From an uncultured virus (IMG/VR IMGVR_UViG_3300020190_000031) (taxonomy: Duplodnaviria; Heunggongvirae; Uroviricota; Caudoviricetes), in IMG/VR virus record IMGVR_UViG_3300020190_000031: a stretch of DNA of 64,000 nt. One strand, given 5' to 3'. Positions within the stretch are counted from its first letter, which is position 1. Each line of letters opens with the position of its first letter. The translations under genes were made by a program, and so were the position numbers. Below the pieces are notes generated by a model. The model was not told where the DNA came from and searched no databases. It saw only the letters and a program-made list of their open reading frames with translations. Below are positions 1 to 64,000 of this stretch, piece by piece.

Positions 1-112
1 ACAGTGACCGGCGGCCTCGACCATCGCTCACGATCATAAGTTTTACTAATCAATCAGGGCCGACCAATCAGGATTGCTTATTGTTACAAAACTTCACAGA
101 AAAACAAACACT

Positions 113-144
113 AAAAAGCCCCTAGTACAGATGCACTAGGGGGC
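113..144 (-). terminator. Rho-independent terminator downstream of ORF 157..408
   Basis: GCCCCTAGT-N8-ACTAGGGGGC hairpin preceded by AAAAA on + (U-tract on -). Confidence 0.7.
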
Positions 145-156
145 AGTTGGTTATAT

Positions 157-408
157 TCAGTCGAGATAGATTCTCGCCTCGTTGTTCAACTCCTGCAAAG
201 TGTAGATGAAGCCGTGGCGCCTGAACATTTGCAGAATTGATGGCTCTTTGTGCTCGTAGAGCACCTTATTAGCGAAGCGGGGGAGATCTTTAAGGGGAGA
301 AACTAACAGCCAGGGAATGCCCCAGTTGATTAGGTAATAGAAGTGGAAGTTGTCGCGGACTTCCTGTAAGGAATCAAGCAAATCAAGCATCTGGGTTTGG
401 GCTTTCAT
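157..408 (-). CDS. Hypothetical early protein (83 aa)
   Basis: ATG-started ORF flanked by hairpins; no recognisable motif. Confidence 0.65.
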   Translation of the reverse strand: MKAQTQMLDLLDSLQEVRDNFHFYYLINWGIPWLLVSPLKDLPRFANKVLYEHKEPSILQMFRRHGFIYTLQELNNEARIYLD

Positions 409-472
409 GGGTCTGTGTGTTGAGTTGTTGAGTGTTAGAAACGGGCCGCGTGTGCGGCCCTAGTTGTAGAAC

Positions 473-703
473 TTAGAGAGCCACCAGATACTGGCTGGCC
501 GCCCAGGTCCATGCCTTAGCCGACTCGTACTCCCTGGCGAAGCGCCCATCAGGGCTGCCCGCATACTGCCGGGCCCGCTCAGCGGCACAGTTGGCCAGGT
601 TGATGCAATCGAGCAGGCTTATCTCGCTCATTGTGAGATCATTGCACAACCAGTCAGCGGTGACCCCGGCTGCGATCTGGGAAACGATGGTGCGGTGGTT
701 CAT
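473..703 (-). CDS. Hypothetical early protein (likely start MNHRTIV at 703)
   Basis: ORF 473..778 in track; its upstream part overlaps the promoter region, so the ATG at 703 is preferred. Confidence 0.55.
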   Translation of the reverse strand: MNHRTIVSQIAAGVTADWLCNDLTMSEISLLDCINLANCAAERARQYAGSPDGRFAREYESAKAWTWAASQYLVAL

Positions 704-780
704 GGGTCGTGCCCTTGTTGACCTCTTAATCATAGCCCATAGGCGGCCGTTCTGGCCATTCGTTACATAATGACACAATG

Positions 781-809
781 TTGACAGGCCACCCGTGGCC
801 GCCTATAGT
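781..809 (+). promoter_or_regulatory. Near-consensus sigma70 promoter
   Basis: TTGACA (781-786), 17-nt spacer, TATAGT (804-809), 25 nt upstream of ATG 835. Confidence 0.85.
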
Positions 810-834
810 GTGGGAGTACTGAAGGGCTTGCCCC

Positions 835-1065
835 ATGAAAGCATTCTTCTTAGCCTCTGCGTTCTCCTGTGGTGCGGCCCTGGCTGGCATCTTGTACGCC
901 ACCAGCATTGCCAGCCCGGCGATTCAGTCGTCGAAGCTTGATACGTTGGGCGCCTACTGTGAAGCCGGCCAGGCTGAAGCCTGCGAACTACTGGTTGCCG
1001 AGACTGGTGGGCAGTGTGCAGGGCCCGAGGGTTCCGGCTGCCGCTATGGCCTGGACATGAAGTAA
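835..1065 (+). CDS. Small secreted or membrane-anchored Cys-rich protein
   Basis: Hydrophobic N-terminus then four Cys; own promoter and downstream hairpin. Confidence 0.65.
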   Translation: MKAFFLASAFSCGAALAGILYATSIASPAIQSSKLDTLGAYCEAGQAEACELLVAETGGQCAGPEGSGCRYGLDMK

Positions 1066-1072
1066 TGTTACA

Positions 1073-1115
1073 ATCGGTGGGGTAGTACAAAGATACTCCC
1101 CCACCCCGATTTTTC
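1073..1115 (+). terminator. Terminator-like hairpin after ORF 835..1065
   Basis: ATCGGTGGGGTAGTA...TACTCCCCCACCCCGAT imperfect stem followed by a T run. Confidence 0.5.
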
Positions 1116-1300
1116 ACCTTTAATCCTCTGACAGACCCCTTTCAAAATGGCGCACAAAATCCAAAACCGAGTTTACAATTGTATTCCAACTTTAGTCTTA
1201 ATTATGTTATATGTAATGATGAGTGTGAATGTAGTTGAAGCGAGGGAGAGGGGGGAGCAGAAGTGGAGGAGTTGTTGGGTGACGAGTGGAGTGAAGAAGG

Positions 1301-1510
1301 TCAGGGTAAGGTGTTAGAGAGGTGATGAAGGGTGATAAGGATATAGGAGAGGATAGGGAGGCCTAGTAGAGCGGATGATATAGCGATACGGATTTCATGA
1401 TGACGAATTTGAGTATTAATTTGATTAATGACCCAAGAGTAAGAGGGGGAGGGTTCTTGGATTGGGTTTAGATCAGGATCAAGTCTACGGGATTGAGGAT
1501 TGGAGGTCAT
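1301..1510 (-). CDS. Hypothetical membrane protein
   Basis: 69-aa ORF with a C-terminal hydrophobic segment; tiles with neighbouring minus-strand ORFs. Confidence 0.5.
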   Translation of the reverse strand: MTSNPQSRRLDPDLNPIQEPSPSYSWVINQINTQIRHHEIRIAISSALLGLPILSYILITLHHLSNTLP

Positions 1511-1518
1511 CAGATGGA

Positions 1519-1707
1519 TTAAGCGAGGGATTTAAAGTAATCACGTTGATGAGGTGTAAGGAGGGGTAAGATTTTCAGGAGTAATTTTTTAGAATAATCA
1601 AAGCCAAGGGAGGCATCCATTTGGCGAAGGATTTGTGTTATAGCGATAGGAGATTTAGCTTGAATAGAGAGGAGGAGGGATAGTGGCAAGAGGAGGGAAG
1701 TATTCAT
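1519..1707 (-). CDS. Hypothetical protein
   Basis: 62-aa ORF, ATGA overlap with the upstream ORF. Confidence 0.55.
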   Translation of the reverse strand: MNTSLLLPLSLLLSIQAKSPIAITQILRQMDASLGFDYSKKLLLKILPLLTPHQRDYFKSLA

Positions 1708-1922
1708 TGAGGGGAGGGACCACGCCGGCGGGATTGAATAAAGGGGAGGATAGAGGAGGGATTAGCGATAGCGGATTCAAGGGCAGCTCTACCGAGTTCA
1801 GAGATAGAGATAGAGAGGGAGTTAGCGAGGGAGGCAGTATTAGAGCGAATTAATGTATCGCGAGGGGAGTTATTAGTAGTAATAAGGATGGCTGTATTAG
1901 AGCGCTGTTTGCGTGAGTTCAT
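1704..1922 (-). CDS. Possible ribbon-helix-helix DNA-binding protein
   Basis: LANSLSISISELGRAALESAI resembles RHH helices; likely start ATG at 1922. Confidence 0.4.
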   Translation of the reverse strand: MNSRKQRSNTAILITTNNSPRDTLIRSNTASLANSLSISISELGRAALESAIANPSSILPFIQSRRRGPSPQ

Positions 1923-2045
1923 ATTAACAATTGAAAGTAACAATATAATTATACCATATAGGGGGAATAATATAGGAAAACTAATCAATGACTTAAGTAG
2001 AAGCAGTTATAAATGGAATACTAGGGGTGATTATTCAGGAAGACC

Positions 2046-2450
2046 GTGGCTGTATTAAATACTGCTTTAGGTTGGGTGAATGGTGATGTTGAGAGGATAT
2101 TGATAGCTGTTGGGGTATGGATTGGACCGTATACTTTGCATGAAGCGACAGTATGTTGCAATCAGCTAGGTTTAACTAGTCCTACAATGGTGAATAGAGT
2201 AAGGACATTAGTAACGCAGTATGAGGCAGCATGTACAGCTCAAAGGGAAGCGAATGTTGGGGCTAATGCTGGGAGGGTTTTACGGAAGGCGGATGTGTTG
2301 GAGTGGGATACAGAGAATGGTGGGACAGCACATGAGGGGGCAACAAGGGAGAGAGCAAGGTGTCAGGAGGAATTAGTTCAAATATTTGGAGCGTGTCCAA
2401 TTTTATCTGTTAAAGGAACAGATGCTGTTACTGCTCTTTATAGATCATGA
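2046..2450 (+). CDS. Putative virion protein (possible head-tail adaptor)
   Basis: 134 aa with a KADVLEW motif I recall from cyanosiphovirus proteins; preceded by late motif GGAATACTA (2015-2023). Confidence 0.5.
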   Translation: MAVLNTALGWVNGDVERILIAVGVWIGPYTLHEATVCCNQLGLTSPTMVNRVRTLVTQYEAACTAQREANVGANAGRVLRKADVLEWDTENGGTAHEGATRERARCQEELVQIFGACPILSVKGTDAVTALYRS

Positions 2451-2620
2451 AAACGCATCCTGAAATGCCCGAATCGATTAATGAAATCATTGGCTTTGTA
2501 AATAGAGAAGAGATGATTGATGTATGGTGTACAAATTGTAAGGCATTTCGTAAGGCAAATGCAAAGTATGCAAAATATTTAAACGGAGAGATTAGTAGCT
2601 GTAGACATTGTAGGGATTGA
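2447..2620 (+). CDS. Small Zn-finger-like protein (57 aa, not in ORF track)
   Basis: MKTHPEM...WCTNC...SCRHCRD; two CxxC; ATGA overlap with the upstream gene. Confidence 0.6.
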   Translation: MKTHPEMPESINEIIGFVNREEMIDVWCTNCKAFRKANAKYAKYLNGEISSCRHCRD

Positions 2621-2907
2621 ATAATACAGGATATTGGGATGTATTATTTTTAATAGTGATTGGTGTCACTATTGTAGGTTTATTAGTACAATGGCATTTT
2701 ATTGAGGAGTGTTATTTAGGGTATTCAAGAAATCCCAAAGTAAAACATCCTGAATTAAATCATGTTAATGCAGGAGACTCTTTGATGTCTGTGCAATTAA
2801 GAGATGAAGATATAAATGAATTACAAAAGAAGGTATTACAATTAAAGATGAGAGAATTATTTGAGGAACCGAGTCGATATGAGGATGAGGACGAAGAAGA
2901 ATGGTGA
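2617..2907 (+). CDS. DUF2973-like membrane protein
   Basis: N-terminal TM helix, KHPEL motif, acidic tail. Confidence 0.5.
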   Translation: MNNTGYWDVLFLIVIGVTIVGLLVQWHFIEECYLGYSRNPKVKHPELNHVNAGDSLMSVQLRDEDINELQKKVLQLKMRELFEEPSRYEDEDEEEW

Positions 2908-2936
2908 GAGAATAACGCAACAAAAAAGGATTGGCA

Positions 2937-3110
2937 TTAATAATCCACGGAGGGAGTGTATAGGAGTTGAGGGAGCTCAACCAATTCAATAGAGGTAGAA
3001 GTTGGAGCAGACATAAGTCTCATAATGATGCGTGTTTTATCGTGTTCTGATAATTCGCCTGTTTGCATCCACTTAAGGGTTGACAGGGTGATTGGATCAC
3101 TTGATTTCAT
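2937..3110 (-). CDS. Small hypothetical protein (57 aa, not in ORF track)
   Basis: MKSSDPITLSTLKWMQTGELSEHDKTRII... fills the intergenic gap. Confidence 0.45.
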   Translation of the reverse strand: MKSSDPITLSTLKWMQTGELSEHDKTRIIMRLMSAPTSTSIELVELPQLLYTPSVDY

Positions 3111-3342
3111 GGGATGAGGGCGAAGAAGAAATGCACAAGATCAAAAGATGTGCAAAGGTAGGACTTGAATAAGACAGATTGAACTGCCTGTACAAGTCAA
3201 CCGGTTCCTTTGAGCACTCAGGTTAGGGTATGAGGACAAGGGTTTCAAGGTTTCTTTGGGATCATTTTATTTTTAAAAATATTTAAGATTTTAATGGTTG
3301 CCAGTTAACAGGGGTTGCGTACTGTACTGCGGGACGAGCCGG

Positions 3343-3367
3343 GCCACCGCCAACCCGGTGGCTTTTT
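3343..3367 (+). terminator. Rho-independent terminator
   Basis: GCCACCG-N6-CGGTGGC-TTTTT. Confidence 0.7.
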
Positions 3368-3379
3368 CTTCCCACAACC

Positions 3380-3751
3380 GTGTTACTTAAGGAGAGGGTC
3401 GAGATGAGCAAGGACAACCTGTTGATCAGCTACACAACGACAGAGAATAGGATTCATGGATTGGAGGACTCAATTTGTGATTATAAGTTGCAAATTGAAA
3501 TTGATCCAAGTGATATGTCAGCGTATCAACTGTTTGGTATATTCGAGAAGCTTTTATATGTACTCGGTTACAGCGAACATTCAATTGTTAATGGAGCATG
3601 TAATCTAGCTTTCAATGATATGCGTGATATAGAGTTGATGAATGAGATGTGTGAAAAGTATGGATTGTTCAGTGGGCCAAAGCAAGCAGAACGATCCAAA
3701 AAGCATAAAAAGATGCATAATTCTGTAAACTATAAGAGCGAATCAAACTAA
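3380..3751 (+). CDS. Hypothetical protein
   Basis: ORF at the head of an operon-like run; start may be a downstream ATG. Confidence 0.65.
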   Translation: MLLKERVEMSKDNLLISYTTTENRIHGLEDSICDYKLQIEIDPSDMSAYQLFGIFEKLLYVLGYSEHSIVNGACNLAFNDMRDIELMNEMCEKYGLFSGPKQAERSKKHKKMHNSVNYKSESN

Positions 3752-3755
3752 GGTT

Positions 3756-4082
3756 ATGAACCAGTTTGAATATTTATTTGGACATGCGATACCAACTGGT
3801 TGGCAAACGGTTCGATCTACATTTAATGTATGGAAGGATTTGATGACTAATAATTTTGATGGTTATAAGTTACTAAAGGACGATGATCCTTTTAAGGAAT
3901 GTTATGAATGGTTTTGGCAACTTCTTGGGGAAGATAATGTAATTCCAAAATCGTTTCTAGAACATTTACAGGAAATTATCAGGAGAATTGATGCTGGTGA
4001 GGAGAAATTGATTTATTTTAATTTAGATGATGATAAGACCTTTGAGCAAATAATGGAGTGTGAGTCAAATGGGAATGTTTGA
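3756..4082 (+). CDS. Hypothetical protein
   Basis: 108-aa ORF, tightly packed. Confidence 0.7.
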   Translation: MNQFEYLFGHAIPTGWQTVRSTFNVWKDLMTNNFDGYKLLKDDDPFKECYEWFWQLLGEDNVIPKSFLEHLQEIIRRIDAGEEKLIYFNLDDDKTFEQIMECESNGNV

Positions 4083-4488
4083 TTATTTCTACTCATCCTA
4101 TGATTTAGGTAGTGAGTTTACTAATGTCGAGTGTCAGACAAAGGATATCGATGATTGGATGTGTGGGACAATGAGCTTTTACTGGCTTGATCCTGCCGGC
4201 CGGCTATTTGAAACAACGTATAATAAGACCCATGAATTTGAGAAGATAAAAGAAGGTGACCCGAAATATTCTTACAAAAGTCCCATGTTTAATTTCCAAT
4301 GGATACCTACCGGAAAGCATGGTATCGTGAAGCCCTGTCGACTGACAAAGTATATACATGTTTATCCAGCGGTATTCAAAGGACAATGGAAGAACTGGCC
4401 GGAACTCAAAATACACTTCCTGGATGGTAAAATGATGGGGTATACAAGGATTAGTAGATATGAACATCATAAAAATTCAACGCATTGA
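4060..4488 (+). CDS. Phage hypothetical protein (MGMFD...QTKD type)
   Basis: MGMFDY and CQTKD motifs that I recall from a widespread phage family. Confidence 0.7.
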   Translation: MSQMGMFDYFYSSYDLGSEFTNVECQTKDIDDWMCGTMSFYWLDPAGRLFETTYNKTHEFEKIKEGDPKYSYKSPMFNFQWIPTGKHGIVKPCRLTKYIHVYPAVFKGQWKNWPELKIHFLDGKMMGYTRISRYEHHKNSTH

Positions 4489-4696
4489 AGACTTCGGCGA
4501 AGATTACTACATTCGACTACTGACTGTTGGCAAATACAGCCTTGTAACATTTATTTTTTCATGGAGTAACTGGTCATCTGGGCCGTATTTTCAAATCGCG
4601 GGTGGATTAAATAGCATTTTTTATGCAATGTTTTGGATTGGACGACTTGGGTTGGAGGTCAGAATCCTTGATCAAGATTACCGTATTAAGAATTAA
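4460..4696 (+). CDS. Hypothetical protein
   Basis: 78-aa ORF overlapping the previous gene. Confidence 0.55.
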   Translation: MNIIKIQRIEDFGEDYYIRLLTVGKYSLVTFIFSWSNWSSGPYFQIAGGLNSIFYAMFWIGRLGLEVRILDQDYRIKN

Positions 4697-4786
4697 TTAA
4701 GATCTCTTGAGTGTGTCTGGGTTCGCGTAAAAAACCCGCCCCTAGCGGGATACCAGCATATATTTAGCTTGATTCTTTAAAAATCA

Positions 4787-5179
4787 ATGTCCGCCCAAGC
4801 ACCAAAAAAGCTAAAAAATCCGCGCAAACAGATTGGCGCCGAGATTTTAAGTCGTTTACCAACTTACCGTTTTGAAAATGAAGGCCAGGTTCCTGTTACC
4901 TGTGCGAGGATGCATGTTAAATTAGAAAAAATCAAGTCACCAGCCATAATAATAATACGCAGAAATAAGCACACGATTGATCGTTTTTATTTATCAAAAA
5001 ATGGGATGTTTAGTGCAGATTACGCCGAGTACAATTATTTTAATTTTTTTGAATTAAGGGAATTATTACAAAAGCTAGTTCAACAGGGTGAGATTCGAGC
5101 TGAACTGCAACAACATTGCATCTTATCATTAGCAAATCATGTATATGAGAAATATAATTATGAATTCGCGTGGGTATAG
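4787..5179 (+). CDS. Hypothetical protein
   Basis: 130-aa ORF. Confidence 0.65.
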   Translation: MSAQAPKKLKNPRKQIGAEILSRLPTYRFENEGQVPVTCARMHVKLEKIKSPAIIIIRRNKHTIDRFYLSKNGMFSADYAEYNYFNFFELRELLQKLVQQGEIRAELQQHCILSLANHVYEKYNYEFAWV

Positions 5180-5302
5180 TTAAAATTTATCTTCATTTCT
5201 GGCTAGCATATAGCCAATTACAATCCCGCAGGTTAGGGCAATAGTCATATAAAGAAATTTTGCTACCGAGTCAATCAACTCAGAGTAAGGGATAGAGTGC
5301 AT
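5180..5302 (-). CDS. Small single-TM protein (40 aa, not in ORF track)
   Basis: MHSIPYSELIDSVAKFLYMTIALTCGIVIGYMLARNEDKF. Confidence 0.45.
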   Translation of the reverse strand: MHSIPYSELIDSVAKFLYMTIALTCGIVIGYMLARNEDKF

Positions 5303-5362
5303 ACGTGGTTCAGCTAACCTTTATAGTATGTGGTAAGATAACAAGGCATGCATCAATCTTGA

Positions 5363-5578
5363 TTGTGGAGATCGCAGGAGATGACACTAGAAGTTATTGA
5401 GACTGAAACAGGATTCGAAGTTACTTGGGATCCGGATGATCCCGTGGAGAGTGTTTTCAACGATTGGAGTGCAGAAGATTTTATGAGAATTGTTCTTGAA
5501 TATGCAAATTCTGTGATTGAAGATCACAATAGTAAGATTGATGAGACTCAACTTGAGACAGATTTTATGGCAAAATAA
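5363..5578 (+). CDS. Small acidic protein, paralog of 52972..53139
   Basis: LEVIETETGFEVTWDPDDP..FNDWSAEDF motif. Confidence 0.65.
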   Translation: MWRSQEMTLEVIETETGFEVTWDPDDPVESVFNDWSAEDFMRIVLEYANSVIEDHNSKIDETQLETDFMAK

Positions 5579-5582
5579 ATTA

Positions 5583-5677
5583 CGTTCATTCGCTATTTGC
5601 GAATAGCGAACGGAAGTAAGCCGACGCGGAACGGGTCGTTCATCGGGTAACCGACGCAAACGCCGACTGAAGGAACG
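5583..5677 (+). ncRNA. Tandem glutamine riboswitch (glnA/Downstream-peptide class)
   Basis: Two units each opening CGTTCA and closing GGAACG; unit 1 has a hairpin plus CGGAAGTAAG, unit 2 has a hairpin plus CCGACTGAAGGAACG; lies upstream of a YRG peptide. Confidence 0.8.
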
Positions 5678-5706
5678 CTCTTTAACCTCGTTAGGGAGAT
5701 CCTGTC

Positions 5707-5862
5707 ATGTCAATTGCAACGTATCGCGGTGTCAAATATGACACTGATATTCCTAAACAGGAATATGCACGATGGTGGAATAAGATCCATCACGACGCTT
5801 CCAAGCATCTTGTGTACCGTGGGCTAGGCTATCGTCCAGTTCAGACATCACAACAGTCGTAA
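5707..5862 (+). CDS. DUF4278-family YRG peptide (51 aa, not in ORF track)
   Basis: MSIATYRGVKYD...LVYRGLGY; GGGAG RBS; TAATG coupling to the next ORF. Confidence 0.8.
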   Translation: MSIATYRGVKYDTDIPKQEYARWWNKIHHDASKHLVYRGLGYRPVQTSQQS

Positions 5863-6062
5863 TGCCACTTCTAAAACGATGGGAAAGGCCGTCAGAAGGC
5901 CCTAGGCGTAATGACAAAAGCCGTCAGGCCTCAGCACGCTTAAGGCAAATCAAAAAGGCCACAAAGACCCAAATGAAGCGGCTCCGGGAACGGGGCCGTT
6001 TTTATTTTAAGGAGCGCTCCCCGGATTCGAACCGGGCTTTCCAGGCTATGTGCCTGGCGTGA
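5862..6062 (+). CDS. Small basic hypothetical protein
   Basis: Translationally coupled start; 3' part overlaps the terminator and the antisense tRNA-like element. Confidence 0.45.
   Translation: MPLLKRWERPSEGPRRNDKSRQASARLRQIKKATKTQMKRLRERGRFYFKERSPDSNRAFQAMCLA
5978..6008. terminator. Intrinsic terminator, possibly bidirectional
   Basis: GCGGCTCCG-GGAA-CGGGGCCGT followed by TTTTATTTT. Confidence 0.65.
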
Positions 6063-6080
6063 ACCTTCCACTTAAGCGCC
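6012..6080 (-). ncRNA. tRNA-like RNA or atypical tRNA (CAT in anticodon position)
   Basis: Cloverleaf GGCGCTT-AA-GTGGAAGGTTCAC-G-CCAGG CACATAG CCTGG-AAAG-CCCGG TTCGAAT CCGGG-GAGCGCT-C; lacks U8 and U33. Confidence 0.7.
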
Positions 6081-6089
6081 TTGGAGCGA

Positions 6090-6623
6090 TTACATTATAC
6101 CAAAATCTTGAAGTTGTTTGCGGACAAGATTCCAAGAAATTGGTGTGTAATTGATATTTTCTACACAAACATTAAAGTAACGTGGATCAGGTAGCCCTGT
6201 TTTTTCTTCTGGCACAAGACGGAAATGTAAATGCCCGTGAATATTTGCGCTATATCGCTTCAAATTGACAGGATGAATTGGAATATGAGTCAATATGGCT
6301 TTGTCAAGGTAATGACAGCCACGGATATCTTTAAAATATGGTAAATAATCTCCAATTTTAAAAATATCATGATTGCCTCTAATAAGAATCTTTGTACCAT
6401 TTAACTTTGCAAGCCACTTTAATGAATGTCTGGGTATGGCAACATCGCCAAGCATGTAGACCTTATCTTTTTCTGTTACGGTTCGATTCCAATTATCAAC
6501 CAGGGCTTGATTCATTTCTTCTACATCATTCCAAGGCCTTAGAGGAGATCCGTCGTCACGACAAAACTTACACACATTAGTGTGACCAAAATGAGTATCA
6601 GAGATTAAAAATGTTTCAGCCAT
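6090..6623 (-). CDS. Calcineurin-like metallophosphoesterase
   Basis: SDTHFGH, LGD, GNHD, THIP and HGHLH motifs; extended -10 TGGTAGAAT upstream on the minus strand. Confidence 0.9.
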   Translation of the reverse strand: MAETFLISDTHFGHTNVCKFCRDDGSPLRPWNDVEEMNQALVDNWNRTVTEKDKVYMLGDVAIPRHSLKWLAKLNGTKILIRGNHDIFKIGDYLPYFKDIRGCHYLDKAILTHIPIHPVNLKRYSANIHGHLHFRLVPEEKTGLPDPRYFNVCVENINYTPISWNLVRKQLQDFGIM

Positions 6624-6672
6624 AGGCTTATTCTACCACCATCGGCAATCTAGCCTAGGGTTTTTATTAGGC

Positions 6673-7182
6673 ATGGCAAGTCCGCTTTTAGAATTTGCAA
6701 ATGCCTATGTGCTAATTACAACTTCTGATACAGTTCATAGAAACGAGGAAGGCAGGTTTTATGTTAACGAAACGGCCTATAAAGTAGTTAGAGCATATAT
6801 GCAAAGAGTTCAATATACGGGCGTTACATCAGGATCAAGAAAGATTCCACTAGCCTCAGAACTAAATGGTGAGATGCTGCCGGGCGCTAGCGGTGATGAA
6901 TTCTACTATCGTGGATATGCATTAGAATATACAACGCTTCTTAATACTGCGCCATTTCTGACTAATGATTTAGAAAGTTTGCCTTTTGTCCAAATCACGG
7001 GGACTGAAACATTTTTAAGACCGCAAAAGGAAGTAAAATTTAGATTTGGTACTCAAGCCCCAATGAAAGCCACAATTCAGAGATCGAATGGTAAGTTTGG
7101 CGGTGAAGGCATTGATCAAATTATCTATGAATCAATTGGTGGAGTTGAATTTCAGCTCACGGGTGCAGAGGTTTTAAACTAA
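6673..7182 (+). CDS. Putative head-closure/virion protein
   Basis: First gene of the neck/tail module; late motif GGCAATCTA 6644-6652. Confidence 0.55.
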   Translation: MASPLLEFANAYVLITTSDTVHRNEEGRFYVNETAYKVVRAYMQRVQYTGVTSGSRKIPLASELNGEMLPGASGDEFYYRGYALEYTTLLNTAPFLTNDLESLPFVQITGTETFLRPQKEVKFRFGTQAPMKATIQRSNGKFGGEGIDQIIYESIGGVEFQLTGAEVLN

Positions 7183-7730
7183 TGGCCAAAGGCTTTGATA
7201 AAGTCATTAAAAACCTGAACGATCTTGAAAAAACTTTAAGGTTAATGTCAAAACTAAAATCTGCCAAGGATACTATAGCGTTCGGCTTTTCGGTTGATAT
7301 TTTTGATACAGTAGAACAGTTAAAGAAAGCAATTAATATTATGGAGAAAAAATCAAAGAATTTAGAAGAAGCTCACCATCTTGCAATGGAGGTGGTTGCG
7401 TTAAAACTAAAAAAAGCCTTAGATGCTGCAATGGATGCAGAGGTATGGCAATGGATCGATGATACAAGAGATATTATTGATACTGGTGCATTGAAAAATT
7501 CAGGAAGAGTCACTTACAATCGCTCATCAAGAAGTCTTTCAATTTTGTATGCAGAGGAGTATGCAGGAATTGTTCATTATGGTGGATATATAAATTCAGG
7601 ATACAACGCAGATGTACAAATTTATTATCCAGCACGCCCATGGATCGAATCAACAATTAGGGGTGAAAATGGCATACAGAAGTTTCCGATTGGCGAAATT
7701 TATTTGACTGAATTTAAGAAACACATTTAA
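7182..7730 (+). CDS. Neck/tail-completion protein (HK97 gp10-like)
   Basis: IDTGALKNSG, YAGIVHYG and PARPW motifs. Confidence 0.75.
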   Translation: MAKGFDKVIKNLNDLEKTLRLMSKLKSAKDTIAFGFSVDIFDTVEQLKKAINIMEKKSKNLEEAHHLAMEVVALKLKKALDAAMDAEVWQWIDDTRDIIDTGALKNSGRVTYNRSSRSLSILYAEEYAGIVHYGGYINSGYNADVQIYYPARPWIESTIRGENGIQKFPIGEIYLTEFKKHI

Positions 7731-7761
7731 GGTTGGCATACTATTGGGCTGCAGTTTCCAT

Positions 7762-8328
7762 ATGAAATCTCTTCCCTTTGTTGTCAAGCCCAAGAAAGTT
7801 TTTTCTAAAGTACAATTGGGCAATGAATCCATCGGGATTTTTGAGATTGAGAAGCGAGGTTATTTAACAGTAAGCGAAAAAAGTTTTGTTGACTCTGTGA
7901 TGCAAGGCAGCGATGCCGTGACATTAATCGTTGCACTTGCTACTCGCATTGGATCAAAAACTAATCATACTATTGAGGATACTTACAAAGCAATCATTGC
8001 TGCGATTCAAGGTGGCGATATTGATGCTTATGCAGAAAGAATCAAGGAGGATTATCAAGCAGAGCTAGCGGACATTGTCGGACAGATGGGTGACTCTGTG
8101 CAACGCAGAGCTCTTGCGGCGGCTACAGTCATGATCAAATCAAGAGTTGATCCCGAATGGACGGTTGAAGATACGTTAGAGCAGCATCCTGACATGATCA
8201 ATATTATTTCCGAGTTTTACGGTGAAGAAGAGCTTGGTGATGTGGTAAGCAAGGAAGATGAGGCACCCACTGAAGAGACTATTGAAGAAACTGTGGGAAA
8301 GTCCGAAGAGGCGAATGGGGCCGCCTAA
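7762..8328 (+). CDS. Tail assembly chaperone (gpG-like)
   Basis: Ends shortly after slippery G GGA AAG (8295-8301); ATG 7762 follows late motif 7735-7743. Confidence 0.75.
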   Translation: MKSLPFVVKPKKVFSKVQLGNESIGIFEIEKRGYLTVSEKSFVDSVMQGSDAVTLIVALATRIGSKTNHTIEDTYKAIIAAIQGGDIDAYAERIKEDYQAELADIVGQMGDSVQRRALAAATVMIKSRVDPEWTVEDTLEQHPDMINIISEFYGEEELGDVVSKEDEAPTEETIEETVGKSEEANGAA

Positions 8329-8930
8329 TAGATTTTGAATCAATTTACTGGGAATTAAAAAGTTTATATCCGGGGGACCTTGAATTTTCTATACATAAAT
8401 ATTGGGATCTTCCATATGAATATGTTTTAGATGCATATCAATTTGCGAAAAGGGACTATATGAAGAATTTGCATTTGGTTGAAGCACCAATATCTCTGCT
8501 AGCTTCAATTATTGCGAATTCAAATAGAGATCCCAAAAAGAAAAGAGAGCCATACAAGATGGAGGATTTCTTTTTGTATGAACCCAGGGATCTCAAAAAT
8601 ATTCCCACAGGTGTATATGGTTCAGCAGCAATGGCACTCGCCGGCAAGGGATTATTACCTCCTTGGACCTTATTTGTTTACAAGGATCTCAAAGAAGCTG
8701 CAGATGGTAATCCACCAAAACTGCTTGCTTATATTTGTGATGATGCAATTCTACTAGCACCAATGCATCTAGGTGCTACAGTTAGGGGAATGTTGATAGC
8801 AAAAGAAAGCGCATCTAAACAGCGCCGTACACTTACTTCGCCATGCGGCTCAAAAATTTATACAGAAATTCCTGAAATTTTAGGCAAATTTGTCGCCGAT
8901 GAAGGTGTTGAGTTAACAATTATCAGCTAG
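8295..8930 (+). CDS. -1 frameshift extension of the tail chaperone (gpGT-like; full product 7762..8930)
   Basis: -1 frame is open from GGGAAAG through ORF 8460..8930 with no stop. Confidence 0.75.
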   Translation, partial: GKVRRGEWGRLIDFESIYWELKSLYPGDLEFSIHKYWDLPYEYVLDAYQFAKRDYMKNLHLVEAPISLLASIIANSNRDPKKKREPYKMEDFFLYEPRDLKNIPTGVYGSAAMALAGKGLLPPWTLFVYKDLKEAADGNPPKLLAYICDDAILLAPMHLGATVRGMLIAKESASKQRRTLTSPCGSKIYTEIPEILGKFVADEGVELTIIS

Positions 8931-9312
8931 CTATCCACTGATCATAGATAGAGCTTTTCATGATACCAGTTTGTAGCCAGGCCTTGATGTTCATCTCAGA
9001 ATTGGCTGAGTAAAAATCCTGCCGGCGAAACCATGTTGTCCATTCCTCGCTTCCTTTGGAATGATTGCATTCTTTGCATGCAGGTACGCAATTGTTCGTT
9101 AAATCTTCACCCCCTTTGCTTTTAGGTTTGACGTGGTCTACGGTAAGACTTTTGGTATCGATTGGTGTTCGCCCACAATAAGCGCATTTGTTTTCCCATG
9201 CATCACGAATCGATTGTCTCCACAGTCGCTTGGCTTCTCTACCGTTCATGGCCTCAAGGTTAAAAAGATATTCACAGGCCCGTTGCCGGGGCGTGTTCAA
9301 GAGGCTCATCAT
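8923..9312 (-). CDS. HNH endonuclease
   Basis: CAYCG...DHVKPKSKGG...NCVPACKECNHSKG. Confidence 0.9.
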   Translation of the reverse strand: MMSLLNTPRQRACEYLFNLEAMNGREAKRLWRQSIRDAWENKCAYCGRTPIDTKSLTVDHVKPKSKGGEDLTNNCVPACKECNHSKGSEEWTTWFRRQDFYSANSEMNIKAWLQTGIMKSSIYDQWIAS

Positions 9313-9424
9313 CTACCAGTCAAGAGTGCTGTAGACGACGAAACGACCAATCGTCATAAGCATTCCCCTGGCTAATATATGGTTCCACCTATGGCACCCT
9401 AGAAAGCAGGAATTTCGGCATCAA

Positions 9425-10327
9425 ATGAATCAAGTTTTCCCAGATACCCCTGGTGTCATTTATAGGATTCTTGATGCTGACATTGAGTTTTCTTCTTACG
9501 TTGGTATTTATAAATTTGCCAATGGACAGACTCAAAATGCAATTAGCCTGTTAACGCCAGGCTCCAACATTCCTGGAATCGAAAGCGTCACTGGCTTAGA
9601 ATGTATTATTCATGATGTATCTAATATAAAAAGAATTGACTTTTTAACTAATAACAGTGTGTTGGTCAAAGAATGGAAAGTTTTTCTTATCGCTTGGGAC
9701 CCTGCTACTGGCGAGATTGTCAATAATGCAGCTCAAAGAATCATGGAGCTGTTTAGGGGGTCAACTTCAATGCAGACAGTTAGAACGTCTGAGGGATTGA
9801 ATGCAAGAGTTCAGACGGTCGTGACCATTCCCTCAGGGCAGCCTCTTGATATTGATGGAATGGCTATCTACGGCCCACAGCCAGCCATTAATTTGACTGC
9901 AGACTTACTTTATATCGAGCCTGGACAAGAGGTCACAATTAACTGGGTTATCACTAGTGCATTAAGGGCAACTATGAATAATGGGGTCGGGAATATTCCC
10001 CTGACTGGTTCACAGCAATTCACGGTTGATGAAACTACAAATTATGTGATTACTGCTGAGAATGATTTCTCAAGTGCTCAAGGCGGCATTGAAATTGTTG
10101 TACTAGATCCCGTTATAGCAATGTTTGACTATACAAGAATTGGCACAACAAGTAATTATACTGTGACCTGGATCACCTCAAATACTCAAGAAGTAAGATT
10201 CAACGGCAGATATGATTGGCCAATGAGTGGCAGCACAATAGTTGCTGTTACGGCTCCAACCCAGTTCACATTGGAAGCTGTATCGACGCAAGGCTCTGAT
10301 GAGGCGACAATCACAATTACACCGTAA
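9425..10327 (+). CDS. Putative tail terminator-like protein with two C-terminal Ig-like repeats
   Basis: Position before the MTP; duplicated beta-rich unit (W....PLTGS....T.Y..TA / W....PMSGS....T.F.LEA). Confidence 0.5.
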   Translation: MNQVFPDTPGVIYRILDADIEFSSYVGIYKFANGQTQNAISLLTPGSNIPGIESVTGLECIIHDVSNIKRIDFLTNNSVLVKEWKVFLIAWDPATGEIVNNAAQRIMELFRGSTSMQTVRTSEGLNARVQTVVTIPSGQPLDIDGMAIYGPQPAINLTADLLYIEPGQEVTINWVITSALRATMNNGVGNIPLTGSQQFTVDETTNYVITAENDFSSAQGGIEIVVLDPVIAMFDYTRIGTTSNYTVTWITSNTQEVRFNGRYDWPMSGSTIVAVTAPTQFTLEAVSTQGSDEATITITP

Positions 10328-10427
10328 AAGTAAAAATTAAGTAGGTTTCCATTTTGGCAACCTACAAAAGAGGGGTGGATCCCCCCGATTTCGTTGTTTC
10401 GGCCGGATTCATTCCGGATTTTTATCC

Positions 10428-11063
10428 GTGGCAAACTATTCCGCAGCCTTTGGCTACGACGTATATATCTTACCTCTGGCCTCCAATGAGGTTGATATTG
10501 CGTTTACTGGTGTCACTACGGCGACTGGTACTTCTGCTACAACTGCATTCATCAAGACTGACAGTGCTGCTGCTGGCGATGGTCTGAATCTTGTATCTCC
10601 TAGTGCTACCGTTGCCTTTAGCGGTACAACTGGTAAGTTTACAATTGAAAGCACTCTGTATGATATGGATGGCGAGGATCAGCCCTTCCGTCTGTATGGT
10701 CTGACAAATGCCGCCCTGGAAACTGATACCTCTTCTGAGGATATCGTTACCTATGACGATGAAACTAAAGGCTTCAACACTTCAATCGCGACCTCCAAGT
10801 CCTGGAGCGTGAGCCTAGAGGGTGTGGCTGACTTCCGGGATTCTGGTTATCAGGTTCTTCGTCTTTGTGAACAGAACACTGTGTCCAATAGCCTGCGCGT
10901 GAAGTTTGTCCGTGTTGGTCCCACCGGAACCGCCGAGGCTGTGTATGGCTATGGCACCCTGCAGGGTTACAGCGAGTCGATCGAGGCTGGTTCGATTGTG
11001 TCCTGGTCTGCTACCCTTCAAGGTTACGGTCCTTACAAGCTTGCTCTTGATGTCAACCCCTGA
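10428..11063 (+). CDS. Major tail (tube) protein
   Basis: 211 aa, S/T/A/G rich, KSWSVSLEG and WSATLQGYG motifs; before the TMP; followed by a terminator. Confidence 0.85.
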   Translation: MANYSAAFGYDVYILPLASNEVDIAFTGVTTATGTSATTAFIKTDSAAAGDGLNLVSPSATVAFSGTTGKFTIESTLYDMDGEDQPFRLYGLTNAALETDTSSEDIVTYDDETKGFNTSIATSKSWSVSLEGVADFRDSGYQVLRLCEQNTVSNSLRVKFVRVGPTGTAEAVYGYGTLQGYSESIEAGSIVSWSATLQGYGPYKLALDVNP

Positions 11064-11086
11064 GATCACTTATCTCAACAGCATTT

Positions 11087-11108
11087 GGGGCCGGAAGGCC
11101 CCTTTTTT
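11087..11108 (+). terminator. Rho-independent terminator after MTP
   Basis: GGGGCC-GGAA-GGCCCC-TTTTTT. Confidence 0.85.
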
Positions 11109-11142
11109 GTTGGCAGACTAATCTAGCCTGTGCTGCCGGAAT

Positions 11143-14100
11143 GTGGCTGAGGAAATTCTTCTAAAGTTTAGAACTGAGGCCGATCAACGAGGCTTTGAAC
11201 GTGAAAATAAAAATTTCACGGGCGCATTAGAAGACAGAATTAAGCTAGTAAGAAAATATGGAGGAGAGGTCGCTGATCTAAACAATGCCACCGCCAGGCT
11301 TGGAATTGAAGCAGTTGTTGATGGCTTACCCATATTTGGCAAGTTAGAGAAAGCTTTAACAGATGATGAGAAGGCGTATAGAAAATTAATGCAGGTAATC
11401 AAAGATAAAACAAAGGCCGATAAAGATTCTGTATTTGCGATACGTCAAACACTCAGTGAGGCTAAGCAAAAACTTGCCCTGATGAGTAAGTTGAATCCAA
11501 AATATACAGAACAAGCGATTAAAGTTGATGCATTAACTAGTAAACATAGAGAGGCACAAGGCATACAACAAGGCAGCGTTGCACTAATTAGACTTGAAAC
11601 AAAAGCTTTACAAGATCAATTAAATGTTCTTAATTTATCTTCTGCTCAAAGACAGATTCTGACGCAAGCAATCAGTGCTAATCAAGCAGCCGAACGGCAA
11701 GCTGCTGGCATTGAGAAGGGCAGCATTAATGATCTAAGAGCGCGTCAAGCTGAACAGCAAAAATTAGCTGATTCACTAAGGGTCGGAAGTGCTGAGCAAA
11801 TAAAAGCAGCTCAGTCAGCTCAACAATTAGGGAACCAGATTCAAGCTGCTACACCAAAAACAGTTACATTTATTGGTGTATTAAATAAGATTGCCACCGT
11901 ACAAGCAGGTTTTACAGCAATCATTAATGTTTTTCGTCAGATTACTGGCTCGATTGATGAGGTCGTAAAACGTTTAAAGCAGGTCGAACAGTTTAATTTG
12001 GCAATGCAAAACATTGGCTTTAGTGCCAGTGAAGCTGCTGATAAGTTTCAAGCTGCATCAAGGACAGCAGGTCAACTTGGTGCTCCTCTGGAAGTGGTCG
12101 AAAAGGCATACAAAAGAATTACTCCTGCCTTGCAGAGCATAGGCACATCTGCTGCGGACACTGATAAGTTTATCAAAAACTTAATTGCTAGAACGCAAAT
12201 TTTAGGCCTTTCAACAGAGCAAAGCGGCCGATTGGTTGAAGCATTTGCACAGGTGCTCAGTAAGGGTAAGTTGCAAAGTGAAGAATTAAATCAACAAATT
12301 TCAGAATTAGATGGTGGGTTCAGAAATGATTTAGCTAAATCACTAGGTGTTACAACAGGCCAATTGAACGATATGGTCCAAGAAAGTCAAGTACTTGATA
12401 CTGTTTTTAGGGATGCATTCCTTGGAATGGGAACTGGTGCTGAGATATTGGAGGGTAAAGTTGCATCTGGTAACTCCACAATCCAGCAATTACAGAATAA
12501 TATTAGTTTAATTAACACTAAAACTCTTGAGGAAATTGGTGTTGCAATTGAGCCTGGGATCAGAGCATTCCTAAGAGCTGGCGAAGCCTTTGCTAAACTT
12601 GTCCAAAGTATAGCCGAGTCTGCGGTTGGCCAATTACTGGCAACAGTGTTTAACCAGATCGCCGCTGCAACTGAATTTCTCGTTGATACAGTTAGTGGAT
12701 TAGTTAATATATTATTATTCTTAGCTCAACCCATTGCTGCGGTTCTTACATTAGCAAGCCCCTTGATTGCAGCTTTCTTAACTTTAACTGTTTCTATAAA
12801 AGGCGCTCAAGTTGCCACTGTTGCATTTAATGCTGCAGTCAAGGGACTCAAAGTTTTAAGTGGTTTTAGTGGGTCATTAGGATTTGCTACTGAAGGATTG
12901 AAAAAGTTTGCCCTTGCTGGCAAACAGATCTTATTTTTGGATTTGAAGGGTGCCTTTTTTAACGCGGCAAACGGTATGGGTAAATTTATTCAATCCTTGA
13001 ATATTTCTTTCATCAATAATGCTATTGCCAAATTGAAGGAATTAAGACAAGCGCAACAGGCCGCTGCTGTGGTGGATGGCGCTGCCGATGCTGCTGGCAA
13101 TGCCGGTAATGCATTTGATTTCCTCTCTTCAGTTTTAGAGTTAATTCCTGGAAAATTTGGTAAGCTTGGCCAAGGCGCAAGTAAAGCTGGCAGCACTGCT
13201 GCAGCCGCTGCTGCCAAGCAAGTTGCCGGAGAAAAGGCTGTTTCTGCAGAATTGGGTAGAACAGCGCAGTTAAGGAAGAAATACGGATTGCAACAAAGTC
13301 AAGATAGTATTCGTCTGCAAAATAATTTTAAAAGTTTAGCGGCTACTGAGAGTAAAGCGCTTGGGACAACCAAGGCACTTGCTGCGGGAGCTGGTAATGC
13401 TGGCAAAGGTTTTGCAGGTGCAGCAGGCAATTTATTGAAATTTGCCAAAGGCACAGCACTCTTGACTGTTGGTGCAACAGCGGGTGAGGCATTCTTCAAT
13501 GTTGTTGGCGGTATTAATGAATCAACTGGAGCGGCCGGTAAATCAATCTCTGAACTTGAAGGCACTCTGGGACAACTAGGCATTACGACTCAAAAAACTA
13601 AAGGTTTTTGGGGTAGCCTTCTAGATACTATTATTAATTCAGTACCGTTTTTAAGACCGCTCGTAGATGGCATCGGATTCTTGATGGATAAATTTCAGGG
13701 ACTTGGCCTTGAAATTGGAAGATTACAAAATATTGATAGATTTAAAAAATCATTGGAATCAGTCGGCAAGGTTGCCCGTGAAGCCGGTCTTACTGGTTTT
13801 GGTGATCTAACAAATGCTCAAAAGTTAAATGGTGCCACAGCAAAAAAACTTGTTGGCTCTTATGAAGCCCTAGGAAAATCTTTTGAAAACACAGCAGCCG
13901 GATATCAAGAATTAATTACCAAAGGTGAAGCAGAGGGTAATTTGTCAGAAGATAGAAAAAAGCAGCTAGAAAGATTAAGAGATGAACAGTTAAATCTATC
14001 TGCAACATTCAAATATTACGCCAGAAACCTGGATAACGCTACTAAGGCCCAGCAGGCACAAAATAAACAATTGGAGGACGCCAAGGGACTTGCGCTGGGA

Positions 14101-15873
14101 GTAACTGAAACCCTCAAGAAAAAGAATGAAGCACTTGATACGGCGCAAACACAGCTTCAAACCCAGGCCCAACAAGAATATAATCAAGGTCTAATCAGTG
14201 AAGGTGATCTTAATTTAAGGAATGCCGCTATCGACGCTAAAGTTGCTCAAGATAAATTATCTAACATAAACGCTGCCATTCAACAAGCATCTCAGGCAAG
14301 GGGCAAGGAAGAGAAAGATGTAGAAGAGCTGTATCAATTAGAGAAAGGATTAATTGAACAGAAAGCAGCGGCCGAAGCTGAAGCGGCCAAAGCTAAAGCT
14401 GCTTTACTTGAAGCCGAAAAGGCAAAAATCAAAGAGGTCGCTGATGCGGCTAAAACACTCTCTGATGTTTATAAGAAAAGTGCTGACGATGCCAAAGGAG
14501 CACTTGATGATCTTGCATCCAGCACCTCAGATACATTAGATAAACTCAAAGATGCAATAACTCAACGTGCTAATATTGAAATTGGCGCAGATAATACGGC
14601 TGCTTTGCAAGTTGAAGGTCAAATACTCGCTATCAATTATACAATCGGAAAAGTCAAGCAAGAAATTGCTTCAAGAGAAAGAGAACATGCGATAACAATG
14701 CAGGAATTGGAGACAAAGCGGGCTATAGCTGCACTGCAACGTGGACCCCAAACTGCTCAGTCCCAAGCAGAAATAGCCGCGCTGCAGGATCAATTACGTT
14801 TACTGAACGATATCAGGGGTCTTAATCAAACCACTGACAGAATTCAGCAAATAGGGCTTGACGCACAAATACAAAAAGAACAAGAAGCCTTGAACATCCA
14901 AAGAGCGGCTGCTGGCTTGCCTCCTTTACAAATTGTTGATGTACAGTCTCTTGAGGGCCTTAAGGGTAGAGTCGATGAGGTATTTAACGCCGCTACGGCA
15001 AGTGCTGACAAACTTGGATCTGCGGTCAGTAGCAATTTGAGTAAGAGTACAGATGCTGCCAAACAAGGAATCTCTCAGATTGAGAATATCTCACGGAATT
15101 CACAAGCGCAACAGGATAAATTAACTAAAACAATAGAACAAGGAATCAACAATATCACTAAAGGCATCGAGGCCTTGGCGTCTAAAAATTATGGTGTTGA
15201 GATTGGTAAGCAGTTAAGCAAGACATTTAATCAAGGTATTGATAAGTGGAATAAGCAAATTACTCAGTCTCCTGAAAAGGTTCAGGCTGTGGCAGAAAAG
15301 ACAAAAGTTCTTGCGGGTGGCTTTAGTGATGTGGGCAAACAAATTATAGGAGTAAATCAACATCTTAAATCAACAAATACATTGATGGAAGAGGCTGCAA
15401 GGCGGGCTGGAAACCTTCCCGGAGGTGGCCTGGGGGCCCTTGCACATGGCGGTCCGGTCATGGCTGGTACAAGTTATCTTGTGAACGACGGAGGCGGTCG
15501 TGAGGCTTTTGTGAACAAGTTTGGGCAGGCCAAGTTATTGCCCGCCTCTAGAAATATTGCATGGAGAGCGCCTAGCGATGGTTTTGTCATACCTGCCGAT
15601 CAAACCGCAGCAATGATTCAAAATAGTAAAATTAATGCCAAGATCTCAGCGGTTTCTTCCGCCTCCAAGCCAAGGCATGGAGCCAATTTTGCATCAAGTG
15701 GCTTGACAAGTTCCGGCAACCTAATCAAGCAGGTGGGTGCGATGATGGGTGGCAACAAGACCGAAAGAATCACCAATCATGTCACAATACAAAGCCAATC
15801 ACCCGTTATGGATGCCTCTAAGATTATGGCAAACGTGGCGAGAATGAGAGTCAGGAGAGGTATCTTCGGATGA
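11143..15873 (+). CDS. Tail tape measure protein
   Basis: 1576 aa, Ala/Gln-rich helical; tape-measure motif AFAQVLSKGKLQSEELNQQISE; C-terminal GGPV.AG..YLVND motif. Confidence 0.92.
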   Translation: MAEEILLKFRTEADQRGFERENKNFTGALEDRIKLVRKYGGEVADLNNATARLGIEAVVDGLPIFGKLEKALTDDEKAYRKLMQVIKDKTKADKDSVFAIRQTLSEAKQKLALMSKLNPKYTEQAIKVDALTSKHREAQGIQQGSVALIRLETKALQDQLNVLNLSSAQRQILTQAISANQAAERQAAGIEKGSINDLRARQAEQQKLADSLRVGSAEQIKAAQSAQQLGNQIQAATPKTVTFIGVLNKIATVQAGFTAIINVFRQITGSIDEVVKRLKQVEQFNLAMQNIGFSASEAADKFQAASRTAGQLGAPLEVVEKAYKRITPALQSIGTSAADTDKFIKNLIARTQILGLSTEQSGRLVEAFAQVLSKGKLQSEELNQQISELDGGFRNDLAKSLGVTTGQLNDMVQESQVLDTVFRDAFLGMGTGAEILEGKVASGNSTIQQLQNNISLINTKTLEEIGVAIEPGIRAFLRAGEAFAKLVQSIAESAVGQLLATVFNQIAAATEFLVDTVSGLVNILLFLAQPIAAVLTLASPLIAAFLTLTVSIKGAQVATVAFNAAVKGLKVLSGFSGSLGFATEGLKKFALAGKQILFLDLKGAFFNAANGMGKFIQSLNISFINNAIAKLKELRQAQQAAAVVDGAADAAGNAGNAFDFLSSVLELIPGKFGKLGQGASKAGSTAAAAAAKQVAGEKAVSAELGRTAQLRKKYGLQQSQDSIRLQNNFKSLAATESKALGTTKALAAGAGNAGKGFAGAAGNLLKFAKGTALLTVGATAGEAFFNVVGGINESTGAAGKSISELEGTLGQLGITTQKTKGFWGSLLDTIINSVPFLRPLVDGIGFLMDKFQGLGLEIGRLQNIDRFKKSLESVGKVAREAGLTGFGDLTNAQKLNGATAKKLVGSYEALGKSFENTAAGYQELITKGEAEGNLSEDRKKQLERLRDEQLNLSATFKYYARNLDNATKAQQAQNKQLEDAKGLALGVTETLKKKNEALDTAQTQLQTQAQQEYNQGLISEGDLNLRNAAIDAKVAQDKLSNINAAIQQASQARGKEEKDVEELYQLEKGLIEQKAAAEAEAAKAKAALLEAEKAKIKEVADAAKTLSDVYKKSADDAKGALDDLASSTSDTLDKLKDAITQRANIEIGADNTAALQVEGQILAINYTIGKVKQEIASREREHAITMQELETKRAIAALQRGPQTAQSQAEIAALQDQLRLLNDIRGLNQTTDRIQQIGLDAQIQKEQEALNIQRAAAGLPPLQIVDVQSLEGLKGRVDEVFNAATASADKLGSAVSSNLSKSTDAAKQGISQIENISRNSQAQQDKLTKTIEQGINNITKGIEALASKNYGVEIGKQLSKTFNQGIDKWNKQITQSPEKVQAVAEKTKVLAGGFSDVGKQIIGVNQHLKSTNTLMEEAARRAGNLPGGGLGALAHGGPVMAGTSYLVNDGGGREAFVNKFGQAKLLPASRNIAWRAPSDGFVIPADQTAAMIQNSKINAKISAVSSASKPRHGANFASSGLTSSGNLIKQVGAMMGGNKTERITNHVTIQSQSPVMDASKIMANVARMRVRRGIFG

Positions 15874-16271
15874 CAACTGCTACTTTAACATTAACGGGTT
15901 ATACAAAAACTGTTAGTTTTTACAATTTTACCGATACATCATATCCGGGTACTTACATGGCCCAAGCCAATTTGGAATTCTCGCAAATTGGCACTGCATA
16001 TGCCAGCGGTCCTGCAAGAAAACAGAGAAAAATGTGGTCAGTTTCTTCAATCATTTCCGCTTCGCAATGGGTCGAACTAACTGCTTTGTATGAGGCTTGG
16101 GATACTGCACGCGCCGAAGGTGATAATTTGGCCGTTGTGAATCTTGTAGATAATTTGCTTGGTGGCAATGTATCCGCTGAAGTATTTTTTACGGAACCAC
16201 CTGCACTGACAAAAATTAGCTCAGGCAATAATAGGGATTACATTGCTTCTTTTGTCGTTGTGGAGGTATAA
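15870..16271 (+). CDS. Putative distal tail protein
   Basis: 133 aa immediately after the TMP (synteny). Confidence 0.6.
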   Translation: MTTATLTLTGYTKTVSFYNFTDTSYPGTYMAQANLEFSQIGTAYASGPARKQRKMWSVSSIISASQWVELTALYEAWDTARAEGDNLAVVNLVDNLLGGNVSAEVFFTEPPALTKISSGNNRDYIASFVVVEV

Positions 16272-18827
16272 ATGTCTTACATTAATACAACCACTCCAAC
16301 TAGGATTTGGATTGGCGGCAAGGAATATACGGATTGGATGATTAGTGGTTCTGTCAATGACGAATCATCACTTTCTTCTGCAATTGCTAAAACCAGCGGC
16401 AGTATAAAACTTGGTGGTGTTCATAATTCCCTGATTACGAAGGAATTTCCATTGCCGATTGGGAGTGAAATAATTATTCAATGCACATTGCCAGGCGGTT
16501 TTAGCTCTCGTCATCCCAGGGGAACATTATATGTAATTAACTCTACAATTAACTACGAAGATCAGACAGTAGACATTGAGGTTGGATGTTCATTATTTTT
16601 TGCAAGTACATATGAGGTATCTTTTAGGCCGAGAATTAAAGAACTATTCGATCTAATACCAGAACCATATAGTGTATTTAATGTTGAAAATTATGATCTG
16701 AGTGAACTAAATGGAGTTCTTGAATCTCTTGGTTACATCATGTACCAAGACAAAAATGGAAAAATTCAATGTGCTCCGTCATTTGGCGCCCAAGGATTTG
16801 GGGCTGTCTCCTCAAGCTCTAAATTCACATGCTATGACAATGCAACAGCGATATCAATTCAGAGTTTATCGGAGTCTTCCGCATTAGTTGATCCGGCTAG
16901 TTTAGTAATTAAAATGGACTGGGGAATTCCTTTATATGAACCGCCAGATCCAGAGGAAGTTGAAGATACCGATGGCGATGGCATACCAGATGATGAAGAG
17001 GACGAGGACGATGACGGCGAAAATGAAAATACTAATGAACCAATTTCTGAAACACAATACCTAAAAACAAAAGTATTAACAATAGCAGATATTGACACAT
17101 GCCTTCAGGTTCATTATGGAAAAAAAATAAGAGTAACAGATGCTAAAGTATACAATTGTGGCGTTGCCCTTAATCCTGAATACATTGCCGCAACAGAAGA
17201 ACTTAATGAATGGAATAAAAATCCAGATTTTTGCAAGAAGCCACTTAGTCTAGACGAATTTTTCAAAGAGGCAGAATCTTTTTATGCATATGAAGTAAAG
17301 GGTAAGCTTGCTACAGTAGAAAATTACATATCTGATGAAATACAAAAATACCAGTATGCTGAATATAATGGGCCGGGTAAACAGTTAAGTTATGAAAAAA
17401 CATATGAAACAATGAGCATATGGAGAATTGCCGATGCCTCAATTAGTCAATGGCTTGACAATGTTTCTCGTGAATACGACTTGGCAATTGAAGAAGCAAA
17501 TGCTGCCATGTCGGAATGCAATGAATACGCTCAAATTTGTGAGGAAAATAATATATGGATAAAAACCGAAGCCCAGAGAAATTGCCTTACAAAAAAAGAG
17601 AAGAATATAATGGAGCAAACATTTGCATTTTATGATTGTTTGTTCACCGCCCGCCTTGCACGCGCAAACGAATTAATTGAATACGCAATCGGGGTCCGCA
17701 ATGTTGCAATCAATGGGTTGTCTTTCTTTTATGGAAAAAACCGTGAGACAAATATAACTGAAAGATTTATTACATTTGGAGAAGGTGGTGAGATTTTATC
17801 GAGTAAAGAAACAAATACGATTCAGGCGGGAGCGTCCAAGTTTACTGTTGATTTTATCAAAAGAACCGGTGAGATCAGTAGTGCAGACAGGCCCAGCGGC
17901 GTGATTGATGACCAAAGGACTGCATCGGATGTTGGTAAATATAAATTTGGGCCACCCCTTCATATCATCACGGGAGAATGCTTTGAAGATCTGTGTAATT
18001 GGCCAATCGATTTTTTACAATCAGAAACCATTGACGTGTATGAATTTTACAATGGTGTCGTAAAACAGACAAGTACAAAATTTGATTACGAAAATCCTGA
18101 GAATAACACCGTTGACATAAAGATATCAACTGATAACTCAACCGCTGCACCGGCCGAACCGCGCAATGAATCTGCATCATCTACATCTGATATCGATGGC
18201 GATGGCATACCAGATGAGGAGGATCCCGACCGAGATGGAGACGGCGATCCGAATGACACAGATCCAGAGCCGGACGATCCGAATGTGAATTCAAGAAACT
18301 TATTAGCATCTTGCAATATAAACACCGAAACGGTTGAACGTGAATATACAATTCTGGGTAAACCAGTAGTACCTATGCTTGGCGCAGGATGGGCTGGTTA
18401 CTATACACCTGCTGCCGAGGAAATTTCAATGCCTATATCCTTCAAAGATCTTGTACCGGAAGACGTTCAGTATGCAATCACCGGACAACCCGTTAGCGAA
18501 GGATTAGAAGAACTTATGGTCACAGAAGCATCATGTAAATTCATAACAGATGAATTTAGAAGGGTGGCAACTGCAAACATGGTTATATATGAAGAATATA
18601 TTAATAAATATTTAGCAGTTGCAATGGCTAAAAGATTGAGCGATAATAAGGGGATAAGGATTGTTGAAAAAATGAGAGCTGAAGTATTTGATTATTATCC
18701 TTTTATGCCTATAACAGTAGTGCTAACAGCTAATCAGCAAACTATGTTGGCTTATGTAAGTTCGGCTACATGGGCATTTGATTCAACAAATGCAATCTGT
18801 TCATTTGATTGCTATATTATGTCTTAA
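16272..18827 (+). CDS. Putative baseplate hub/tail-tip protein with DxDGDG acidic loops
   Basis: Synteny; two DGDGIPD tracts. Confidence 0.6.
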   Translation: MSYINTTTPTRIWIGGKEYTDWMISGSVNDESSLSSAIAKTSGSIKLGGVHNSLITKEFPLPIGSEIIIQCTLPGGFSSRHPRGTLYVINSTINYEDQTVDIEVGCSLFFASTYEVSFRPRIKELFDLIPEPYSVFNVENYDLSELNGVLESLGYIMYQDKNGKIQCAPSFGAQGFGAVSSSSKFTCYDNATAISIQSLSESSALVDPASLVIKMDWGIPLYEPPDPEEVEDTDGDGIPDDEEDEDDDGENENTNEPISETQYLKTKVLTIADIDTCLQVHYGKKIRVTDAKVYNCGVALNPEYIAATEELNEWNKNPDFCKKPLSLDEFFKEAESFYAYEVKGKLATVENYISDEIQKYQYAEYNGPGKQLSYEKTYETMSIWRIADASISQWLDNVSREYDLAIEEANAAMSECNEYAQICEENNIWIKTEAQRNCLTKKEKNIMEQTFAFYDCLFTARLARANELIEYAIGVRNVAINGLSFFYGKNRETNITERFITFGEGGEILSSKETNTIQAGASKFTVDFIKRTGEISSADRPSGVIDDQRTASDVGKYKFGPPLHIITGECFEDLCNWPIDFLQSETIDVYEFYNGVVKQTSTKFDYENPENNTVDIKISTDNSTAAPAEPRNESASSTSDIDGDGIPDEEDPDRDGDGDPNDTDPEPDDPNVNSRNLLASCNINTETVEREYTILGKPVVPMLGAGWAGYYTPAAEEISMPISFKDLVPEDVQYAITGQPVSEGLEELMVTEASCKFITDEFRRVATANMVIYEEYINKYLAVAMAKRLSDNKGIRIVEKMRAEVFDYYPFMPITVVLTANQQTMLAYVSSATWAFDSTNAICSFDCYIMS

Positions 18828-18829
18828 TC

Positions 18830-19696
18830 ATGACAGTCATTTCACCAGATCTTTATAACGTATATAAAAAAATTGATGCACCGCTTAGTGGTGAAATTTT
18901 GTTGACAACTTCATTGCTGAGATTGCCTGAGAAATGCGAAACAATAATTTTTCATACAGCCCCTGCGGCAGGCGAACTATTACTTGATGGCCTGCCAATT
19001 GTTATCAAAGAGACTGAAATAACTAAAGCTGATATAATTTCAGGGCTATTAATTTGGGACACAACGACACCGGACACATCTGTACTTTTAGAAATAGATT
19101 ATTATGCATTTGATATTGATGGGGTTGTAATTTCTTTATTGCAGGTTTATTATCCAACTGATCTTGTTGCTGATGTCACTATAAATGTTATTGATGGAGG
19201 TAATCTGAATACCGGTGTTTCGAATGGTGGTGTTTCGCCAGATGCTGGTGATTTTGACACTGGTGTAACGGTAGCGAATGGTTATTCGTATAATGGTGGT
19301 GATTTTGACACAGGTGAGAGAGTTGGGATTGCTCCACCTCCTCCTAGTATCACAACATTCTACGAAGATGGAGAATTAGATACCGAAACGCAAAGTATTG
19401 TCTCACTACTTGACGAGAACCTTGAATTAATACCAACAATAAATCTTCCTAATGTTCAGTATTTCGCCAAAACAGTTGTAGATGTTGATTTCGAGTTTAC
19501 TTTAGATTTTACCCTTGAATTTCAAGTTAAATATGTTAGCAAGTATTTTGAAGGATTTGATTATGGATATCTAGCGCCTGACTTTGGTTATGATATTGAT
19601 TATGGCACAATTGGTGATGAAAACCAAGAAGGATATGATTTCAATAGTATAGAAAATTATATAGAGCCTACGCCGGCTTCAGGTGTTAGCCAATAG
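18830..19696 (+). CDS. Tail protein with DGG/DYG repeats
   Basis: IDGGNLNTG, DAGDFDTG, NGGDFDTG, FDYG, IDYG; ATG 18830. Confidence 0.6.
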   Translation: MTVISPDLYNVYKKIDAPLSGEILLTTSLLRLPEKCETIIFHTAPAAGELLLDGLPIVIKETEITKADIISGLLIWDTTTPDTSVLLEIDYYAFDIDGVVISLLQVYYPTDLVADVTINVIDGGNLNTGVSNGGVSPDAGDFDTGVTVANGYSYNGGDFDTGERVGIAPPPPSITTFYEDGELDTETQSIVSLLDENLELIPTINLPNVQYFAKTVVDVDFEFTLDFTLEFQVKYVSKYFEGFDYGYLAPDFGYDIDYGTIGDENQEGYDFNSIENYIEPTPASGVSQ

Positions 19697-19723
19697 GCAC
19701 ACTAGGTCAGGATTTCGGTCAAA

Positions 19724-20155
19724 ATGGCTTTAATATCTGAGGCCGAATTGACCTCTAGGATCAAAAAGATAACTGTTGATAGGACGTTTGAGGCTATATT
19801 ACTTAATAGTGCTGGACGACTTTTTTCTGCAGTAACCCCATATTCAACATTAATTCAGTATGAAGTTGCAAGCACTGCTGGAGGCTATGAAAGATTACAG
19901 TTTTCTTATACGAATGCCGATGTCAGCCTAGCTCCATTGGGAGCGAGCGCAATTACAAAATATATAACTTGGGTACATAATGGAAACTCAAATCCAATTA
20001 ATTTTGATACTATTCTCTTTGTTGAACGAATATTTGCCCAGCCGTTGCCCCAGTATAATGTTGTAGCCATACATTCGCTGGGGTTAGTTCATACCTTAAT
20101 TGATACTGGCGATAGAGCAAGGTTTGCATTTAGAGTGAATCTTAAAAACAAATGA
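19724..20155 (+). CDS. Putative tail protein
   Basis: In the tail module; late motif 19696-19704. Confidence 0.6.
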   Translation: MALISEAELTSRIKKITVDRTFEAILLNSAGRLFSAVTPYSTLIQYEVASTAGGYERLQFSYTNADVSLAPLGASAITKYITWVHNGNSNPINFDTILFVERIFAQPLPQYNVVAIHSLGLVHTLIDTGDRARFAFRVNLKNK

Positions 20156-20427
20156 GCATTCAAACTGGTAACACTTTAATTGATCTTTTAAATGAAACTG
20201 CAGCAACCAGTCGATTGAATACGATTGAAAGCGCCTTGACTGGTTCAGGATTTGGTCAGAAAAATTTTCGTGGTACTTGGAAGGGATATACATTGAATAA
20301 TCGGCCAACTGTTGAAGTTCAAGGTCGTGATTACAACGTAAGCGCAGTTGGTTTTTCAGGTCTTGCGCTTGGTAGTTCTGTTGCCGTTAGAGCAGGGAAG
20401 AATGTCCTGTCGGCCTCCTGGCGATAA
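20152..20427 (+). CDS. Small tail-associated protein
   Basis: G.WKGY......TVEV.G..Y.V motif similar to the N-terminus of the next gene (FWNGYNAKGIATVKKNGQIFPV). Confidence 0.55.
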   Translation: MSIQTGNTLIDLLNETAATSRLNTIESALTGSGFGQKNFRGTWKGYTLNNRPTVEVQGRDYNVSAVGFSGLALGSSVAVRAGKNVLSASWR

Positions 20428-23348
20428 TGAATCTATTTGATGAGATCTTAAGGAGGTCGGAACTCCTAGCGGCCCGCGCTAGGGCGATTATCAAAGCCGA
20501 TCTTGAAGCCAAAAGGATTGGCATTCCCGGTAAAGCTTTCTGGAATGGATACAATGCAAAGGGTATTGCGACAGTCAAGAAGAATGGTCAAATATTCCCT
20601 GTTAAAACAACCTCTACGATAAATATACCTATTGGCACAGAGGTCTATGTAGACGAAACTTTTACGGTTGAGTACAAATCGAATAACATAAAAGAAAAAA
20701 AGAAGCAAACGACAGCACCTGAGCCCAAGGACCTCAGAAGAGTCAAGAAGGTCCGTAAGCCCGTCCTTGGCAAACCGCTTGTAACCGAGGATGTTAGAGG
20801 CGCCTGCTGGCTCGTCTATCACGAATACCTAAGAGAATTAGACTGGACAACAGCATCTGGCGTGCAGACAAATCCATCATTTGCAGGTTATTCGTTATTT
20901 CTTGGAATTGTTGGATTAATTACCTTGGGAGGTGGCGTTCTTGCAGGCTTGATATTTTGGACGTTGTTTGAGCAGAAATTTGAGATTTTATTTGTACCAT
21001 TGGATACAATTGTTGAGCCATCGGACAATACATCATTGCCAGATGGCTACGAGGGCAATGAATGGACCTACTTTGCAATTATACAGGCAGCACTTGATCA
21101 TTATCAAGGCGGTAATTTTGGCTTTATGCCCTTGGACGGCGTTTTCATTGGAATCAATACTGCGCTTTCCAATACAATAACTTTTATCGGAAATCATTTG
21201 GGACTGCAGTTTACTTACAAATTCTTCCTGCGCCCTTGGACAATAAACTTTAATTCTGATAAAATTAATGCATTATTGACACATTTTGGACCATACAAAA
21301 TTCAAGCTCTAATAATAAGGGCTGTAGGGGTTTATCCACCAAAAAAATTTAAAATAAATTTTCATTCATGGGGTGTCCCCGAAGATGATATAAGCGATTT
21401 TGTACCTACTAATGATTATCAAGAATGGTTAGATGATTTACCGCCCATGAAATATGGGCAGTTTGTCATACCTGATAACATTACTGAATGGAATACAATT
21501 TTGGGAAATGGTTTGACAAATAGTAGCAATACAGTCGCCGATATAATACCTTATGAACTCATACCTTTTCACGAGTACTACTCTTTCGGAGATGAAGCGG
21601 CGCTGCAGGATCCGACTAAATTTGTTTCATATTCAGGTGATTCTGTCTTTTTGAATTATGTACTTAAGGCGTATGCCCCATGGACGGACCTGGATGACAG
21701 TTTGAGGATTAATTATTACATGCTTACCATAAGGGCTCAGAATCCTGCAGGTTCAAACAATATTGAATTTAGCTATAAACTAAGCCCATCAACATTCAAT
21801 CTGCCACCTGAACTTATTGTTCTGGGCCAGATCACAGTAGAAGACCCTCAATTTCCAATTCAAGCGGGCGAAAGAAATGTAGCGGAAATGAAAATCACAT
21901 ATACAATACAGGGGACAAACGATCCCGCAGAGTTCCCCGGCCCCGTCATAATCAACGCAGTCAAGGGTGAGGCAGAAAAAAGGGGATTGCTTACAGGCGT
22001 TGATGTGGATTCTTCGCCAATTACAAGAGATCCAGTTACTAACATAGCCCAGTATATTCCAGGTCAAAGTCTTACTTTTAATTTAAGTGGTCAACAAATT
22101 GATGGCCTTGTTATAAATTCAAATACAGGCGAATATATATTTGATCCAAATGTATCAGAATATTCAAGTTTTGGGCCGGGTACAGTTCTACAATTATTCA
22201 CAGAATATACTATAACGGAACCAGGGGGTGGAGGTGCAACTGGCATTATTCAAATCAATTACGTTGGCTCTAATAGTTCACTTGTAAACCCAAATCCATC
22301 ACCCCCTCCGGCAAAGGCTATCTCAGGCAACACGTCCACAACCCCTGCGCCCATTCAGGTTTGGGATCCTCCGCCAATTCTTGAATCTAATGCAACAGGG
22401 CAAGAGCAAATATTCAACAAAATAGAAGTATCAATACCTTTACCTGAACAGGATGACGAGGGTAACGTACTTGGTTGGCAGGGGCGAGTTGCCAGGGTCG
22501 AATTACAGGAGATTAGCGCACCAGAAATTAGGCTTGTTGTAGGGGAAAATACCTATTCAAATCCTTTTTTAGTTACCGCCAGTGATTTTATATTTTCAGC
22601 AGTTACTGATGCCACGAGGTTTGGCAATGCAAAAAATGTTTTAACTGATTTTACAATCAAGAAAAACAATTATGATTTTCTAGGTCCTAATATGCAGCTA
22701 AAGATAACTTACACAATAAAGGGTTTGGTAAACAATGCACCATTCGTCGGGAATTTTGAAGATCTTTCAACATTCCAACAAAGAAAATTACGGAGTGATA
22801 TGGTTCGATTTGCATTTGGAGAGGACTGGAGATCTAAAATTTATAATGCAAGAACCGAAACAAGTCCTAACTCAATGTTTCATGAAGTACTTGGTGATTC
22901 GCCAACGAGAGATGAGGACATTCCTCTCCTTAACATTGATGAATCAACAAGGACTGTATCAACTGATTTCTTTTATGAATTTGACTGGTATGATGAAACA
23001 ATCACAAATCCAAAACAATTATTAGATGGCAATCATAGTCTTCAAAATCCCGAAGATGCCGTCGTATATATGACGGGATCGTTTCTTTATGAATATGACA
23101 CAGCAGCAAAGGAGCTCTTGTTTTATTTGCCACAAAATGGAGAAAAAGGAGAGCCGTTGGATTACGAATCTTTGATGGAAATATTAAGGCAAAATGGACA
23201 GGCGGTACGCGTAAAGGATTATTGGCGTTGGGACATGTTGCCATCTCACACTGATCGGGCTGATGTAACCGGGGCGAAATGGAGGGTGGATCGAGATAAT
23301 AGTGCTACTAAGAAAGCTTATTTAATATTTGGTTTTCTCGGTAGGTAG
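20427..23348 (+). CDS. Large tail protein with a VCBS-like repeat and a hydrophobic segment
   Basis: 973 aa; ITYTIQGTNDP...LTGVDVD...GLVINSNTGEYIFDP; TM-like stretch near aa 155-180. Confidence 0.6.
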   Translation: MNLFDEILRRSELLAARARAIIKADLEAKRIGIPGKAFWNGYNAKGIATVKKNGQIFPVKTTSTINIPIGTEVYVDETFTVEYKSNNIKEKKKQTTAPEPKDLRRVKKVRKPVLGKPLVTEDVRGACWLVYHEYLRELDWTTASGVQTNPSFAGYSLFLGIVGLITLGGGVLAGLIFWTLFEQKFEILFVPLDTIVEPSDNTSLPDGYEGNEWTYFAIIQAALDHYQGGNFGFMPLDGVFIGINTALSNTITFIGNHLGLQFTYKFFLRPWTINFNSDKINALLTHFGPYKIQALIIRAVGVYPPKKFKINFHSWGVPEDDISDFVPTNDYQEWLDDLPPMKYGQFVIPDNITEWNTILGNGLTNSSNTVADIIPYELIPFHEYYSFGDEAALQDPTKFVSYSGDSVFLNYVLKAYAPWTDLDDSLRINYYMLTIRAQNPAGSNNIEFSYKLSPSTFNLPPELIVLGQITVEDPQFPIQAGERNVAEMKITYTIQGTNDPAEFPGPVIINAVKGEAEKRGLLTGVDVDSSPITRDPVTNIAQYIPGQSLTFNLSGQQIDGLVINSNTGEYIFDPNVSEYSSFGPGTVLQLFTEYTITEPGGGGATGIIQINYVGSNSSLVNPNPSPPPAKAISGNTSTTPAPIQVWDPPPILESNATGQEQIFNKIEVSIPLPEQDDEGNVLGWQGRVARVELQEISAPEIRLVVGENTYSNPFLVTASDFIFSAVTDATRFGNAKNVLTDFTIKKNNYDFLGPNMQLKITYTIKGLVNNAPFVGNFEDLSTFQQRKLRSDMVRFAFGEDWRSKIYNARTETSPNSMFHEVLGDSPTRDEDIPLLNIDESTRTVSTDFFYEFDWYDETITNPKQLLDGNHSLQNPEDAVVYMTGSFLYEYDTAAKELLFYLPQNGEKGEPLDYESLMEILRQNGQAVRVKDYWRWDMLPSHTDRADVTGAKWRVDRDNSATKKAYLIFGFLGR

Positions 23349-23381
23349 TAGCGGTATCCTAATGGGAGATTGGCTTTATGA

Positions 23382-26300
23382 ATGGCACTACAGTTTCGGA
23401 AGGTATTAGAGGTTGATCGTCTTACCTTCACGCCTGTAGCTGGAGAACCTGTATACACTTTTGATGAAAAAAAATTATATATTGGTGATGGGACAACGGT
23501 TGGTGGTGTAAATATTGTATCAAATATAACAGTTCAGGATTTCCTTGATGCAGAATTGGATGAAGAAGATCTAGTAGATGGATCTTTTATCTATTATGAT
23601 GACGAGCAAAATAAATGGAGGATCGGTCTTCCTTCAATTTTGACATCTGATTTGGATGATGTAACAGAAGCTCAGAATATTGAAACCGACTTCATGATTG
23701 TTTATGATGCCACAACAAATAAATGGATTGTTCAGGATCAATTACCAAAGGCATTATCTGATGTAATAGGCATTGATATTGACGAAAACTTAACAGCAAC
23801 CAGTGTATTGGAATACAACAATACTACTGAAAATTTTGAATCCAAACCCTTACCCAATAAGCCGAATATCGGTGACTTGCTTGGTGTGCAAATTAACGGC
23901 ACTGCCAAAAGGGGTCAACTTTTATTTCAGGACGAAATTACTGGTGAATTTAGCAATCAGTACATAGACAATCATACTGGCACTGATTATTATGCTAATC
24001 TGTTTAATTATGCAGACAAAGATATTATAAAATATAATTCAACATCTGGCTTTTTTGAAAAAAGCACGCCATTTTTAAAGGATATAGAGCTTGTTAGTCT
24101 GAGTGGTTTAAATGAAGCTGAACCACCTGAAATAATTATACCTGTGAAGGTTGTTGGTGATAAATTTGTTTTCAATGATGTTCAGGTAGCCCCTCAGCTA
24201 CAGGTCTCTAATAAGAGGATTACTGTTTTTAATTTATCAGATCCCAGCCTTCTGGGAAAAACATTTAATTTTTCAGAAGTACCTGATGGCACTCACAGTT
24301 TAGATCCCGTTGGTTCTATTCTACAAAGGACATCAATTACTATTACCGGAACGCCTGGCATTGATGGCACCGCTAGACTTGATTTCAGAACGTCGGGCGT
24401 TATATTACCCCCTACAGAATTTTACTATTTCTGTCCCGAAGAGCCTGAGTTTGGTAATAAAATTAGCAGATATGATCCCCCAGCACCATTGCCATTTGTT
24501 GTTCAATGGCAATCAAGCCCTGAGACATTTAATACACATAGATTTAATTATTCGCTTGATAATTTAGGTGATGTTTTAGTGACAGCAGATGAAGATGGCA
24601 CATTGGCTAACTTCCAAATGCTTAGCTGGGATGCCGGTCTGCAAAAATGGACCACACCATTAGATCGTGTTGCCGGCATTGGGATTGGCGGCGAATTACC
24701 AAGAACCAGAACTCAGTATTCAAACGCTATGTGGGCTGGTGGAGTTACGGGTCTAGGGACTTTTGATTTCACTCTTGAAGAGGGAACAGAACTTAAAAGC
24801 ATAAAGATTAACCTTGATGAATTAGAAATAGAAGGACAGGAAGAGGGGTTTGACGCATATTTCTTCGAAACCAAGGAAGAGCGCGAAGAATTCATGGAGG
24901 CCGTTGAAGAAGCTGAACGGGCCCTTGGTCCTGGAGGTGTTATATCCAGGGCAGTTGTTGATGCGCTTGCTAAGGAAAAAAATGGCAAGGTTGCTCGCAT
25001 GCTAAGTAATAAAAAAGAATACACGAGGGTCGGTAAATCTGCCATACCGAAGGCTGTTTTAGAGGCGTCGGGTTCTGGCCCACCGGCCGGCGGTGGCGGT
25101 GGTGGTGGCCTGGGCGATTTTGGTGGTCTTATGGGTGCACTTGGCGACCTGGGCGGCCTCGGCGATGGCGGCGGCGGCGGTGGGTTGCCGGAAGGGGCCT
25201 TAGAGCCTGGACTGGATGAATTAACATCACCAATTCCAAATCCAGAAGAACAGGCAGAGGAATTCAAAAAACATTACAAGGAATTTGGCAACAATGTAAA
25301 GAAAATTTTTGGTGCCATGATGGCAAAAAGGCGTCTTTTAAAGGAGTTAATGCCTGAAACATTGGGAGGGTCAGGAGGTGGGCTTAACATTGAAATTGAA
25401 ACCTTTGATCCAACCGGGGCTTCTAGCCAAGATAAACCGCCAATTATGTTTGGCTGGAGAGCCAGTACAGATATCTATGGCTACTATTATTTCACCTACA
25501 CACAAAGGGCTTCTGCCTTAACATATAATAGTCGCAATCATCATTTGATTGTTCAATCTTATATGAGACGTTGTGCCTGTACGGTGCTTAGGCAAAACAC
25601 ATTTAAGGTTGTTTATTACTATGATGCAGATGATTCAAGATTTATGGCTGGTCAATGGCTTAGAATAGTAGAATGGCAGAATCCTGTTTCTCTTTACACA
25701 GGTTTACTGGAAGAATTGCCCTCTACTACAATCAGGGAGAATCTTGATGAATGGGATCCGGGCACAATTTACAGGAAGGAATCCAGGGTTATTCATAATG
25801 ATAAAGTTTGGGAGTGTTTGGTTGAGACTTCGGAAGCATCACCGCCTGCAGCGGGAACTGTTTTAGCTCCTGAAATCGTAAATGGTGAATTCGTAAGTAT
25901 GTTTGTTGAGATACCAGCGTTCAGTGTGAAATCACAACTATTTGAGGGTGTTTACCAGCAAAGATGCACACTTGGCAAGGATAGCTTTGGCGGGAAAACA
26001 CATCCTGTTTTTAGATTCGGAGAGCCTGGCGACGAGGCTGATTATATTTATGTTGGGGCAAATTTGGTCAAGTACAACGAACCAAGCCAAATCAGAGATA
26101 CTCCTAATCCTGTAAATATCACGATTCAGAGTAAGGTCAATCATCGGACAAATCTTTCAGCGGGTAATTATGATATCGGCGTAATTCTTTACGATATCAA
26201 CGTTCACTCTGCTTTGCAACATTTAATGGTGGGTGAATTTCAAACTTTTAACATTGAGAAAAGATTAGGAGAATGTAATTTAGGGGCAACTCAGTATCAG

Positions 26301-29300
26301 TTCCAAGCGGAGTCGGCTTTTGCTTTATCAAAAGGCAACAGTTCTGGTGCAACACAGGCCTCTACTGTTCCTGGCGCGGCTCCCGCAGGTATCGTTTGTT
26401 ATCGAGGTATATTTAGGCCTTATGGTAATCAAGGGTATTTTATAGATGGATTGAATGTAAATGCTGTAAATGGTGCAGCTTCATTTAATCTTGATGGCAA
26501 TTTACATGTTGATTCATCTCCACAACCGCCTGGCTATACATTCTTAGAAAATTTGCCAAGGCCAACACTTGATGCCCAAGGTACGGGAGCTGCATTTATT
26601 TCTAATTTCTTTACCTGGCGTAAGACTGATTATAGTGATTTTGTATTCTATTTACCCAAGAGCCTTGGTGGTGGTAAGGATGCACTCTTAGGCGACCGAA
26701 TCAAATACAGAAATGTGCCCAATACTAGTTCACTGGTAGTACCCAGTGTGGGGTCTCCATTTGCCAGCCCAATCAATCAAGTATTGGGTGAGAATGGTCC
26801 ATTTAATATGAATTTACAACCTTTAAATGGAAGTCAACATGTGTTTGGGGCGCGTTATTGCGTCAAACGCCGTGGTGCATCTTTAACTCCCGCTACACAA
26901 AAGACAGGTGAAAAAGAATTAGGTACTATTACAGATGCCAATGGAAATGTCATTGCTAGTAATGTTGAACAATCTGCGGCCCAGCCGGGACAGACATGGA
27001 CATATGACAAAACAGTTGATATAGTGCAAGTTGTTCCTGGTAATACTAGGGAATCTGGTGAGGCTGGTACAGCAACAACAAGTCTTTCGAGGATAGTTGG
27101 AAGTAAGTCTGCTGTCTGCATTGGTTTATGCGATGAAAGTAATTTATTGAGTGGCGGTCATTATCCTTACGATACCTGGAATAATTTCAGGGATCAATTC
27201 CCTGCTAGACCACATTTCATATTAGTGCCAAGTGAGCAACAAAAAATACACACAGATCCATTCCCGAATTCAACATTGGATTATGGATCTCTTGCTGGTG
27301 TACAAAATCCCACAAATAGTTCTAACCTGAATGGTGTAATTGTTGCCACAATTCCTCCGCAAGGTAATGGCACAGGTACTGTCGCGGTTAGGTACATCAA
27401 CACTACCAGCTATAAAGAAACAGGAGCAATTGATATTCCGGACAACAAGGAGATACACATTATAAGGTATCCAAAGGGTCATCATGGTGGCCTCTGGTCA
27501 CTGTGGTCTTATGAGTGGAGGTACGAAGATAATGGTAGTTTTGTGACTGGAGCTATTCGCGAAATGAACAATGTTGGCGGTCAAGTTGCTCCAGTCGATA
27601 TTGCTTACGAATCTGCTGATAATAGTTGGGCCTCTGTGGCTTGGTCTCCTGTGCTATCAAGATATGTAGCTGCCGGCAATCTTAACTATTTAAACGACTT
27701 TATGTACAGCCCAAACGGAAAGGGATGGACGGGTATTACAACTTCTGTTCCTATAGATTTCGGTACTGCTAACGTAAATAACGGCAGGAACACAAGTATT
27801 CTTTGGGCCTCACACCTAAATAAATTTGTAGTATTTGGTGGTGTTGAAGGGCCTGGCGCTTATAACTTTATTGCTACAAGCTCCTACGGGACAGAGTGGA
27901 GTCAGGTATCTCTCAGTGCGGGTCCCCAGGGCGCACCGGGTGGCAGTGGGCCGTGGACAAAACCTATCACATGTGCTGCTTATTCGCCTCAATTGCAACT
28001 GATTGTTGCCCTGGCCCCCAATACCGGGAGTCCTTACTCAGCACTTCTAAGTACAAATGGTGCAACATGGACTCATGCGGTGATACCTGACAGCTCAACT
28101 TTAAATTGGAATGCAATTTGCTGGTCGCCTGAAAAGAATTTATTTGTTGCAGTCCATGATACAGCCAACAACTTAAATACTCCAGTGATGACAAGTCCTG
28201 ATGGTGTTAATTGGACTAAAAGGACTGTTCAGGGTACGAATAATTGCCAGTTCAAATCAATTGTTTGGGCAAAGGAGATCGGACTTTTTGTCGCGATAGG
28301 TACCTATGGCAACGGTGGCGTCGATGTCATTACAAGTCCTGATGGTATTGATTGGACAGCAAGGTCTACGAATACATATGTACAGTGGAAATCAATTGCT
28401 TACTCACCAAAACTAGCATTACTTGTTGCTGTCAGCTCTCAATCAAATGTAAATAGTATTGCAACAAGCAAGGATGGAATTGCATGGACAATAGTAAATG
28501 GTGTAGCAACTGAAGGTAAATGGCAATCAGTAATCTGGAATCCAGACAGAGAAGAATTTTTGGCTGTTGGTGCAGGCGGCACAGGCGATAGAGTGCTGAC
28601 AAGCCGTGATGGTCGAACATGGAGAACACAAACAAGCGTTTCTTATCCACCTTCAGGAGCATTCGGTACTAATATTGAATGGCGGCATATACCCAACCCT
28701 AATAATCTTACTCAATATACACTTATTACGCCCGGGGCTGCACCATATATAGAAACATATAATCCGATTAGTGTCAATCAAAAAAGCTCCTTGCCTCTTA
28801 CCTATTCATGGAACGCTGTTGCATCGAGTGGTTTAACTGGTTATGTACCATCGTGGAGCACCGAAGCGACCCCCTTCTTCAAAGGTAATTTAGTATGGAT
28901 TGCCGATCCTGCATTTGACAACCTTGGTGAACCTAAAAGGATGCTTAGCTTGGAATCAGAAGAGATTACTATTTCATATAATATAAGAATACCTGCCGGA
29001 ATTGAAACTTTAACTCAAAACCTAAAACTTAGAGCAGCCAGTGATAATGAGGTGACTATTCAAATTTTAAATCCAATAACAAATGTAACTAATACAATTA
29101 TGACCGCAATTGGTTTTACAACTGATACTATTTTAAATATTCCAGCCAATATGTTTGAGACTTATTTCAGCCCACAGCAAGTTCATGATCAAAATAAATG
29201 GTTGACACTTATTGTTAAATCAAGAAATGTACCAAGGCTAGGCCAACCTCCAACTCAAAAATGGATAGAGAATCCATCGGCTTTTGCATTATCGATAAGT

Positions 29301-29702
29301 GCAAATGTTTTTGGAACAGACTATAATATTTTTAATGCAAAAGAATGGTCAAATATTCGTCATCTCACTTATGGTCAATCGCTGCATAATCAGGTCGGTA
29401 ATCCTTGGAATAGGATGATTGAAGCCGCAAAGGGTATTCCAAGTTACGGACCATATGCAGTCACAAGAGATCATGGCTCAGAAGGTAATATAACAGATTG
29501 GTTTGAACTGTGTGGCCTGCAAACTAAACCAGCAGGTACAATTATAGGTTTATTCATTGATAGATCTGGGTCCATGACTCAAGGCACAGTTCAAGCATCT
29601 TATTCATATTTTTATCAAAGATGTCAACAAGCCGGATTAATTATCAATGAGGTACAAAATGGGAATGAAGACTGGATAACTCCATTTATTGCTGAAATTT
29701 AG
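23382..29702 (+). CDS. Giant tail fibre/adhesin (Mtd_N-like N-terminus, beta-propeller, VWA-like C-terminus)
   Basis: GEPVYTFDEKKLYIGDG; L.DV..W repeats; TSPDG..WT Asp-box repeats; IDRSGSM. Confidence 0.75.
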   Translation: MALQFRKVLEVDRLTFTPVAGEPVYTFDEKKLYIGDGTTVGGVNIVSNITVQDFLDAELDEEDLVDGSFIYYDDEQNKWRIGLPSILTSDLDDVTEAQNIETDFMIVYDATTNKWIVQDQLPKALSDVIGIDIDENLTATSVLEYNNTTENFESKPLPNKPNIGDLLGVQINGTAKRGQLLFQDEITGEFSNQYIDNHTGTDYYANLFNYADKDIIKYNSTSGFFEKSTPFLKDIELVSLSGLNEAEPPEIIIPVKVVGDKFVFNDVQVAPQLQVSNKRITVFNLSDPSLLGKTFNFSEVPDGTHSLDPVGSILQRTSITITGTPGIDGTARLDFRTSGVILPPTEFYYFCPEEPEFGNKISRYDPPAPLPFVVQWQSSPETFNTHRFNYSLDNLGDVLVTADEDGTLANFQMLSWDAGLQKWTTPLDRVAGIGIGGELPRTRTQYSNAMWAGGVTGLGTFDFTLEEGTELKSIKINLDELEIEGQEEGFDAYFFETKEEREEFMEAVEEAERALGPGGVISRAVVDALAKEKNGKVARMLSNKKEYTRVGKSAIPKAVLEASGSGPPAGGGGGGGLGDFGGLMGALGDLGGLGDGGGGGGLPEGALEPGLDELTSPIPNPEEQAEEFKKHYKEFGNNVKKIFGAMMAKRRLLKELMPETLGGSGGGLNIEIETFDPTGASSQDKPPIMFGWRASTDIYGYYYFTYTQRASALTYNSRNHHLIVQSYMRRCACTVLRQNTFKVVYYYDADDSRFMAGQWLRIVEWQNPVSLYTGLLEELPSTTIRENLDEWDPGTIYRKESRVIHNDKVWECLVETSEASPPAAGTVLAPEIVNGEFVSMFVEIPAFSVKSQLFEGVYQQRCTLGKDSFGGKTHPVFRFGEPGDEADYIYVGANLVKYNEPSQIRDTPNPVNITIQSKVNHRTNLSAGNYDIGVILYDINVHSALQHLMVGEFQTFNIEKRLGECNLGATQYQFQAESAFALSKGNSSGATQASTVPGAAPAGIVCYRGIFRPYGNQGYFIDGLNVNAVNGAASFNLDGNLHVDSSPQPPGYTFLENLPRPTLDAQGTGAAFISNFFTWRKTDYSDFVFYLPKSLGGGKDALLGDRIKYRNVPNTSSLVVPSVGSPFASPINQVLGENGPFNMNLQPLNGSQHVFGARYCVKRRGASLTPATQKTGEKELGTITDANGNVIASNVEQSAAQPGQTWTYDKTVDIVQVVPGNTRESGEAGTATTSLSRIVGSKSAVCIGLCDESNLLSGGHYPYDTWNNFRDQFPARPHFILVPSEQQKIHTDPFPNSTLDYGSLAGVQNPTNSSNLNGVIVATIPPQGNGTGTVAVRYINTTSYKETGAIDIPDNKEIHIIRYPKGHHGGLWSLWSYEWRYEDNGSFVTGAIREMNNVGGQVAPVDIAYESADNSWASVAWSPVLSRYVAAGNLNYLNDFMYSPNGKGWTGITTSVPIDFGTANVNNGRNTSILWASHLNKFVVFGGVEGPGAYNFIATSSYGTEWSQVSLSAGPQGAPGGSGPWTKPITCAAYSPQLQLIVALAPNTGSPYSALLSTNGATWTHAVIPDSSTLNWNAICWSPEKNLFVAVHDTANNLNTPVMTSPDGVNWTKRTVQGTNNCQFKSIVWAKEIGLFVAIGTYGNGGVDVITSPDGIDWTARSTNTYVQWKSIAYSPKLALLVAVSSQSNVNSIATSKDGIAWTIVNGVATEGKWQSVIWNPDREEFLAVGAGGTGDRVLTSRDGRTWRTQTSVSYPPSGAFGTNIEWRHIPNPNNLTQYTLITPGAAPYIETYNPISVNQKSSLPLTYSWNAVASSGLTGYVPSWSTEATPFFKGNLVWIADPAFDNLGEPKRMLSLESEEITISYNIRIPAGIETLTQNLKLRAASDNEVTIQILNPITNVTNTIMTAIGFTTDTILNIPANMFETYFSPQQVHDQNKWLTLIVKSRNVPRLGQPPTQKWIENPSAFALSISANVFGTDYNIFNAKEWSNIRHLTYGQSLHNQVGNPWNRMIEAAKGIPSYGPYAVTRDHGSEGNITDWFELCGLQTKPAGTIIGLFIDRSGSMTQGTVQASYSYFYQRCQQAGLIINEVQNGNEDWITPFIAEI

Positions 29703-29734
29703 GAAGGGAATACTATCTTGACTTAGGATTCGCC

Positions 29735-31744
29735 GTGGCATTACAGTTCCGCAGGGGTACAGAAGGGCAACGTGATGAGTCAACCTTTGTACCTTTGGTT
29801 GGCGAACCTATTTATACAACTGATACTAAGCGTCTTTATGTAGGCGACGGCAATACGGTTGGTGGCAATCCCATTGGCTATAATAACAAATTAAGCGATT
29901 TAAGTGATATTGAACTTCAATCAGAAGCTCAAATACCTATTTTAAACATAGCTGCTGCTGAAAATATAGTAACAATAACCACTACAGTACCTCATGGTCT
30001 TGGAACTGGTGATACTGTTTACATTTCTACTGCTTCCAAGCCGGCCGTCAATGGATTAAAAACTATTAATGCAATTGCTGCAACAGTAATAACATTCAAT
30101 CAAACTATAACTAGCTTCCCTGTGACGCTTGATAGCGGGGCGATAAAATACGAGCCAATTGATAATGCAATCCTTGCTTATGATCAGGCAACAGGCAAAT
30201 GGGGTGAACAATCTTTTGTATATAGATTTCGCGATCTAGGCGATGTAAAAATTACCAATCCTCAGGAAAACGATATAGTACAATGGACTCCAATCCCGAT
30301 TGGCACTATTAAAAATTCAAACAACCAAACAGTAGAAACTAATGTTGAACAACCCGCAACTCTACCAACTGGATTTACCTGGACACAAACTGGTACTATA
30401 TCAAAATTTAAAAATAAACAATTTGAGATAGGTATTGATAATCTCACGGATGTACTTATTAATGAATCGAGTTTAGCCAATAGACAAATTTTAGCGTATG
30501 ATAGTTTTCTTGAAGCATGGAAAAACCAAGATTATGTTGATGAGGTAACAGACCTAGCAGATGTTGAGTTAACACCTTATCCTGATCTCACAATACAACA
30601 AGCAAGAGTTACATTATCTGGATCTTATGCTCAAAATGATATTGTAAAAATACAGATTACGGGAACAGAATATCAACATAAGGTTACATTAGCAAATGTC
30701 AATTATATTGATAGTATTTCAAATACGAATGCTGAATTCGATGCGGCAATGCTTGCTTTTCTTGCTACTACAATGGCAGGAAAAATCAATGCCAATGCAA
30801 ATTCTCCAGTTAACGCAACTGCCAGCGGCCCTCTAATAACTTTAAATCCTAAAGGGGCTCCAATCAACTTAAATCTTACCGTCAATGCTGTTAATGCTAA
30901 TACTGGTGATGGATTGACGCCAGGTATTACTAAATTTGAACCAGTCACTAAGCATGTTTTAACATATGATGGACAGAACTGGACTAATAAAGGTCTTGAA
31001 ATAAACAATTTTAGCTTATCAGGGTTGAATGATGTAGATCTCGATAATGTTACAAACAATCAGATTATTCAATACAATGAATCTAGCGGAACTTGGCGAA
31101 ATGTTGATAACTTTATCTCAATAACACAGTTTGCTGATGTTGAGATCGGTGAGCCTGCTGCCGGTGATGCTTTAATATACAGTCCCACCAATCAAAAGTT
31201 TGAAGTAAGAGCCTTTAAATTAGACGATTTAAGCGACGTAAATGATCCTAGTTCCACGGTAATAATTCCGGATGGGTCTGTACTTGCCTATAGTGATTCT
31301 GCCCAGGCTTGGACGCCCCAGACATTTAATAGTTTATCCTCTAGAACTGAGATAACATTTCAAACGGGTCCGATTGAGAACCTTGAGATCACTACGGAAG
31401 ATTTTGAAGCTTTTACTGGTTATGCTATTTTTAAGGTTAAAGCAAGCGCTCCCTGTACAATAACTTTATATGTTAGCGACTATGAAAGAGAGGCTGATCT
31501 AGATAGGGCGGAAAATGTCAATCCTGGAATTGGTCAGGGTATTTTTGCTGAGTTGTCACCGCCGGATACTAGTTACAGGAGAATTGCGCCAGTTATTTAT
31601 GGATTTAATGATGATGTACCTATCACAAGAACCGCTTACGCCAAAATAAGAAATAGAAGCGGTTACTATCAATCCAGTATTTCTATTACTTTTGTTCTTC
31701 TACAAATCGAGGCAGATCCTGAACAGGCCGGTGAGGGCGGATAG
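29735..31744 (+). CDS. Tail fibre protein
   Basis: MALQFRRG...GEPIYTTDTKRLYVGDG; repeated L.DL.DV......IL.Y......W. Confidence 0.75.
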   Translation: MALQFRRGTEGQRDESTFVPLVGEPIYTTDTKRLYVGDGNTVGGNPIGYNNKLSDLSDIELQSEAQIPILNIAAAENIVTITTTVPHGLGTGDTVYISTASKPAVNGLKTINAIAATVITFNQTITSFPVTLDSGAIKYEPIDNAILAYDQATGKWGEQSFVYRFRDLGDVKITNPQENDIVQWTPIPIGTIKNSNNQTVETNVEQPATLPTGFTWTQTGTISKFKNKQFEIGIDNLTDVLINESSLANRQILAYDSFLEAWKNQDYVDEVTDLADVELTPYPDLTIQQARVTLSGSYAQNDIVKIQITGTEYQHKVTLANVNYIDSISNTNAEFDAAMLAFLATTMAGKINANANSPVNATASGPLITLNPKGAPINLNLTVNAVNANTGDGLTPGITKFEPVTKHVLTYDGQNWTNKGLEINNFSLSGLNDVDLDNVTNNQIIQYNESSGTWRNVDNFISITQFADVEIGEPAAGDALIYSPTNQKFEVRAFKLDDLSDVNDPSSTVIIPDGSVLAYSDSAQAWTPQTFNSLSSRTEITFQTGPIENLEITTEDFEAFTGYAIFKVKASAPCTITLYVSDYEREADLDRAENVNPGIGQGIFAELSPPDTSYRRIAPVIYGFNDDVPITRTAYAKIRNRSGYYQSSISITFVLLQIEADPEQAGEGG

Positions 31745-31789
31745 GTATCCTACTAAGCATTATCCAAGAGCAGTGATTGCTCTTTTTAT

Positions 31790-32518
31790 ATGAACGAAGA
31801 ACTAAGCCAGGCAGCCGAGATGGAGGCCCAACAAGTTCAAGAAAGTCCAACAGAGGAAGCGAGTGTTACTGAAAAAGAAGATATTCAAAATCTTCTCAAA
31901 GCACTTAAATCTGAACGGGAGGCTCGTAAGACTTACGAAAGACAAATTAAAGAAAAGGAAAAACAGTTAGAAAAGTTTAAAGAATTCAATCCTGAAGAAT
32001 ACCGTAAACTCCAGGCAGATGCTGCTAGGGCAGCAGAAATTGAGTCCCGGTATGGAGAATCAATCAGAGCGATTGAAGAGAAGTATGGCCGTCAGGCAGC
32101 AGAGGCCGAACAACGGGCCAAGGAGCTTGAGTCTAAAAACCGTGAATACTTGAAGCGTTATGCTCTTGAAAAGGTTTTTAATTCTGCTGGCGGCAGGACT
32201 GATTCGGCCGATGGCATTTCTTTCTTTGATATGTTCGCCAATCAGTTAAGCACAAGATTTAGGCAGGAGCCCGATGGCAGTCTTACGCCATTAGACGGTC
32301 AAGGCGATCCTATACTTGACAACGAAACCGGTAAGCGACTTACACCTGAAGAGTTCGTCACCCAATTCAAATCGCACCCTGTTTACGGCACATTCTTTAA
32401 AGGTGTGAAGGGTTCTGGGGCCGGCCTTAATTATGGTGGCACAGACGCAAACGGTCAACCTGTTGAAGACTTGTCGGCCCTTTCCCGAGATGAACTTTTC
32501 CTGAAAGCGTTTGGCTGA
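31790..32518 (+). CDS. Capsid scaffolding protein
   Basis: Charged coiled coil (ALKSEREARK), GSGAG near the C-terminus; directly upstream of the MCP. Confidence 0.8.
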   Translation: MNEELSQAAEMEAQQVQESPTEEASVTEKEDIQNLLKALKSEREARKTYERQIKEKEKQLEKFKEFNPEEYRKLQADAARAAEIESRYGESIRAIEEKYGRQAAEAEQRAKELESKNREYLKRYALEKVFNSAGGRTDSADGISFFDMFANQLSTRFRQEPDGSLTPLDGQGDPILDNETGKRLTPEEFVTQFKSHPVYGTFFKGVKGSGAGLNYGGTDANGQPVEDLSALSRDELFLKAFG

Positions 32519-32524
32519 TGCCCC

Positions 32525-32547
32525 AAAGCCCCAAAAGGGGCTTTTTT
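32525..32547 (+). terminator. Rho-independent terminator
   Basis: AAAGCCCC-AAAA-GGGGCTTTTTT. Confidence 0.75.
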
Positions 32548-32702
32548 ATTGGGAAGAATAGTTATTTTTGGAACTATATGATAGAAAGCACCCGGTTTTG
32601 GCTGGCCGTGATGGTTGGGCAGGCAGGGTGTTCCGATGTTGGGGCGTGACGCCCTAAGCAGCGTTTCACCTTTCCTTGTTCACATCAAAAGGAGTTTTTA
32701 AA

Positions 32703-33605
32703 ATGGGCCTTAGTTTATCTGAAGCCAAAAAGCATGCTTCTAATCCCCAAGAGCTTGCTATTATATCTGAGCTCTCCGCTGGTTCCCTGCTGAGCGTTCT
32801 ACCTTTCCGTGAAATCCAGGGCAATGGCTTGTTCTGGAAGCGTGAGGAGTCCCTGGGTGATGTGGGTTTCCGTAACTACAATGCTAGCTACGGTGAAGCC
32901 TATGCCGAGGTCAGCCAGCAATCTGAGAGCCTCCGTCTGTTCGGTGGCGATATCAAGATTGACCGTGCGATCCTTGAGCTGGAGGGTTCCGAGTCCCGCG
33001 CTTATCAGGTGCAGGCCAAGACCCGCGCAATGCGTCTGTCCTGGGAATCGCTGTTCATCAACGGCTCTTCAAATGAGTCGCCCAGCGAATTTGATGGTCT
33101 GGCCACTCGCCTGCCGGCTACCGCCTATGCGACCAACAGCCAGGTGATCCGTAATGCAGCGACTGCTGCTGCCCTGGATCTGGCCGCCTTAGATGAGGCC
33201 ATTGATGCTGTGGATGCCCAAGGTGGTACCAAGTACCTGGTAATGTCTAAGTCTCTGCGTCGTCATCTGACGAAGCAGGCACGTAGCTCTTCCCAGATTG
33301 ATATTGCCCGCAACGAGTTCGGCTACCAGCAAATGGTGTATGCCGGCCTGCCCGTTATCGAGCTTGATCGTGATCACAAGAATGCCCCGATTCTGGATGG
33401 CACCCCCGGTGATCAATCGCTCTATGTGGTGACCTTCGGCGGCGATCTGCTGACTGGCATCCAAAACGGCGGCGTTCAGGTGCGTGACCTGGGTGAGTCC
33501 ACTGCTTCCCCTCAAGTGGTCATTCGTGTTGAGTGGTATTGCGGTCTGGCTATGGTCAATGGCCGTTCGGCTGCTCGCCTGTGCAACGTGAACGCTACCG
33601 CCTAA
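32703..33605 (+). CDS. Major capsid protein
   Basis: 300 aa; LPF..I.GN, GGDIKIDR, EFDGL..RL and VEWYCGLA motifs; AAGGAG RBS; GC-rich codon use. Confidence 0.9.
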   Translation: MGLSLSEAKKHASNPQELAIISELSAGSLLSVLPFREIQGNGLFWKREESLGDVGFRNYNASYGEAYAEVSQQSESLRLFGGDIKIDRAILELEGSESRAYQVQAKTRAMRLSWESLFINGSSNESPSEFDGLATRLPATAYATNSQVIRNAATAAALDLAALDEAIDAVDAQGGTKYLVMSKSLRRHLTKQARSSSQIDIARNEFGYQQMVYAGLPVIELDRDHKNAPILDGTPGDQSLYVVTFGGDLLTGIQNGGVQVRDLGESTASPQVVIRVEWYCGLAMVNGRSAARLCNVNATA

Positions 33606-33644
33606 TTTTTTTGTTAGACTGGGTAGCAGCGGTTCATAAACAAC

Positions 33645-33669
33645 GAGGGGCTTCGGCCCCTCTTTTTTT
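33645..33669 (+). terminator. Rho-independent terminator after MCP
   Basis: GAGGGGC-TTCG-GCCCCTC-TTTTTTT. Confidence 0.9.
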
Positions 33670-33748
33670 GTTTTAGGAAACATAGCTTAGAACCACCAGC
33701 GCTGGTATACGTTTTGCGCGTTGGTTTTCCTCTCTTTCTTTTTTTATC

Positions 33749-34099
33749 ATGGCACGTCGCTCTACTGGTGTTTTTCCTCGCGAGAAATTTGATCTTGACG
33801 CTAATCTGGCTGTTACCACCAGCGATGCTGATCTGGGTGTGACCCTCAAGCACATTAAGACCATTCGATGCATCCTGGTAGGTACTACCATCACTGGCAA
33901 CGCTACCGTTACTTTTAACGTTGGCGGCAAGGATGTGGTGTTTGGCTCTGGTGACCTGGATCTGAATGGTGTTGGTATCGCTCATGTCCGTGGCGCTCTG
34001 TGTGATGCAGACAATCTGGTGAAATATACCATTACTGCTGGCACTGGTTCCGCCACCGTGGGTGGCGCTTTCCTGGATGTCGTCGAGAACCTCGGCTGA
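33749..34099 (+). CDS. Putative capsid decoration/cement protein
   Basis: 116 aa beta-rich, codon use like the MCP, own terminator. Confidence 0.6.
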   Translation: MARRSTGVFPREKFDLDANLAVTTSDADLGVTLKHIKTIRCILVGTTITGNATVTFNVGGKDVVFGSGDLDLNGVGIAHVRGALCDADNLVKYTITAGTGSATVGGAFLDVVENLG

Positions 34100-34126
34100 T
34101 TGGTTTTACCAAAAGGCTGGAATAAT

Positions 34127-34152
34127 AAGGGTGGCTTAGGTCACCCTTTTTT
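34127..34152 (+). terminator. Rho-independent terminator
   Basis: AAGGGTGGC-TTAG-GTCACCCTTTTTT. Confidence 0.8.
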
Positions 34153-34155
34153 GTC

Positions 34156-34395
34156 ATGCATCTATCTAAACTTCCTACCGTTTTTACTAAGGACGGCGTT
34201 GAACGCAAGGCTTATCATACTGTTGAGGCTCGCGAACTTATCAGCTTTGGATGGGTAGAAGCCGGTATAGAACTACCTATAGTCCAAGAGGCGACCGAGG
34301 CAATCGAATTAAAGGAAGAAGTCCAAGAAAAAGTAAAGGTAGTTAGAACAAAACCCCTTACCGTTAAGGTAGCAGAAACAGGAGCAAATAAATAA
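34156..34395 (+). CDS. Hypothetical protein
   Basis: 79-aa ORF. Confidence 0.6.
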   Translation: MHLSKLPTVFTKDGVERKAYHTVEARELISFGWVEAGIELPIVQEATEAIELKEEVQEKVKVVRTKPLTVKVAETGANK

Positions 34396-34574
34396 TGGAG
34401 TGCGAATACCTTGATGGACCTAGATATATTGAGGGAATCAATTTTGACGCAGATATTATAGCTGCTCAGCCCAGGGTTGTGATCCGTCAAATTACAGACC
34501 CCGTAAATGATGGCAGCCTTGGAAAGCCTTCTTATGCAGAGGGTTCACTTAACAAAGATAATACACTTTTTTAA
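34395..34574 (+). CDS. Hypothetical protein (59 aa, not in ORF track)
   Basis: TAATG coupling; MECEYLDGPRYIEG... Confidence 0.6.
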   Translation: MECEYLDGPRYIEGINFDADIIAAQPRVVIRQITDPVNDGSLGKPSYAEGSLNKDNTLF

Positions 34575-34575
34575 A

Positions 34576-34704
34576 ATGCCATTTAAATCAGAAAAACAAA
34601 AAAAATTTCTTTATGCTTTTGAGCCTAAGGTCGCACAGAAGTTTCAGCGTGAAGAGAACAAGGGCAGGACAAAGCGGAAAACTAAGGAAAAGGGAAAGCG
34701 CTAA
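34576..34704 (+). CDS. Small basic protein (MPFKSEKQ type)
   Basis: MPFKSEKQKKFLYA..PKVA.KF, a common phage mini-protein motif. Confidence 0.65.
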   Translation: MPFKSEKQKKFLYAFEPKVAQKFQREENKGRTKRKTKEKGKR

Positions 34705-34856
34705 TGGCTCTACCACTCTCTACTGCAAGACAGTTGTCGAAACCAAAAAATTCGGCAAAGGTAATTAGTGAATATAGTGGCAAAGCTGCCCCCAAAAGGA
34801 CAAAACCATTTAATGGTGCAACAGACAGATTTCGTCCCAAAAAGGGTTCAAAGTAA
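34704..34856 (+). CDS. Small basic protein (50 aa, not in ORF track)
   Basis: TAATG coupling on both sides. Confidence 0.6.
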   Translation: MALPLSTARQLSKPKNSAKVISEYSGKAAPKRTKPFNGATDRFRPKKGSK

Positions 34857-35155
34857 TGGCACCAAAGAAGAGGTCGACTGCTGATTTTTATGCCAATAAC
34901 CCTGATGCATATAAGAAAAAATTAGCATACGACAAACAACGCAATGCACGGCCGGATCGCAAAGATTATCGTGCGGAATTAGCTCGTGAGCGCCGTGCGC
35001 GTGGAATTATGGGCAAAGGTGGCAAAGACTTAAGTCATGCCGCCGATGGAGGGTTTAAATTAGAAGAACCAAGCAAAAACAGAGCAAGAAACGGCCATGG
35101 GAGCAATGGTCGATTAGCGCCCGGAAAAGGCACAAGAAAGTCACCAAAGAGATAA
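34856..35155 (+). CDS. Basic protein, degenerate HNH-like
   Basis: GKDLSH...SKNRARNG motif. Confidence 0.6.
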   Translation: MAPKKRSTADFYANNPDAYKKKLAYDKQRNARPDRKDYRAELARERRARGIMGKGGKDLSHAADGGFKLEEPSKNRARNGHGSNGRLAPGKGTRKSPKR

Positions 35156-35188
35156 AGGGCGGAATACTAGTTCAGCTCTGAAACGGAA

Positions 35189-36730
35189 ATGCCGATTCCC
35201 GCCAATCGTGCGAAGATTCAGCTTGCACGAGGCAACTATAATAACCTTCTCGCAAACGTAAGCGAATTTGCCGAGGGTGAACTTAGCTACGCTAAGGATC
35301 AAAATCTACTTTATATAAAAGAAGAAGGGCAATTAATAAGACTAGAATATGTTACGAGAGAAGATCTTGATGCAGCGGTTGAAGAATCTATCGATCTTGA
35401 GGTTTTTGGTGGGATAGGCCTTTTAACAGAAAATGGAACTGTAGGTACATCTCCTACTACAACTTTATCGATCGATGAAGTTTATCTTCGCGAAAAAGTT
35501 GGGATTACAGATTCTAAAGAGCCTGCCGGATTTGTTGATAAAACTCTGACGGTTATTGCACATAGACCTATTGAAAATCAAATTTGGCTTTATCCTACTG
35601 GAACATCTGCTGCCGTTTGGTGTCAAGGCATAAAACATTTATTTACTACATACAAATTTGTAGCAGAGCCTTCTTCTACAGGTTTATATTATATTTATTT
35701 AAATAGTTCTTTTAATTTACAAATAAAATCATCGCCATTTGACTATAAAAACGAAACGCCTGTATGTCAAATTTACTGGAATCAGGCGGCAGGCGAGCCG
35801 ATCCTATTGCTTGATCGCCGTCATGGGATTGCAATGAATTGGAGCACTCAAGAATTTCTTGAGGCTGGGTTTAGTCCTGTAATAAAATCTGGATTTGATT
35901 TTGTTTATAGTCTCCTAAATGGCCCGAGCCCTGAAGGCTCAACTAATGAGCATAGTCAGTTTGGCCTTGCAGATGGCACCGGATTGTTCCAGGACGTAAA
36001 AATTTATGTAGAACATAGCAATTCACCCGCTGACAACATTGCATCAAATCTTTTTCAGCAAAAGTTAAATCCTGTTGCACATATTCCTGTTTTATATCGA
36101 TCAGATACTGGGTCTTGGCTAAAGAAAACTGCTACAAATTATTCTTATGCATCAAATGCGGGTGTCCCCACGTATAACAAGTTTGAGGCATCTTGGTCGC
36201 TAGCAGCAGTAACAAATGGAAATTACTTTATTTCATATATTATATTAACAGCCAATACAGAATATCCTATTGTTTCTATTCCAGGTCAACATCAATACAC
36301 GTCATTGACATCTGCTCAGGCAGCAAGTTTTGATGAATTGATATTAGGTGATATTGATGGTTTACAGAAAAAAGTCCTATACAAAGTAATATATAAGTAT
36401 AATACGTCTTATACAAATACCTTAAAGACATCTATTGTTGATTTTCAAGATTTTAGAAAATCTGGCACTACTGGTATTGACAATGAAATTGTAGATCATG
36501 GTAAATTAACAGGCTTGCAGGATGATGATCATGCTCAATATGTGCATATTTCTGTTAATCGCACTGTTACAGCAAGTCATACCCACCAAGGTAAAATTAA
36601 TATAACAAATAACACGCAAAGCACAACGACAGCCAGTGGGGCATTTACTGTGACCGGGGGGGTTGGTATCAATGGAAACTTGAATGTTGCGGGCGACCTA
36701 GGGGTCACCCTAGACGGTGGCAACTTCTAG
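35189..36730 (+). CDS. Virion fibre protein
   Basis: IQLARG...GELSYAKDQNLLY N-terminus; DHGKLTGLQDDDHAQY; ends LDGGNF. Confidence 0.7.
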   Translation: MPIPANRAKIQLARGNYNNLLANVSEFAEGELSYAKDQNLLYIKEEGQLIRLEYVTREDLDAAVEESIDLEVFGGIGLLTENGTVGTSPTTTLSIDEVYLREKVGITDSKEPAGFVDKTLTVIAHRPIENQIWLYPTGTSAAVWCQGIKHLFTTYKFVAEPSSTGLYYIYLNSSFNLQIKSSPFDYKNETPVCQIYWNQAAGEPILLLDRRHGIAMNWSTQEFLEAGFSPVIKSGFDFVYSLLNGPSPEGSTNEHSQFGLADGTGLFQDVKIYVEHSNSPADNIASNLFQQKLNPVAHIPVLYRSDTGSWLKKTATNYSYASNAGVPTYNKFEASWSLAAVTNGNYFISYIILTANTEYPIVSIPGQHQYTSLTSAQAASFDELILGDIDGLQKKVLYKVIYKYNTSYTNTLKTSIVDFQDFRKSGTTGIDNEIVDHGKLTGLQDDDHAQYVHISVNRTVTASHTHQGKINITNNTQSTTTASGAFTVTGGVGINGNLNVAGDLGVTLDGGNF

Positions 36731-36766
36731 TGTAGGAATGATATAATGACTCCTTAAATTAAGAAA

Positions 36767-37921
36767 ATGGCTAGTGCCATCAGGATCAAGCGGAGAGACG
36801 CCAGTGGTGCCGCTGGAGCACCCGCAAATCTGCTTCATGCCGAGTTGGCGTTTAACGAAGCTGATAAAACACTTTATTATGGTTTTGGGTCTGGGGTCGG
36901 GAGCAACTCCAGTTCAATTATTTCAATAGCCGGCGAGGGTGCGTTTTTTTCCAAAACCATCACTCAAGATCCAAATAAGGTTTTAGCCGGACCAGCTACT
37001 GGAGAAGATCCTTTAGCTCCGACATTTAGATTACTTGTCGCTGCTGATATTCCGACGCTGACAGCAGCAAAAGTTAGTAATTTTGATACACAAGTTAGAA
37101 CAAGTAGACTTGATCAGATGGCGGTACCCACCGCCCCTGTTGCATTAGGCAATCAAAAGATTACGGGTCTCGCCGATCCAACCGATGCACAAGACGCGGC
37201 AACTAAGGCGTATGTTGATGCTGCCCGCAGTGGTCTTGATGTAAAAGCTAGTGTTCGTGTCGCAACCACCGCCAACATTACGTTGTCAGGGGTGCAGACT
37301 ATTGACGATGTAATTCTTGTTGCTGGCGATAGAGTTCTTGTTAAGAATCAATCAACTCCTGCTGACAATGGCATCTATGTTGTTGCGACTGGATCTTGGA
37401 CTCGCGCTGAAGATGCCAATAGTGATGCCGAGGTAACCCCTGGAATGTTTACCTTCGTAGAGGAGGGTACAACGAATTCAGATACTGGTTTTGTTTTAAC
37501 GAACAATGCAACGGTTAATCTTGGACTGACAGGGCTTGCGTTCGCGCAGTTTTCCGGTGCCGGGCAAATTACTGCTGGTAGCGGTCTTACTAAAAATGGT
37601 AATACAATTGATGCCGTTGGTGTTGCCGGAAGAATTACTGTTAATGCCGATTCAATTGATATTGCGTCAACATACGTTGGCCAAAATACAATCACTACAT
37701 TGGGGACCATCACCACAGGAACGTGGAATGGCTCTACAATTAATGTAGCCAATGGTGGCACAGGCATTACAGCCGCTGCGAAAGGCTCTGTCTTAGTTGC
37801 AAATGCTAATAATGTTTTGAGCGCTTTAGACGGTGGTGGCGTTGACGATGCTATACTTGTTTATACTGCTAGCACTGACACAATTTCTTGGACAAATCAG
37901 ATCGATGGTGGCACATATTAA
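36767..37921 (+). CDS. Virion fibre protein
   Basis: IRIKRR N-terminus; DPTDAQDAATKAYVD, GDRVLVKNQ...NGIYV; ends IDGGTY. Confidence 0.8.
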   Translation: MASAIRIKRRDASGAAGAPANLLHAELAFNEADKTLYYGFGSGVGSNSSSIISIAGEGAFFSKTITQDPNKVLAGPATGEDPLAPTFRLLVAADIPTLTAAKVSNFDTQVRTSRLDQMAVPTAPVALGNQKITGLADPTDAQDAATKAYVDAARSGLDVKASVRVATTANITLSGVQTIDDVILVAGDRVLVKNQSTPADNGIYVVATGSWTRAEDANSDAEVTPGMFTFVEEGTTNSDTGFVLTNNATVNLGLTGLAFAQFSGAGQITAGSGLTKNGNTIDAVGVAGRITVNADSIDIASTYVGQNTITTLGTITTGTWNGSTINVANGGTGITAAAKGSVLVANANNVLSALDGGGVDDAILVYTASTDTISWTNQIDGGTY

Positions 37922-37986
37922 TGGGAAACCTATTGAGCCATTAAATAATGGCCGTGTAATGCTTTATAGCTATTGAGGAGCGCCAC

Positions 37987-39393
37987 ATGGCAGCGCAAGT
38001 TGTTAAGTTAAAGCGGTCTAGCGTACCAGGAAAGATACCGCTAATTACGGACATTGCGCTCGGTGAGTTAGCCATCAATACGTTTGATGGTAAAGCATTT
38101 TTCAAGAAAGATAATGGAACCGAGTCAATAGTTGAAGTCGGTACCGGCGCCGGTGGTGGTGGTGTAGGTGGAGGTTTTACCGATCCAGAACTGTTAAGTT
38201 TATATAATAAAAATAATAATGGAAACACTGCAACTTTCAACGGAACTGAGACAAGGTTTCAACTAAGAAATGCCGCTGGTGCTATAGTTAGTATTACTAA
38301 TGCATTGAGAGTTATCATCAGTGTTAATGGTGTTATACAAAAACCAAATACAGGAACCCCGTCTACACCGTTCGAAGGTTTCTATATCACTGCTAATGCA
38401 AGCAGTGGTTATGACTTAGTTTTTGATACGGCACCGGCGACATCATCTGATTTTTTTGGTGTTCTAGGCGGTGCATTTGCCGCCACGGCCGGCACCTCAG
38501 GAATTAAAGTTCTTGATGATATTAAGTCCCAGTTCAATGGCGCACTGACCGCCTTTACATTAAAGTATGATACTGTAAATTATGCTCCACAATATCCCAA
38601 TGCTGTTATTGTCAGCGTTGGTGGTGTACTTCAGGTTCCGACTTCCGCATATTCAATTAGCGGTTCTACAATAACATTTACATCTGCTCCTCCGACCGGG
38701 GCAACCTTTTATGCCGTCAGCCTTGAAATTGGCACTGCTGCACAAGGTGTTACTTCTATTACTGCTTCAACACCACTTAGTAGCACTGAGGGCATAACTC
38801 CGGTTATCAGCATCCAAGACGGCAGTACCAGTCAGAAGGGAGCAGTTCAACTTGAGGATTCGACCAGCAGTACAAGTACAACTAAAGCAGCAACCCCAAA
38901 TTCAGTTAAATCTGCCTATGACTTAGCGAATGCTGCGCTGCCAAACGCAGGTGGAACCATGACTGGAGCGATCACCTTTGCTGGTGGTCAAACCTTCCCA
39001 GGTAGTCTTGCTACGACTGGTGGAACTCTGACAGGTGATATCACCTTAAATGCTCAAGCAGATGTTCGATTCGCTGATTCCGATAGCAGTCATTGGGTTG
39101 CATTTCAAGCTCCATCCTCAGTTACTGCTAATGTGACCTGGACGCTGCCTGCTACGGATGCTACGGTCTCTGGTCATGCCTTAAAGTCAAACGCCGCTGG
39201 CGTATTGAGCTGGGGCACTGCTGGTGGGGCAACAGGTGGTGGCGGAGATGACGTGTTCTACGAAAATAGCCAAAATATTACCACCGATTATTCCATCACG
39301 GCAGGCAAGAACGCCATGAGTGCCGGGGAGATCACAATTCAACCTGGGGTCACCGTTACCGTGGGCCCTGGTCAATCTTGGGTCATCGTCTAA
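37987..39393 (+). CDS. Tail fibre protein
   Basis: KLKRSSVPGKIP...GELAINTFDG; fibre repeat STSQKGAVQLEDSTSSTSTTKAATPNSVK. Confidence 0.8.
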   Translation: MAAQVVKLKRSSVPGKIPLITDIALGELAINTFDGKAFFKKDNGTESIVEVGTGAGGGGVGGGFTDPELLSLYNKNNNGNTATFNGTETRFQLRNAAGAIVSITNALRVIISVNGVIQKPNTGTPSTPFEGFYITANASSGYDLVFDTAPATSSDFFGVLGGAFAATAGTSGIKVLDDIKSQFNGALTAFTLKYDTVNYAPQYPNAVIVSVGGVLQVPTSAYSISGSTITFTSAPPTGATFYAVSLEIGTAAQGVTSITASTPLSSTEGITPVISIQDGSTSQKGAVQLEDSTSSTSTTKAATPNSVKSAYDLANAALPNAGGTMTGAITFAGGQTFPGSLATTGGTLTGDITLNAQADVRFADSDSSHWVAFQAPSSVTANVTWTLPATDATVSGHALKSNAAGVLSWGTAGGATGGGGDDVFYENSQNITTDYSITAGKNAMSAGEITIQPGVTVTVGPGQSWVIV

Positions 39394-39395
39394 TT

Positions 39396-39518
39396 ATGAC
39401 TATCACCATTGCTGGCTCTAGACTTATCACTGGCATCAGCACAAGCGGATTGCCTGATGGATTGACTAACATGGAAACCATCAGCGACTACAGTAACACG
39501 GTGCCCACTGGCACCTAA
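39396..39518 (+). pseudogene. Truncated fibre-cassette gene remnant (40 codons)
   Basis: MTITIAGSRLITGISTSGLPDG resembles the start of small fibre genes, then stops. Confidence 0.4.
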
Positions 39519-39541
39519 TAAACCATTCTCTGAGTTGAACC

Positions 39542-39748
39542 ATGGCTTTCGGAACTATCAAGGTTGATTCCATCATCACCACTGCCCGCACGGTGACGAT
39601 GAATAATGTGGTGACGACTGCCGATACCGGCACGGTCGGCGGCGCAATGATTGCGACGAATAGCAACGGCTATGGCGTCAGGACAGTGCAGACAGGAAGC
39701 GCCACACCTTACGGCGGCAATGACGGCGACATCTGCCTGAAGGTATAA
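39542..39748 (+). CDS. Small fibre-associated protein
   Basis: MAFGTIKVDSI...GGNDGDI motif. Confidence 0.6.
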   Translation: MAFGTIKVDSIITTARTVTMNNVVTTADTGTVGGAMIATNSNGYGVRTVQTGSATPYGGNDGDICLKV

Positions 39749-39751
39749 ACC

Positions 39752-40282
39752 ATGGCAACGTATGTCAAAGATGCTGGCGTCTGGAAGCCAGTAAATGCAA
39801 TCAGCGTAAAACAGTCTGGCGTCTGGAAAGATGTCAATCAAGCGTTCGTACAGCAAGGGGGTGTGTATAAACAGTATTTTGATACCGTGGGGAGTGTTTA
39901 TGTTTCAGAGACTGTCGGCGGCAGTCCAATAACTACCATAAACGAAGCCACTGGGTACTACGTGAATGTAGCAGGATACAAACCAAATAACTTCGTTGTT
40001 CAAGTTAAATTTGTGCCGGCCTCAGGCTATCCATTCATAAGCACTGCCGACTTAAATCAGCCTGCTCTAGTTAGCAGTAGCGTCAATGCTACATTCACCA
40101 ACCTTCTTGCGACTGTTTATTTTGACTTCATTGGAGAAGGCACGGTTACTGCTGCAGAAGGGTATGAATATTTTGTGATTCAAGTCCTAGAAAATGGTAA
40201 TTTATATGCTCAATCTTCCATGATAACAGTACTCGACACCCATGGCACCATATGTCGCTGGCCGCAGTGGGGCGTCTGCTGA
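39752..40282 (+). CDS. Fibre-tip/receptor-binding accessory protein
   Basis: Triple VK..GVWK.V repeat at the N-terminus. Confidence 0.6.
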   Translation: MATYVKDAGVWKPVNAISVKQSGVWKDVNQAFVQQGGVYKQYFDTVGSVYVSETVGGSPITTINEATGYYVNVAGYKPNNFVVQVKFVPASGYPFISTADLNQPALVSSSVNATFTNLLATVYFDFIGEGTVTAAEGYEYFVIQVLENGNLYAQSSMITVLDTHGTICRWPQWGVC

Positions 40283-40440
40283 TGTTTGCACCCTTGCCCA
40301 CCCAGCAGGCACGTAAAGCCACCTGCCAGAGCTGCCCCCAGCAACTGCAGAGCAAATTTTGCGCTATCTGCAGGTGCTACATCCCGTTCAAAATCCGTCT
40401 GGCCAAGGCGGACTGTCCTCTATCCAAGTGGAATCCATGA
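40282..40440 (+). CDS. Cys-rich mini-protein (DUF6171-like), copy 1
   Basis: CxxC-x9-CxxCxC-x12-CPxxKW. Confidence 0.65.
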   Translation: MFAPLPTQQARKATCQSCPQQLQSKFCAICRCYIPFKIRLAKADCPLSKWNP

Positions 40441-40964
40441 CTACTGAACTTTCACCTCTAGACGGCGTGCGCGAGCACACGGCGTTTTATGAAGTCGTTG
40501 ATGGCGTATGTGTCGCAGAGGCACACACGGTCCTTAATTGGTTTATTCGGGACTGGGCCACTCAGGAACCTGTTCGTCCCACTGATCAATGGCTCAAGGG
40601 TCAAGGGTATTACGGCTTGATTGAGGCCGAGTGTCCCGAAATCAATCCCAGGGTTGAGCGTGTCGCTGAAGCCCCGCTTGATCAGTGGGCTGTTGATGAC
40701 GAGGAAGGCACCGTCACTCGGACCTACATTGTGACCCCTTTGACCGCTGAAGAGCAGCAAAAGCAGGTTGAGGCCGCATGGGAATCACTACGCCACCAGC
40801 GCTTTGTTTTGCTGCTGCGTTCTGACCATACGCAACTTGCTGATAGCGCAGGCTGGGTGCAGAACCTAGACCAGTGGCTTGCCTACCGCCAGGCATTACG
40901 CGATCTGCCTTCTGTGACGAGCGATCCTTTCAACCCGACCTGGCCGGAAGCACCTAGTGCCTAA
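40437..40964 (+). CDS. Tail fibre assembly chaperone
   Basis: LR.QR..LL.RSD.TQLAD...W.AYRQALRDLP....WP.AP. Confidence 0.85.
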   Translation: MTTELSPLDGVREHTAFYEVVDGVCVAEAHTVLNWFIRDWATQEPVRPTDQWLKGQGYYGLIEAECPEINPRVERVAEAPLDQWAVDDEEGTVTRTYIVTPLTAEEQQKQVEAAWESLRHQRFVLLLRSDHTQLADSAGWVQNLDQWLAYRQALRDLPSVTSDPFNPTWPEAPSA

Positions 40965-41150
40965 CTGGCTCTGGCGCAGCATTGTCGCCACCCCGATGAC
41001 GATCATGCTGGCTGCCGATAGCACCGTTTGTGGCGGATGAGGTGGATAAGGAATCCTAGATTTGTAGGGTTTCAACAGTCCAGTGGTTGAAAAGCGGGTA
41101 CAAAGTGCGCCTTTGGCACAGACCTTAGCCATATTTAACAAAAAAGGCCA

Positions 41151-41393
41151 ATGATCGAATTGCTTGCTGCTATCGCGGGCGGCCTGATTGGTCTCGGCGG
41201 AATTGCTGCTGGATCATTGATCAAGCGGTCTGGTGACGGCAGGGATGCTATTGTTAAGTTAAGCATGGGCATCGAGCACATTGGTGCTGAGTTGCAGGCT
41301 TTAAGACAGGATATGAAGGAAGATCGGCATGAAATATATGGTCGACTTGGTACCGCTGAACAGCGAATTTCAGCCCTAGAGGCAAAGAAATAA
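41151..41393 (+). CDS. Putative holin (TM plus coiled coil)
   Basis: N-terminal TM, C-terminal RISALE; upstream of the endolysin. Confidence 0.55.
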   Translation: MIELLAAIAGGLIGLGGIAAGSLIKRSGDGRDAIVKLSMGIEHIGAELQALRQDMKEDRHEIYGRLGTAEQRISALEAKK

Positions 41394-41437
41394 TACTATA
41401 AATTTAATGGCACACTAGTGCAGCTTCATTCAGATCA

Positions 41438-41626
41438 ATGATTGCACTTACCGCCTGGTTCTTTGCTCATGGCACTGAGCTTTTCGCTGCACTATTTGCT
41501 GTTCATGCTGCAGCAGTTGCTGTTGTAAATTTAACTCCAACCCCAAAAGATGACGAAGCCGTCGCCAAATATTACAGAATTATTGAATTCGCTGCGGGTA
41601 TTTTTACTCGTTTAGTTAAAAAATGA
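41438..41626 (+). CDS. Small membrane protein (holin-like)
   Basis: Hydrophobic helix plus LTPTPKDD motif. Confidence 0.6.
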   Translation: MIALTAWFFAHGTELFAALFAVHAAAVAVVNLTPTPKDDEAVAKYYRIIEFAAGIFTRLVKK

Positions 41627-41787
41627 TTGATGAAAACAAAAAAGACTTAACGCATATTGAGAAAATGGCTATTTGCCGTAGGTGCGTATATTTTGAAAGA
41701 TTATACGCAAGATGCAAAATATGCAAGTGTTCAATGAATATTAAGACGCAGAATAAAAGCGCTACTTGTCCTCTACAAAAATGGTAG
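41623..41787 (+). CDS. Cys-rich mini-protein (DUF6171-like), copy 2 (not in ORF track)
   Basis: AICRRC...RCKICKCSM..K......CPLQKW. Confidence 0.7.
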   Translation: MIDENKKDLTHIEKMAICRRCVYFERLYARCKICKCSMNIKTQNKSATCPLQKW

Positions 41788-41804
41788 AATTTAAAAAAAT
41801 TATC

Positions 41805-41969
41805 ATGGAATCTCCCAAGGTAGACCCAAAAGACTGGCAGCAAAGAATTGCCATTTGCGAAACATGTGAGTATTTTCAAAGAAGGCTTGCACGTTGTAAA
41901 AAATGTGGATGTTTTATGGCAATAAAGACAAAAATACCTCAGGCAGCCTGCCCCATCAACCGTTGGTAA
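41805..41969 (+). CDS. Cys-rich mini-protein (DUF6171-like), copy 3
   Basis: AICETC...RCKKCGCFM..K......CPINRW. Confidence 0.7.
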   Translation: MESPKVDPKDWQQRIAICETCEYFQRRLARCKKCGCFMAIKTKIPQAACPINRW

Positions 41970-41992
41970 TGGTACACTAGTTGGCGTTGTTA

Positions 41993-43147
41993 ATGCCAAT
42001 GTCAGTTACAACCTGGCAAATGATCGCCAATCTAGCTTCTAAGTCTGGGGCAAAATATCCGGAGCTGGTTGCTGCACAATGGGCATGTGAATCAGGTTGG
42101 GGCAAATATCAATCTGGCAAGAACAATTTTTTTGGAATTAAAGGGTCTGGCACAAAAAAAGAAACTCAGGAGTGGGATGGTGCTAAATTTATTACCATTG
42201 TGGATGAGTTCAAGGACTATTCATCTGTCGAAGAGTGTGTCAATGACCTTGTCGAGAAATGGTATAAGGATTACAAGGGATATTCTGGAGTCAATGATGC
42301 GCCAAACAGAGAAGAGGCTGCAAGGCAATTAGTAAAGCAAGGGTATGCCACAGATCCCGCGTATAGCTCAAAATTAATAGATATCATGAGCCGTAATTCT
42401 CCTCCACGTCTAAATACGCAAAGACCGACTGAGGAGTATGTAGAGCTCACTGATGCTGCTAAATATTTCCGTGGGGAAAAGCACCAGATCGAGGCCTGGA
42501 AGGCGCTACAAGGCCAACTTACCGAAGATCAGCGCAGGGCATTCACGAAGGCGTTTCGTGGCCCTCTAAAGCCCTCCAGGGGGCCCATGCCGGCATCTGT
42601 GACCTTCCCTCTTGACGTAGCCTATTTTTATCAAAGAGATAGTAAGACCGGTCACGGAGAAAGATCCTGTCAGTCCTCTGCAGTCGCGATGGCGATTGAG
42701 TATATTGACCCTGAAATTATTTTCGATGACGATGAATATTTAAATGTTGTTTTTAAATATGGTGATACAGTTTCGCAGATTGCTCAGAAAAAAGCTCTTG
42801 ATAGCCTAGGCATTAAAAATCAATTTAAGATGAATGGATCCGAACAGGATCTAATTAACATTTTAGAGAAAGGTTACCCAGTTCCCATTGGAATTCTTCA
42901 CAAGGGCAGTATTTTTGCGCCCAGTGGCGGGGGCCATTGGATTACTTTAATTGGATATGATGAAAAATATTTTTATGCCCATGATCCTTTTGGTGAATTA
43001 GATTTAGTTAATGGTGGCTATCCAAAAACCGGCCCAACAGATGGCAGATGCAAGAAGTATACGAGAACCAATTTAATGAAGAGATGGCTAATTGCCAGTA
43101 AAAATGATGGTTGGCTTTGGGACTTTACAACAAATAATATTAGATGA
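41993..43147 (+). CDS. Endolysin: GH73 glucosaminidase plus C39-like peptidase
   Basis: AAQWACESGWG, NNFFGIK, GYATDPAY; C-terminal YFYQRD...CQSS...GHW...DPFG. Confidence 0.88.
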   Translation: MPMSVTTWQMIANLASKSGAKYPELVAAQWACESGWGKYQSGKNNFFGIKGSGTKKETQEWDGAKFITIVDEFKDYSSVEECVNDLVEKWYKDYKGYSGVNDAPNREEAARQLVKQGYATDPAYSSKLIDIMSRNSPPRLNTQRPTEEYVELTDAAKYFRGEKHQIEAWKALQGQLTEDQRRAFTKAFRGPLKPSRGPMPASVTFPLDVAYFYQRDSKTGHGERSCQSSAVAMAIEYIDPEIIFDDDEYLNVVFKYGDTVSQIAQKKALDSLGIKNQFKMNGSEQDLINILEKGYPVPIGILHKGSIFAPSGGGHWITLIGYDEKYFYAHDPFGELDLVNGGYPKTGPTDGRCKKYTRTNLMKRWLIASKNDGWLWDFTTNNIR

Positions 43148-43350
43148 AACAGGTTGTTCTTTCTTTTTTGCCAGGTTATTTTTGGGACGGTGGGTGTTTA
43201 AAAAGCACTGGTGCGGCCATCGCTCCAAGTCAGCATATTAGCTCAAAAAATGGTGAAATTATATATTATGTGCGTCCAATTGGCTGGTCCTGCTCTTGCT
43301 ACATTCGTCGTCAAGGTCTCTTGGATTATATTCAGGGTCTAGATTCCTAG
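43144..43350 (+). CDS. Hypothetical protein
   Basis: ATGA overlap with the endolysin. Confidence 0.5.
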   Translation: MKQVVLSFLPGYFWDGGCLKSTGAAIAPSQHISSKNGEIIYYVRPIGWSCSCYIRRQGLLDYIQGLDS

Positions 43351-43486
43351 TCCAACAAAACATGCCATTGCTTGACCATTCTTTTGTTTTTTGTGGTATT
43401 TGATCCACTGGCAATTCTTGTGATGTGCAGATTCCATGAGAATATCCATAAAGAATAGCGGTTTTCATAAAATTATATCTGCCATA

Positions 43487-43864
43487 TCATTTTTCCTTTA
43501 AAGAAGGGCCGCTTGCAATAACTTCATAGATATATCTCTCAACTTCGTCAACTTCCCAGTCATATTCATTCGCCAATAAGTTGCCAAGGTAATTTAAGGT
43601 ATCTTCGTGCCCGTCGTGCCATTTGCCACTTTTCATTGCGTCATTTCTAACTTCGTTGATTGAAGTTAAAACATTAAGCTCGGATATCTCGTTTTCTTGA
43701 TCAGATGCAGCCTCCGCATGATCTAATCTTTGACGATCTATCATCCTTAAAAGTACCCACCCAATTCGACCATTTACATAAATGAGAAATTCACCAATGC
43801 CTTTTATGATCTTAAAAACCAGAAGGTTAGACCGACTGATTATATAAAACAGGACGGGCCTCAT
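43487..43864 (-). CDS. Hypothetical protein
   Basis: Directly downstream of the helicase. Confidence 0.65.
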   Translation of the reverse strand: MRPVLFYIISRSNLLVFKIIKGIGEFLIYVNGRIGWVLLRMIDRQRLDHAEAASDQENEISELNVLTSINEVRNDAMKSGKWHDGHEDTLNYLGNLLANEYDWEVDEVERYIYEVIASGPSLKEK

Positions 43865-43866
43865 GA

Positions 43867-45618
43867 CTATAATCCATTTGATCGATTTCTTTGTTCGATA
43901 TCTTTAATTGTGGAATCGGTCTGCACTGAAGCGGTTTCGTAATCGATAGTAATAATACTTTTTTCATGAAAGCCTTTTATACTTTCAAGAATGTCGTATT
44001 TTTCATTCCATAGCGCTTGGCGACCCCGTACTTTAGAGTGCCATACCTCCAATTCTCTATTTATTTTATCAGTATTTTCGCCTTTAGTTCGCCTTATCAA
44101 CCAAGTGGCATGAGAGACATGAGCCAATGCATCAGTTCCTCTAATTTCATTTAGTTGTGGTTCAGCGTTTGAGTTGGCATCCATACCAACTCTGTTAAGT
44201 TGAGCAAGTACAAAAAGATCAATGTCTAATTCCTTAGCAACTGTCATTAACTTATAAGCTCGGTCTTCAAGCATGGCACTTGGATTGCTTGCTGAACCAC
44301 CCTTATGTCTAGATAGTGCATGAAAGTGATCTAAAACTATAGCTCTAAGCTCTGGGCTCTTTGCTTTCATACTACGCATAATATTTACACATGTATCAAC
44401 GCATGCACCCCATGGGGCCTCAACCAACATGCGACCTCTTTTTTCGTCAAGACGCATTGAGACCTCTGCTACAATTTGGGCAATCCGGTCCTGAGCCTTA
44501 GTTGCACCCGGAAGCTCTAGTTCTCCAACTGTTACGTGACCAAGTTGCCCGCTAAGTGTTCTACGCCAGTGATAGGGGTCAATTAATGACTTACTTAAAT
44601 TAGCAATCAGCCTGGCCTCAATCGCTCTGCTTTCTAATTCTGCTGAGACAAAACCAACAGTAAGACCCCCCTTAGCAAGTGATGCTGCAATGTGAACGCC
44701 AAGTGCTGTTTTGCCTACTCCAGTTCTTGCGGCAACGACCATGAGCCGGCCTGCGCGAGGCATATGCGGTCTAGGTGGAGCTACCCCACCTTCAATATCC
44801 AAATCAAAAGCAGGCACACCAGTGGATATTGGTTGATCCTGTTCTTTTGCGTTAGAAATATAATCAGTCCAGTTTAATCGGCCAGAACCAGGGTCGCCAA
44901 GGATTGATTCAACAAGATCAACTACATGGCCCTGGTTTCCTATTGAGCCACTCAATATGCCTATGCCTTCTAGTGTGCGTTGATGTAGAAAATCTAGTGT
45001 TTTTGATAAATTCGGATCAGTTTTTAAATATTGATGACACACATAAAGAGTTTCCTTAAACAGGCTAGATACTCGCTTTTGTTTTAATATATCTAAAGCC
45101 GTATTCCATTCTGATTTTGCATCACCATAGGCGGCTAATGTTTCGGGATCAGCCAATTCTGAGATTGTTTCGCAAAAGTCTGAGAATGATAACTTATTGT
45201 TATTTTTTATGATTGATTCGTATCCAATAATGATGCTATCTTTAGATATGGTTTTGCCTGTACGTTCTCCAATAAAAGTCATATCAATTTCATGACCAAT
45301 TTTTTTAAATATTTGATTTGACCATAAATTTTCAGGCAGTTCCTGACCGTGGCCCACTCCAAATGCTGTGCGAAGTTGAGACCATAGCTCTCTTGCAACA
45401 GTCGAATTTGAACTCAAAACCCTTGAAAGAACAATTGCCTCTTGATTTAAAGTATCTTCACCCGCAACAATTGTTGAGGGTTGTAATTTTTCAACCAAAC
45501 GAGCCGTACTTATGACTGATTCAATCTCGGCATCATTCGCTTTGCAAATTTTGCCGTTTTCTTCAACAAGTAGACCTAAGTCAACGGCCTTTTGAATATA
45601 AAAAGGAAATTCCATCAA
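43867..45618 (-). CDS. dnaB: DnaB-like replicative helicase
   Basis: Walker A AARTGVGKT, SAEL, LDHF, LAQLNR, IRGTDA. Confidence 0.9.
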   Translation of the reverse strand: MMEFPFYIQKAVDLGLLVEENGKICKANDAEIESVISTARLVEKLQPSTIVAGEDTLNQEAIVLSRVLSSNSTVARELWSQLRTAFGVGHGQELPENLWSNQIFKKIGHEIDMTFIGERTGKTISKDSIIIGYESIIKNNNKLSFSDFCETISELADPETLAAYGDAKSEWNTALDILKQKRVSSLFKETLYVCHQYLKTDPNLSKTLDFLHQRTLEGIGILSGSIGNQGHVVDLVESILGDPGSGRLNWTDYISNAKEQDQPISTGVPAFDLDIEGGVAPPRPHMPRAGRLMVVAARTGVGKTALGVHIAASLAKGGLTVGFVSAELESRAIEARLIANLSKSLIDPYHWRRTLSGQLGHVTVGELELPGATKAQDRIAQIVAEVSMRLDEKRGRMLVEAPWGACVDTCVNIMRSMKAKSPELRAIVLDHFHALSRHKGGSASNPSAMLEDRAYKLMTVAKELDIDLFVLAQLNRVGMDANSNAEPQLNEIRGTDALAHVSHATWLIRRTKGENTDKINRELEVWHSKVRGRQALWNEKYDILESIKGFHEKSIITIDYETASVQTDSTIKDIEQRNRSNGL

Positions 45619-46589
45619 CGTGCCTCAATCGCAATGTTTCGTTCTTGAAGGGTTGTATTAATACGGTCAAGATGTTGTTGCCATTTTCTAAGATCTTCAG
45701 CATTGTTTCTGTGTTTTGCCTTATCATGCTCAAACAAAATATATTTATAATCTTTAATAAGTTGCTTTTCTTCATCATCAAGTTCAATAGGCAAGATATC
45801 GCCGTCAGTTTCATCCTGGCCGAGTTGAAAAAGATTCTCTACATTCCTAAGCTTTTGATCCTGAGGATTGCCGTACCCAAAGATAGCACTAAAATTGCGT
45901 CCTGATTGATCAACTCTTCTTGACCAAAAGTCACTTCGACCAATACCTTTGCATATTGTGACAACAAATCCTTCCATATTGGCTGGTTTTTGATTTAGGT
46001 TTTTTAAATGTTTCATTACCGCTTCCATTTGTTTAGAAGAAACAGATCTAATTTTTGCATAGGAATCGGGCTTGTAATCATTCCAGGATTTAATAATAAT
46101 ATCAATTAAGTCAGATTTTTTCTTATTATCTTCTTCATTCTTGGATTCTTTCTTGTGTTCATTTAAAATTTCAGGCAATTTTGCGGGAAGAATGTGTTGC
46201 TCTTCAGGGTTTTCGTCATTTTCATCTATTAAAAATTGAGGCAAAAGTTTTTGATAATGAGAGGCTACTTCGAACATTGAGTAGGGATCATGCATTATAA
46301 CTGATCCATCCTCATGTACAGTTATTAATCCTTCTTCTACTAATTGTTGCAAACATCTTCTCCGAGATCTTGTACTGCAATCCATCAAATCCTGGCAGTT
46401 TTTCCAGGACAATTGTTGGTCAGTGGGCTTGGCAGCCGCCAGCCACAGCCAAAGAACACGTGCCTGGTAACTCAGTCTGTTGTTGAAAACTATTTCGAGG
46501 AGAGGGGCTCGTACCCACCCTCCACGCCAGTCCCAATCCCTTGTGACCCCCTGAAGCGGCCCCGTAGGTAGGGCCTCAAATTCCGGCAT
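45615..46589 (-). CDS. Putative replication initiator (N-terminal wHTH)
   Basis: LSYQARVLWLWL...RRRCLQQLVEEGLI; coupled to the helicase as in initiator-helicase modules. Confidence 0.6.
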   Translation of the reverse strand: MPEFEALPTGPLQGVTRDWDWRGGWVRAPLLEIVFNNRLSYQARVLWLWLAAAKPTDQQLSWKNCQDLMDCSTRSRRRCLQQLVEEGLITVHEDGSVIMHDPYSMFEVASHYQKLLPQFLIDENDENPEEQHILPAKLPEILNEHKKESKNEEDNKKKSDLIDIIIKSWNDYKPDSYAKIRSVSSKQMEAVMKHLKNLNQKPANMEGFVVTICKGIGRSDFWSRRVDQSGRNFSAIFGYGNPQDQKLRNVENLFQLGQDETDGDILPIELDDEEKQLIKDYKYILFEHDKAKHRNNAEDLRKWQQHLDRINTTLQERNIAIEAR

Positions 46590-46629
46590 GAATCATTCGC
46601 GGCCATGGCCAGCATATGGAGGAAGCGAG

Positions 46630-46760
46630 GGGGGTTACATAATTTCAGGTTATCTTAAGTTACCTTTGGGGTATCCTAAGGATACCTTTTGGGTGACTTT
46701 ATGTAACCTATGGGGGTATCCTGAGTTCACCCTACCTATAAGATATATATATACAAGATA
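46630..46760. repeat. Nested inverted repeats plus AT tract; candidate origin or operator
   Basis: GGTTACATAA (46633-42) / TTATGTAACC (46699-708); GGTATCC-TAA-GGATACC (46670-86); (TA)n at about 46743-53. Confidence 0.6.
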
Positions 46761-46775
46761 TTTGAGATTTTTAAG

Positions 46776-47054
46776 ATGGCAAAACGGGGAAGGCCAAAAC
46801 GGGAAACACCGCTGACGGCTGAGGAACTGGCACAAAGAGAGGCCCGTTACGCAGCAAACCGGCTCAAAGCCCGCAGACTGGTCCAGAAGCAGCTCCGCGA
46901 GGAACGCCACGAATGGCAGGAAATTGGCTGGATCGTTCGAAAAATGAACAAGGAGGCCAAAATAAGCCAGGAAAGTATCTGGGAACTCCTTGGCGGACTG
47001 GTCAATAAAAAAAAAATTGCTAAATGGTGCAGCAGCAATTATTTACCCCGCTAG
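46776..47054 (+). CDS. Basic DNA-binding protein with an AT-hook-like motif
   Basis: KRGRPKR N-terminus. Confidence 0.6.
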   Translation: MAKRGRPKRETPLTAEELAQREARYAANRLKARRLVQKQLREERHEWQEIGWIVRKMNKEAKISQESIWELLGGLVNKKKIAKWCSSNYLPR

Positions 47055-47078
47055 CCTCTACTAAGAATTTTTGGACTA

Positions 47079-47777
47079 ATGCCACAGGAACTCCCCCAGC
47101 TTGGCGGTATCGCCACTAAAGATCTTGTCGAGCACATTGGATCTGGCAGCTTCAAGGCTTCTTACATCAATTGGTCTAGGACGATGGAGATGCTTCGCAG
47201 GCACGCTCCTGGCTGGATGGTCGAACTCGTTCAATCAGGTGATGGATCGCCGTTGCACAAGGCTCCTGTCGGCGGTTTTCTGTTGCTGCGTTTTACGCAC
47301 CTAGACGGAACTAAAACACCCCATGTTCCGCAAGCAATTATGGATCACCGGAACAATTCAATTCCGTTTGACAAAATTACTTCGCGTGATATTACTGACA
47401 CCCATCGCAGGGGCGCCTGCTTGCTGGCTGCATTGCAAATGGGCTTAGCTTATGAGCTCTGGGCCAAAATGCCCCTTGAAAATGGCTATCAGGTCGCGGA
47501 TGAGACCACAATCGAGAAGGTAAAACAAGATACAAAAACCGCCACCCCTTCGGTGCCCAAAAAAGTAGAAATCAGTATTGAAAAAACGACAGCAGATGAA
47601 GCCGATTTCATGAGGGCCTGTTCCGCAATCGGCTTAACAGAATCAGCCGCGCAAAGTTTGGTGCCAAAACTGAAAGGTGATTATGAAAATGGTATAAAAA
47701 CTTTGGCTGACAAGGATCATAAATTTGTAAGCTCTCTTAACGCCAAATTTCCCGCCAGTCCAGGCGAAGACTATTGA
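47079..47777 (+). CDS. Sak/Rad52-like single-strand annealing protein (DUF1071-like)
   Basis: SYINWS, IMDHRNNSI, RG.C......GL.YELWA. Confidence 0.7.
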   Translation: MPQELPQLGGIATKDLVEHIGSGSFKASYINWSRTMEMLRRHAPGWMVELVQSGDGSPLHKAPVGGFLLLRFTHLDGTKTPHVPQAIMDHRNNSIPFDKITSRDITDTHRRGACLLAALQMGLAYELWAKMPLENGYQVADETTIEKVKQDTKTATPSVPKKVEISIEKTTADEADFMRACSAIGLTESAAQSLVPKLKGDYENGIKTLADKDHKFVSSLNAKFPASPGEDY

Positions 47778-47904
47778 CATTGATTGCGCCGCAGCGAGTT
47801 TGGCAATTTTCTTCAGTGGCGTTGTGGCCAAAACTGAAGAAAACTTTAAAGAACTTGACGGCGACCCTTCCGCTTACTAATCTTTAGCCGCTGAAAAAAA
47901 ATCA

Positions 47905-48693
47905 ATGGCATTTGACACGGACACAATCAAATTTTGGATGGATGCTGCTGGTCGTTATCCACTACTTCATCCCCAACAAGTATTAATCCTTGCCAAGCAA
48001 ATTCAGCAAAATCCACCTGAAAGTAAAATTAGACAACGAGCCATCCAAAAATTAATCCGCCATAATCTTAAATTAATTCCTAAAATTGCCAGAAAAGCTA
48101 TGAAGGCAAAATACGGCAAAAATTTTGGCTCAACATATACTGAAGATGTTCTCCAATGCGGGGTACTCGGTTTAAGTCGTGCTGCAGAATTATATGATCC
48201 AACACGGGGCTACGCTTTTAGCACTTATGCAATTCCTTGGATTTTTCAGGCGATCACTAGGGACATGTGTAATAATATTTCAGCAATCCGAGTGCCTGAA
48301 AACACAATAAGAGAACACTATAATGCATTTAGAAATATTCAAAGTCCAAAAGAATTGCTTGAAATAAAAGAAAAAAAATTGCATCGATATTGGGATGCTT
48401 TTCGGGCTATAAATTGCAAATCTTCAGATTCAATGATGTCACAAAAGACTGGAGAGGATATCGACGTTGAAGGCACGTACATGGTTTCAGATATTACCAA
48501 TGAAGTTGTCGATGATGTCGATGACTTGCTTTCACTTTCTAAAACATCTGATTTGTCTGTTGAGTTGGTTAAGGCTCACTTTATTGAAAATACTACGATC
48601 AAAGAGCTTGGAAGAATACACAACATGTCAAGGAACCAAGTTGCAAAAATAATTAAGGATTGCTTATTGAGCATTAGGGACAACATAGATTAG
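47905..48693 (+). CDS. Sigma-70 factor, RpoD/group 2-like
   Basis: GRYPLL (region 1.2), NLKLI, GLSRAAELYDPTRGYAFSTYA.PWI.QAITR, C-terminal HTH. Confidence 0.9.
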   Translation: MAFDTDTIKFWMDAAGRYPLLHPQQVLILAKQIQQNPPESKIRQRAIQKLIRHNLKLIPKIARKAMKAKYGKNFGSTYTEDVLQCGVLGLSRAAELYDPTRGYAFSTYAIPWIFQAITRDMCNNISAIRVPENTIREHYNAFRNIQSPKELLEIKEKKLHRYWDAFRAINCKSSDSMMSQKTGEDIDVEGTYMVSDITNEVVDDVDDLLSLSKTSDLSVELVKAHFIENTTIKELGRIHNMSRNQVAKIIKDCLLSIRDNID

Positions 48694-48729
48694 TTAGAAT
48701 ATAGGGTACACGCCCATTTGGGTAACGAA

Positions 48730-49074
48730 ATGGCATCAATTGCATTAGCCGGCAAAGTCGTCGGCAAAGCCGGTGAGTCCCCCGTCTCTATTAAAGAAGG
48801 CAAGGATTACACCATAGCATCTTTTTCTGTTAAAGATAGCAGCTACTGCTACTTCAAAAACAAGGATGACAATCCTGGACAATTTTATCGGTGTGAAGTC
48901 CTTGGCAAGCAGGCAACTCTTGCCGCTGAGCGACTAAAGCGCGGTGACAGGGTTGCTGTGTTTGGCCAGACTGTCTGGCGTGAATATAATGGCAGCAAGT
49001 ATCTAGATGTGAAAAATTGTCAGGTAACCTTTATGGAGGATTTTGCTAAAAGCGTAGATGAAATGCCGTTCTAA
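48730..49074 (+). CDS. ssb: Single-stranded DNA-binding protein
   Basis: OB-fold pattern, LKRGDRVAV.G, acidic DEMPF tail. Confidence 0.88.
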   Translation: MASIALAGKVVGKAGESPVSIKEGKDYTIASFSVKDSSYCYFKNKDDNPGQFYRCEVLGKQATLAAERLKRGDRVAVFGQTVWREYNGSKYLDVKNCQVTFMEDFAKSVDEMPF

Positions 49075-49106
49075 TTTTAGAAGCGCATTTATTGCTTGAT
49101 CCTGCG

Positions 49107-49140
49107 AAAGTGAGGAGGTTGATCCTTCTCACTTTTTTTT
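49107..49140 (+). terminator. Rho-independent terminator
   Basis: AAAGTGAGGAGG-TTGAT-CCTTCTCACTTT plus T run. Confidence 0.8.
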
Positions 49141-49164
49141 GTTATTTTAAGTTAGGGCACAACT

Positions 49165-49587
49165 ATGATGAAAGCGTTAGATCCATCAATGTTCCCAAGC
49201 GCCTTGGGCCCATTTGTAGATGAAAATCCATTATTAACGCATGCTCACATAAAACCTTGGATCATTGCTATTTTGCTGCAAAGGGGTGCAGTTAAGTTCA
49301 ATGAAATTATAACCGCAGTGTCTCCGCATTGTGCCCAAATTGACACGAAGGTTGGTGCCTATGGCGAACTAGAAGATTGCGATCCCGATAAAACAAGACT
49401 TGAATTATTTACCGAAGAAGTTCTTGGCGAAATGGTTGCAGAAGGAATTCTTAGATATAATGACGACAAGGACAATTGGGTTCTCACCACTGGTGTAAAT
49501 AACCTACATCTAACAACGATCATTAGCTGGGTTTCAACAACTGGCGGTCAATTACCAGCACATCTACTTTTAGACTTTGAAAAATGA
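49165..49587 (+). CDS. Hypothetical protein
   Basis: 140-aa ORF. Confidence 0.7.
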   Translation: MMKALDPSMFPSALGPFVDENPLLTHAHIKPWIIAILLQRGAVKFNEIITAVSPHCAQIDTKVGAYGELEDCDPDKTRLELFTEEVLGEMVAEGILRYNDDKDNWVLTTGVNNLHLTTIISWVSTTGGQLPAHLLLDFEK

Positions 49588-49826
49588 CAAACAAAACAAA
49601 TGAGACTTTTCGACAAAAAAAATCTTATTATCAGACTTGTGCTTGGATGAATCGCAGCCCAAATCCCTTGCCAATTTTAGAAATTGGGCAGCACGTAGAA
49701 GTAATGAGCTCGCAGCAATGGAGGCCCGGTGAAGTAGTGGAAAGTACAAAATATGGCTGCCATGTTAGACTGAAGCAATCAGATCACATGGTGCGTATTT
49801 ATGACGCACGATGCATTCGTTTTTGA
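49584..49826 (+). CDS. Hypothetical protein (SH3/Tudor-like pattern)
   Basis: GQHVEV.....W.PG.VV. Confidence 0.55.
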   Translation: MTNKTNETFRQKKSYYQTCAWMNRSPNPLPILEIGQHVEVMSSQQWRPGEVVESTKYGCHVRLKQSDHMVRIYDARCIRF

Positions 49827-50277
49827 TTTTACTACCATGTCTGCAAACATTACAATCGCCTCTGTCTGCGATGAAATCAAGCAAATGTTGCTTCAAAAAA
49901 ATATTAGTTACGGAAATAGCGCATTAGAACCTGTAAGGATTTTCAGCAAGTCTGATGACATCGAAGGCCTTTATGTTAGAATTGATGATAAATTAAGTAG
50001 AATTAAAAGGGGATCTGGGCTGTCTTCTGGTGACGAAGATGTACTCAATGATTTAATTGGGTATATGGTATTACTGAAAATTGCTTTAAGGAAAAAAACT
50101 AACAATGATAAAATACATATCGGCCCTTACTATGCAAGCACGGAAGGGCATGATGTGATCACATTTGGCAGCAATCCTGCCTACGGGTCTGCCTCATCTA
50201 CTTTTGATGGAAGTTGGGATGGCTCTGATATCGACGCCATATACGCTTTTGACTTTACTCATCGGTCTCCTGATTGA
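49801..50277 (+). CDS. Nucleotide modification-associated domain 1 (DUF1599-like) protein
   Basis: KN..YGNSA, VRIDDKLSRI, D.L.DLIGY. Confidence 0.75.
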   Translation: MTHDAFVFDFTTMSANITIASVCDEIKQMLLQKNISYGNSALEPVRIFSKSDDIEGLYVRIDDKLSRIKRGSGLSSGDEDVLNDLIGYMVLLKIALRKKTNNDKIHIGPYYASTEGHDVITFGSNPAYGSASSTFDGSWDGSDIDAIYAFDFTHRSPD

Positions 50278-50633
50278 TGGAGTATCCGGAAGTCATCCTT
50301 CCCCTTAGGCTTATGTCTAAGGCAAGGCCTAGGGTGACCAGGTATGGTACTTACATGCCCAAACCATATCAGGAATGGCGCAAGGAATGTGCGGAATTGC
50401 TTAAAGAAGGCTGGCAGTTGGCACCAATTGAACATCCTATAGCTGTTGAAATCGATTGCTATGGGACTGCTCGCGGCGACATTGATAATTATATGGGCGC
50501 TTTATTCGATACTGCGAATGGGATAGTCTGGGTAGATGACCGAGCGTCCATTATTCAACGCGCAACAATTAGCTATTATAAAAGGCCTACTTCCGAAAGC
50601 TTTTGGAAGCTAAGGGTGTTTGACCTGTTATAA
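50274..50633 (+). CDS. rusA: RusA-family Holliday junction resolvase
   Basis: KARPR, DIDNY....FD..NG..W.DD. Confidence 0.85.
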   Translation: MMEYPEVILPLRLMSKARPRVTRYGTYMPKPYQEWRKECAELLKEGWQLAPIEHPIAVEIDCYGTARGDIDNYMGALFDTANGIVWVDDRASIIQRATISYYKRPTSESFWKLRVFDLL

Positions 50634-50653
50634 TAGAAAGAGGATTTTTAAAA

Positions 50654-51538
50654 ATGTCGAGCGACAGAGCTGAAGTTTGCTATTTGCAGGCCGATGGCGA
50701 TTATCGGCGTCAGGCAGGAGAAAGTCAATCTCACTTAAAGTCTATTTTAATCAGCCCTGCTCATTATCAGGCCAATAAAAAACGTAGCTTTCGTTCGTCA
50801 TCTGTTATGATGGTTGGTACGGCTACACATTGCAAGGCGTTAGAGGGTGACAAAACGTTTGAAACAAATTATATTTTAAAGCCAGATTATGTAAAATATA
50901 CAACTAAAGAAGGCCGTGATTGGCGTGACGCCCAACGGGGTAAAACTATTTTAGCCAATGATGGTAATGATCGTCAGTGGGACTCAGTCATCGGCATGAC
51001 TGAGACTTTACGCCAAATGGAATGGTTTAATCCCAAGCAAAAAGATTATCGAAAATTTAACGAGGTTTCGTTTTACTGGGAAGAGCAAGGTATTACCTGT
51101 AAGGCTCGTCTTGATAGAGTTTTAGTATTAAAGGATGAAGTTCACGTTCTTGATCTTAAAACAACTGATTCAATATCTATTGATAAGTTTCAAAGTAAAT
51201 GCGTTGACCTGGGCTATGATTTTCAGGCTGGTTGGTACTCTCATGCTGCCGAATTGGTATATGGCAAACCAGCAAGATTTACATTTGTGGCAATTGAAAG
51301 AAATGAGCCTTGGTCTGTAGGCATATTTGAGGTTCCCCCTGACATGATTCTAGAGGCTAGGCGCAAAAATGAGTTAGCACTTAAAAAATTAAGGCAATGC
51401 CTTGATACAAATGAGTGGCCCGGCGTTGAACTATCCCCTAAAATTTTAGAATATCCGAGATGGTATACACCGGTTTCCGATACACTTGTGTCAGAGCCCG
51501 CTTCTAATATTAACCATGATTTCGTCCCACTCTTCTGA
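50654..51538 (+). CDS. RecE/ExoVIII-like PD-(D/E)XK exonuclease (DUF3799)
   Basis: GTATH...LE, CKARLD, DLKTT, Y..QA..Y; extended -10 TGTTATAAT upstream. Confidence 0.85.
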   Translation: MSSDRAEVCYLQADGDYRRQAGESQSHLKSILISPAHYQANKKRSFRSSSVMMVGTATHCKALEGDKTFETNYILKPDYVKYTTKEGRDWRDAQRGKTILANDGNDRQWDSVIGMTETLRQMEWFNPKQKDYRKFNEVSFYWEEQGITCKARLDRVLVLKDEVHVLDLKTTDSISIDKFQSKCVDLGYDFQAGWYSHAAELVYGKPARFTFVAIERNEPWSVGIFEVPPDMILEARRKNELALKKLRQCLDTNEWPGVELSPKILEYPRWYTPVSDTLVSEPASNINHDFVPLF

Positions 51539-52169
51539 CTGCAAGTTGGTGTGGATTACGCCGAATGCGGAGGAGCTAATTGCTTATTGTGCAAGGGTCT
51601 CAAATCCTAGTGGTCAAAATAATTCGGAAACTGCACCTAAGCTAATTAAGTATTTAATTAAACATAATCATTGGTCACCATTTGAGATGGCCAGCATGTG
51701 CGTTGAAATAAACACAACCCGTGCAATATCGCCGCAAATCTTAAGGCATCGATCATTCAAGTTTCAAGAATTTAGCCAGAGGTATGCTGATGTTAAATCA
51801 TTAGGATCAGCAATAATTCCAGCTCTTCGTCGACAAGATTTAAAAAATCGACAAAATTCAATTGATGATTTGTCTAATAAATTAAAATCTGAATATCGGC
51901 GTAGGATAAGTTGTCTCATTGAAGAATCTGAACACCTTTACCAGGAAATGGTCAGCAATGGCATTGCAAAAGAATGTGCACGGGAAATACTTCCGCTTTG
52001 TTCTCAAACACGACTTTATATGAAAGGAGACATGAGAAGTTTTCTGTGGTATGTATCAGTACGCGGAGGTCCGGAGACACAACTCGAACATAGAAAAATT
52101 GCTTTACAAATTAAAGATATACTTAAAGAGCAAGTTCCCGTTATCCACGACGCCTTTTTCGGTGAGTAA
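51486..52169 (+). CDS. thyX: FAD-dependent thymidylate synthase
   Basis: HWSPFE, QILRHRSFKFQEFSQRY, KECAR..LP. Confidence 0.95.
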   Translation: MCQSPLLILTMISSHSSDCKLVWITPNAEELIAYCARVSNPSGQNNSETAPKLIKYLIKHNHWSPFEMASMCVEINTTRAISPQILRHRSFKFQEFSQRYADVKSLGSAIIPALRRQDLKNRQNSIDDLSNKLKSEYRRRISCLIEESEHLYQEMVSNGIAKECAREILPLCSQTRLYMKGDMRSFLWYVSVRGGPETQLEHRKIALQIKDILKEQVPVIHDAFFGE

Positions 52170-52171
52170 TT

Positions 52172-52360
52172 ATGTTAAAACCCAAAACCTATCCAATACT
52201 ACAACAAGCCATCGAAGAAGGAGTTCTAAGGGGATACAAGAAAGCCCATAAACATGTTGAAAAACCTGATGAAATATTTCTTGTTGAAACAATTATTAAT
52301 TATACAATGGAATCTATATTTGAGTGGTTTGACTTTGACAACTCAGATACGGCATCCTAA
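52172..52360 (+). CDS. Hypothetical protein
   Basis: 62 aa, AIEEG..RG..KAHKH...EWFDF. Confidence 0.65.
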   Translation: MLKPKTYPILQQAIEEGVLRGYKKAHKHVEKPDEIFLVETIINYTMESIFEWFDFDNSDTAS

Positions 52361-52373
52361 CTGGATTCAGTGA

Positions 52374-52967
52374 TTGAATGTGGCTGGTCATTGCTACGAT
52401 TTTCGCAGAGGTTATACACTTAAACCTCGCTTTCAAAAACATGAAAGCGCCAGTCAGTTCAAGGCGTTTCAGGAATATTTGAGAATGGGTGCCAACCGTA
52501 GTTTTGATCCAATTTCAAAATTAGCTCAGGTTGATATTGCTACAGTCAGAGGTTGGTGCAAAAGGTACAACTGGGAAAGCCGAGCTGCTCAATGGGACAA
52601 GGAGCAGGTTGCAATCACATGGCGAGATGCAGACAAAATGAGAGAGCAACGTCATAAACAGTCAATTTTAGAATTTAGAGATGCATCAGAAAGACAAGCT
52701 AGAATGATGATGGAGATCAGTGAAGATCTACTTTCAGTTTTAATTAAGAGAGTTAAAGATGCTCAAGATAGAGGCGAGGAGGTCCCAATGGCTCTTGTAT
52801 CTGGTTTGCTTCGCGCAACAGCAAACATTACAGAGCAATCCCGTCAAGCTTGGGCTTCGGCGTTGGGTGTTGAAGACATGCTCCAACTTGTTGAACAAGA
52901 ACTTGAAAGAGTAACAGTTGAGGAAATTGATGAGGTTGATGATGATATAATTGAGCTAGATGAGTAG
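52374..52967 (+). CDS. Terminase small subunit (putative)
   Basis: HTH with W..RY.W..RA..WD; upstream of TerL; late motif 52351-52359. Confidence 0.7.
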   Translation: MNVAGHCYDFRRGYTLKPRFQKHESASQFKAFQEYLRMGANRSFDPISKLAQVDIATVRGWCKRYNWESRAAQWDKEQVAITWRDADKMREQRHKQSILEFRDASERQARMMMEISEDLLSVLIKRVKDAQDRGEEVPMALVSGLLRATANITEQSRQAWASALGVEDMLQLVEQELERVTVEEIDEVDDDIIELDE

Positions 52968-52971
52968 TATT

Positions 52972-53139
52972 ATGGACGACAACAAATTACAGGTCATTGA
53001 GAATGAGGATGGGAGTTTAACCATTCAATGGGAGGACGACCATCCGTTTGCCGCTATTTTTAATGAATGGAGTGAAGATGACTGGGTAGAAGCCATCAGA
53101 CTTGGTAATGAACGAGCCAGATTAAAAGATGGCGAATAA
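52972..53139 (+). CDS. Small acidic protein (55 aa, not in ORF track)
   Basis: LQVIENEDGSLTIQWEDDHP..IFNEWSEDDW; paralog of 5363..5578. Confidence 0.65.
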   Translation: MDDNKLQVIENEDGSLTIQWEDDHPFAAIFNEWSEDDWVEAIRLGNERARLKDGE

Positions 53140-54652
53140 ATTAGGTAGGGACTATTTACGCCGATCAGCAAGATCTCAGGGGATGTTAAAAGCCCTGAGA
53201 GAAAAGAAACTTAAATTAAAGGAAAAAGGCGAAAAAATTCTGTTCCATAAGTTTATAAAACAAGTATATCCAAATTATAAATTTTATAAATTTCACGCTG
53301 TTCTTATTAAAGAGTTGCAGCGTGTACTAGATGGTGAATGCGACCGGCTGATTTTACAAGTTCCCCCAAGAACAGGCAAGTCGCTGCTTAGTTCTCAATT
53401 ATTGCCAGCGGCTTATTTATTAGCTCACCCAGAGCGTTTTGTAGGTATTTCATCTTACTCTGCAGAGCTCAGCCAAGGATTTTCGAGGAAGGCGAGGGAC
53501 TTTTTCAAGGAGGCTGGCGGACAACTTGATCCGACCTCTCAGGCTGTTAATGCCTGGGGCACGCAAGGGGGTGGGGGATTATGGGCGACAGGTGTGGGAG
53601 GCGCCATAACAGGCCGCTCCGGCCACCTACTAATCATTGACGACCCTGTCAAAAACCGTGAAGAGGCCGAAAGTGGCAGATTGATGGAAAAACTTTGGGA
53701 CTGGTATGCTTCTACTCTTTATACACGTCTGGAACCAGAAGTTGGAGCAATTGTGGTCATTCAGACTAGATGGTCTGAGAACGATATGATTGGTCAACTT
53801 ATTGAAAACGAACAAAATGTTAGTGAAAAGGGTAGAGAGAATTGGACAATTGTAGACTTGCCTGCGTTATATGAAGATGAAGGTAGCAGGCCGCCTCTAC
53901 CTGAGCATTGTAAAGTCGTACCTGACTGGAGGGAAGAGGAAGGCCAGGCGCTTTGTCCACAGAGATACAATGAAGAAGATTATGAAAGAATCAGAGAGGC
54001 AATTGGTGCGAGGGAATTCGCTTCGCTGTATCAACAAAGACCGGCCCCAGTTGGTGGTAATATGTTTAATCCTGACTGGTGGCAGTTTTATGAGCATGAT
54101 ACCGTGATGCCTGATTTTAACAGGATCATGCTCTCTGTTGACTGTACATTTACTGATGCAAATACGAGCGACTTTGTCGTTGGCGCAGTCGTAGGCCAAG
54201 CTGGAAACTCATTTTATGTTTTAGATTTGTATAGGGAGAAAACTGATGTAATTGGAACTATGGCGATGATTTCAAGAATGTATAAACGACATGTTCTTGA
54301 TGGTACTATTATTGAGCTTGCTGCTAGTGGATATGCAGTTTATCAAATGGCCAAGAAAAAAGTACCAGGCTTAATTGGATTCAAGCCAGAAAAAAGCAAG
54401 GAGGCCCGAGCCACAGGCATTGTACCCGTTGTAGAAGCCGGAAATGTCTACTTACCTGTTAGCGCTCCATGGTTAGATGCGTTTATATCGGAATTTAGTC
54501 TATTCCCGGCGGCAAAAAATGATGACCAGGTTGACGCAGTGACAATGGCCATAAATTATTGTTTACAACGAACTGCACCACAATTAACACAGGTTGCCTG
54601 GGGTAGAGGTACAAGATATTTGGGTGATTCTCTCGCAAGTGAATTATGGTGA
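53129..54652 (+). CDS. terL: Terminase large subunit
   Basis: PPRTGKS, ITGRSGHLLIIDDPVK, IQTRW, YQQRP, DDQVDA. Confidence 0.95.
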   Translation: MANKLGRDYLRRSARSQGMLKALREKKLKLKEKGEKILFHKFIKQVYPNYKFYKFHAVLIKELQRVLDGECDRLILQVPPRTGKSLLSSQLLPAAYLLAHPERFVGISSYSAELSQGFSRKARDFFKEAGGQLDPTSQAVNAWGTQGGGGLWATGVGGAITGRSGHLLIIDDPVKNREEAESGRLMEKLWDWYASTLYTRLEPEVGAIVVIQTRWSENDMIGQLIENEQNVSEKGRENWTIVDLPALYEDEGSRPPLPEHCKVVPDWREEEGQALCPQRYNEEDYERIREAIGAREFASLYQQRPAPVGGNMFNPDWWQFYEHDTVMPDFNRIMLSVDCTFTDANTSDFVVGAVVGQAGNSFYVLDLYREKTDVIGTMAMISRMYKRHVLDGTIIELAASGYAVYQMAKKKVPGLIGFKPEKSKEARATGIVPVVEAGNVYLPVSAPWLDAFISEFSLFPAAKNDDQVDAVTMAINYCLQRTAPQLTQVAWGRGTRYLGDSLASELW

Positions 54653-54678
54653 TAGAATGATAGATATCCAATAGTGTT

Positions 54679-55311
54679 ATGGCAAGAAAAGCAAGAAAGT
54701 TTCATTTAAGCAAAGAACAGCAAAAGCTTGCATCTGACAATATAAACCTAGCCAGAAGGGAAGCCTGGCGTTTACAACGCACTACAGATATAGACTATGA
54801 CACATTAGAGGGTGCAGCATTGGAAGGTTTATGCAAAGCAGCTTCAAGATATGATCCTTCTTCGGGATACAAGTTCAGTAGTCTTGCTGTGCCTACAATA
54901 AGGGGTGAATTGTTACATTGGGTTAGAGATAAAACATATTCGATGAGATTAACTCATAGGATGAGAGAAACTTGGATCAAAGGAAGAAAACTTTTATACA
55001 AAGGTTTTTTGGACGACGAGATTGCCGAATCGTTGGGCATTCTCCCTGAGGAATGGCAAGAAATAAAGGGTGTTTGTTCGGGACCACCCTTGGAATTAAA
55101 TGATCAGGCCAAGCCGACTGAAAGCTTAGAGCCTGATGAGATTGACTTCGCCGATAGGTTTCAAGTTGCTACTTTAATGGGATGGTCTCAAATGTTAGAA
55201 CAAGATCAATTAGCAATATTAAACTTTCTGCAAAACAACACTAATCGTATACCTCATTCACAAATTAAAGAGTTCACTCGTTTGGCTAATCTGTTTTATG
55301 AAGATACTTGA
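54679..55311 (+). CDS. Sigma-70 factor, group 3 (SigF-like), region 4 apparently degenerate
   Basis: GLCKAASRYDPSSGYKFSSLAVPTIRGELLHWVRD; no clear C-terminal HTH. Confidence 0.85.
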   Translation: MARKARKFHLSKEQQKLASDNINLARREAWRLQRTTDIDYDTLEGAALEGLCKAASRYDPSSGYKFSSLAVPTIRGELLHWVRDKTYSMRLTHRMRETWIKGRKLLYKGFLDDEIAESLGILPEEWQEIKGVCSGPPLELNDQAKPTESLEPDEIDFADRFQVATLMGWSQMLEQDQLAILNFLQNNTNRIPHSQIKEFTRLANLFYEDT

Positions 55312-55387
55312 AGATTTAATCTAAATTTTGAAGGGTGGTTGCGTCAGTCCAAAAACCCCATACACTGAATCAAGCAAAAAATACCTT

Positions 55388-56962
55388 ATGGCCATTTCTG
55401 CTGAAACAATTGATAAAATTAAATCTTTAAATATTTCGCACATATTAGAGCAGGAGGGTGTTGTTTTAAAAAGGGTGGGTAGGGAATTTATTACACATTG
55501 TGTTTGGCATGAAGATAAAAACCCCTCTCTGACAATATCCGATCAAAAGGGATTTGTGTTTTGCCATGTTTGTCGAGAGGGGGGCGATGCAATACATTTT
55601 GTTCAAAAGAAATATAATTTAAATTTTAGGGAAGCTTGCGAAAAAATTGCTAACAACAATAACATACAGATTATATTAAAAGACGAAGATCCACAAATAG
55701 CAATAGAAAGAAAAAAACAAATTGACAAACAGTTGGATAACGTACAGCAATATCAAAACAAATTTAGATTAGCCTTGAGACAGAGTCAATTTGCAGTAGA
55801 TTTCATTAAAAAGCGAAATATACAACCTATAACATCAAAATTCTTTGGTTTAGGTTATGATGCTAATGAGAACAGACTTGTAATTCCTATTAAGGATTTT
55901 CAAGGAAGGATAGTAGGCTTCACAAGAAGAGCCCTTGACGATAAAAAACCCAAGTATAAAAATACTGAAAATAATATTATTTTTAATAAGTCTGAAATTG
56001 TATTTAATGAATACGATGCATTGGACTCAATAAGAGAATCTGGTCAGTGCATATTTGTTGAGGGTCATATCGATGTTATGGCTTTATGGCAAATCAATAT
56101 CAAAAATGTTGTCGCTCTGCAAGGAACTGCTTCACCATCGGAAAATGTTATTTTTAGAATGATGCGTCGCACGACTAGTTTTGTGCTATGCATGGATGCT
56201 GACGAAGGAGGCAAAAAAGCAATTAGTCTATTTCTTGAAAATGTAAAACAATTTACATTATCTGGCAAGCTTGATGTGAGTATAGCCTCAATACCTATGG
56301 GGAAAGACCCCGATGAGGCTATCACGCAAGGTGTTAACATGAAAGATGTAATAGCCAATTCAATATCATGGATAGATTGGCAACTCGATCAATGGTTTAT
56401 TAATTTAGACTTTAAAAACAATACAAAAGTACAGGAGGTTGAAAAGCATGTCAGGGATCTCATCTCACAATTAACAAGCTCTGCCTTGCGAGCTCATTAT
56501 TACGATAAAGCTGCCATACGTTTAGCGCAAAACAAACAAAATCTTGCCGTTGAGATTTTGAAGAATTTACAATCTGCAAAACCTAATAATAATTCACAAA
56601 ATATTTGGCTGAAGCCTGATAAACTATGGACTAGAAATTTAGTAGAAAAAAGACTTCTTAGACTATATATTCATAGACCTTCTTTGCGATATATGTTGCG
56701 ACCATTAATGGAAAAACTATTTATACCTGACATGGTATGGATGTGGAATAGAATAAATGAATTAGAGGAGTTCTCTTCAGTCGATTGCACCCCTTATAGT
56801 GTGATGGCTATTTTATTATCATCAGAGCCAAGATATTTGCAAAAATTAAGACCACTTGCTCGACCCACAATAGAAATCGATGATTGCAGCGAAGTTATAT
56901 TGCATATTGAAGATACTATGATGATTGATCTAAATCAGCAAAATGAAGGCATTCTATTATGA
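55388..56962 (+). CDS. dnaG: DnaG-type DNA primase
   Basis: CHC2 Zn finger (CVWHEDKNPS..CHVC), PKYKNT, VEG..D, TOPRIM DAD, GKDPD. Confidence 0.92.
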   Translation: MAISAETIDKIKSLNISHILEQEGVVLKRVGREFITHCVWHEDKNPSLTISDQKGFVFCHVCREGGDAIHFVQKKYNLNFREACEKIANNNNIQIILKDEDPQIAIERKKQIDKQLDNVQQYQNKFRLALRQSQFAVDFIKKRNIQPITSKFFGLGYDANENRLVIPIKDFQGRIVGFTRRALDDKKPKYKNTENNIIFNKSEIVFNEYDALDSIRESGQCIFVEGHIDVMALWQINIKNVVALQGTASPSENVIFRMMRRTTSFVLCMDADEGGKKAISLFLENVKQFTLSGKLDVSIASIPMGKDPDEAITQGVNMKDVIANSISWIDWQLDQWFINLDFKNNTKVQEVEKHVRDLISQLTSSALRAHYYDKAAIRLAQNKQNLAVEILKNLQSAKPNNNSQNIWLKPDKLWTRNLVEKRLLRLYIHRPSLRYMLRPLMEKLFIPDMVWMWNRINELEEFSSVDCTPYSVMAILLSSEPRYLQKLRPLARPTIEIDDCSEVILHIEDTMMIDLNQQNEGILL

Positions 56963-57200
56963 TATTTTGGACATGGTAATGAATGCCTTTATGGCTCTGG
57001 CTTTCTTATTGGCTGTCCTCTTTCCTGAACAGCTATTGTTTTACACTGAAAAATTAGAACTAAATATTAAAATTGTTTTGATGGATATTAATTTATTTAT
57101 ACGATCATATTTGATTTACCGTAAACTGAAGGCAGATTCTCAAAAAATGAATTTTGATCTTCCTCAATTTTATTACACACGCATTCAGGATCGTAACTAA
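56943..57200 (+). CDS. Hypothetical membrane protein
   Basis: Hydrophobic N-terminus. Confidence 0.55.
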   Translation: MKAFYYDILDMVMNAFMALAFLLAVLFPEQLLFYTEKLELNIKIVLMDINLFIRSYLIYRKLKADSQKMNFDLPQFYYTRIQDRN

Positions 57201-57349
57201 TGGCTAAGCAAACCGCAGTGGTCTTTGAACCGGCACCGCCCAAGCGTACAAGAATTGGCGATGGGCGTCGAGTTAGGACTCGCCTTGCACAAGGTAGAAC
57301 CAAAAGAAGTTCAGCCCGTAAATTTTATAGGGGCCAAGGCAAGGGTTAA
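57200..57349 (+). CDS. Small Arg-rich protein (49 aa, not in ORF track)
   Basis: TAATG coupling; PKRTRIG.G...K.YRGQG phage mini-protein motif. Confidence 0.65.
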   Translation: MAKQTAVVFEPAPPKRTRIGDGRRVRTRLAQGRTKRSSARKFYRGQGKG

Positions 57350-57353
57350 TCAG

Positions 57354-57632
57354 ATGAATTTTAGGACAGCCGCAATTTCGGACATTATCGAAGAGGTTGA
57401 TCTTCTTTTCCTGGAGGAAAACGTTGCCAAGGCCGCTGTCCTATTGTTCAATTTAAACAAGGAACGCCATGAATTATGGTTGCAACTAAAAGTTGCTTTG
57501 CTGCATTCAGCCATTGGCCATAATCAACTTTTTTTAATGACAAGCATTATAGAGGTTGCGGAAAAAACACATTTGTCTCTCTCGTATCATTTGGTTCCAG
57601 GATTGCACATTGCAGCGCAAGAAATAAAATGA
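57354..57632 (+). CDS. Hypothetical protein
   Basis: 3' part of track ORF 57225..57632; ATG 57354 follows the previous stop. Confidence 0.55.
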   Translation: MNFRTAAISDIIEEVDLLFLEENVAKAAVLLFNLNKERHELWLQLKVALLHSAIGHNQLFLMTSIIEVAEKTHLSLSYHLVPGLHIAAQEIK

Positions 57633-57781
57633 TTGAAGATAGCCTTGATTCCTTAAATAATAATGATAAAAGCGAGGAGCTGTTAGACGAAAGCCCGAAA
57701 TCCCTGTTGCCAACAGGCTTTTGGAACAAAATATGCCAGCAGGAGCCTGGCTATCAAGGTTGCAAACTTTATGATTTATAG
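57629..57781 (+). CDS. CP12-like protein (C-terminal Cys pair only; not in ORF track)
   Basis: Acidic 50 aa ending C-QQEPGYQG-C-KLYDL, matching the CP12 C-x8-C-xxYD terminus; ATGA overlap. Confidence 0.6.
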   Translation: MIEDSLDSLNNNDKSEELLDESPKSLLPTGFWNKICQQEPGYQGCKLYDL

Positions 57782-57831
57782 GTCCTGTTGATCAGTATCC
57801 CGGTAAACTGTTTTTACCGATTATCACAGGG

Positions 57832-60180
57832 ATGACCGAGTTTCTAAAATCCGCGCCTAGTGCAGAGGCAGTTTTTTATCGCACATATAGTCGTCGCAAG
57901 GCAGATGGCACCAGGGAGAACTTTTGCGAGGCAATGACCCGTTGTGTTAAGGCTATTGCTCAAACAGGCAAGTTTACCGTAGAAGAAGAAAACCTTGTAC
58001 TTCAACAGGCCTTGAAACAGGCTTGCTTCCCGTCCGGCAGAGCTTTCTGGGTTGCGGGTACCGAATGGGCCGAGGACAGTACAAATTACAGTGGTTGGTA
58101 TAACTGCACCAGCACAAGAGTAAAAGATTTAGAAGCTTTTGAGCTCATTATGGAGCTTGCCATGATGGGATCTGGCACGGGAGCAATGTTGGAGAAAGAT
58201 ACAATCATATCCTTGCCAAGGATTGAAAATACAATTGACATTGTGTTTATTACTGACGTTGGCGGTGTTGCGCCTAATCAGCGGGAGCAGGAAAGCTTTT
58301 TGGTTGAGCCGCGAGAAAGCAACGAACCTGAGTATGTTCTTGTGGTTGGGGATAGCAGAAAGGGCTGGGTCAAAGCTTATCGTCAAATCCTTGAGCTCGC
58401 ATGCGATCCAGAGGGTGAAGACATTCCTTTAATTATTGACTTAGGTAATGTTCGTCCATCCGGCGAAAAACTAAAAGGTTTTGGCGGCACTTCAAACCCA
58501 ATTAAGCTTAAGGAAGTTTTTGAAAAAATTGTCTCCTTGCTCAACAATGCAGTTGGCAGAAAGTTAACAGCAATCGAATGCTGTTTAATAATTGATGAGG
58601 CTGCAGCCTGTGTGGTTGCGGGCAACATCCGCCGCAGCGCCGGCATGCGCCAATTCTCTTGGGATGACACAGAGGCAATTAACTCAAAGGCTAATTTATA
58701 TACGCAGGATGAAAATGGGAATTGGCGTGTGGATCACAAAAAGGAAGCCCTTCGAATGGCAAATCATACTACTTGCTATCATTTCAAGCCAACACTTGAA
58801 GAAGTTGAGGAGTCTGTTCGACAGCAATTTTATAGTGGTGAGGGCGCCATACAATATGTTCCACAGGCCCTAATTCGCGCAAATATTGACATATTAGATT
58901 CCCCCGATGTTCAACAAAGATTTTTAAAAGAATATGCCAAGGGCAAGGAGTTTGCCGAGCATTTTCTTGTTCATTATGCATATGAAAAAGGAATTACCAT
59001 TAACAAGCGGGAGGCCGAGCACCGAATCAATCGCTATGGCTTGAATCCATGCGGTGAAATCATTGGCACAGACTTCCATTGCAATCTTGCTGAAATCCAC
59101 TTGAACACTATTGACCCAAATGATCGACAGGCTCAAATTGATGCATTTAAAGCGGGAGCTCTACAAGTCGCTGCTTTATTACATCACCAATTTAAGGATG
59201 AAAGATATCAATATAGTCGTAAGATTGATCCAATTGTTGGAGTTAGTTTTACTGGTCTTTTTGATTTCTTTGTTATTGCTTTTGGCGCTGAATGGCTTGG
59301 CTGGATGATGAAGGGTCGGCCTAATAATAATTTAGGCAGAAAGTTTAGCAATTCTGAAATCAAATACTTGTCACTATGGCGAAGTGTTGTCAGGGAGACA
59401 ATCAATAAGTACTGCATGCAACATGGGTTGCGTGTGCCTAATCGTATGACGACCGTACAACCTGCTGGGACAAAAAGTTTACTTACGGGCGCCTCTTCTG
59501 GATGGCATCCTCCCAAGGCTCAGCGATTTATTCGCAGAATTACATTTGGCAAGACCGACCCCTTGGTGTCTGCTTTGCGGGACTGGGGTTATGCGGTAGT
59601 ACCAGCACAATCCGCTAGAGACGAGCATGGGAAGTTGCTTGATGACATCATGGATGATCGAGTCCATGAAGTCTTGGTTGAGATCCCCACTGAAGTATCC
59701 TGGGCTAACTTATCTGGTTGTGATGAATTTGATTTAAGCAAATTGCCTGTTGAATCTCAATGGTGGCTATATATGCAAGTGCAACAATTTTATACTGAAC
59801 ATAATACTAGCGCTACGATTGAATATCGACTTGAAGAATTGACTGTACTCTCTGATTTGATTTACCAGTCGATTAAAAATGATACGGGTTATATATCGGC
59901 AGCCTTATTGGCACGGTTTGATGCTAATGAGACCTTCCCTCGTTTGCCATTTGAGCCAATCGATAAGGTTACTTATGATAGACTGAATGGCGTTTCCGAA
60001 TCTTACCGATCAGCACTTCCACTTATCTTCAAGAAAGATAGGGTTGACTTCCTTGAAGTTTTAAATCAGTACGATAAGGCTGATTATGAATTGAAAGGCA
60101 GCGCTGGCTGTGACAGCGATAAATGCCTTTACGAGGCGTCAAAAGATAGCGATCAGGCTGGATTTCAGGTTCAATTATGA
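57832..60180 (+). CDS. nrdJ: Class II (cobalamin-dependent) monomeric ribonucleotide reductase
   Basis: FYRTYSR, PSGR, YNC, VAGNIRRSA, NPCGEI, CNLAE, TVQPAGT, C-terminal CDSDKC. Confidence 0.93.
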   Translation: MTEFLKSAPSAEAVFYRTYSRRKADGTRENFCEAMTRCVKAIAQTGKFTVEEENLVLQQALKQACFPSGRAFWVAGTEWAEDSTNYSGWYNCTSTRVKDLEAFELIMELAMMGSGTGAMLEKDTIISLPRIENTIDIVFITDVGGVAPNQREQESFLVEPRESNEPEYVLVVGDSRKGWVKAYRQILELACDPEGEDIPLIIDLGNVRPSGEKLKGFGGTSNPIKLKEVFEKIVSLLNNAVGRKLTAIECCLIIDEAAACVVAGNIRRSAGMRQFSWDDTEAINSKANLYTQDENGNWRVDHKKEALRMANHTTCYHFKPTLEEVEESVRQQFYSGEGAIQYVPQALIRANIDILDSPDVQQRFLKEYAKGKEFAEHFLVHYAYEKGITINKREAEHRINRYGLNPCGEIIGTDFHCNLAEIHLNTIDPNDRQAQIDAFKAGALQVAALLHHQFKDERYQYSRKIDPIVGVSFTGLFDFFVIAFGAEWLGWMMKGRPNNNLGRKFSNSEIKYLSLWRSVVRETINKYCMQHGLRVPNRMTTVQPAGTKSLLTGASSGWHPPKAQRFIRRITFGKTDPLVSALRDWGYAVVPAQSARDEHGKLLDDIMDDRVHEVLVEIPTEVSWANLSGCDEFDLSKLPVESQWWLYMQVQQFYTEHNTSATIEYRLEELTVLSDLIYQSIKNDTGYISAALLARFDANETFPRLPFEPIDKVTYDRLNGVSESYRSALPLIFKKDRVDFLEVLNQYDKADYELKGSAGCDSDKCLYEASKDSDQAGFQVQL

Positions 60181-60698
60181 GCACTCTTGTCGACCACGAA
60201 ATTAGAGAACTTTGCCGTAAATCTGGCTTGGTAGAGCCGTTTGATGTCGATCTTTGTAATCCCGCCAGTATAGACATTAGGCTTGGGGACACAATTCTTG
60301 TAGAGGGTCGTATTTGCGGCCCCGAACAAGAACGTTCCCGCTGGATAAAACATAAAATTTCTGATACTGGTTACAATTTGGCACCTGGACAGTTTATCTT
60401 GGCACATTCATTTGAGGTAATTAGAATTCCGAATTGGTTGGAGGCCACTTTTCATTTAAAAAGCAGTCGTGGGCGAGAGGGTCTAAATCATCTTCTTGCA
60501 GGATACGTCGATCCAGGTTTTAATGGCCGAATTACCTTAGAACTTCAAAATGTAAATAGTCGACATAACGTCGAACTTACCGCTGGCATGCGAATTGGCC
60601 AGTTAAGGTTTAGTAAGCTTGAACATACCCCATTGCAATCATATGCCGTTACTGGACGATATATGAATGATATGACAGTCGTTGCAAGCAGGGGCTGA
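60177..60698 (+). CDS. dcd: dCTP deaminase
   Basis: NPASIDIRLG, KSSRGREG, AGYVDPGFNGRITLEL. Confidence 0.92.
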   Translation: MSTLVDHEIRELCRKSGLVEPFDVDLCNPASIDIRLGDTILVEGRICGPEQERSRWIKHKISDTGYNLAPGQFILAHSFEVIRIPNWLEATFHLKSSRGREGLNHLLAGYVDPGFNGRITLELQNVNSRHNVELTAGMRIGQLRFSKLEHTPLQSYAVTGRYMNDMTVVASRG

Positions 60699-60772
60699 AG
60701 GTAGACTAATAGGAGTCGCGTGATGCGACAAAATATATTTTGCCGTGAAGGCTTTACCTCGCTGAGATAGCA

Positions 60773-62365
60773 ATGCTTGGAGTTCCTCATCCTACCGGCG
60801 ATCCTATGCTGGTTTCCTATCATAGGCCTGAGCTCTTGAGGCAATTATCTTCACTAGAAGTTGCTGCAGATTGTTGGCATTTGCTCGATTCGACATATCA
60901 AACTCAAAAGGGCTCACATAGCACTGTAAAACAAAAATATCTTCACAAAGAAGAAGCTGAGCCTCAAAAGGCTTACCAAGAAAGATTACACCGTGCTACT
61001 TATGCACCAATTTATAGAGATAGCATTCGGGCCTATGCTGGCCTTTTAAATAGATTTCAATTAATTGATGCTCCATCTTCGATGGAGAATGCTGAAAAAA
61101 ATATCGACCTTCAAGGTGAGAGTATCCAAAGTTTTTGGAATCGCTGTGACGAACGCGCCTTAAGAGATGGTGGCGTTTACATCATGGTTGACATGACCCA
61201 AGAAGAAGAAGCCTTGAACTTTCTTGACGAACAAGAAAGTGGAAGGCGCCCATATCTAATTATGATTGAGAGGCAGGATGTAATTAATTGGTCGGTTGTG
61301 TATGAAAACGGTCGAGAAAGAATTGCCCATGCCACAATACGTCAAATGAAGCAAATTCCAACGCCAAATGGATTTGGTGTTGAGATACAGCCTTGCTATT
61401 ATGTCTTGCGACCTAATTTGGTTGAAACATATATGCTGGAAAAAGTTGGTCAACAATGGAAGCAAACAAAAATCAATGAAGTTAGAACATCTTTGCCCGT
61501 TGTACCACTGGTTTGGTACGGAGCCACTGCTCCGCATTTTGCTCAAGGAGATCTCCCCTTAAGTGGCTTAGCTGAATTATCTATTCAGCATTTTCAAATG
61601 CGGTCAGACCTACAGGAACTGCTTCATAAATGCGCGATGCCTGTTCCCGTTAGGACTGGCGCAAGGATTGGACCTGACGGCAGACCCACTCCTTTAATTT
61701 TAGGCCCAAATACGGCTGTTGATCTTGACGCAGAAGGTGGCAAATTTGAATTTGCTGAACCCTCCGGCAGAAGCCTAGAACGTCATCAGGCAGAGATTCG
61801 TCATGTTGAAGAGCTGATGGATCGCAGTGGTCTTAACTTCTTATACGGAGCAAACATCAAAACGGCAACCGAGGCCTCCCTCAGAGCTTCTCAGATTGCT
61901 TCTCAAGTTTCGGCTTTAGTTCGCAATAAAACCGCAGCATTCAACATGATTATGAGGCTTTGGGCGGCTTATAACGGTGAACTACCTGAGATTACGACTG
62001 AATCCGGTATTGCGATCAATGATAGCTTAATCAATAAACCGTTGGGGGCCAGTGAGATTGCCCAATTGGTCAACCTGTTCTCTCAAGGCATTCTTTCCAA
62101 AAGGACAATTCTTGACGAACTGCAACGTGGAGGTATTCTTGATCCTGATTTAAAAATTGACGAAGAAATTGCCAGGACGGAAGAGGATCGTCAAGAAATT
62201 TTAAATCAGTCAATCGAAGAAACCATTAAAAAACAGGAAACTTTCGGGTTATCACAACAAGATTCTGATGATAACCTCACCAACAACAATCAAAATCAAC
62301 GGGATTCTATAGAGAATCCGCAATCTCCCAAAAACTTACAATCAGCCGCTCAAAGGGCTCAATAA
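60773..62365 (+). CDS. Portal protein (DUF4055-like)
   Basis: 530 aa; E....YQERL.RA, NIDLQG, RPY, KTATEA; late motif 60700-60708. Confidence 0.85.
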   Translation: MLGVPHPTGDPMLVSYHRPELLRQLSSLEVAADCWHLLDSTYQTQKGSHSTVKQKYLHKEEAEPQKAYQERLHRATYAPIYRDSIRAYAGLLNRFQLIDAPSSMENAEKNIDLQGESIQSFWNRCDERALRDGGVYIMVDMTQEEEALNFLDEQESGRRPYLIMIERQDVINWSVVYENGRERIAHATIRQMKQIPTPNGFGVEIQPCYYVLRPNLVETYMLEKVGQQWKQTKINEVRTSLPVVPLVWYGATAPHFAQGDLPLSGLAELSIQHFQMRSDLQELLHKCAMPVPVRTGARIGPDGRPTPLILGPNTAVDLDAEGGKFEFAEPSGRSLERHQAEIRHVEELMDRSGLNFLYGANIKTATEASLRASQIASQVSALVRNKTAAFNMIMRLWAAYNGELPEITTESGIAINDSLINKPLGASEIAQLVNLFSQGILSKRTILDELQRGGILDPDLKIDEEIARTEEDRQEILNQSIEETIKKQETFGLSQQDSDDNLTNNNQNQRDSIENPQSPKNLQSAAQRAQ

Positions 62366-62396
62366 AAGCATAGATTGTAGTAACTAATGTCAGATC

Positions 62397-62594
62397 ATGG
62401 TTTTAGCACGTTTTGAATTTTACCCAGACAAGGCAGAACAGTTTGCCTGGCACAGTGGGCAACAGATTGTTGAGGTTTTGTTCGATAATGTATTTGACCT
62501 GATTAAAACCTGTCAAGAATATGAAGATGCGATTGCAAATTGCACTGCTATGATGGATGGTCAAATTATCGACTTACGAGCATTTTCTGCTTGA
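62397..62594 (+). CDS. Hypothetical protein
   Basis: 65-aa ORF. Confidence 0.55.
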   Translation: MVLARFEFYPDKAEQFAWHSGQQIVEVLFDNVFDLIKTCQEYEDAIANCTAMMDGQIIDLRAFSA

Positions 62595-62977
62595 AACACC
62601 CATTGCAAAATGGTAAATTTTACCGTTCCTATGGTGGATCTTTCGCCTATCAAATCATAGCGCCAGTTTGCCGTTTGTACGATCGGGAAGAACTGCCTTG
62701 GCCCTCTTGTTCGACTGCTTGGAGAGGTAAGCAACCAAGCTGGAATCGTATAGGAGTGCGATTTGTCCCCGACCTAACAGCTTCGAGGTGTCCTTCATAT
62801 GTAGTGCATGGGAGCGATTTGCAAGGAGCGGGCTGGACTCAAATTTTAACATTTTACTGGGTTCGTCTTGACGACAAAACAAAACAATGGTGGTATTATA
62901 AGGGTCCAAGGTCAAAAGAGCCGCCAACCCATCCATGGGAAACAAACTTGAACCTGGATTCTGGAGTAGAGTCTTAA
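62540..62977 (+). CDS. Hypothetical protein resembling a cyanobacterial conserved family (start may be TTG 62591)
   Basis: CRLYDREELPWPSC...PSWNRIG.RFVPD motif, recalled rather than searched. Confidence 0.6.
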   Translation: MHCYDGWSNYRLTSIFCLKHPLQNGKFYRSYGGSFAYQIIAPVCRLYDREELPWPSCSTAWRGKQPSWNRIGVRFVPDLTASRCPSYVVHGSDLQGAGWTQILTFYWVRLDDKTKQWWYYKGPRSKEPPTHPWETNLNLDSGVES

Positions 62978-63117
62978 ACGAAAAAGGGCTCGAAAGCCCT
63001 GGCCGCGACAAAGCCGTCGAGGATACTCTTCTTTATATACAAAATAAAAAACAAGCGAAAGATGATACAAGAAGGGAAAAAACTGAGAAAAAACAAACTC
63101 GGAAAAAAAAGAAATGA
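62935..63117 (+). CDS. Small basic protein
   Basis: W..VL...GLESPG motif. Confidence 0.55.
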   Translation: MGNKLEPGFWSRVLNEKGLESPGRDKAVEDTLLYIQNKKQAKDDTRREKTEKKQTRKKKK

Positions 63118-63172
63118 TCCCATTCAGTGCAGTTGTTTTTGCTTTAAAATGGAGGCATTATAAAGCATTAAA

Positions 63173-63400
63173 ATGGAAGATTTTAAAAAGGTTCAAAGTA
63201 ACGCTTATGGTGAAGCAACAAAGAAACTTTCTACAATTGCGAATCTTACGCCCATGAAAGCATTTCTCTTTTCTGTAGTTGCTTTTGGCGTATACGGATC
63301 CTTATTTTCATTGTTCGCTTGGCTAATATCAACAATGTTTGGCCAGCCCTTTTGGGCCTGCCTAGGACTTGTCTTTTTAATGAGATTGTGCTTAACTTGA
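63173..63400 (+). CDS. Small membrane protein
   Basis: Two hydrophobic segments. Confidence 0.6.
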   Translation: MEDFKKVQSNAYGEATKKLSTIANLTPMKAFLFSVVAFGVYGSLFSLFAWLISTMFGQPFWACLGLVFLMRLCLT

Positions 63401-63408
63401 CAAACTAC

Positions 63409-63481
63409 GGGCGCGTAGCATAATGGATAATGCAGCATCCTTCTAAGATGCCTCATGGGGGTTCGAGTCCCTCCGCGCCTG
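63409..63481 (+). tRNA. tRNA-Arg(TCT)
   Basis: Acceptor GGGCGCG/CGCGCCT; anticodon arm GCATC-CTTCTAA-GATGC; T loop TTCGAGT; no encoded CCA. Confidence 0.93.
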
Positions 63482-63484
63482 CCT

Positions 63485-63557
63485 GCTCCCTTAGCAATCT
63501 GGTGAATGCAGCGGACTCATAATCCGCCTTAGGCGAGTTCGATCCTCGCAGGGAGCA
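63485..63557 (+). tRNA. tRNA(CAT), probably Ile2 (lysidine) rather than Met
   Basis: Acceptor GCTCCCT/AGGGAGC; arm GCGGA-CTCATAA-TCCGC; no initiator features. Confidence 0.88.
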
Positions 63558-63563
63558 CCTTAG

Positions 63564-63636
63564 GCCCGAGTAGCCCAGCGGAAGAGGCAAACGACTTAAA
63601 ATCGTTTCAGCGTGAGTTCAAGTCTCACCTCGGGTA
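63564..63636 (+). tRNA. tRNA-Leu(TAA) with short variable loop
   Basis: Acceptor GCCCGAG/CTCGGGT; arm AACGA-CTTAAAA-TCGTT; variable region TCAGC. Confidence 0.9.
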
Positions 63637-63688
63637 TTGAATCATATGATGTTTATACCGCTAAACTGGACCGAGTGACCTTACAGTT

Positions 63689-63865
63689 ATGGAATGCATT
63701 AAATGTGGTTCAATTAGCAATTTAGTTGGGTCTGAATCGCTTAATGTCACCATTAGAAGGATCAGGGTTTGTCCCAAGTGTGGCCATAAATTTTTAACAT
63801 ACGAGATTCCGCAAGTGGATTTGGGACGTGCTGAAGCATTTGTCAGGACTGGACACACCCGGTAA
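63689..63865 (+). CDS. NrdR-like Zn-ribbon protein (58 aa, not in ORF track)
   Basis: MECIKCG...TIRRIRVCPKCGHKFLTYE matches the NrdR N-terminal pattern; no ATP-cone. Confidence 0.7.
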   Translation: MECIKCGSISNLVGSESLNVTIRRIRVCPKCGHKFLTYEIPQVDLGRAEAFVRTGHTR

Positions 63866-64000
63866 ACTACACAAAGCAGTTGCTTAGCCGACTGCTCGGG
63901 CTTTGCCCGCTCTGGCATTGGAGGTCAATGTCGTTGAGTTCTGTTTTTATTATTGATTAAAAAAATTTGCACTGCTGCGGCCCTGATTGGTTGCTCTTTC

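Follow-up and report, generated by a model that had tools for sequence, protein, structure and literature searches.

The window, a stretch of 64,000 nucleotides from an uncultured virus (IMG/VR record IMGVR_UViG_3300020190_000031), carries a recurrent 9-mer upstream of its structural genes, which raises the question of what this word does and which protein reads it. The virus is a cyanosiphovirus with synteny to S-CBS2, S-CRES3 and P-SS2. A sequence-only reading had taken the word, GGHANNCTA, for a -10-only late promoter recognised by a group 3 sigma factor of the phage.

Occurrence and placement of the box

GGHANNCTA has 28 matches in the window, 24 on the + and four on the - strand. Dinucleotide shuffles (n = 100) gave a mean of 18.92 (sd 3.77, largest 27), and none gave as many as 28. 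The sequence-only reading had named 17 exact copies and four ATA-ending variants (32570, 33676, 34119 and 36735), all of which were recovered. Seven further + copies (1975, 10430, 15715, 34676, 46670, 56948 and 63861) lie within ORFs of the set used here. The enrichment expected over shuffled and coding sequence was found. Masking of ORFs of at least 50 aa left 3965 nt (6.2% of the window) as intergenic sequence, which contains 16 (+) and one (-) copies of GG.A..CTA, against an expected mean of 0.83 (largest 5 in 1000 shuffles). Coding sequence of the window shows no excess over the codon-shuffle expectation (sense 7 versus 10.9, antisense 7 versus 5.7).

All sites described in the following are located on the + strand, and distances are counted from the end of the box to the first start of the next ORF. 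The spacing to the start codon is usually about 18-23 nt; the distances 0, 1 and 14 become 18, 19 and 18 if the true start is the next ATG. The box GGAATACTA (2015..2023) precedes an unknown gene (2046-2450) by 22 nt, and a second exact copy (1975-1983) lies 62 nt before the same gene. GGCAATCTA (6644..6652) is located 20 nt before gene 6673 (169 aa), which is followed by a neck/tail-completion gene (7182). GGCATACTA (7735..7743) adjoins the ORF at 7744 (194 aa; 0 nt) with 18 nt to the ATG at 7762, GGCACCCTA (9393..9401) stands 23 nt before gene 9425 (300 aa), and GGCAACCTA (10356..10364) 63 nt before the tail tube gene (10428). The tape measure gene is preceded at 22 nt by GGCAGACTA (11112..11120), and a terminator-like hairpin with T-run ends 9 nt upstream of this box; the tape measure genes of S-CBS2, S-CRES3 and P-SS2 have upstream boxes, too. 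GGCACACTA (19696..19704), at 19 nt from gene 19724, shares bases with the stop codon upstream of it. The gene for a 2106-aa structural/fibre protein follows GGTATCCTA (23353..23361) at 20 nt. GGAATACTA recurs at 29707..29715, 19 nt before the 669-aa Mtd_N fibre gene, and GGTATCCTA at 31744..31752, 37 nt before the scaffold gene (39 nt in S-CBS2, 36 nt in S-CRES3).

An exact box before the major capsid gene is present in 0/4 genomes (the window and the three relatives). The variant GGAACTATA (C7 to A; 32570..32578) follows a terminator and lies 97 nt before this gene in the window; GG, A4 and T8 are retained at the matching place in 4/4 phages, so that just GGWAYnnT is kept. Another ATA-ending variant is GGAAACATA (33676). 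Downstream of the variant GGAATAATA (34119..34127) come a hairpin, a T-run and then an ATG, an arrangement in which S-CBS2 and S-CRES3 carry exact boxes. GGAATACTA is found again at 35161..35169, 19 nt before gene 35189 (513 aa). In GGAATGATATAAT (36735..36747), 19 nt before a head-decoration-like gene, the ATA variant GGAATGATA (36735) overlaps a perfect extended -10, TGATATAAT (36739-36747). Tail fibre gene 37987 follows GGAAACCTA (37924..37932) at 54 nt, gene 41151 follows GGAATCCTA (41050..41058) at 92 nt, and the small gene 41438 follows GGCACACTA (41409..41417) at 20 nt. GGTACACTA (41971..41979) ends 1 nt before the endolysin ORF and 19 nt before the ATG at 41999, GGCATCCTA (52351..52359) 14-18 nt before the small terminase gene, and GGTAGACTA (60700..60708) 64 nt before the portal gene. 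A one-mismatch copy, GGTAAACTG (57802..57810), is located 21 nt before the ribonucleotide reductase gene; the corresponding genes of S-CBS2 and S-CRES3 have exact boxes 22 nt upstream.

The virion, packaging and lysis blocks carry the box, as had been claimed. The wording "almost every virion gene" is too strong, since the box heads just 17-20 gene blocks, approximately, and none was found in the window before 15870, 16272, 18809, 20152, 20427 or terL (53129). A regulon confined to virion, packaging and lysis genes is likewise too narrow, as ribonucleotide reductase, an enzyme of nucleotide metabolism, is included.

Conservation and spacing in related phages

In an unbiased count, GG.A..CTA was the top gapped 9-mer upstream of ORFs in the window (14/32, p 8e-10), in S-CBS2 (27/43, 1e-19) and in S-CRES3 (24/37, 1.6e-18). 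P-SS2 has 20 (+) versus 3 (-) copies, and its coding sequence is short of the word in sense (5 versus 20.2 expected) and antisense (2 versus 8.1). Eighty IMG/VR loci around the sigma gene contained 338 (+) and 47 (-) copies, with 60 copies at 20-24 nt. Orthologous genes are preceded by box copies across the relatives, though the DNA is not alignable: a 20-kb megablast yielded only a 90-nt match, to S-CBS2, hence the box has been kept and the surrounding DNA has not. In the four box-positive genomes (window, S-CBS2, S-CRES3 and P-SS2), which form one clade, exact copies are 57 times commoner 15-28 nt before an ORF start (52 copies in 4438 positions) than elsewhere on the + strand (64 in 310,703). 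In copies with one mismatch and the right spacing, changes of G1, G2, C7 and A9 reached ratios of 3.7-7.1, while changes of A4 and T8 were not enriched (0-1.9 and 0-1.1, respectively; all from small counts).

The start-codon distance is very tight (mostly 18-24 nt), an upstream stop codon often directly precedes the box, and the close packing of the genes on one strand would place the word in read-through RNA. These features would suit a word acting in RNA, either as a processing site that gives polycistronic transcripts a fixed leader or as a translation-aiding leader where the Shine-Dalgarno sequence is weak. This is considered improbable. Twelve boxes (two in the window, two in S-CBS2, six in S-CRES3 and two in P-SS2) begin 8-31 nt after a terminator-like hairpin with T-run, which leaves little RNA to process. 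The low tolerance at A4 and T8, like the GG lead, agrees with a sigma factor recognising DNA, and an RNA signal does not explain the antisense depletion in P-SS2. Longer gene-specific distances are conserved between genomes as well (36-39 nt for the scaffold gene, about 97 nt for the capsid gene and, in the window and S-CRES3, 55-64 nt for the portal gene), which indicates that the spacing is not fixed by the ribosome.

The short phage sigma factor

Directly after terL, and downstream of the terS box, the window encodes a 210-aa sigma factor of the SigB/F/G type (54679..55311, +). Regions 2 and 3 are present, and the C-terminal domain is compact, with three helices. Among NCBIfam models, the protein matched cyanobacterial SigF best (PRK07408, 85.8 bits, far below the 261-bit cut-off), followed by TIGR02980 SigBFG (54.5 bits); the top solved relative is Staphylococcus aureus SigB in an open complex (8x6g). 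Orthologues were identified by tblastn at the same place after terL in P-SS2 (ORF003, 52.5% identity) and S-CBS2 (gp077, 62.9%); both had already been annotated as group 3 sigma genes (PMC2784084; GenBank annotation). There are 719 relatives of the short sigma, and its first 157 aa are highly conserved. Pfam region 4 was detected in 0/26 short forms and in 0/9 longer forms (six of 242-244 aa from IMG/VR loci, that of S-CRES3 with 244 aa, and two of 218-223 aa), in agreement with the suggested lack of this region. A C-terminal domain remains, though: the three helices form a confident predicted fold (pLDDT 91), whose best structural matches are sigma-4 domains at weak scores (Z 4.0-5.5).

An extended -10-like word, TGATAGAAT (54650..54658, +), lies 20 nt before the start codon of the sigma gene. 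TGnTAnnnT was present within 70 nt before the start in 47/64 distinct relatives, most copies ending 18-24 nt upstream. As a general element of replication genes this motif was not confirmed, being no more frequent in the window than expected (12 versus 11.0, p 0.42). Individual good extended -10 matches exist in the window, one of them before the sigma gene.

The window encodes a second sigma factor, an RpoD-like protein of 262 aa (47905..48693, +) with a weak region 4 match. It is an unlikely reader of the box, which accompanies the short SigF-like sigma but not an RpoD-like sigma on its own. The box was not enriched in five controls from other lineages, all without the short sigma. The share of copies in sense and at most 80 nt from a start, relative to all, was 2/12 in KBS-S-2A, 0/0 in S-CBS3, 0/1 in S-CBS1, 1/2 in S-LBS1 and 1/12 in S-CBS4; the first four have an RpoD-like sigma only, and S-CBS4, scanned over the first 50 kb of 69.4 kb, gave no short-sigma match. 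The sigma-bearing genomes gave 14-26 by the same measure (53-68%), a difference that amounts to one evolutionary contrast and not nine, since the positives are one clade. From this co-occurrence and the family resemblance described below, we infer that the short sigma reads the box.

Proposed promoter architecture and known systems

No -35 element was found in a fixed register or as any 4- or 5-mer, as the sequence-only reading had anticipated, and a second conserved element is absent within 40 nt upstream and 30 nt downstream of the box. The word might still be the site of a DNA-binding activator or another late regulator of the phage, the true -10 lying elsewhere. Monomeric regulators can bind asymmetric 9-bp sites, and many window genes have no known function. 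Without a candidate for that second -10 in the range searched, and with just 18-23 nt between box and start codon, which leaves no room for a separate downstream core promoter, such a site is very improbable. The strand-specific, clade-conserved behaviour of the word upholds the reading as a -10-only promoter. Its geometry fits an extended -10 of the sigma-70 family: A4 would be -11 and T8 -7, the bases flipped out by sigma region 2, and region 3.0 would recognise the GG (-14/-13) in double-stranded form. The sixth nucleotide past the box is a purine in 78% and T in 6% of 145 pooled sites; transcription may start at this purine, about 6 nt past the box, giving leaders of approximately 13-18 nt.

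In phage T4, gp55 reads the late promoters, TATAAATA, together with gp33 and the gp45 clamp. As in the window, a single -10-type box without -35 precedes many late units, and the sigma-like protein has no working -35 reader. The T4 box differs, and the cyanophage sigma retains a sigma-4-like remnant besides regions 2 and 3; a gp33/gp45 analogue is not named among the PHROG matches of the window. SigB, SigF and SigG promoters of Bacillus and Staphylococcus have G-rich or CATAnTA-type -10 elements. The sigma subfamily and the GG-led -10 are shared with the window, in contrast to their defined -35 and full region 4.

The box is of the GG-led group 3 type as proposed, but the nearest counterpart is cyanobacterial and not Bacillus SigF/SigG. 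According to Gonzalez et al. (2019, PMC6495340), the J-Box GGGaAtacT is the SigJ-dependent extended -10 of Nostoc punctiforme, in which an A and a T, separated by four positions, are nearly invariant and the -35 is weak or dispensable. GGnAnnCTA has the same GG lead and A/T pair, the commonest window form GGAATACTA contains GGaAtacT, and both sigmas are group 3 (SigF/SigJ type). The phage box differs in its two Gs, in the fixed C-8 and A-6, in its virion, packaging and lysis genes, and in a sigma of 210 aa with a cut-down C-terminal domain.

This likeness bears on an alternative, in which a host group 3 sigma (SigF/SigJ type) or the 262-aa RpoD-like sigma recognises the box, and the short sigma has another regulon. 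The box is almost identical to a host-type J-Box minus one G, and J-Boxes are reported in species with SigF only (PMC6495340). The hexamer nAnnCT retains A-11 and T-7 of host -10 elements, so some recognition by host sigmas is possible, and the physical tie of the short sigma to DNA is one that we infer. Nevertheless, the alternative is unlikely, given the unenriched genomes with an RpoD-like sigma alone and S-CBS4 (first 50 kb). Group 3 sigmas are rare in Prochlorococcus, according to the P-SS2 paper (PMC2784084), and a phage using the host motility sigma needs no near-invariant copy of its own, conserved in 719 relatives. The third J-Box G is disfavoured in the phage box (7% at position -1), which suggests a separate specificity.

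The phiEco32 sigma gp36 uses one-element middle/late promoters (AATGTA centred at -11.5) with the help of gp79, as described in PMC12276001. It is likewise a divergent phage sigma with a single element near -10 and a compact sigma-4 look-alike domain; sequence family and box are unrelated, gp79 is required, and its C-terminal domain touches DNA near -37. By this analogy, an upstream DNA contact of the short sigma's C-terminal domain is possible. In the P-SS2 paper, as far as its available text shows, only sigma-70 promoters were predicted, with BPROM (PMC2784084), and in a 2023 review the sigmas of cyanophages figure as factors that modulate host metabolism (PMC10452541).

It is likely, taking the reading as a whole, that the box is a late-promoter extended -10 read by host core RNA polymerase with the phage 210-aa sigma. 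GGnAnnCTA would be the core of the late promoters and probably their entire sequence-specific part. A -35 box would not be read, as the C-terminal domain is cut to three helices and poorly conserved. The label "late" is derived from gene function alone. The sigma gene would be driven from its own host-type extended -10 word, TGATAGAAT, and the short sigma would first be made under a host sigma or the RpoD-like one of the phage; as the gene follows terL and has the terS box upstream, part of its expression probably comes from the short sigma itself or from read-through. A described example of this sigma/promoter pair was not found in the literature; a one-box promoter with its own sigma is a known viral strategy, by which the short sigma would then switch on about 20 units of virion, lysis, packaging and ribonucleotide reductase genes.

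Gene content and box placement in the window

Scanned against PHROG and Pfam, 57 ORFs of the window revealed a siphovirus gene set, comprising tail tube, tape measure (1576 aa), fibres, scaffold, major capsid, portal, TerS/TerL and endolysin, together with a replication/recombination block, a class II RNR and ThyX. The same scans located two sigma genes, coding for an RpoD-like sigma of 262 aa (47905-48693, plus strand) and a short SigB/F/G-type sigma of 210 aa (54679-55311, plus strand). In tblastn, the short sigma matched S-CBS2 (62.9%), S-CRES1-3 (58-59%) and P-SS2 (52.5%), and the window is syntenic with the annotated maps of S-CBS2, S-CRES3 and P-SS2. A megablast of 20 kb at the DNA level returned a single 90-nt match. 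Further elements were found alongside these genes. A glutamine riboswitch (Rfam RF01739; 5581-5681, plus strand; 41.8 bits, gathering score 35) stands just 5′ of a 51-aa ORF (5707-5862), and three tRNA genes lie in tandem at 63409-63636 on the plus strand (Rfam RF00005, 54-58 bits each). An Mtd_N domain (Pfam PF18454) opens two successive large fibre/structural genes, 23382-29702 (E 1.2e-5, just below the family cut-off) and 29735-31744 (E 9e-12), each with its own box ahead.

The box is the nine-letter word GGHANNCTA. Each of the 17 exact copies named in the sequence-only reading was recovered at its position, as were the four ATA variants (C7 replaced by A; 32570, 33676, 34119 and 36735). 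The whole window holds 24 copies on the plus and 4 on the minus strand, while shuffling gave 18.9 ± 3.8 on both strands and none of 100 shuffles reached 28. The signal is positional. Outside ORFs, a part of 3965 nt (6.2% of the window, ORFs of at least 50 aa masked), GG.A..CTA occurs 16 times on the plus strand and once on the minus strand, compared with 0.83 expected (1000 shuffles, largest 5). Within genes, 7 sense and 7 antisense copies compare with 10.9 and 5.7 after codon shuffling. Enrichment over shuffled and coding sequence, on which the proposal had been made to depend, thus appears as an intergenic excess, with coding counts about at or under the codon-shuffle expectation.

A typical box begins 0-5 nt past the stop codon of the gene before it, and 18-23 nt separate its end from the next start. 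The claim that almost every virion gene carries one holds for gene blocks, which are headed by boxes, and not for each gene. No box precedes genes with overlapping or abutting starts (e.g. 15870, 16272, 18809, 20152, 20427 and terL). One exact box is included in a perfect palindrome, GGTATCCTAAGGATACC, at 46670-46686, in the divergent control region that separates the helicase operon on the minus strand from the early genes on the plus strand; a further GGTATCCTG occurs 27 nt 3′ of it. The palindrome could act as an operator or as a bidirectional terminator.

The same word emerges from related genomes. All 9-mer patterns with six fixed positions were ranked by their occurrence in the 70 nt 5′ of each ORF relative to the whole sequence, and GG.A..CTA came first in the window (14 of 32 copies, p 8e-10), in S-CBS2 (27 of 43, p 1e-19) and in S-CRES3 (24 of 37, p 1.6e-18). 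Plus and minus strand counts are 38/5 in S-CBS2, 32/5 in S-CRES3 and 20/3 in P-SS2. Tape measure, terS, portal, endolysin and scaffold are box-headed across genomes, and even an atypical spacing recurs, the scaffold box lying at 37 nt in the window, 39 nt in S-CBS2 and 36 nt in S-CRES3. Over the four genomes (window, S-CBS2, S-CRES3 and P-SS2), exact copies are 57 times commoner 15-28 nt before a plus-strand ORF start (52 in 4438 positions) than elsewhere (64 in 310,703). Eighty IMG/VR loci with the sigma gene (1.25 Mb) contribute 338 plus and 47 minus strand copies. Sixty of these copies end 20-24 nt from a start, each remaining 5-nt bin under 200 nt holds 1-15, and 110 copies lie at least 200 nt from any start. 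Strand depletion was considered as a trace of selection against stray promoters; it is mostly explained by codon usage and reaches significance in P-SS2 only. Inside P-SS2 genes, GG.A..CTA is depleted on both strands relative to codon shuffles (sense 5 vs. 20.2, antisense 2 vs. 8.1 expected), unlike in the other three genomes.

The box as a probable promoter element

Pooling of the sites that lie 8-40 nt ahead of a start, with duplicates dropped, gave 145 distinct sites from the window (11), S-CBS2 (19), S-CRES3 (21), P-SS2 (15) and IMG/VR (81). The earlier statement that no -35 element is shared was borne out. Upstream columns reach at most 0.42 bit for 17 sites and 0.20 bit for the 145 sites, and no 4- or 5-mer between -42 and -15 survives Bonferroni correction against the stretch 70 nt further upstream. 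Within boxes at the proper distance from a start, substitutions are tolerated least at A4 and T8, which lie four bases from each other (small counts). Elements of the -10 type in the sigma-70 family present a flipped-out -11A and -7T at the same spacing. Aligning A4 and T8 with this register would place +1 on the sixth base past the box, and that base is a purine in 78% and T in 6% of the 145 pooled sites. A terminator-like hairpin with T-run ends 8-31 nt 5′ of 12 boxes (pattern relaxed at position 7), two in the window (11112 before the tape measure gene; the capsid variant at 32570) and ten in relatives. A new transcript must begin at such places, which argues for a promoter reading. The box is read here as a putative -10 element of the sigma-70 type. 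The element TGnTAnnnT, proposed as the counterpart before replication and metabolism genes, did not hold up in the window, where it is not enriched (12 vs. 11.0 expected). Counts elsewhere are 1 vs. 1.1 in P-SS2, with a modest enrichment in S-CBS2 (15 vs. 7.0) and S-CRES3 (13 vs. 5.4).

The major capsid gene has no exact box in any of the four genomes. Instead, GGWAYnnT is retained behind a terminator in all four phages, with A4 and T8 kept, and the variant at 32570 gains support as a box from this recurrence. The capsid leader extends about 100 nt behind the terminator (window 32579-32675; in the records of relatives' loci, L001 30835-30965, L004 6160-6285 and, for P-SS2, L006 34200-34330) and contains the blocks GCACCC ... 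CCGWGAYGG ... GGGTGT ... TTCACC ... TTCA common to the four phages. A structured RNA was considered for this leader and rejected, as RNAalifold on the four sequences yielded 8 pairs and no covariation energy. The ATA variant at 36735 is present as described but overlaps a perfect TGATATAAT and may be a host-type promoter. The variant at 34119 sits in a layout of box, GC-rich hairpin, T-run and start codon (window 34119-34160). S-CBS2 and S-CRES3 carry exact boxes there, and the layout is found at 32942 and 33353 in the S-CBS2 record and at 60675 and 61093 in the S-CRES3 record. With a start 6 nt past the box, the new RNA would lack the 5′ arm of the hairpin, so transcripts from upstream would stop at the hairpin and the new one would escape.

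An exact box stands 22 nt upstream of the RNR gene in S-CBS2 and S-CRES3, and GGTAAACTG stands at 21 nt in the window. The regulon would thus take in at least one nucleotide-metabolism gene. By gene function, the label "late" would fit the virion, packaging and lysis blocks headed by boxes, but RNR is box-headed too.

The short sigma and its probable remnant of region 4

Region 2 of the short sigma is matched by Pfam Sigma70_r2 at residues 20-85 (29.0 bits, cut-off 24), a domain present in all 26 family members scanned. VIA comparison with sigma domain 2 structures gave Z 12-13 and rmsd 1.2-1.9 Å over model residues 9-86. Region 3 and the 3.2 linker are covered by a profile alignment to residues 17-214 of P. 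aeruginosa FliA; the predicted model has helices at 93-133, and its residues 9-137 align with the sigma 2-3 part of several holoenzyme structures (VIA). The best NCBIfam match is cyanobacterial SigF (NF005644; 85.8 bits, cut-off 261), aligning residues 14-186 with profile positions 29-205 of 258, followed by SigBFG (TIGR02980; 54.5 bits, cut-off 234); neither curated family cut-off is reached. Among solved structures, S. aureus SigB and FliA come closest. Among 833 candidates, 719 proteins are related at E <= 1e-5, the best 120 of which measure 193-222 aa. A search of genomes of bacteria and archaea gave 38 pattern matches, and none of them was confirmed as a relative. Residues 1-157 are near-invariant in the family alignment and the remainder is variable. 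A profile-profile comparison with the RpoD-like sigma aligned region 2 alone.

The short sigma had been described as lacking region 4. Pfam Sigma70_r4 indeed matched none of 26 short and none of 9 longer forms (218-244 aa) at E up to 10, and the FliA profile alignment ends at the 4.1/4.2 border, but a C-terminal domain of three helices (157-170, 174-184 and 193-209) remains in the AlphaFold model. Its 60 residues reach a pLDDT of 91.1 alone, compared with 80.9 for the whole sigma. A structure search with this domain against 48,161 chains placed sigma chains (SigL, AlgU, WhiG, SigK, SigB, SigE and SigW) in 8 of the 50 best rows, over their sigma-4 part. These matches are weak (Z 4.0-5.5, no proof by the tool's own notes), and the 60-residue domain is spread over 64-157 target positions, 66-78 in seven of the eight sigma rows. 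Whole-model Foldseek and VIA searches confirmed the sigma fold and left the C-terminal domain unplaced (rmsd ~21 Å). We conclude that region 4 is probably reduced and divergent rather than absent.

The assignment of the box to the short sigma was approached through genomes with different sigma sets, scored as sense copies at most 80 nt from a start over all copies. The four sigma-bearing genomes gave 17/32, 26/43, 25/37 and 14/23. Four cyanosiphoviruses that have just an RpoD-like sigma show no upstream enrichment (KBS-S-2A 2/12, S-CBS3 0/0, S-CBS1 0/1, S-LBS1 1/2), and S-CBS4, without a tblastn match to the short sigma, gave 1/12 in its first 50 kb. Since enrichment accompanies the short sigma and is missing with the RpoD-like sigma alone, this single clade contrast favours the short sigma over the RpoD-like sigma as putative reader of the box. 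A host SigF or SigJ may still read it.

The short-sigma gene itself has TGATAGAAT 20 nt before its start codon. Of 64 distinct relatives, 47 carry TGnTAnnnT within the 70 nt ahead of the sigma start codon, mostly ending 18-24 nt from it, and this suggests host-type expression of the short sigma. GGnAnnCTn can also be read there in 27 of the 64, and self-reinforcement may occur in some relatives. Upstream of the RpoD-like sigma gene, TTGACG, a spacer of ~17 nt and TAATCT, of canonical appearance, were seen by eye (47778-47904); early transcription by the host primary sigma would fit.

In long-form sigmas of the S-CRES3 type (242-244 aa) and in the 223-aa forms of two other relatives (L025 and L027), the very last residues spell Q-x-x-[LV]-F. 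All 16 sequences share the Q and F of this motif (L042 10001-10732 and 15 other loci, long-form alignment A3), while the window's 210-aa sigma lacks the motif. We take this tail to resemble the bacterial beta-clamp-binding pentapeptide. A complex prediction of the tail (A3 residues 196-244) with DPO3B_SYNE7 scored 0.30 against a mark of 0.32, run without controls. A sigma that does not read a -35 element, with region 4 as a flap-binding stub and a clamp-binding tail in the long forms, could couple late transcription from the -10-only boxes to replication via the host sliding clamp. A genuine member of the sigma-70 family would then have re-invented the gp55/gp33/gp45 logic of T4 independently; we hold this for improbable. 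As the window's short form has no tail, clamp coupling would need another partner there or be absent.

Known systems and implications

The closest described element is the J-Box, GGGaAtacT, of Nostoc punctiforme, an extended -10 of SigJ with a mapped start at gvpA and SigJ-dependent expression. In its hexamer, centred ~10 bp before the mapped start, an A and a T are nearly invariant; the -35 is weak and AT-rich, and a resemblance to the SigF -10 of Synechocystis was pointed out by the authors (PMC6495340). The window's commonest box, GGAATACTA, includes GGaAtacT, and A4 and T8 match the near-invariant A and T four bases apart. The -35 is weak in the J-Box, and none was detected for the phage box. 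Differences are the three Gs of the J-Box compared with two in the phage box, where the preceding base is G in 7% of 145 sites, and the fixed C7 and A9 of the latter.

The late promoter of T4 is the TATAAATA box. The phage box shares with it the single -10 element without -35 ahead of many late units, while the conserved word is GGnAnnCTA rather than TATAAATA. In phiEco32, a compact C-terminal domain of gp36 contacts DNA (PMC12276001). A phage sigma combined with a one-box late promoter is a strategy already known from T4 and phiEco32, realised here with what appears to be a J-Box-type element.

The sigma genes were already annotated in GenBank. In published work, cyanosiphovirus sigmas are viewed as modulators of host metabolism, or their target is left open (PMC2784084, PMC10452541). 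No paper that names the box, or links these sigmas with late genes of the phage itself, emerged from the literature search, which extended neither to the genome papers of the S-CBS and S-CRES phages nor to promoter table S1 of P-SS2.

Cyanosiphoviruses like S-CBS2 and P-SS2 are frequent in metagenomes from seas, estuaries and lakes, judged by the 719 sigma relatives (E <= 1e-5). A defined box provides a ready map of transcription units and a way to label unknown genes, e.g. the one at 2046, as members of the virion/lysis programme. The proposed compact, orthogonal pair of sigma and promoter is a candidate for cyanobacterial engineering. The system would show, as a natural example, how far the reduction of region 4 can go when a strong extended -10 carries the specificity.

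Follow-up and report, generated by a model that had tools for sequence, protein, structure and literature searches.

The window, a 64,000-nucleotide stretch of DNA from an uncultured virus (IMG/VR IMGVR_UViG_3300020190_000031), encodes a head scaffolding protein, a major capsid protein (MCP), a small terminase subunit (TerS) and a portal protein (Table 1). The initial annotation had named the scaffold, capsid and portal genes, and PHROGs matches bear out these identities. It had also described seven stem-loops with a common GWGAH loop at the starts of these genes, all of which are found in the window sequence. An eighth copy, outside that list, overlaps the start of terS. A window-wide scan for hairpins with GWGAH loops (stems of 3 or more pairs, G-U included) returned 31 on the plus and 12 on the minus strand, and the bare loop word occurred 380 and 220 times, respectively. 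GTGAT was the most frequent loop on perfect stems of 5 bp or more, yet with just 3 of 107 cases. The window alone gave no clear enrichment over chance, and we take the hairpins to be real because relatives reveal positional conservation, compensatory stem changes and loop invariance.

Table 1. Pentaloop hairpins and neighboring features in the window
Feature	Position	Strand	Remark
Promoter-like box GGTATCCTA, 5' of scaffold	31744..31752	+	overlaps stop codon of upstream gene
Scaffold hairpin S1, AAGAGCA-GTGAT-TGCTCTT	31766..31784	+	5'UTR, ATG 5 nt downstream
Head scaffolding protein gene	31790..32518	+	PHROGs phrog_206, E=5.2e-28
Scaffold hairpin S2, GGCAGCC-GAGAT-GGAGGCC	31810..31828	+	imperfect here; within CDS, codons 7-13
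Promoter-like box GGAACTATA, 5' of MCP	32570..32578	+	directly 3' of scaffold terminator (32525-44)
Structured MCP leader, CACCC - hpA - AGGGUG - hpB - UCACC	32586..32673	+	covariance model R1
GCACCC, 5' strand of upstream helix	32588..32593	+	pairs with GGGUGU 32626-31, encloses hpA
MCP leader hairpin hpA, CTGGCC-GTGAT-GGTTGG	32602..32618	+	window sequence
GGGUGU, common strand	32626..32631	+	partner 32588-93 or CACCU 32667-71, never both
MCP leader hairpin hpB, TTGGGGC-GTGAC-GCCCTAA	32639..32657	+	window sequence
CACCU, then UUUCCUU	32667..32677	+	partners GGGUG and AAGGAG, respectively
Major capsid protein (MCP) gene	32703..33605	+	PHROGs major head protein phrog_212, E=3.5e-67
Promoter-like box GGCATCCTA, 5' of terS	52351..52359	+	box survey
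terS hairpin, ATTCA-GTGAT-TGAAT	52365..52379	+	overlaps start of small terminase ORF
Small terminase subunit (terS) gene	52374..52967	+	PHROGs phrog_6299, E=3.1e-31
Promoter-like box GGTAGACTA, 5' of portal	60700..60708	+	alignment A5
Portal hairpin H1, GTCGC-GTGAT-GCGAC	60715..60729	+	window sequence
Portal hairpin H2, GCC-GTGAA-GGC	60742..60752	+	window sequence
Portal hairpin H3, GCU-GAGAU-AGC	60761..60771	+	1 nt (A), then ATG at 60773
Portal protein gene	60773..62365	+	PHROGs phrog_145, E=1.3e-92

As relatives we used loci from viral metagenomes, 64 distinct ones for MCP/scaffold (248 kb) and 44 for portal, and counted hairpins with a G-N-G-A-N pentaloop and a stem of at least 4 pairs, at least 2 of them G-C. 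The MCP loci contained 215 such hairpins on the plus strand vs. 18 on the minus strand. Most of the 215 fell into two places, 99 of them 50-100 nt upstream of the MCP start codon and 81 at the start of scaffold, while other pentaloops were spread flat over the same loci without any pile-up. At the portal loci, 104 of 146 hairpins fell within 100 nt upstream of the start codon. Plus-strand peaks were confined to three places, the start of scaffold and the leaders of MCP and portal, and conservation of the motif in relatives, on which the initial annotation had staked its proposal, is strong at these three genes.

The motif was also found in S-CBS2, S-CRES1-3 and P-SS2, where the portal gene lacks it. 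Three alphaproteobacterial phages whose head genes are homologous lacked it in their scaffold and MCP leaders, and so did the cyanopodovirus P-SSP7 at its head-gene leaders. Of 34 relatives, 14 have a G-N-G-A-N hairpin ahead of terS, as does P-SS2, and this copy is absent in S-CBS2 and S-CRES1. The notion of three procapsid genes therefore holds for scaffold, MCP and portal but not as the full set, since terS has a copy. The motif had been reported missing from tail-gene leaders. Indeed, the tail leaders of the window and of S-CBS2 contain hairpins of other kinds only, tail-tube leaders carry the motif in just 3 of 63 cases, and tail-tube loci (179 kb) gave 13 motif hairpins on each strand. 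The restriction to head genes thus stands for most tail leaders, but one subclade has a motif copy ahead of its major tail gene. Motif membership among the head genes is likewise not strict.

A promoter-like box with the consensus GG[ACT]ANNNTA lies upstream of all four head genes. The scaffold box is conserved in alignments A2 and A6, and in the portal box (alignment A5) the columns G, G, A, C, T and A are almost invariant. We infer from the sequence that this box acts as a promoter, and likewise where in the transcripts the hairpins lie. S1 follows the box at a distance of 9-16 nt (median 12; 48 relatives), and portal H1 begins 7 nt 3' of its box. Strong terminators are located directly 3' of the scaffold (32525-44) and MCP (33645-62) genes, and the terminators of this phage carry tetraloops. 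In the window S1 is followed by TTTTTAT and was flagged as terminator-like; this T-run is missing in the other clades in the alignments of relatives.

Covariation was measured on MAFFT alignments made without regard to structure; the structures tested were those derived from the hairpins of the window itself, and slid pairing partners and 500 shuffles served as controls. The scaffold hairpins S1 and S2 were 90.0% paired vs. 40-48% with slid partners (covariation score 0.568 vs. at most 0.158), hpA and hpB of the MCP leader 94.0% vs. 31-54% (0.743 vs. at most 0.200), and the portal hairpins H1-3 89.9% vs. 21-46% (0.403 vs. at most 0.105). In all three alignments none of the 500 shuffles matched the observed percentage of pairing, number of cells changed on both sides or covariation score, although this control overstates significance because related sequences are not independent. 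The number of pairs altered on both sides was reached more easily (scaffold 156, MCP 116 and portal 1 of 500 shuffles), and that of further pair types in 0, 1 and 0 shuffles. Individually, S1 was 97.2% paired with changes on both sides in 5 of 6 pairs, S2 85.4% with such changes in 7 of 7 pairs despite its location in a coding region, hpA 95.5% (4 of 4 pairs) and hpB 93.0% (5 of 5). Over 41 portal leaders H1 was 84.5% paired; H2 reached 95.8%, its middle pair being C-G in 19 and G-C in 19 sequences, and H3 91.4%, with an inner pair of U-A in 16 and A-U in 14. The covariation that the initial annotation had suggested looking for in the three leaders is thus present as many compensatory stem changes.

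While the stems vary, the loop is fixed. Over 329 rows from the seven sites, G1, G3 and A4 each occur in 97%; position 2 is G in just 2% and C in 13%, and position 5 is U in 62% and C in 25%. G-N-G-A-N fits 303 of the 329 rows and GWGAH 251. A shared, fixed pentaloop had thus been recognized correctly, but its wording as GWGAH was too narrow, and the consensus is G-H-G-A-Y. Of 1383 stem cells, 127 were G-U and 40 A-C. This excess of G-U, together with the covariation of S2 within the coding sequence, indicates that the motif acts as RNA and not as DNA. In S-CBS2/P-SS2-like cyanosiphoviruses, the hairpins make up a conserved, cis-acting RNA motif of plus-sense head-gene transcripts. It consists of a short stem of any sequence and a G-H-G-A-Y pentaloop, with two copies at scaffold, two at MCP, two to three at portal and optionally one at terS. 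In agreement with the initial annotation, Rfam and literature searches revealed no described family that matches.

The loop would fit a GNRA fold to which a single 3' pyrimidine is added and looped out, a documented class that proteins often contact. GNRA-fold pentaloops with an extra base after the A exist, and in three of four representative insertion variants the looped-out base contacts protein (PMC12550061). RNase MRP RNA (PDB 6W6V) has the same formal loop, G-N-R-A plus an extra 3' base (n5/n6 insertion), and there the extra base flips out and faces POP1 (PMC12550061); the biological context is unrelated, and the phage loop is assigned from its letters alone.

The hairpins keep a defined geometry to the start codons. 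Every one of the 48 usable relatives has S1, whose 3' end lies 3-10 nt (median 6) upstream of the AUG. Of the 33 relatives in which S2 has a contiguous stem of at least 3, 28 place G1 of its loop 27 nt downstream of the AUG's A. The scaffold AUG is consequently bracketed by S1, which ends at about -6, and the S2 stem, which begins at about +21, and no Shine-Dalgarno-like sequence was seen in the scaffold spacer. At the portal gene, a single nucleotide separates H3 from the ATG in 28 of 38 sequences. Predicted stabilities are low for H3 (-0.6 kcal/mol), the terS hairpin (-0.8) and H2 (-3.3). Since H2 and H3 persist through compensatory changes despite this weakness, they would seem to need a stabilizing partner.

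In the MCP leader the two hairpins are part of a larger element. Covariance model R1, built from 51 sequences and searched over 516 kb, scored 82.8 bits in the window, 64.1 in S-CBS2 and 50-52 in S-CRES1-3, with weak matches only elsewhere. The boxes of this leader are invariant in alignment A4. The GCACCC:GGGUGU helix, also predicted by RNAalifold, is 97.3% paired in 54 distinct leaders; its sequence is invariant, without compensatory change in these leaders. In one clade (L052-like) a second complementary block lengthens this upstream helix. The alternative downstream pairing, GGGUG with CACC, is 97.0% paired and is favored for GGGUGU by single-sequence minimum-energy folds. Only in the window's clade, UUUCCUU is complementary to the Shine-Dalgarno-like AAGGAG (32689-94). 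From the end of hpB to the AUG there are 41-53 nt (median 46).

Taken as operators, the hairpins could be bound by a loop-specific trans-acting factor that places the head genes under common post-transcriptional control, the likeliest reading, though one for which we consider the chances evenly balanced. The factor, probably a protein and probably phage-encoded, would read G1, G3, A4 and the flipped-out base and would stabilize weak stems on or beside ribosome-binding sites. The dispersed head genes would thereby share a control, most likely at translation, from which the tail genes would be exempt despite having the same promoter type. The effect might be graded by hairpin number and position: portal, of which the fewest copies are required, has more hairpins than the other genes, one of them abutting the AUG; the scaffold AUG would be enclosed from both sides; and MCP would be controlled from hairpins 40-100 nt upstream, in a leader with two mutually exclusive helices. 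Because the MCP hairpins lie far from the AUG and the geometry differs between the genes, no one steric mechanism acting at the ribosome-binding site fits every member. The shared hairpin suggests that scattered head-building genes are regulated jointly once transcribed. Free scaffold, suggested as the possible binder in the initial annotation, may be regarded as a putative reader. The search for a binding factor gave none, and Pfam revealed no RNA-binding domain in 58 ORFs. ORFs 34856-35155, 62540-62977 and 49165-49587 are candidate binders by composition or co-occurrence only; the fold of ORF 62540-62977 had no match above noise.

Possibly, though we regard it as unlikely, the hairpins work in cis without any factor. 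They would then be 5' stabilizers against 5'-end-dependent RNases and/or structural brackets that keep the start codon single-stranded and place the 30S subunit on leaders without a Shine-Dalgarno sequence, and the GNRA-like loop would merely serve fast, stable folding or docking onto the ribosome or another RNA. GNRA-type loops are known as tertiary-contact modules (PMC12550061). The short distances from the box would put S1, and similarly H1, near the mRNA 5' end, and the fixed gap between S1 and S2 around the scaffold AUG, with no Shine-Dalgarno-like sequence visible in the spacer, agrees with brackets. However, a GNRA or UUCG tetraloop would suffice for stability, as in the terminators of this phage, and neither H3 nor the terS hairpin is stable enough to fold by itself. 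The tail-tube gene lies behind the same GG-A---TA box without the motif, and the portal gene has the most hairpins although few copies of its product are needed. The invariance of loop positions 1, 3 and 4 over seven sites points to a specific reader.

Such a reader might instead be an RNase that cuts at or beside the loop, or is blocked there, so that the half-lives of head-gene mRNAs are set jointly; we judge this improbable. The conserved loop, leader location and head-gene specificity suit it as well as they suit operators, and a GAGA-type loop serves as a nuclease or toxin target in the ribosomal sarcin-ricin loop. On the other side, the tight start-codon spacing and the position of S2 inside the coding sequence suit translation better than decay, and no RNase gene was recognized: the 'RNase III' label of S-CRES1 gp1 had no Pfam support at E<=1, nor had the window's positional equivalent.

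The boxB hairpins of lambda and P22 nut sites are read by the arginine-rich motif of the N protein. Like the phage motif, they are short, promoter-proximal hairpins in which stem sequence matters little, with a GNRA-like pentaloop and one looped-out base (PMC9830547 and PMC12550061). An N-like protein that binds nascent hairpins and renders polymerase resistant to downstream terminators is nevertheless very improbable here, even with the terminator-like S1 and T-run of the window's own clade, which other clades lack. Scaffold and MCP are short monocistronic units with their own box and strong terminator and leave nothing to read through, and hairpin position goes with the start codons, which S2 follows and H3 abuts. 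The boxB loop G-N-R-N-A has its extra base inside and requires a final A, whereas in G-H-G-A-Y it comes after the A and position 5 is a pyrimidine in 87%. Moreover, the scaffold, MCP and portal leaders share no boxA-like element, and Pfam revealed no N-like protein. Double-stranded DNA palindromes for a dimeric late-gene activator or repressor, brought to mind by inverted repeats with a 5-bp spacer just 3' of the box and by the two sigma factors of the phage, deserve hardly any credence, since a DNA binder reads the arms, yet here the arms vary freely (some stems have only 3 bp) and the spacer alone is conserved, G-U exceeds A-C, and S2 lies 27 nt within coding sequence.

For operator hairpins on head-gene mRNAs, known systems offer partial parallels. 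T4 RegA, gp32 and gp43 and Mu Com (on mom) are phage proteins that bind mRNA leaders at or close to the ribosome-binding site and thereby lower or raise the translation of gene sets. RegA recognizes AU-rich single strands, the gp32 site is a pseudoknot, and Com acts by opening an inhibitory stem; none of these operators is known to have a shared pentaloop hairpin on head genes. For scaffold autoregulation in P22, which the initial annotation had invoked as precedent, no defined RNA operator motif is known. The precedent itself exists, as the P22 scaffolding protein autoregulates its synthesis post-transcriptionally or translationally (bioRxiv 10.1101/2022.12.13.520362); none of the present observations links it to the hairpin motif. 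In both cases a tailed-phage scaffold gene would be controlled after transcription, but the P22 control concerns scaffold alone and not portal, capsid or terminase. The closest analogs in possible mode of action are the coat operators of MS2, PP7 and Qbeta, in which a weak start-codon hairpin is stabilized by a virion structural protein and translation is coupled to assembly. These operators are single, belong to ssRNA genomes and have a bulged A and different loops, whereas the motif described here belongs to a dsDNA phage and occurs, without a bulge, as two to three hairpins on each of three to four mRNAs.

The window holds most of the genome of a picocyanobacterial siphovirus, and its genes were assigned with PHROGs. 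The closest named relatives are the Synechococcus phages S-CBS2 and S-CRES1-3, with 64-68% amino-acid identity in portal and major head protein (MCP); Prochlorococcus phage P-SS2 is farther off, with 45-52% for the same two proteins. For comparison, 80 MCP-, 54 portal-, 79 TerL- and 80 tail-tube-anchored loci were fetched from IMG/VR.

Genes, leader hairpins and promoter-like boxes in the window
Feature	Position	Strand	Basis or remark
Tape measure protein			PHROGs
Scaffold	31790-32518	+	PHROGs
Major head protein (MCP)	32703-33605	+	PHROGs
Small terminase (terS)	52374-52967	+	PHROGs
Large terminase	53129-54652		PHROGs
Portal	60773-62365	+	PHROGs
Two phage sigma factors	47905-48693, 54679-55311		PHROGs
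Scaffold hairpins S1, S2	31766-31784, 31810-31828	+	
MCP leader hairpins hpA, hpB	32602-32618, 32639-32657	+	
Portal leader hairpins H1, H2, H3	60715-60729, 60742-60752, 60761-60771	+	
terS hairpin	52365-52379	+	ATTCA-GTGAT-TGAAT
Box GG[ACT]ANNNTA	6644, 10356, 11112, 31744, 32570, 33676, 52351, 60700	+	before head and tail genes alike

All seven stem-loops that the initial annotation described at the scaffold, MCP and portal genes are present, and S2 is indeed imperfect in the window. Hairpins with a GWGAH loop and a stem of at least 3 bp number 31 on the + strand versus 12 on the - strand; counted without regard to any stem, the loop word too is more frequent on + (380 versus 220). GTGAT is the top loop among perfect 5-bp stems in the window, yet it accounts for just 3 of 107. 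Window-only statistics cannot separate the motif from chance, but relatives can. The 64 distinct MCP loci (248 kb) contain 215 + strand G-N-G-A-N hairpins (stem at least 4, at least two G-C pairs); 99 of them are placed 50-100 nt upstream of the MCP start, and another 81 are at the start of scaffold. On the - strand of these loci there are 18, and other pentaloops are evenly distributed. Likewise, 44 distinct portal loci have 146 G-N-G-A-N hairpins (stem at least 3) on the + strand, 104 of which fall in the final 100 nt upstream of portal, against 39 on the - strand. In MCP leaders 20% of the pentaloop hairpins (103/519) have a G.GA. loop, with GTGAT as the most frequent single loop; in portal leaders the share is 23% (43/188).

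We measured covariation on MAFFT alignments, none of them fitted to structure. The structures under test came from the window's own hairpins, and the controls were a slid pairing partner and 500 shuffles. Pairing reached 90.0% for scaffold S1 and S2 (49 sequences; 40-48% when slid), 94.0% for hpA and hpB (54 distinct sequences; 31-54%) and 89.9% for portal H1-H3 (41 sequences; 21-46%). The covariation scores were 0.568, 0.743 and 0.403, against at most 0.158, 0.200 and 0.105 in the slid controls. In each of the three alignments 0 of 500 shuffles reached the observed percentage paired, number of cells changed on both sides or covariation score, a count that is not a probability because the sequences are related. 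The number of pairs with change on both sides was matched by 156, 116 and 1 of 500 shuffles (scaffold, MCP, portal), and that of further pair types by 0, 1 and 0. The conservation expected of the motif is thus found in relatives: positions are kept and stems covary in the scaffold, MCP and portal alignments. S1 stems, for instance, read AGAGCA/TGCTCT, TAGGGA/TCCCTA, GGGGC/GCCCC or CCAGGT/ACCTGG, and each site shows between 7 and 35 distinct inner stems. Among 1383 stem cells, G-U pairs outnumber A-C by 127 to 40, as expected for an RNA folded in the + sense and unlike a DNA palindrome.

The loop is far more constant than the stems. Across the seven sites, G-N-G-A-N is found in 303 of 329 distinct rows, with G1, G3 and A4 at 97% each. 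Position 2 is A in 47%, U in 38%, C in 13% and G in 2%, position 5 is U in 62%, C in 25%, A in 9% and G in 4%, and the closing pair is C-G for most. These frequencies give the consensus G-H-G-A-Y. The loop first proposed, GWGAH, fits 251 of the 329 rows but is too narrow, leaving out the C at position 2. With G1, a purine at position 3, A4 and an extra, mostly pyrimidine fifth base, the sequence matches the n5-n6 insertion class of GNRA-like pentaloops, and the loop, which looks like a GNRA tetraloop lengthened by a single 3' base, presumably adopts the GNRA fold. According to a recent survey of solved structures, pentaloops can take the GNRA fold with the additional base in any of four positions, one of them following the A (RNase MRP), and the looped-out base faces protein in three of four representative cases (PMC12550061). 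The sole pentaloop family described previously is G-N-R-N-A, as in boxB (PMC9830547). Judged from its sequence, the motif would be a further natural case of a loop class with few documented members, in which the GNRA fold has its 3' base flipped out.

The initial annotation knew of no described motif that matches, and none was found in Rfam or in the literature covered. At gathering thresholds, Rfam 15 recovered just three tRNAs and a glutamine riboswitch from the whole window; with the threshold relaxed to E<=10, matches in the scaffold/MCP region and in the portal leader were at chance level and far under gathering scores. A full-text search of non-subscription literature did not list a description of the motif.

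The hairpins keep a defined place in each leader. S1 lies in the scaffold 5'UTR, beginning 9-16 nt 3' of the conserved box GG[ACT]ANNNTA and ending 3-10 nt (median 6) from the AUG in 48 relatives. S2 lies inside the coding sequence; among the 33 relatives whose S2 stem is contiguous, 28 have the first loop base 27 nt past the A of the start codon. Compensatory change occurs at all seven S2 pairs, so that the stem is kept at the cost of variation in codons 7-13. Portal leaders carry at least two hairpins in 37 of 41 cases, and in 28 of 38 a single nucleotide lies between H3 and the ATG. The H3 stem has 3 bp and just -0.6 kcal/mol; its inner pair is U-A in 16 sequences and A-U in 14. In S-CBS2, the portal start as annotated (66329; locus L001) lies about 70 nt upstream of the onset of portal similarity (66398), with the leader hairpins between, and the later start is probably the true one. 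An eighth hairpin was found at terS, 3' of the box at 52351-52359 and overlapping the ORF start. It has a counterpart in 14 of 34 distinct relatives and in P-SS2, and none in S-CBS2 or S-CRES1. The motif is therefore present at all three procapsid genes, as first proposed, but is not limited to them.

At least two hairpins are present in 52 of 54 MCP leaders, spaced by about 38 nt, and hpB ends 41-53 nt before the AUG. Both are embedded in a larger conserved element, CACCC - hpA - AGGGUG - hpB - UCACC, whose central GGGUG can pair upstream (97.3% paired) or downstream (97.0%), the two helices being mutually exclusive. Since the boxes are invariant, covariation cannot choose between them; RNAalifold picks the upstream helix, which a second complementary block lengthens in one clade, and single-sequence folds favour the downstream one. 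A switch between the two helices is at most a reasonable inference for this leader. R1, a covariance model of the element, gave bit scores of 82.8 for the window, 64.1 for S-CBS2 and 50-52 for S-CRES1-3. Over 516 kb of other sequence it gave weak echoes only, in two portal leaders (L110, 22 bits; L111, 20 bits), and at E<=1 it missed the MCP leader of P-SS2, although that leader is visible by eye. In S-CBS2 an HNH endonuclease gene (1830-2306 of locus L004) is inserted between scaffold and MCP, and the leader element lies downstream of it, intact.

Head and tail genes share the box but differ in the hairpins. The box is often directly 3' of a terminator and probably serves as the late promoter, for which one of the phage's two sigma factors may be responsible. 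As a bare pattern it occurs at 65 sites on the + strand and 24 on the - strand, and the 8-mer ATAGGYAT, with one mismatch allowed, gave 110 matches against 109.7 expected. In the window the same box also stands before tail-region genes, at 6644, 10356, 11112 (the tape measure gene) and 33676, and none of these leaders has a G-N-G-A-N hairpin. The 63 distinct tail-tube loci (179 kb) contain 13 such hairpins on each strand and the motif in just 3 leaders, all from one S-CRES1-like subclade. The initial statement that tail-gene leaders are free of the hairpins hence holds for the window and for 60 of 63 tail-tube leaders, with this subclade as the exception. Tail-tube leaders instead carry their own conserved hairpin with a UGAAU loop. 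Located 3' of the box, it reads GGGG-UGAAU-CCCC and is followed by a second hairpin, with the TGAAT loop seen 25 times in the 63 distinct loci among L231-L310; the window leader (10356-10427) has GGGG-TGGAT-CCCC. Many relatives also have UUCACCC immediately 5' of the tail-tube AUG, and GGGGUG could pair with its CACCC, a theme shared with the MCP leader.

The motif is also found in cultured phages. The complete genome of S-CBS2 has leader copies at scaffold, MCP and portal, and that of S-CRES1 has them at these three genes and at the major tail gene. P-SS2 carries the motif in its terS, scaffold and MCP leaders and, with a 3-bp stem, ahead of the head-morphogenesis gene gp030; its portal has none. 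The motif is absent from the scaffold and MCP leaders of three alphaproteobacterial phages with homologous genes and from the head genes of the T7-like cyanophage P-SSP7. These absences indicate that it belongs to this virus lineage rather than to the head-gene family or to cyanobacterial hosts generally. With evidence from well above 100 distinct metagenomic loci besides S-CBS2, S-CRES1-3 and P-SS2, a simple and sharply defined RNA motif marks head-assembly messages in widespread marine and freshwater cyanophages. For uncultured cyanosiphoviruses it could help annotators to recognise head genes and to choose the true start codon, the S-CBS2 portal start being an example.

Taken together, the leaders of head and packaging genes share a conserved RNA hairpin motif that is strand-specific, invariant in its loop and in fixed register with the start codons. 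Because G1, G3 and A4 are invariant over seven sites and the stems are free, a common reader, that is, a loop-binding partner, is suggested. That H3, H2 and the terS hairpin are only marginally stable likewise suggests that something stabilises them, and the location of hairpins at or next to ribosome-binding sites suggests an action on translation. We favour the reading that the hairpins are operators for a loop-specific factor, to which we give an even chance. H3, S1 and the terS hairpin resemble coat-protein-type operators in lying at or over the ribosome-binding site or start codon; hpB, 41-53 nt upstream, does not. The strongest rival is a role independent of any factor, in which the hairpins stabilise the mRNA or frame the start site. 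Their fixed register would suit such framing, but neither the constant loop on free stems nor the weak folds would be expected of it, and we consider it rather improbable.

Antitermination of the N/boxB type is considered very unlikely. Scaffold and MCP are short units, each having a separate box and, immediately 3' of the gene, a strong terminator, and form no long operon; moreover, hairpins also lie 3' of the start codon. The loop type differs as well: boxB has a G-N-R-N-A pentaloop with a final A, a sheared G-A pair and the third or fourth base extruded, whereas here A occupies position 4 in 97% and position 5 in only 9%. A boxA is absent, as no block between box and first hairpin is common to the three leaders, and a GCGC-like block occurs in scaffold leaders only. 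A DNA-level site disagrees with conservation limited to the spacer, with the G-U excess and with the location of S2 within coding sequence. Intrinsic terminators do not fit either: a T-run follows only S1 in the window's subclade, none follows the other six hairpins or S1 of other clades, and the phage's terminators have tetraloops. Sequestration of the Shine-Dalgarno sequence by UUUCCUU, considered as a general MCP feature, holds in the window's clade only. Pairing of the loop with the 16S 3' tail (GUGAU with AUCAC), or with the conserved UCACC box, was rejected by reasoning, because 60% of rows have A or C as the second loop base.

If the hairpins are operators, they might constitute a capsid-assembly RNA regulon, an extension that we put forward tentatively and regard as possible rather than probable. 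A phage-encoded reader, possibly unassembled scaffold or another head component, would bind the four mRNAs and couple translation of portal, scaffold, capsid and terminase to procapsid assembly, and hairpin number and placement would set the stoichiometry of about 12 : 100s : 100s. The precedent invoked in the initial annotation is real: P22 scaffolding protein autoregulates its translation, according to a preprint (bioRxiv 10.1101/2022.12.13.520362). On grounds of plausibility, the portal leader, with most hairpins and one abutting the AUG, would fit the low copy number of portal in the capsid. To our knowledge, post-transcriptional control of P22 scaffold has been known for decades without a defined RNA element, and there is mostly no explanation for the unequal yields of portal, scaffold and capsid protein that tailed phages obtain from genes with the same late promoters. 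If such a regulon is real, its motif would be the first RNA element defined as a coordinator of head morphogenesis in any tailed dsDNA phage, and the long-observed tie between scaffold synthesis and assembly would gain the cis element that it has lacked.

A Pfam search over 58 ORFs found no RNA-binding domain and no N-like arginine-rich protein. Small basic ORFs are present, such as 46776-47054 and 34856-35155. The latter (+ strand, 99 aa, pI 10.7) lies in the head-gene block, has the arginine-rich stretch RAELARERRARG and belongs to phrog_6437, of unknown function; it occurs in viruses only, and 37 of the loci fetched, among them S-CBS2, conserve it. By composition only, it is a candidate reader. 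Of the window's 81 ORFs, 26 are shared with S-CBS2, S-CRES1 and P-SS2, and two of these lack a PHROG functional category. Of three further ORFs, 8460-8930 and 35189-36730 gave only weak PHROG tail or structural matches (E~0.002-0.003), and 9425-10327, with no PHROG or Pfam match, was called structural from its position only. One of the two without a category, ORF 62540-62977 (+), adjoins portal; its large family, whose function is unknown, has 200 relatives at an E-value cut-off of 1e-5, three invariant Cys, invariant Trp and Pro, and a basic W-R/K-G-K-Q-P-S-W-N-R stretch. With its AF2 model of middling confidence (pLDDT 69.9), Foldseek found nothing at E<=0.001, and VIA-align gave a best Z of 4.4, with SH3/KOW/Tudor-like small barrels at Z 3-4, below the tool's noise level; a PDB profile search returned MYB21 only (E=0.064). 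The 'RNase III endonuclease' label of S-CRES1 gp1 (70-504 of locus L229) has no Pfam support at E<=1, and neither has the window equivalent beside the helicase, ORF 43487-43864 (-).

Further hairpins and RNA elements were seen outside these leaders. A TCTGT-GTGAT-GCAGA hairpin at 33997-34011 (+), in ORF 33749-34099, has an equal stem and a GTGAC loop in the S-CBS2 homologue gp041 (32813-32827); other relatives show no peak there, and it may be just conserved coding sequence. A longer hairpin, CGTGGCC-GAGAA-GGCTACG, and variants of it occur in the dCTP deaminase gene of four portal loci (L113, L124, L125, L132), about 300-670 nt before the portal start, and are absent from the window. The tRNA cluster at 63409-63636 (+) comprises Arg-TCT, Met-CAT and Leu-TAA. 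The glutamine riboswitch aptamer (RF01739, 5581-5681, +) scored 41.8 bits against a gathering score of 35; small ORFs (5707-5862, 5862-6062) lie 3' of it and a DUF3155 gene (4787-5179) just upstream.
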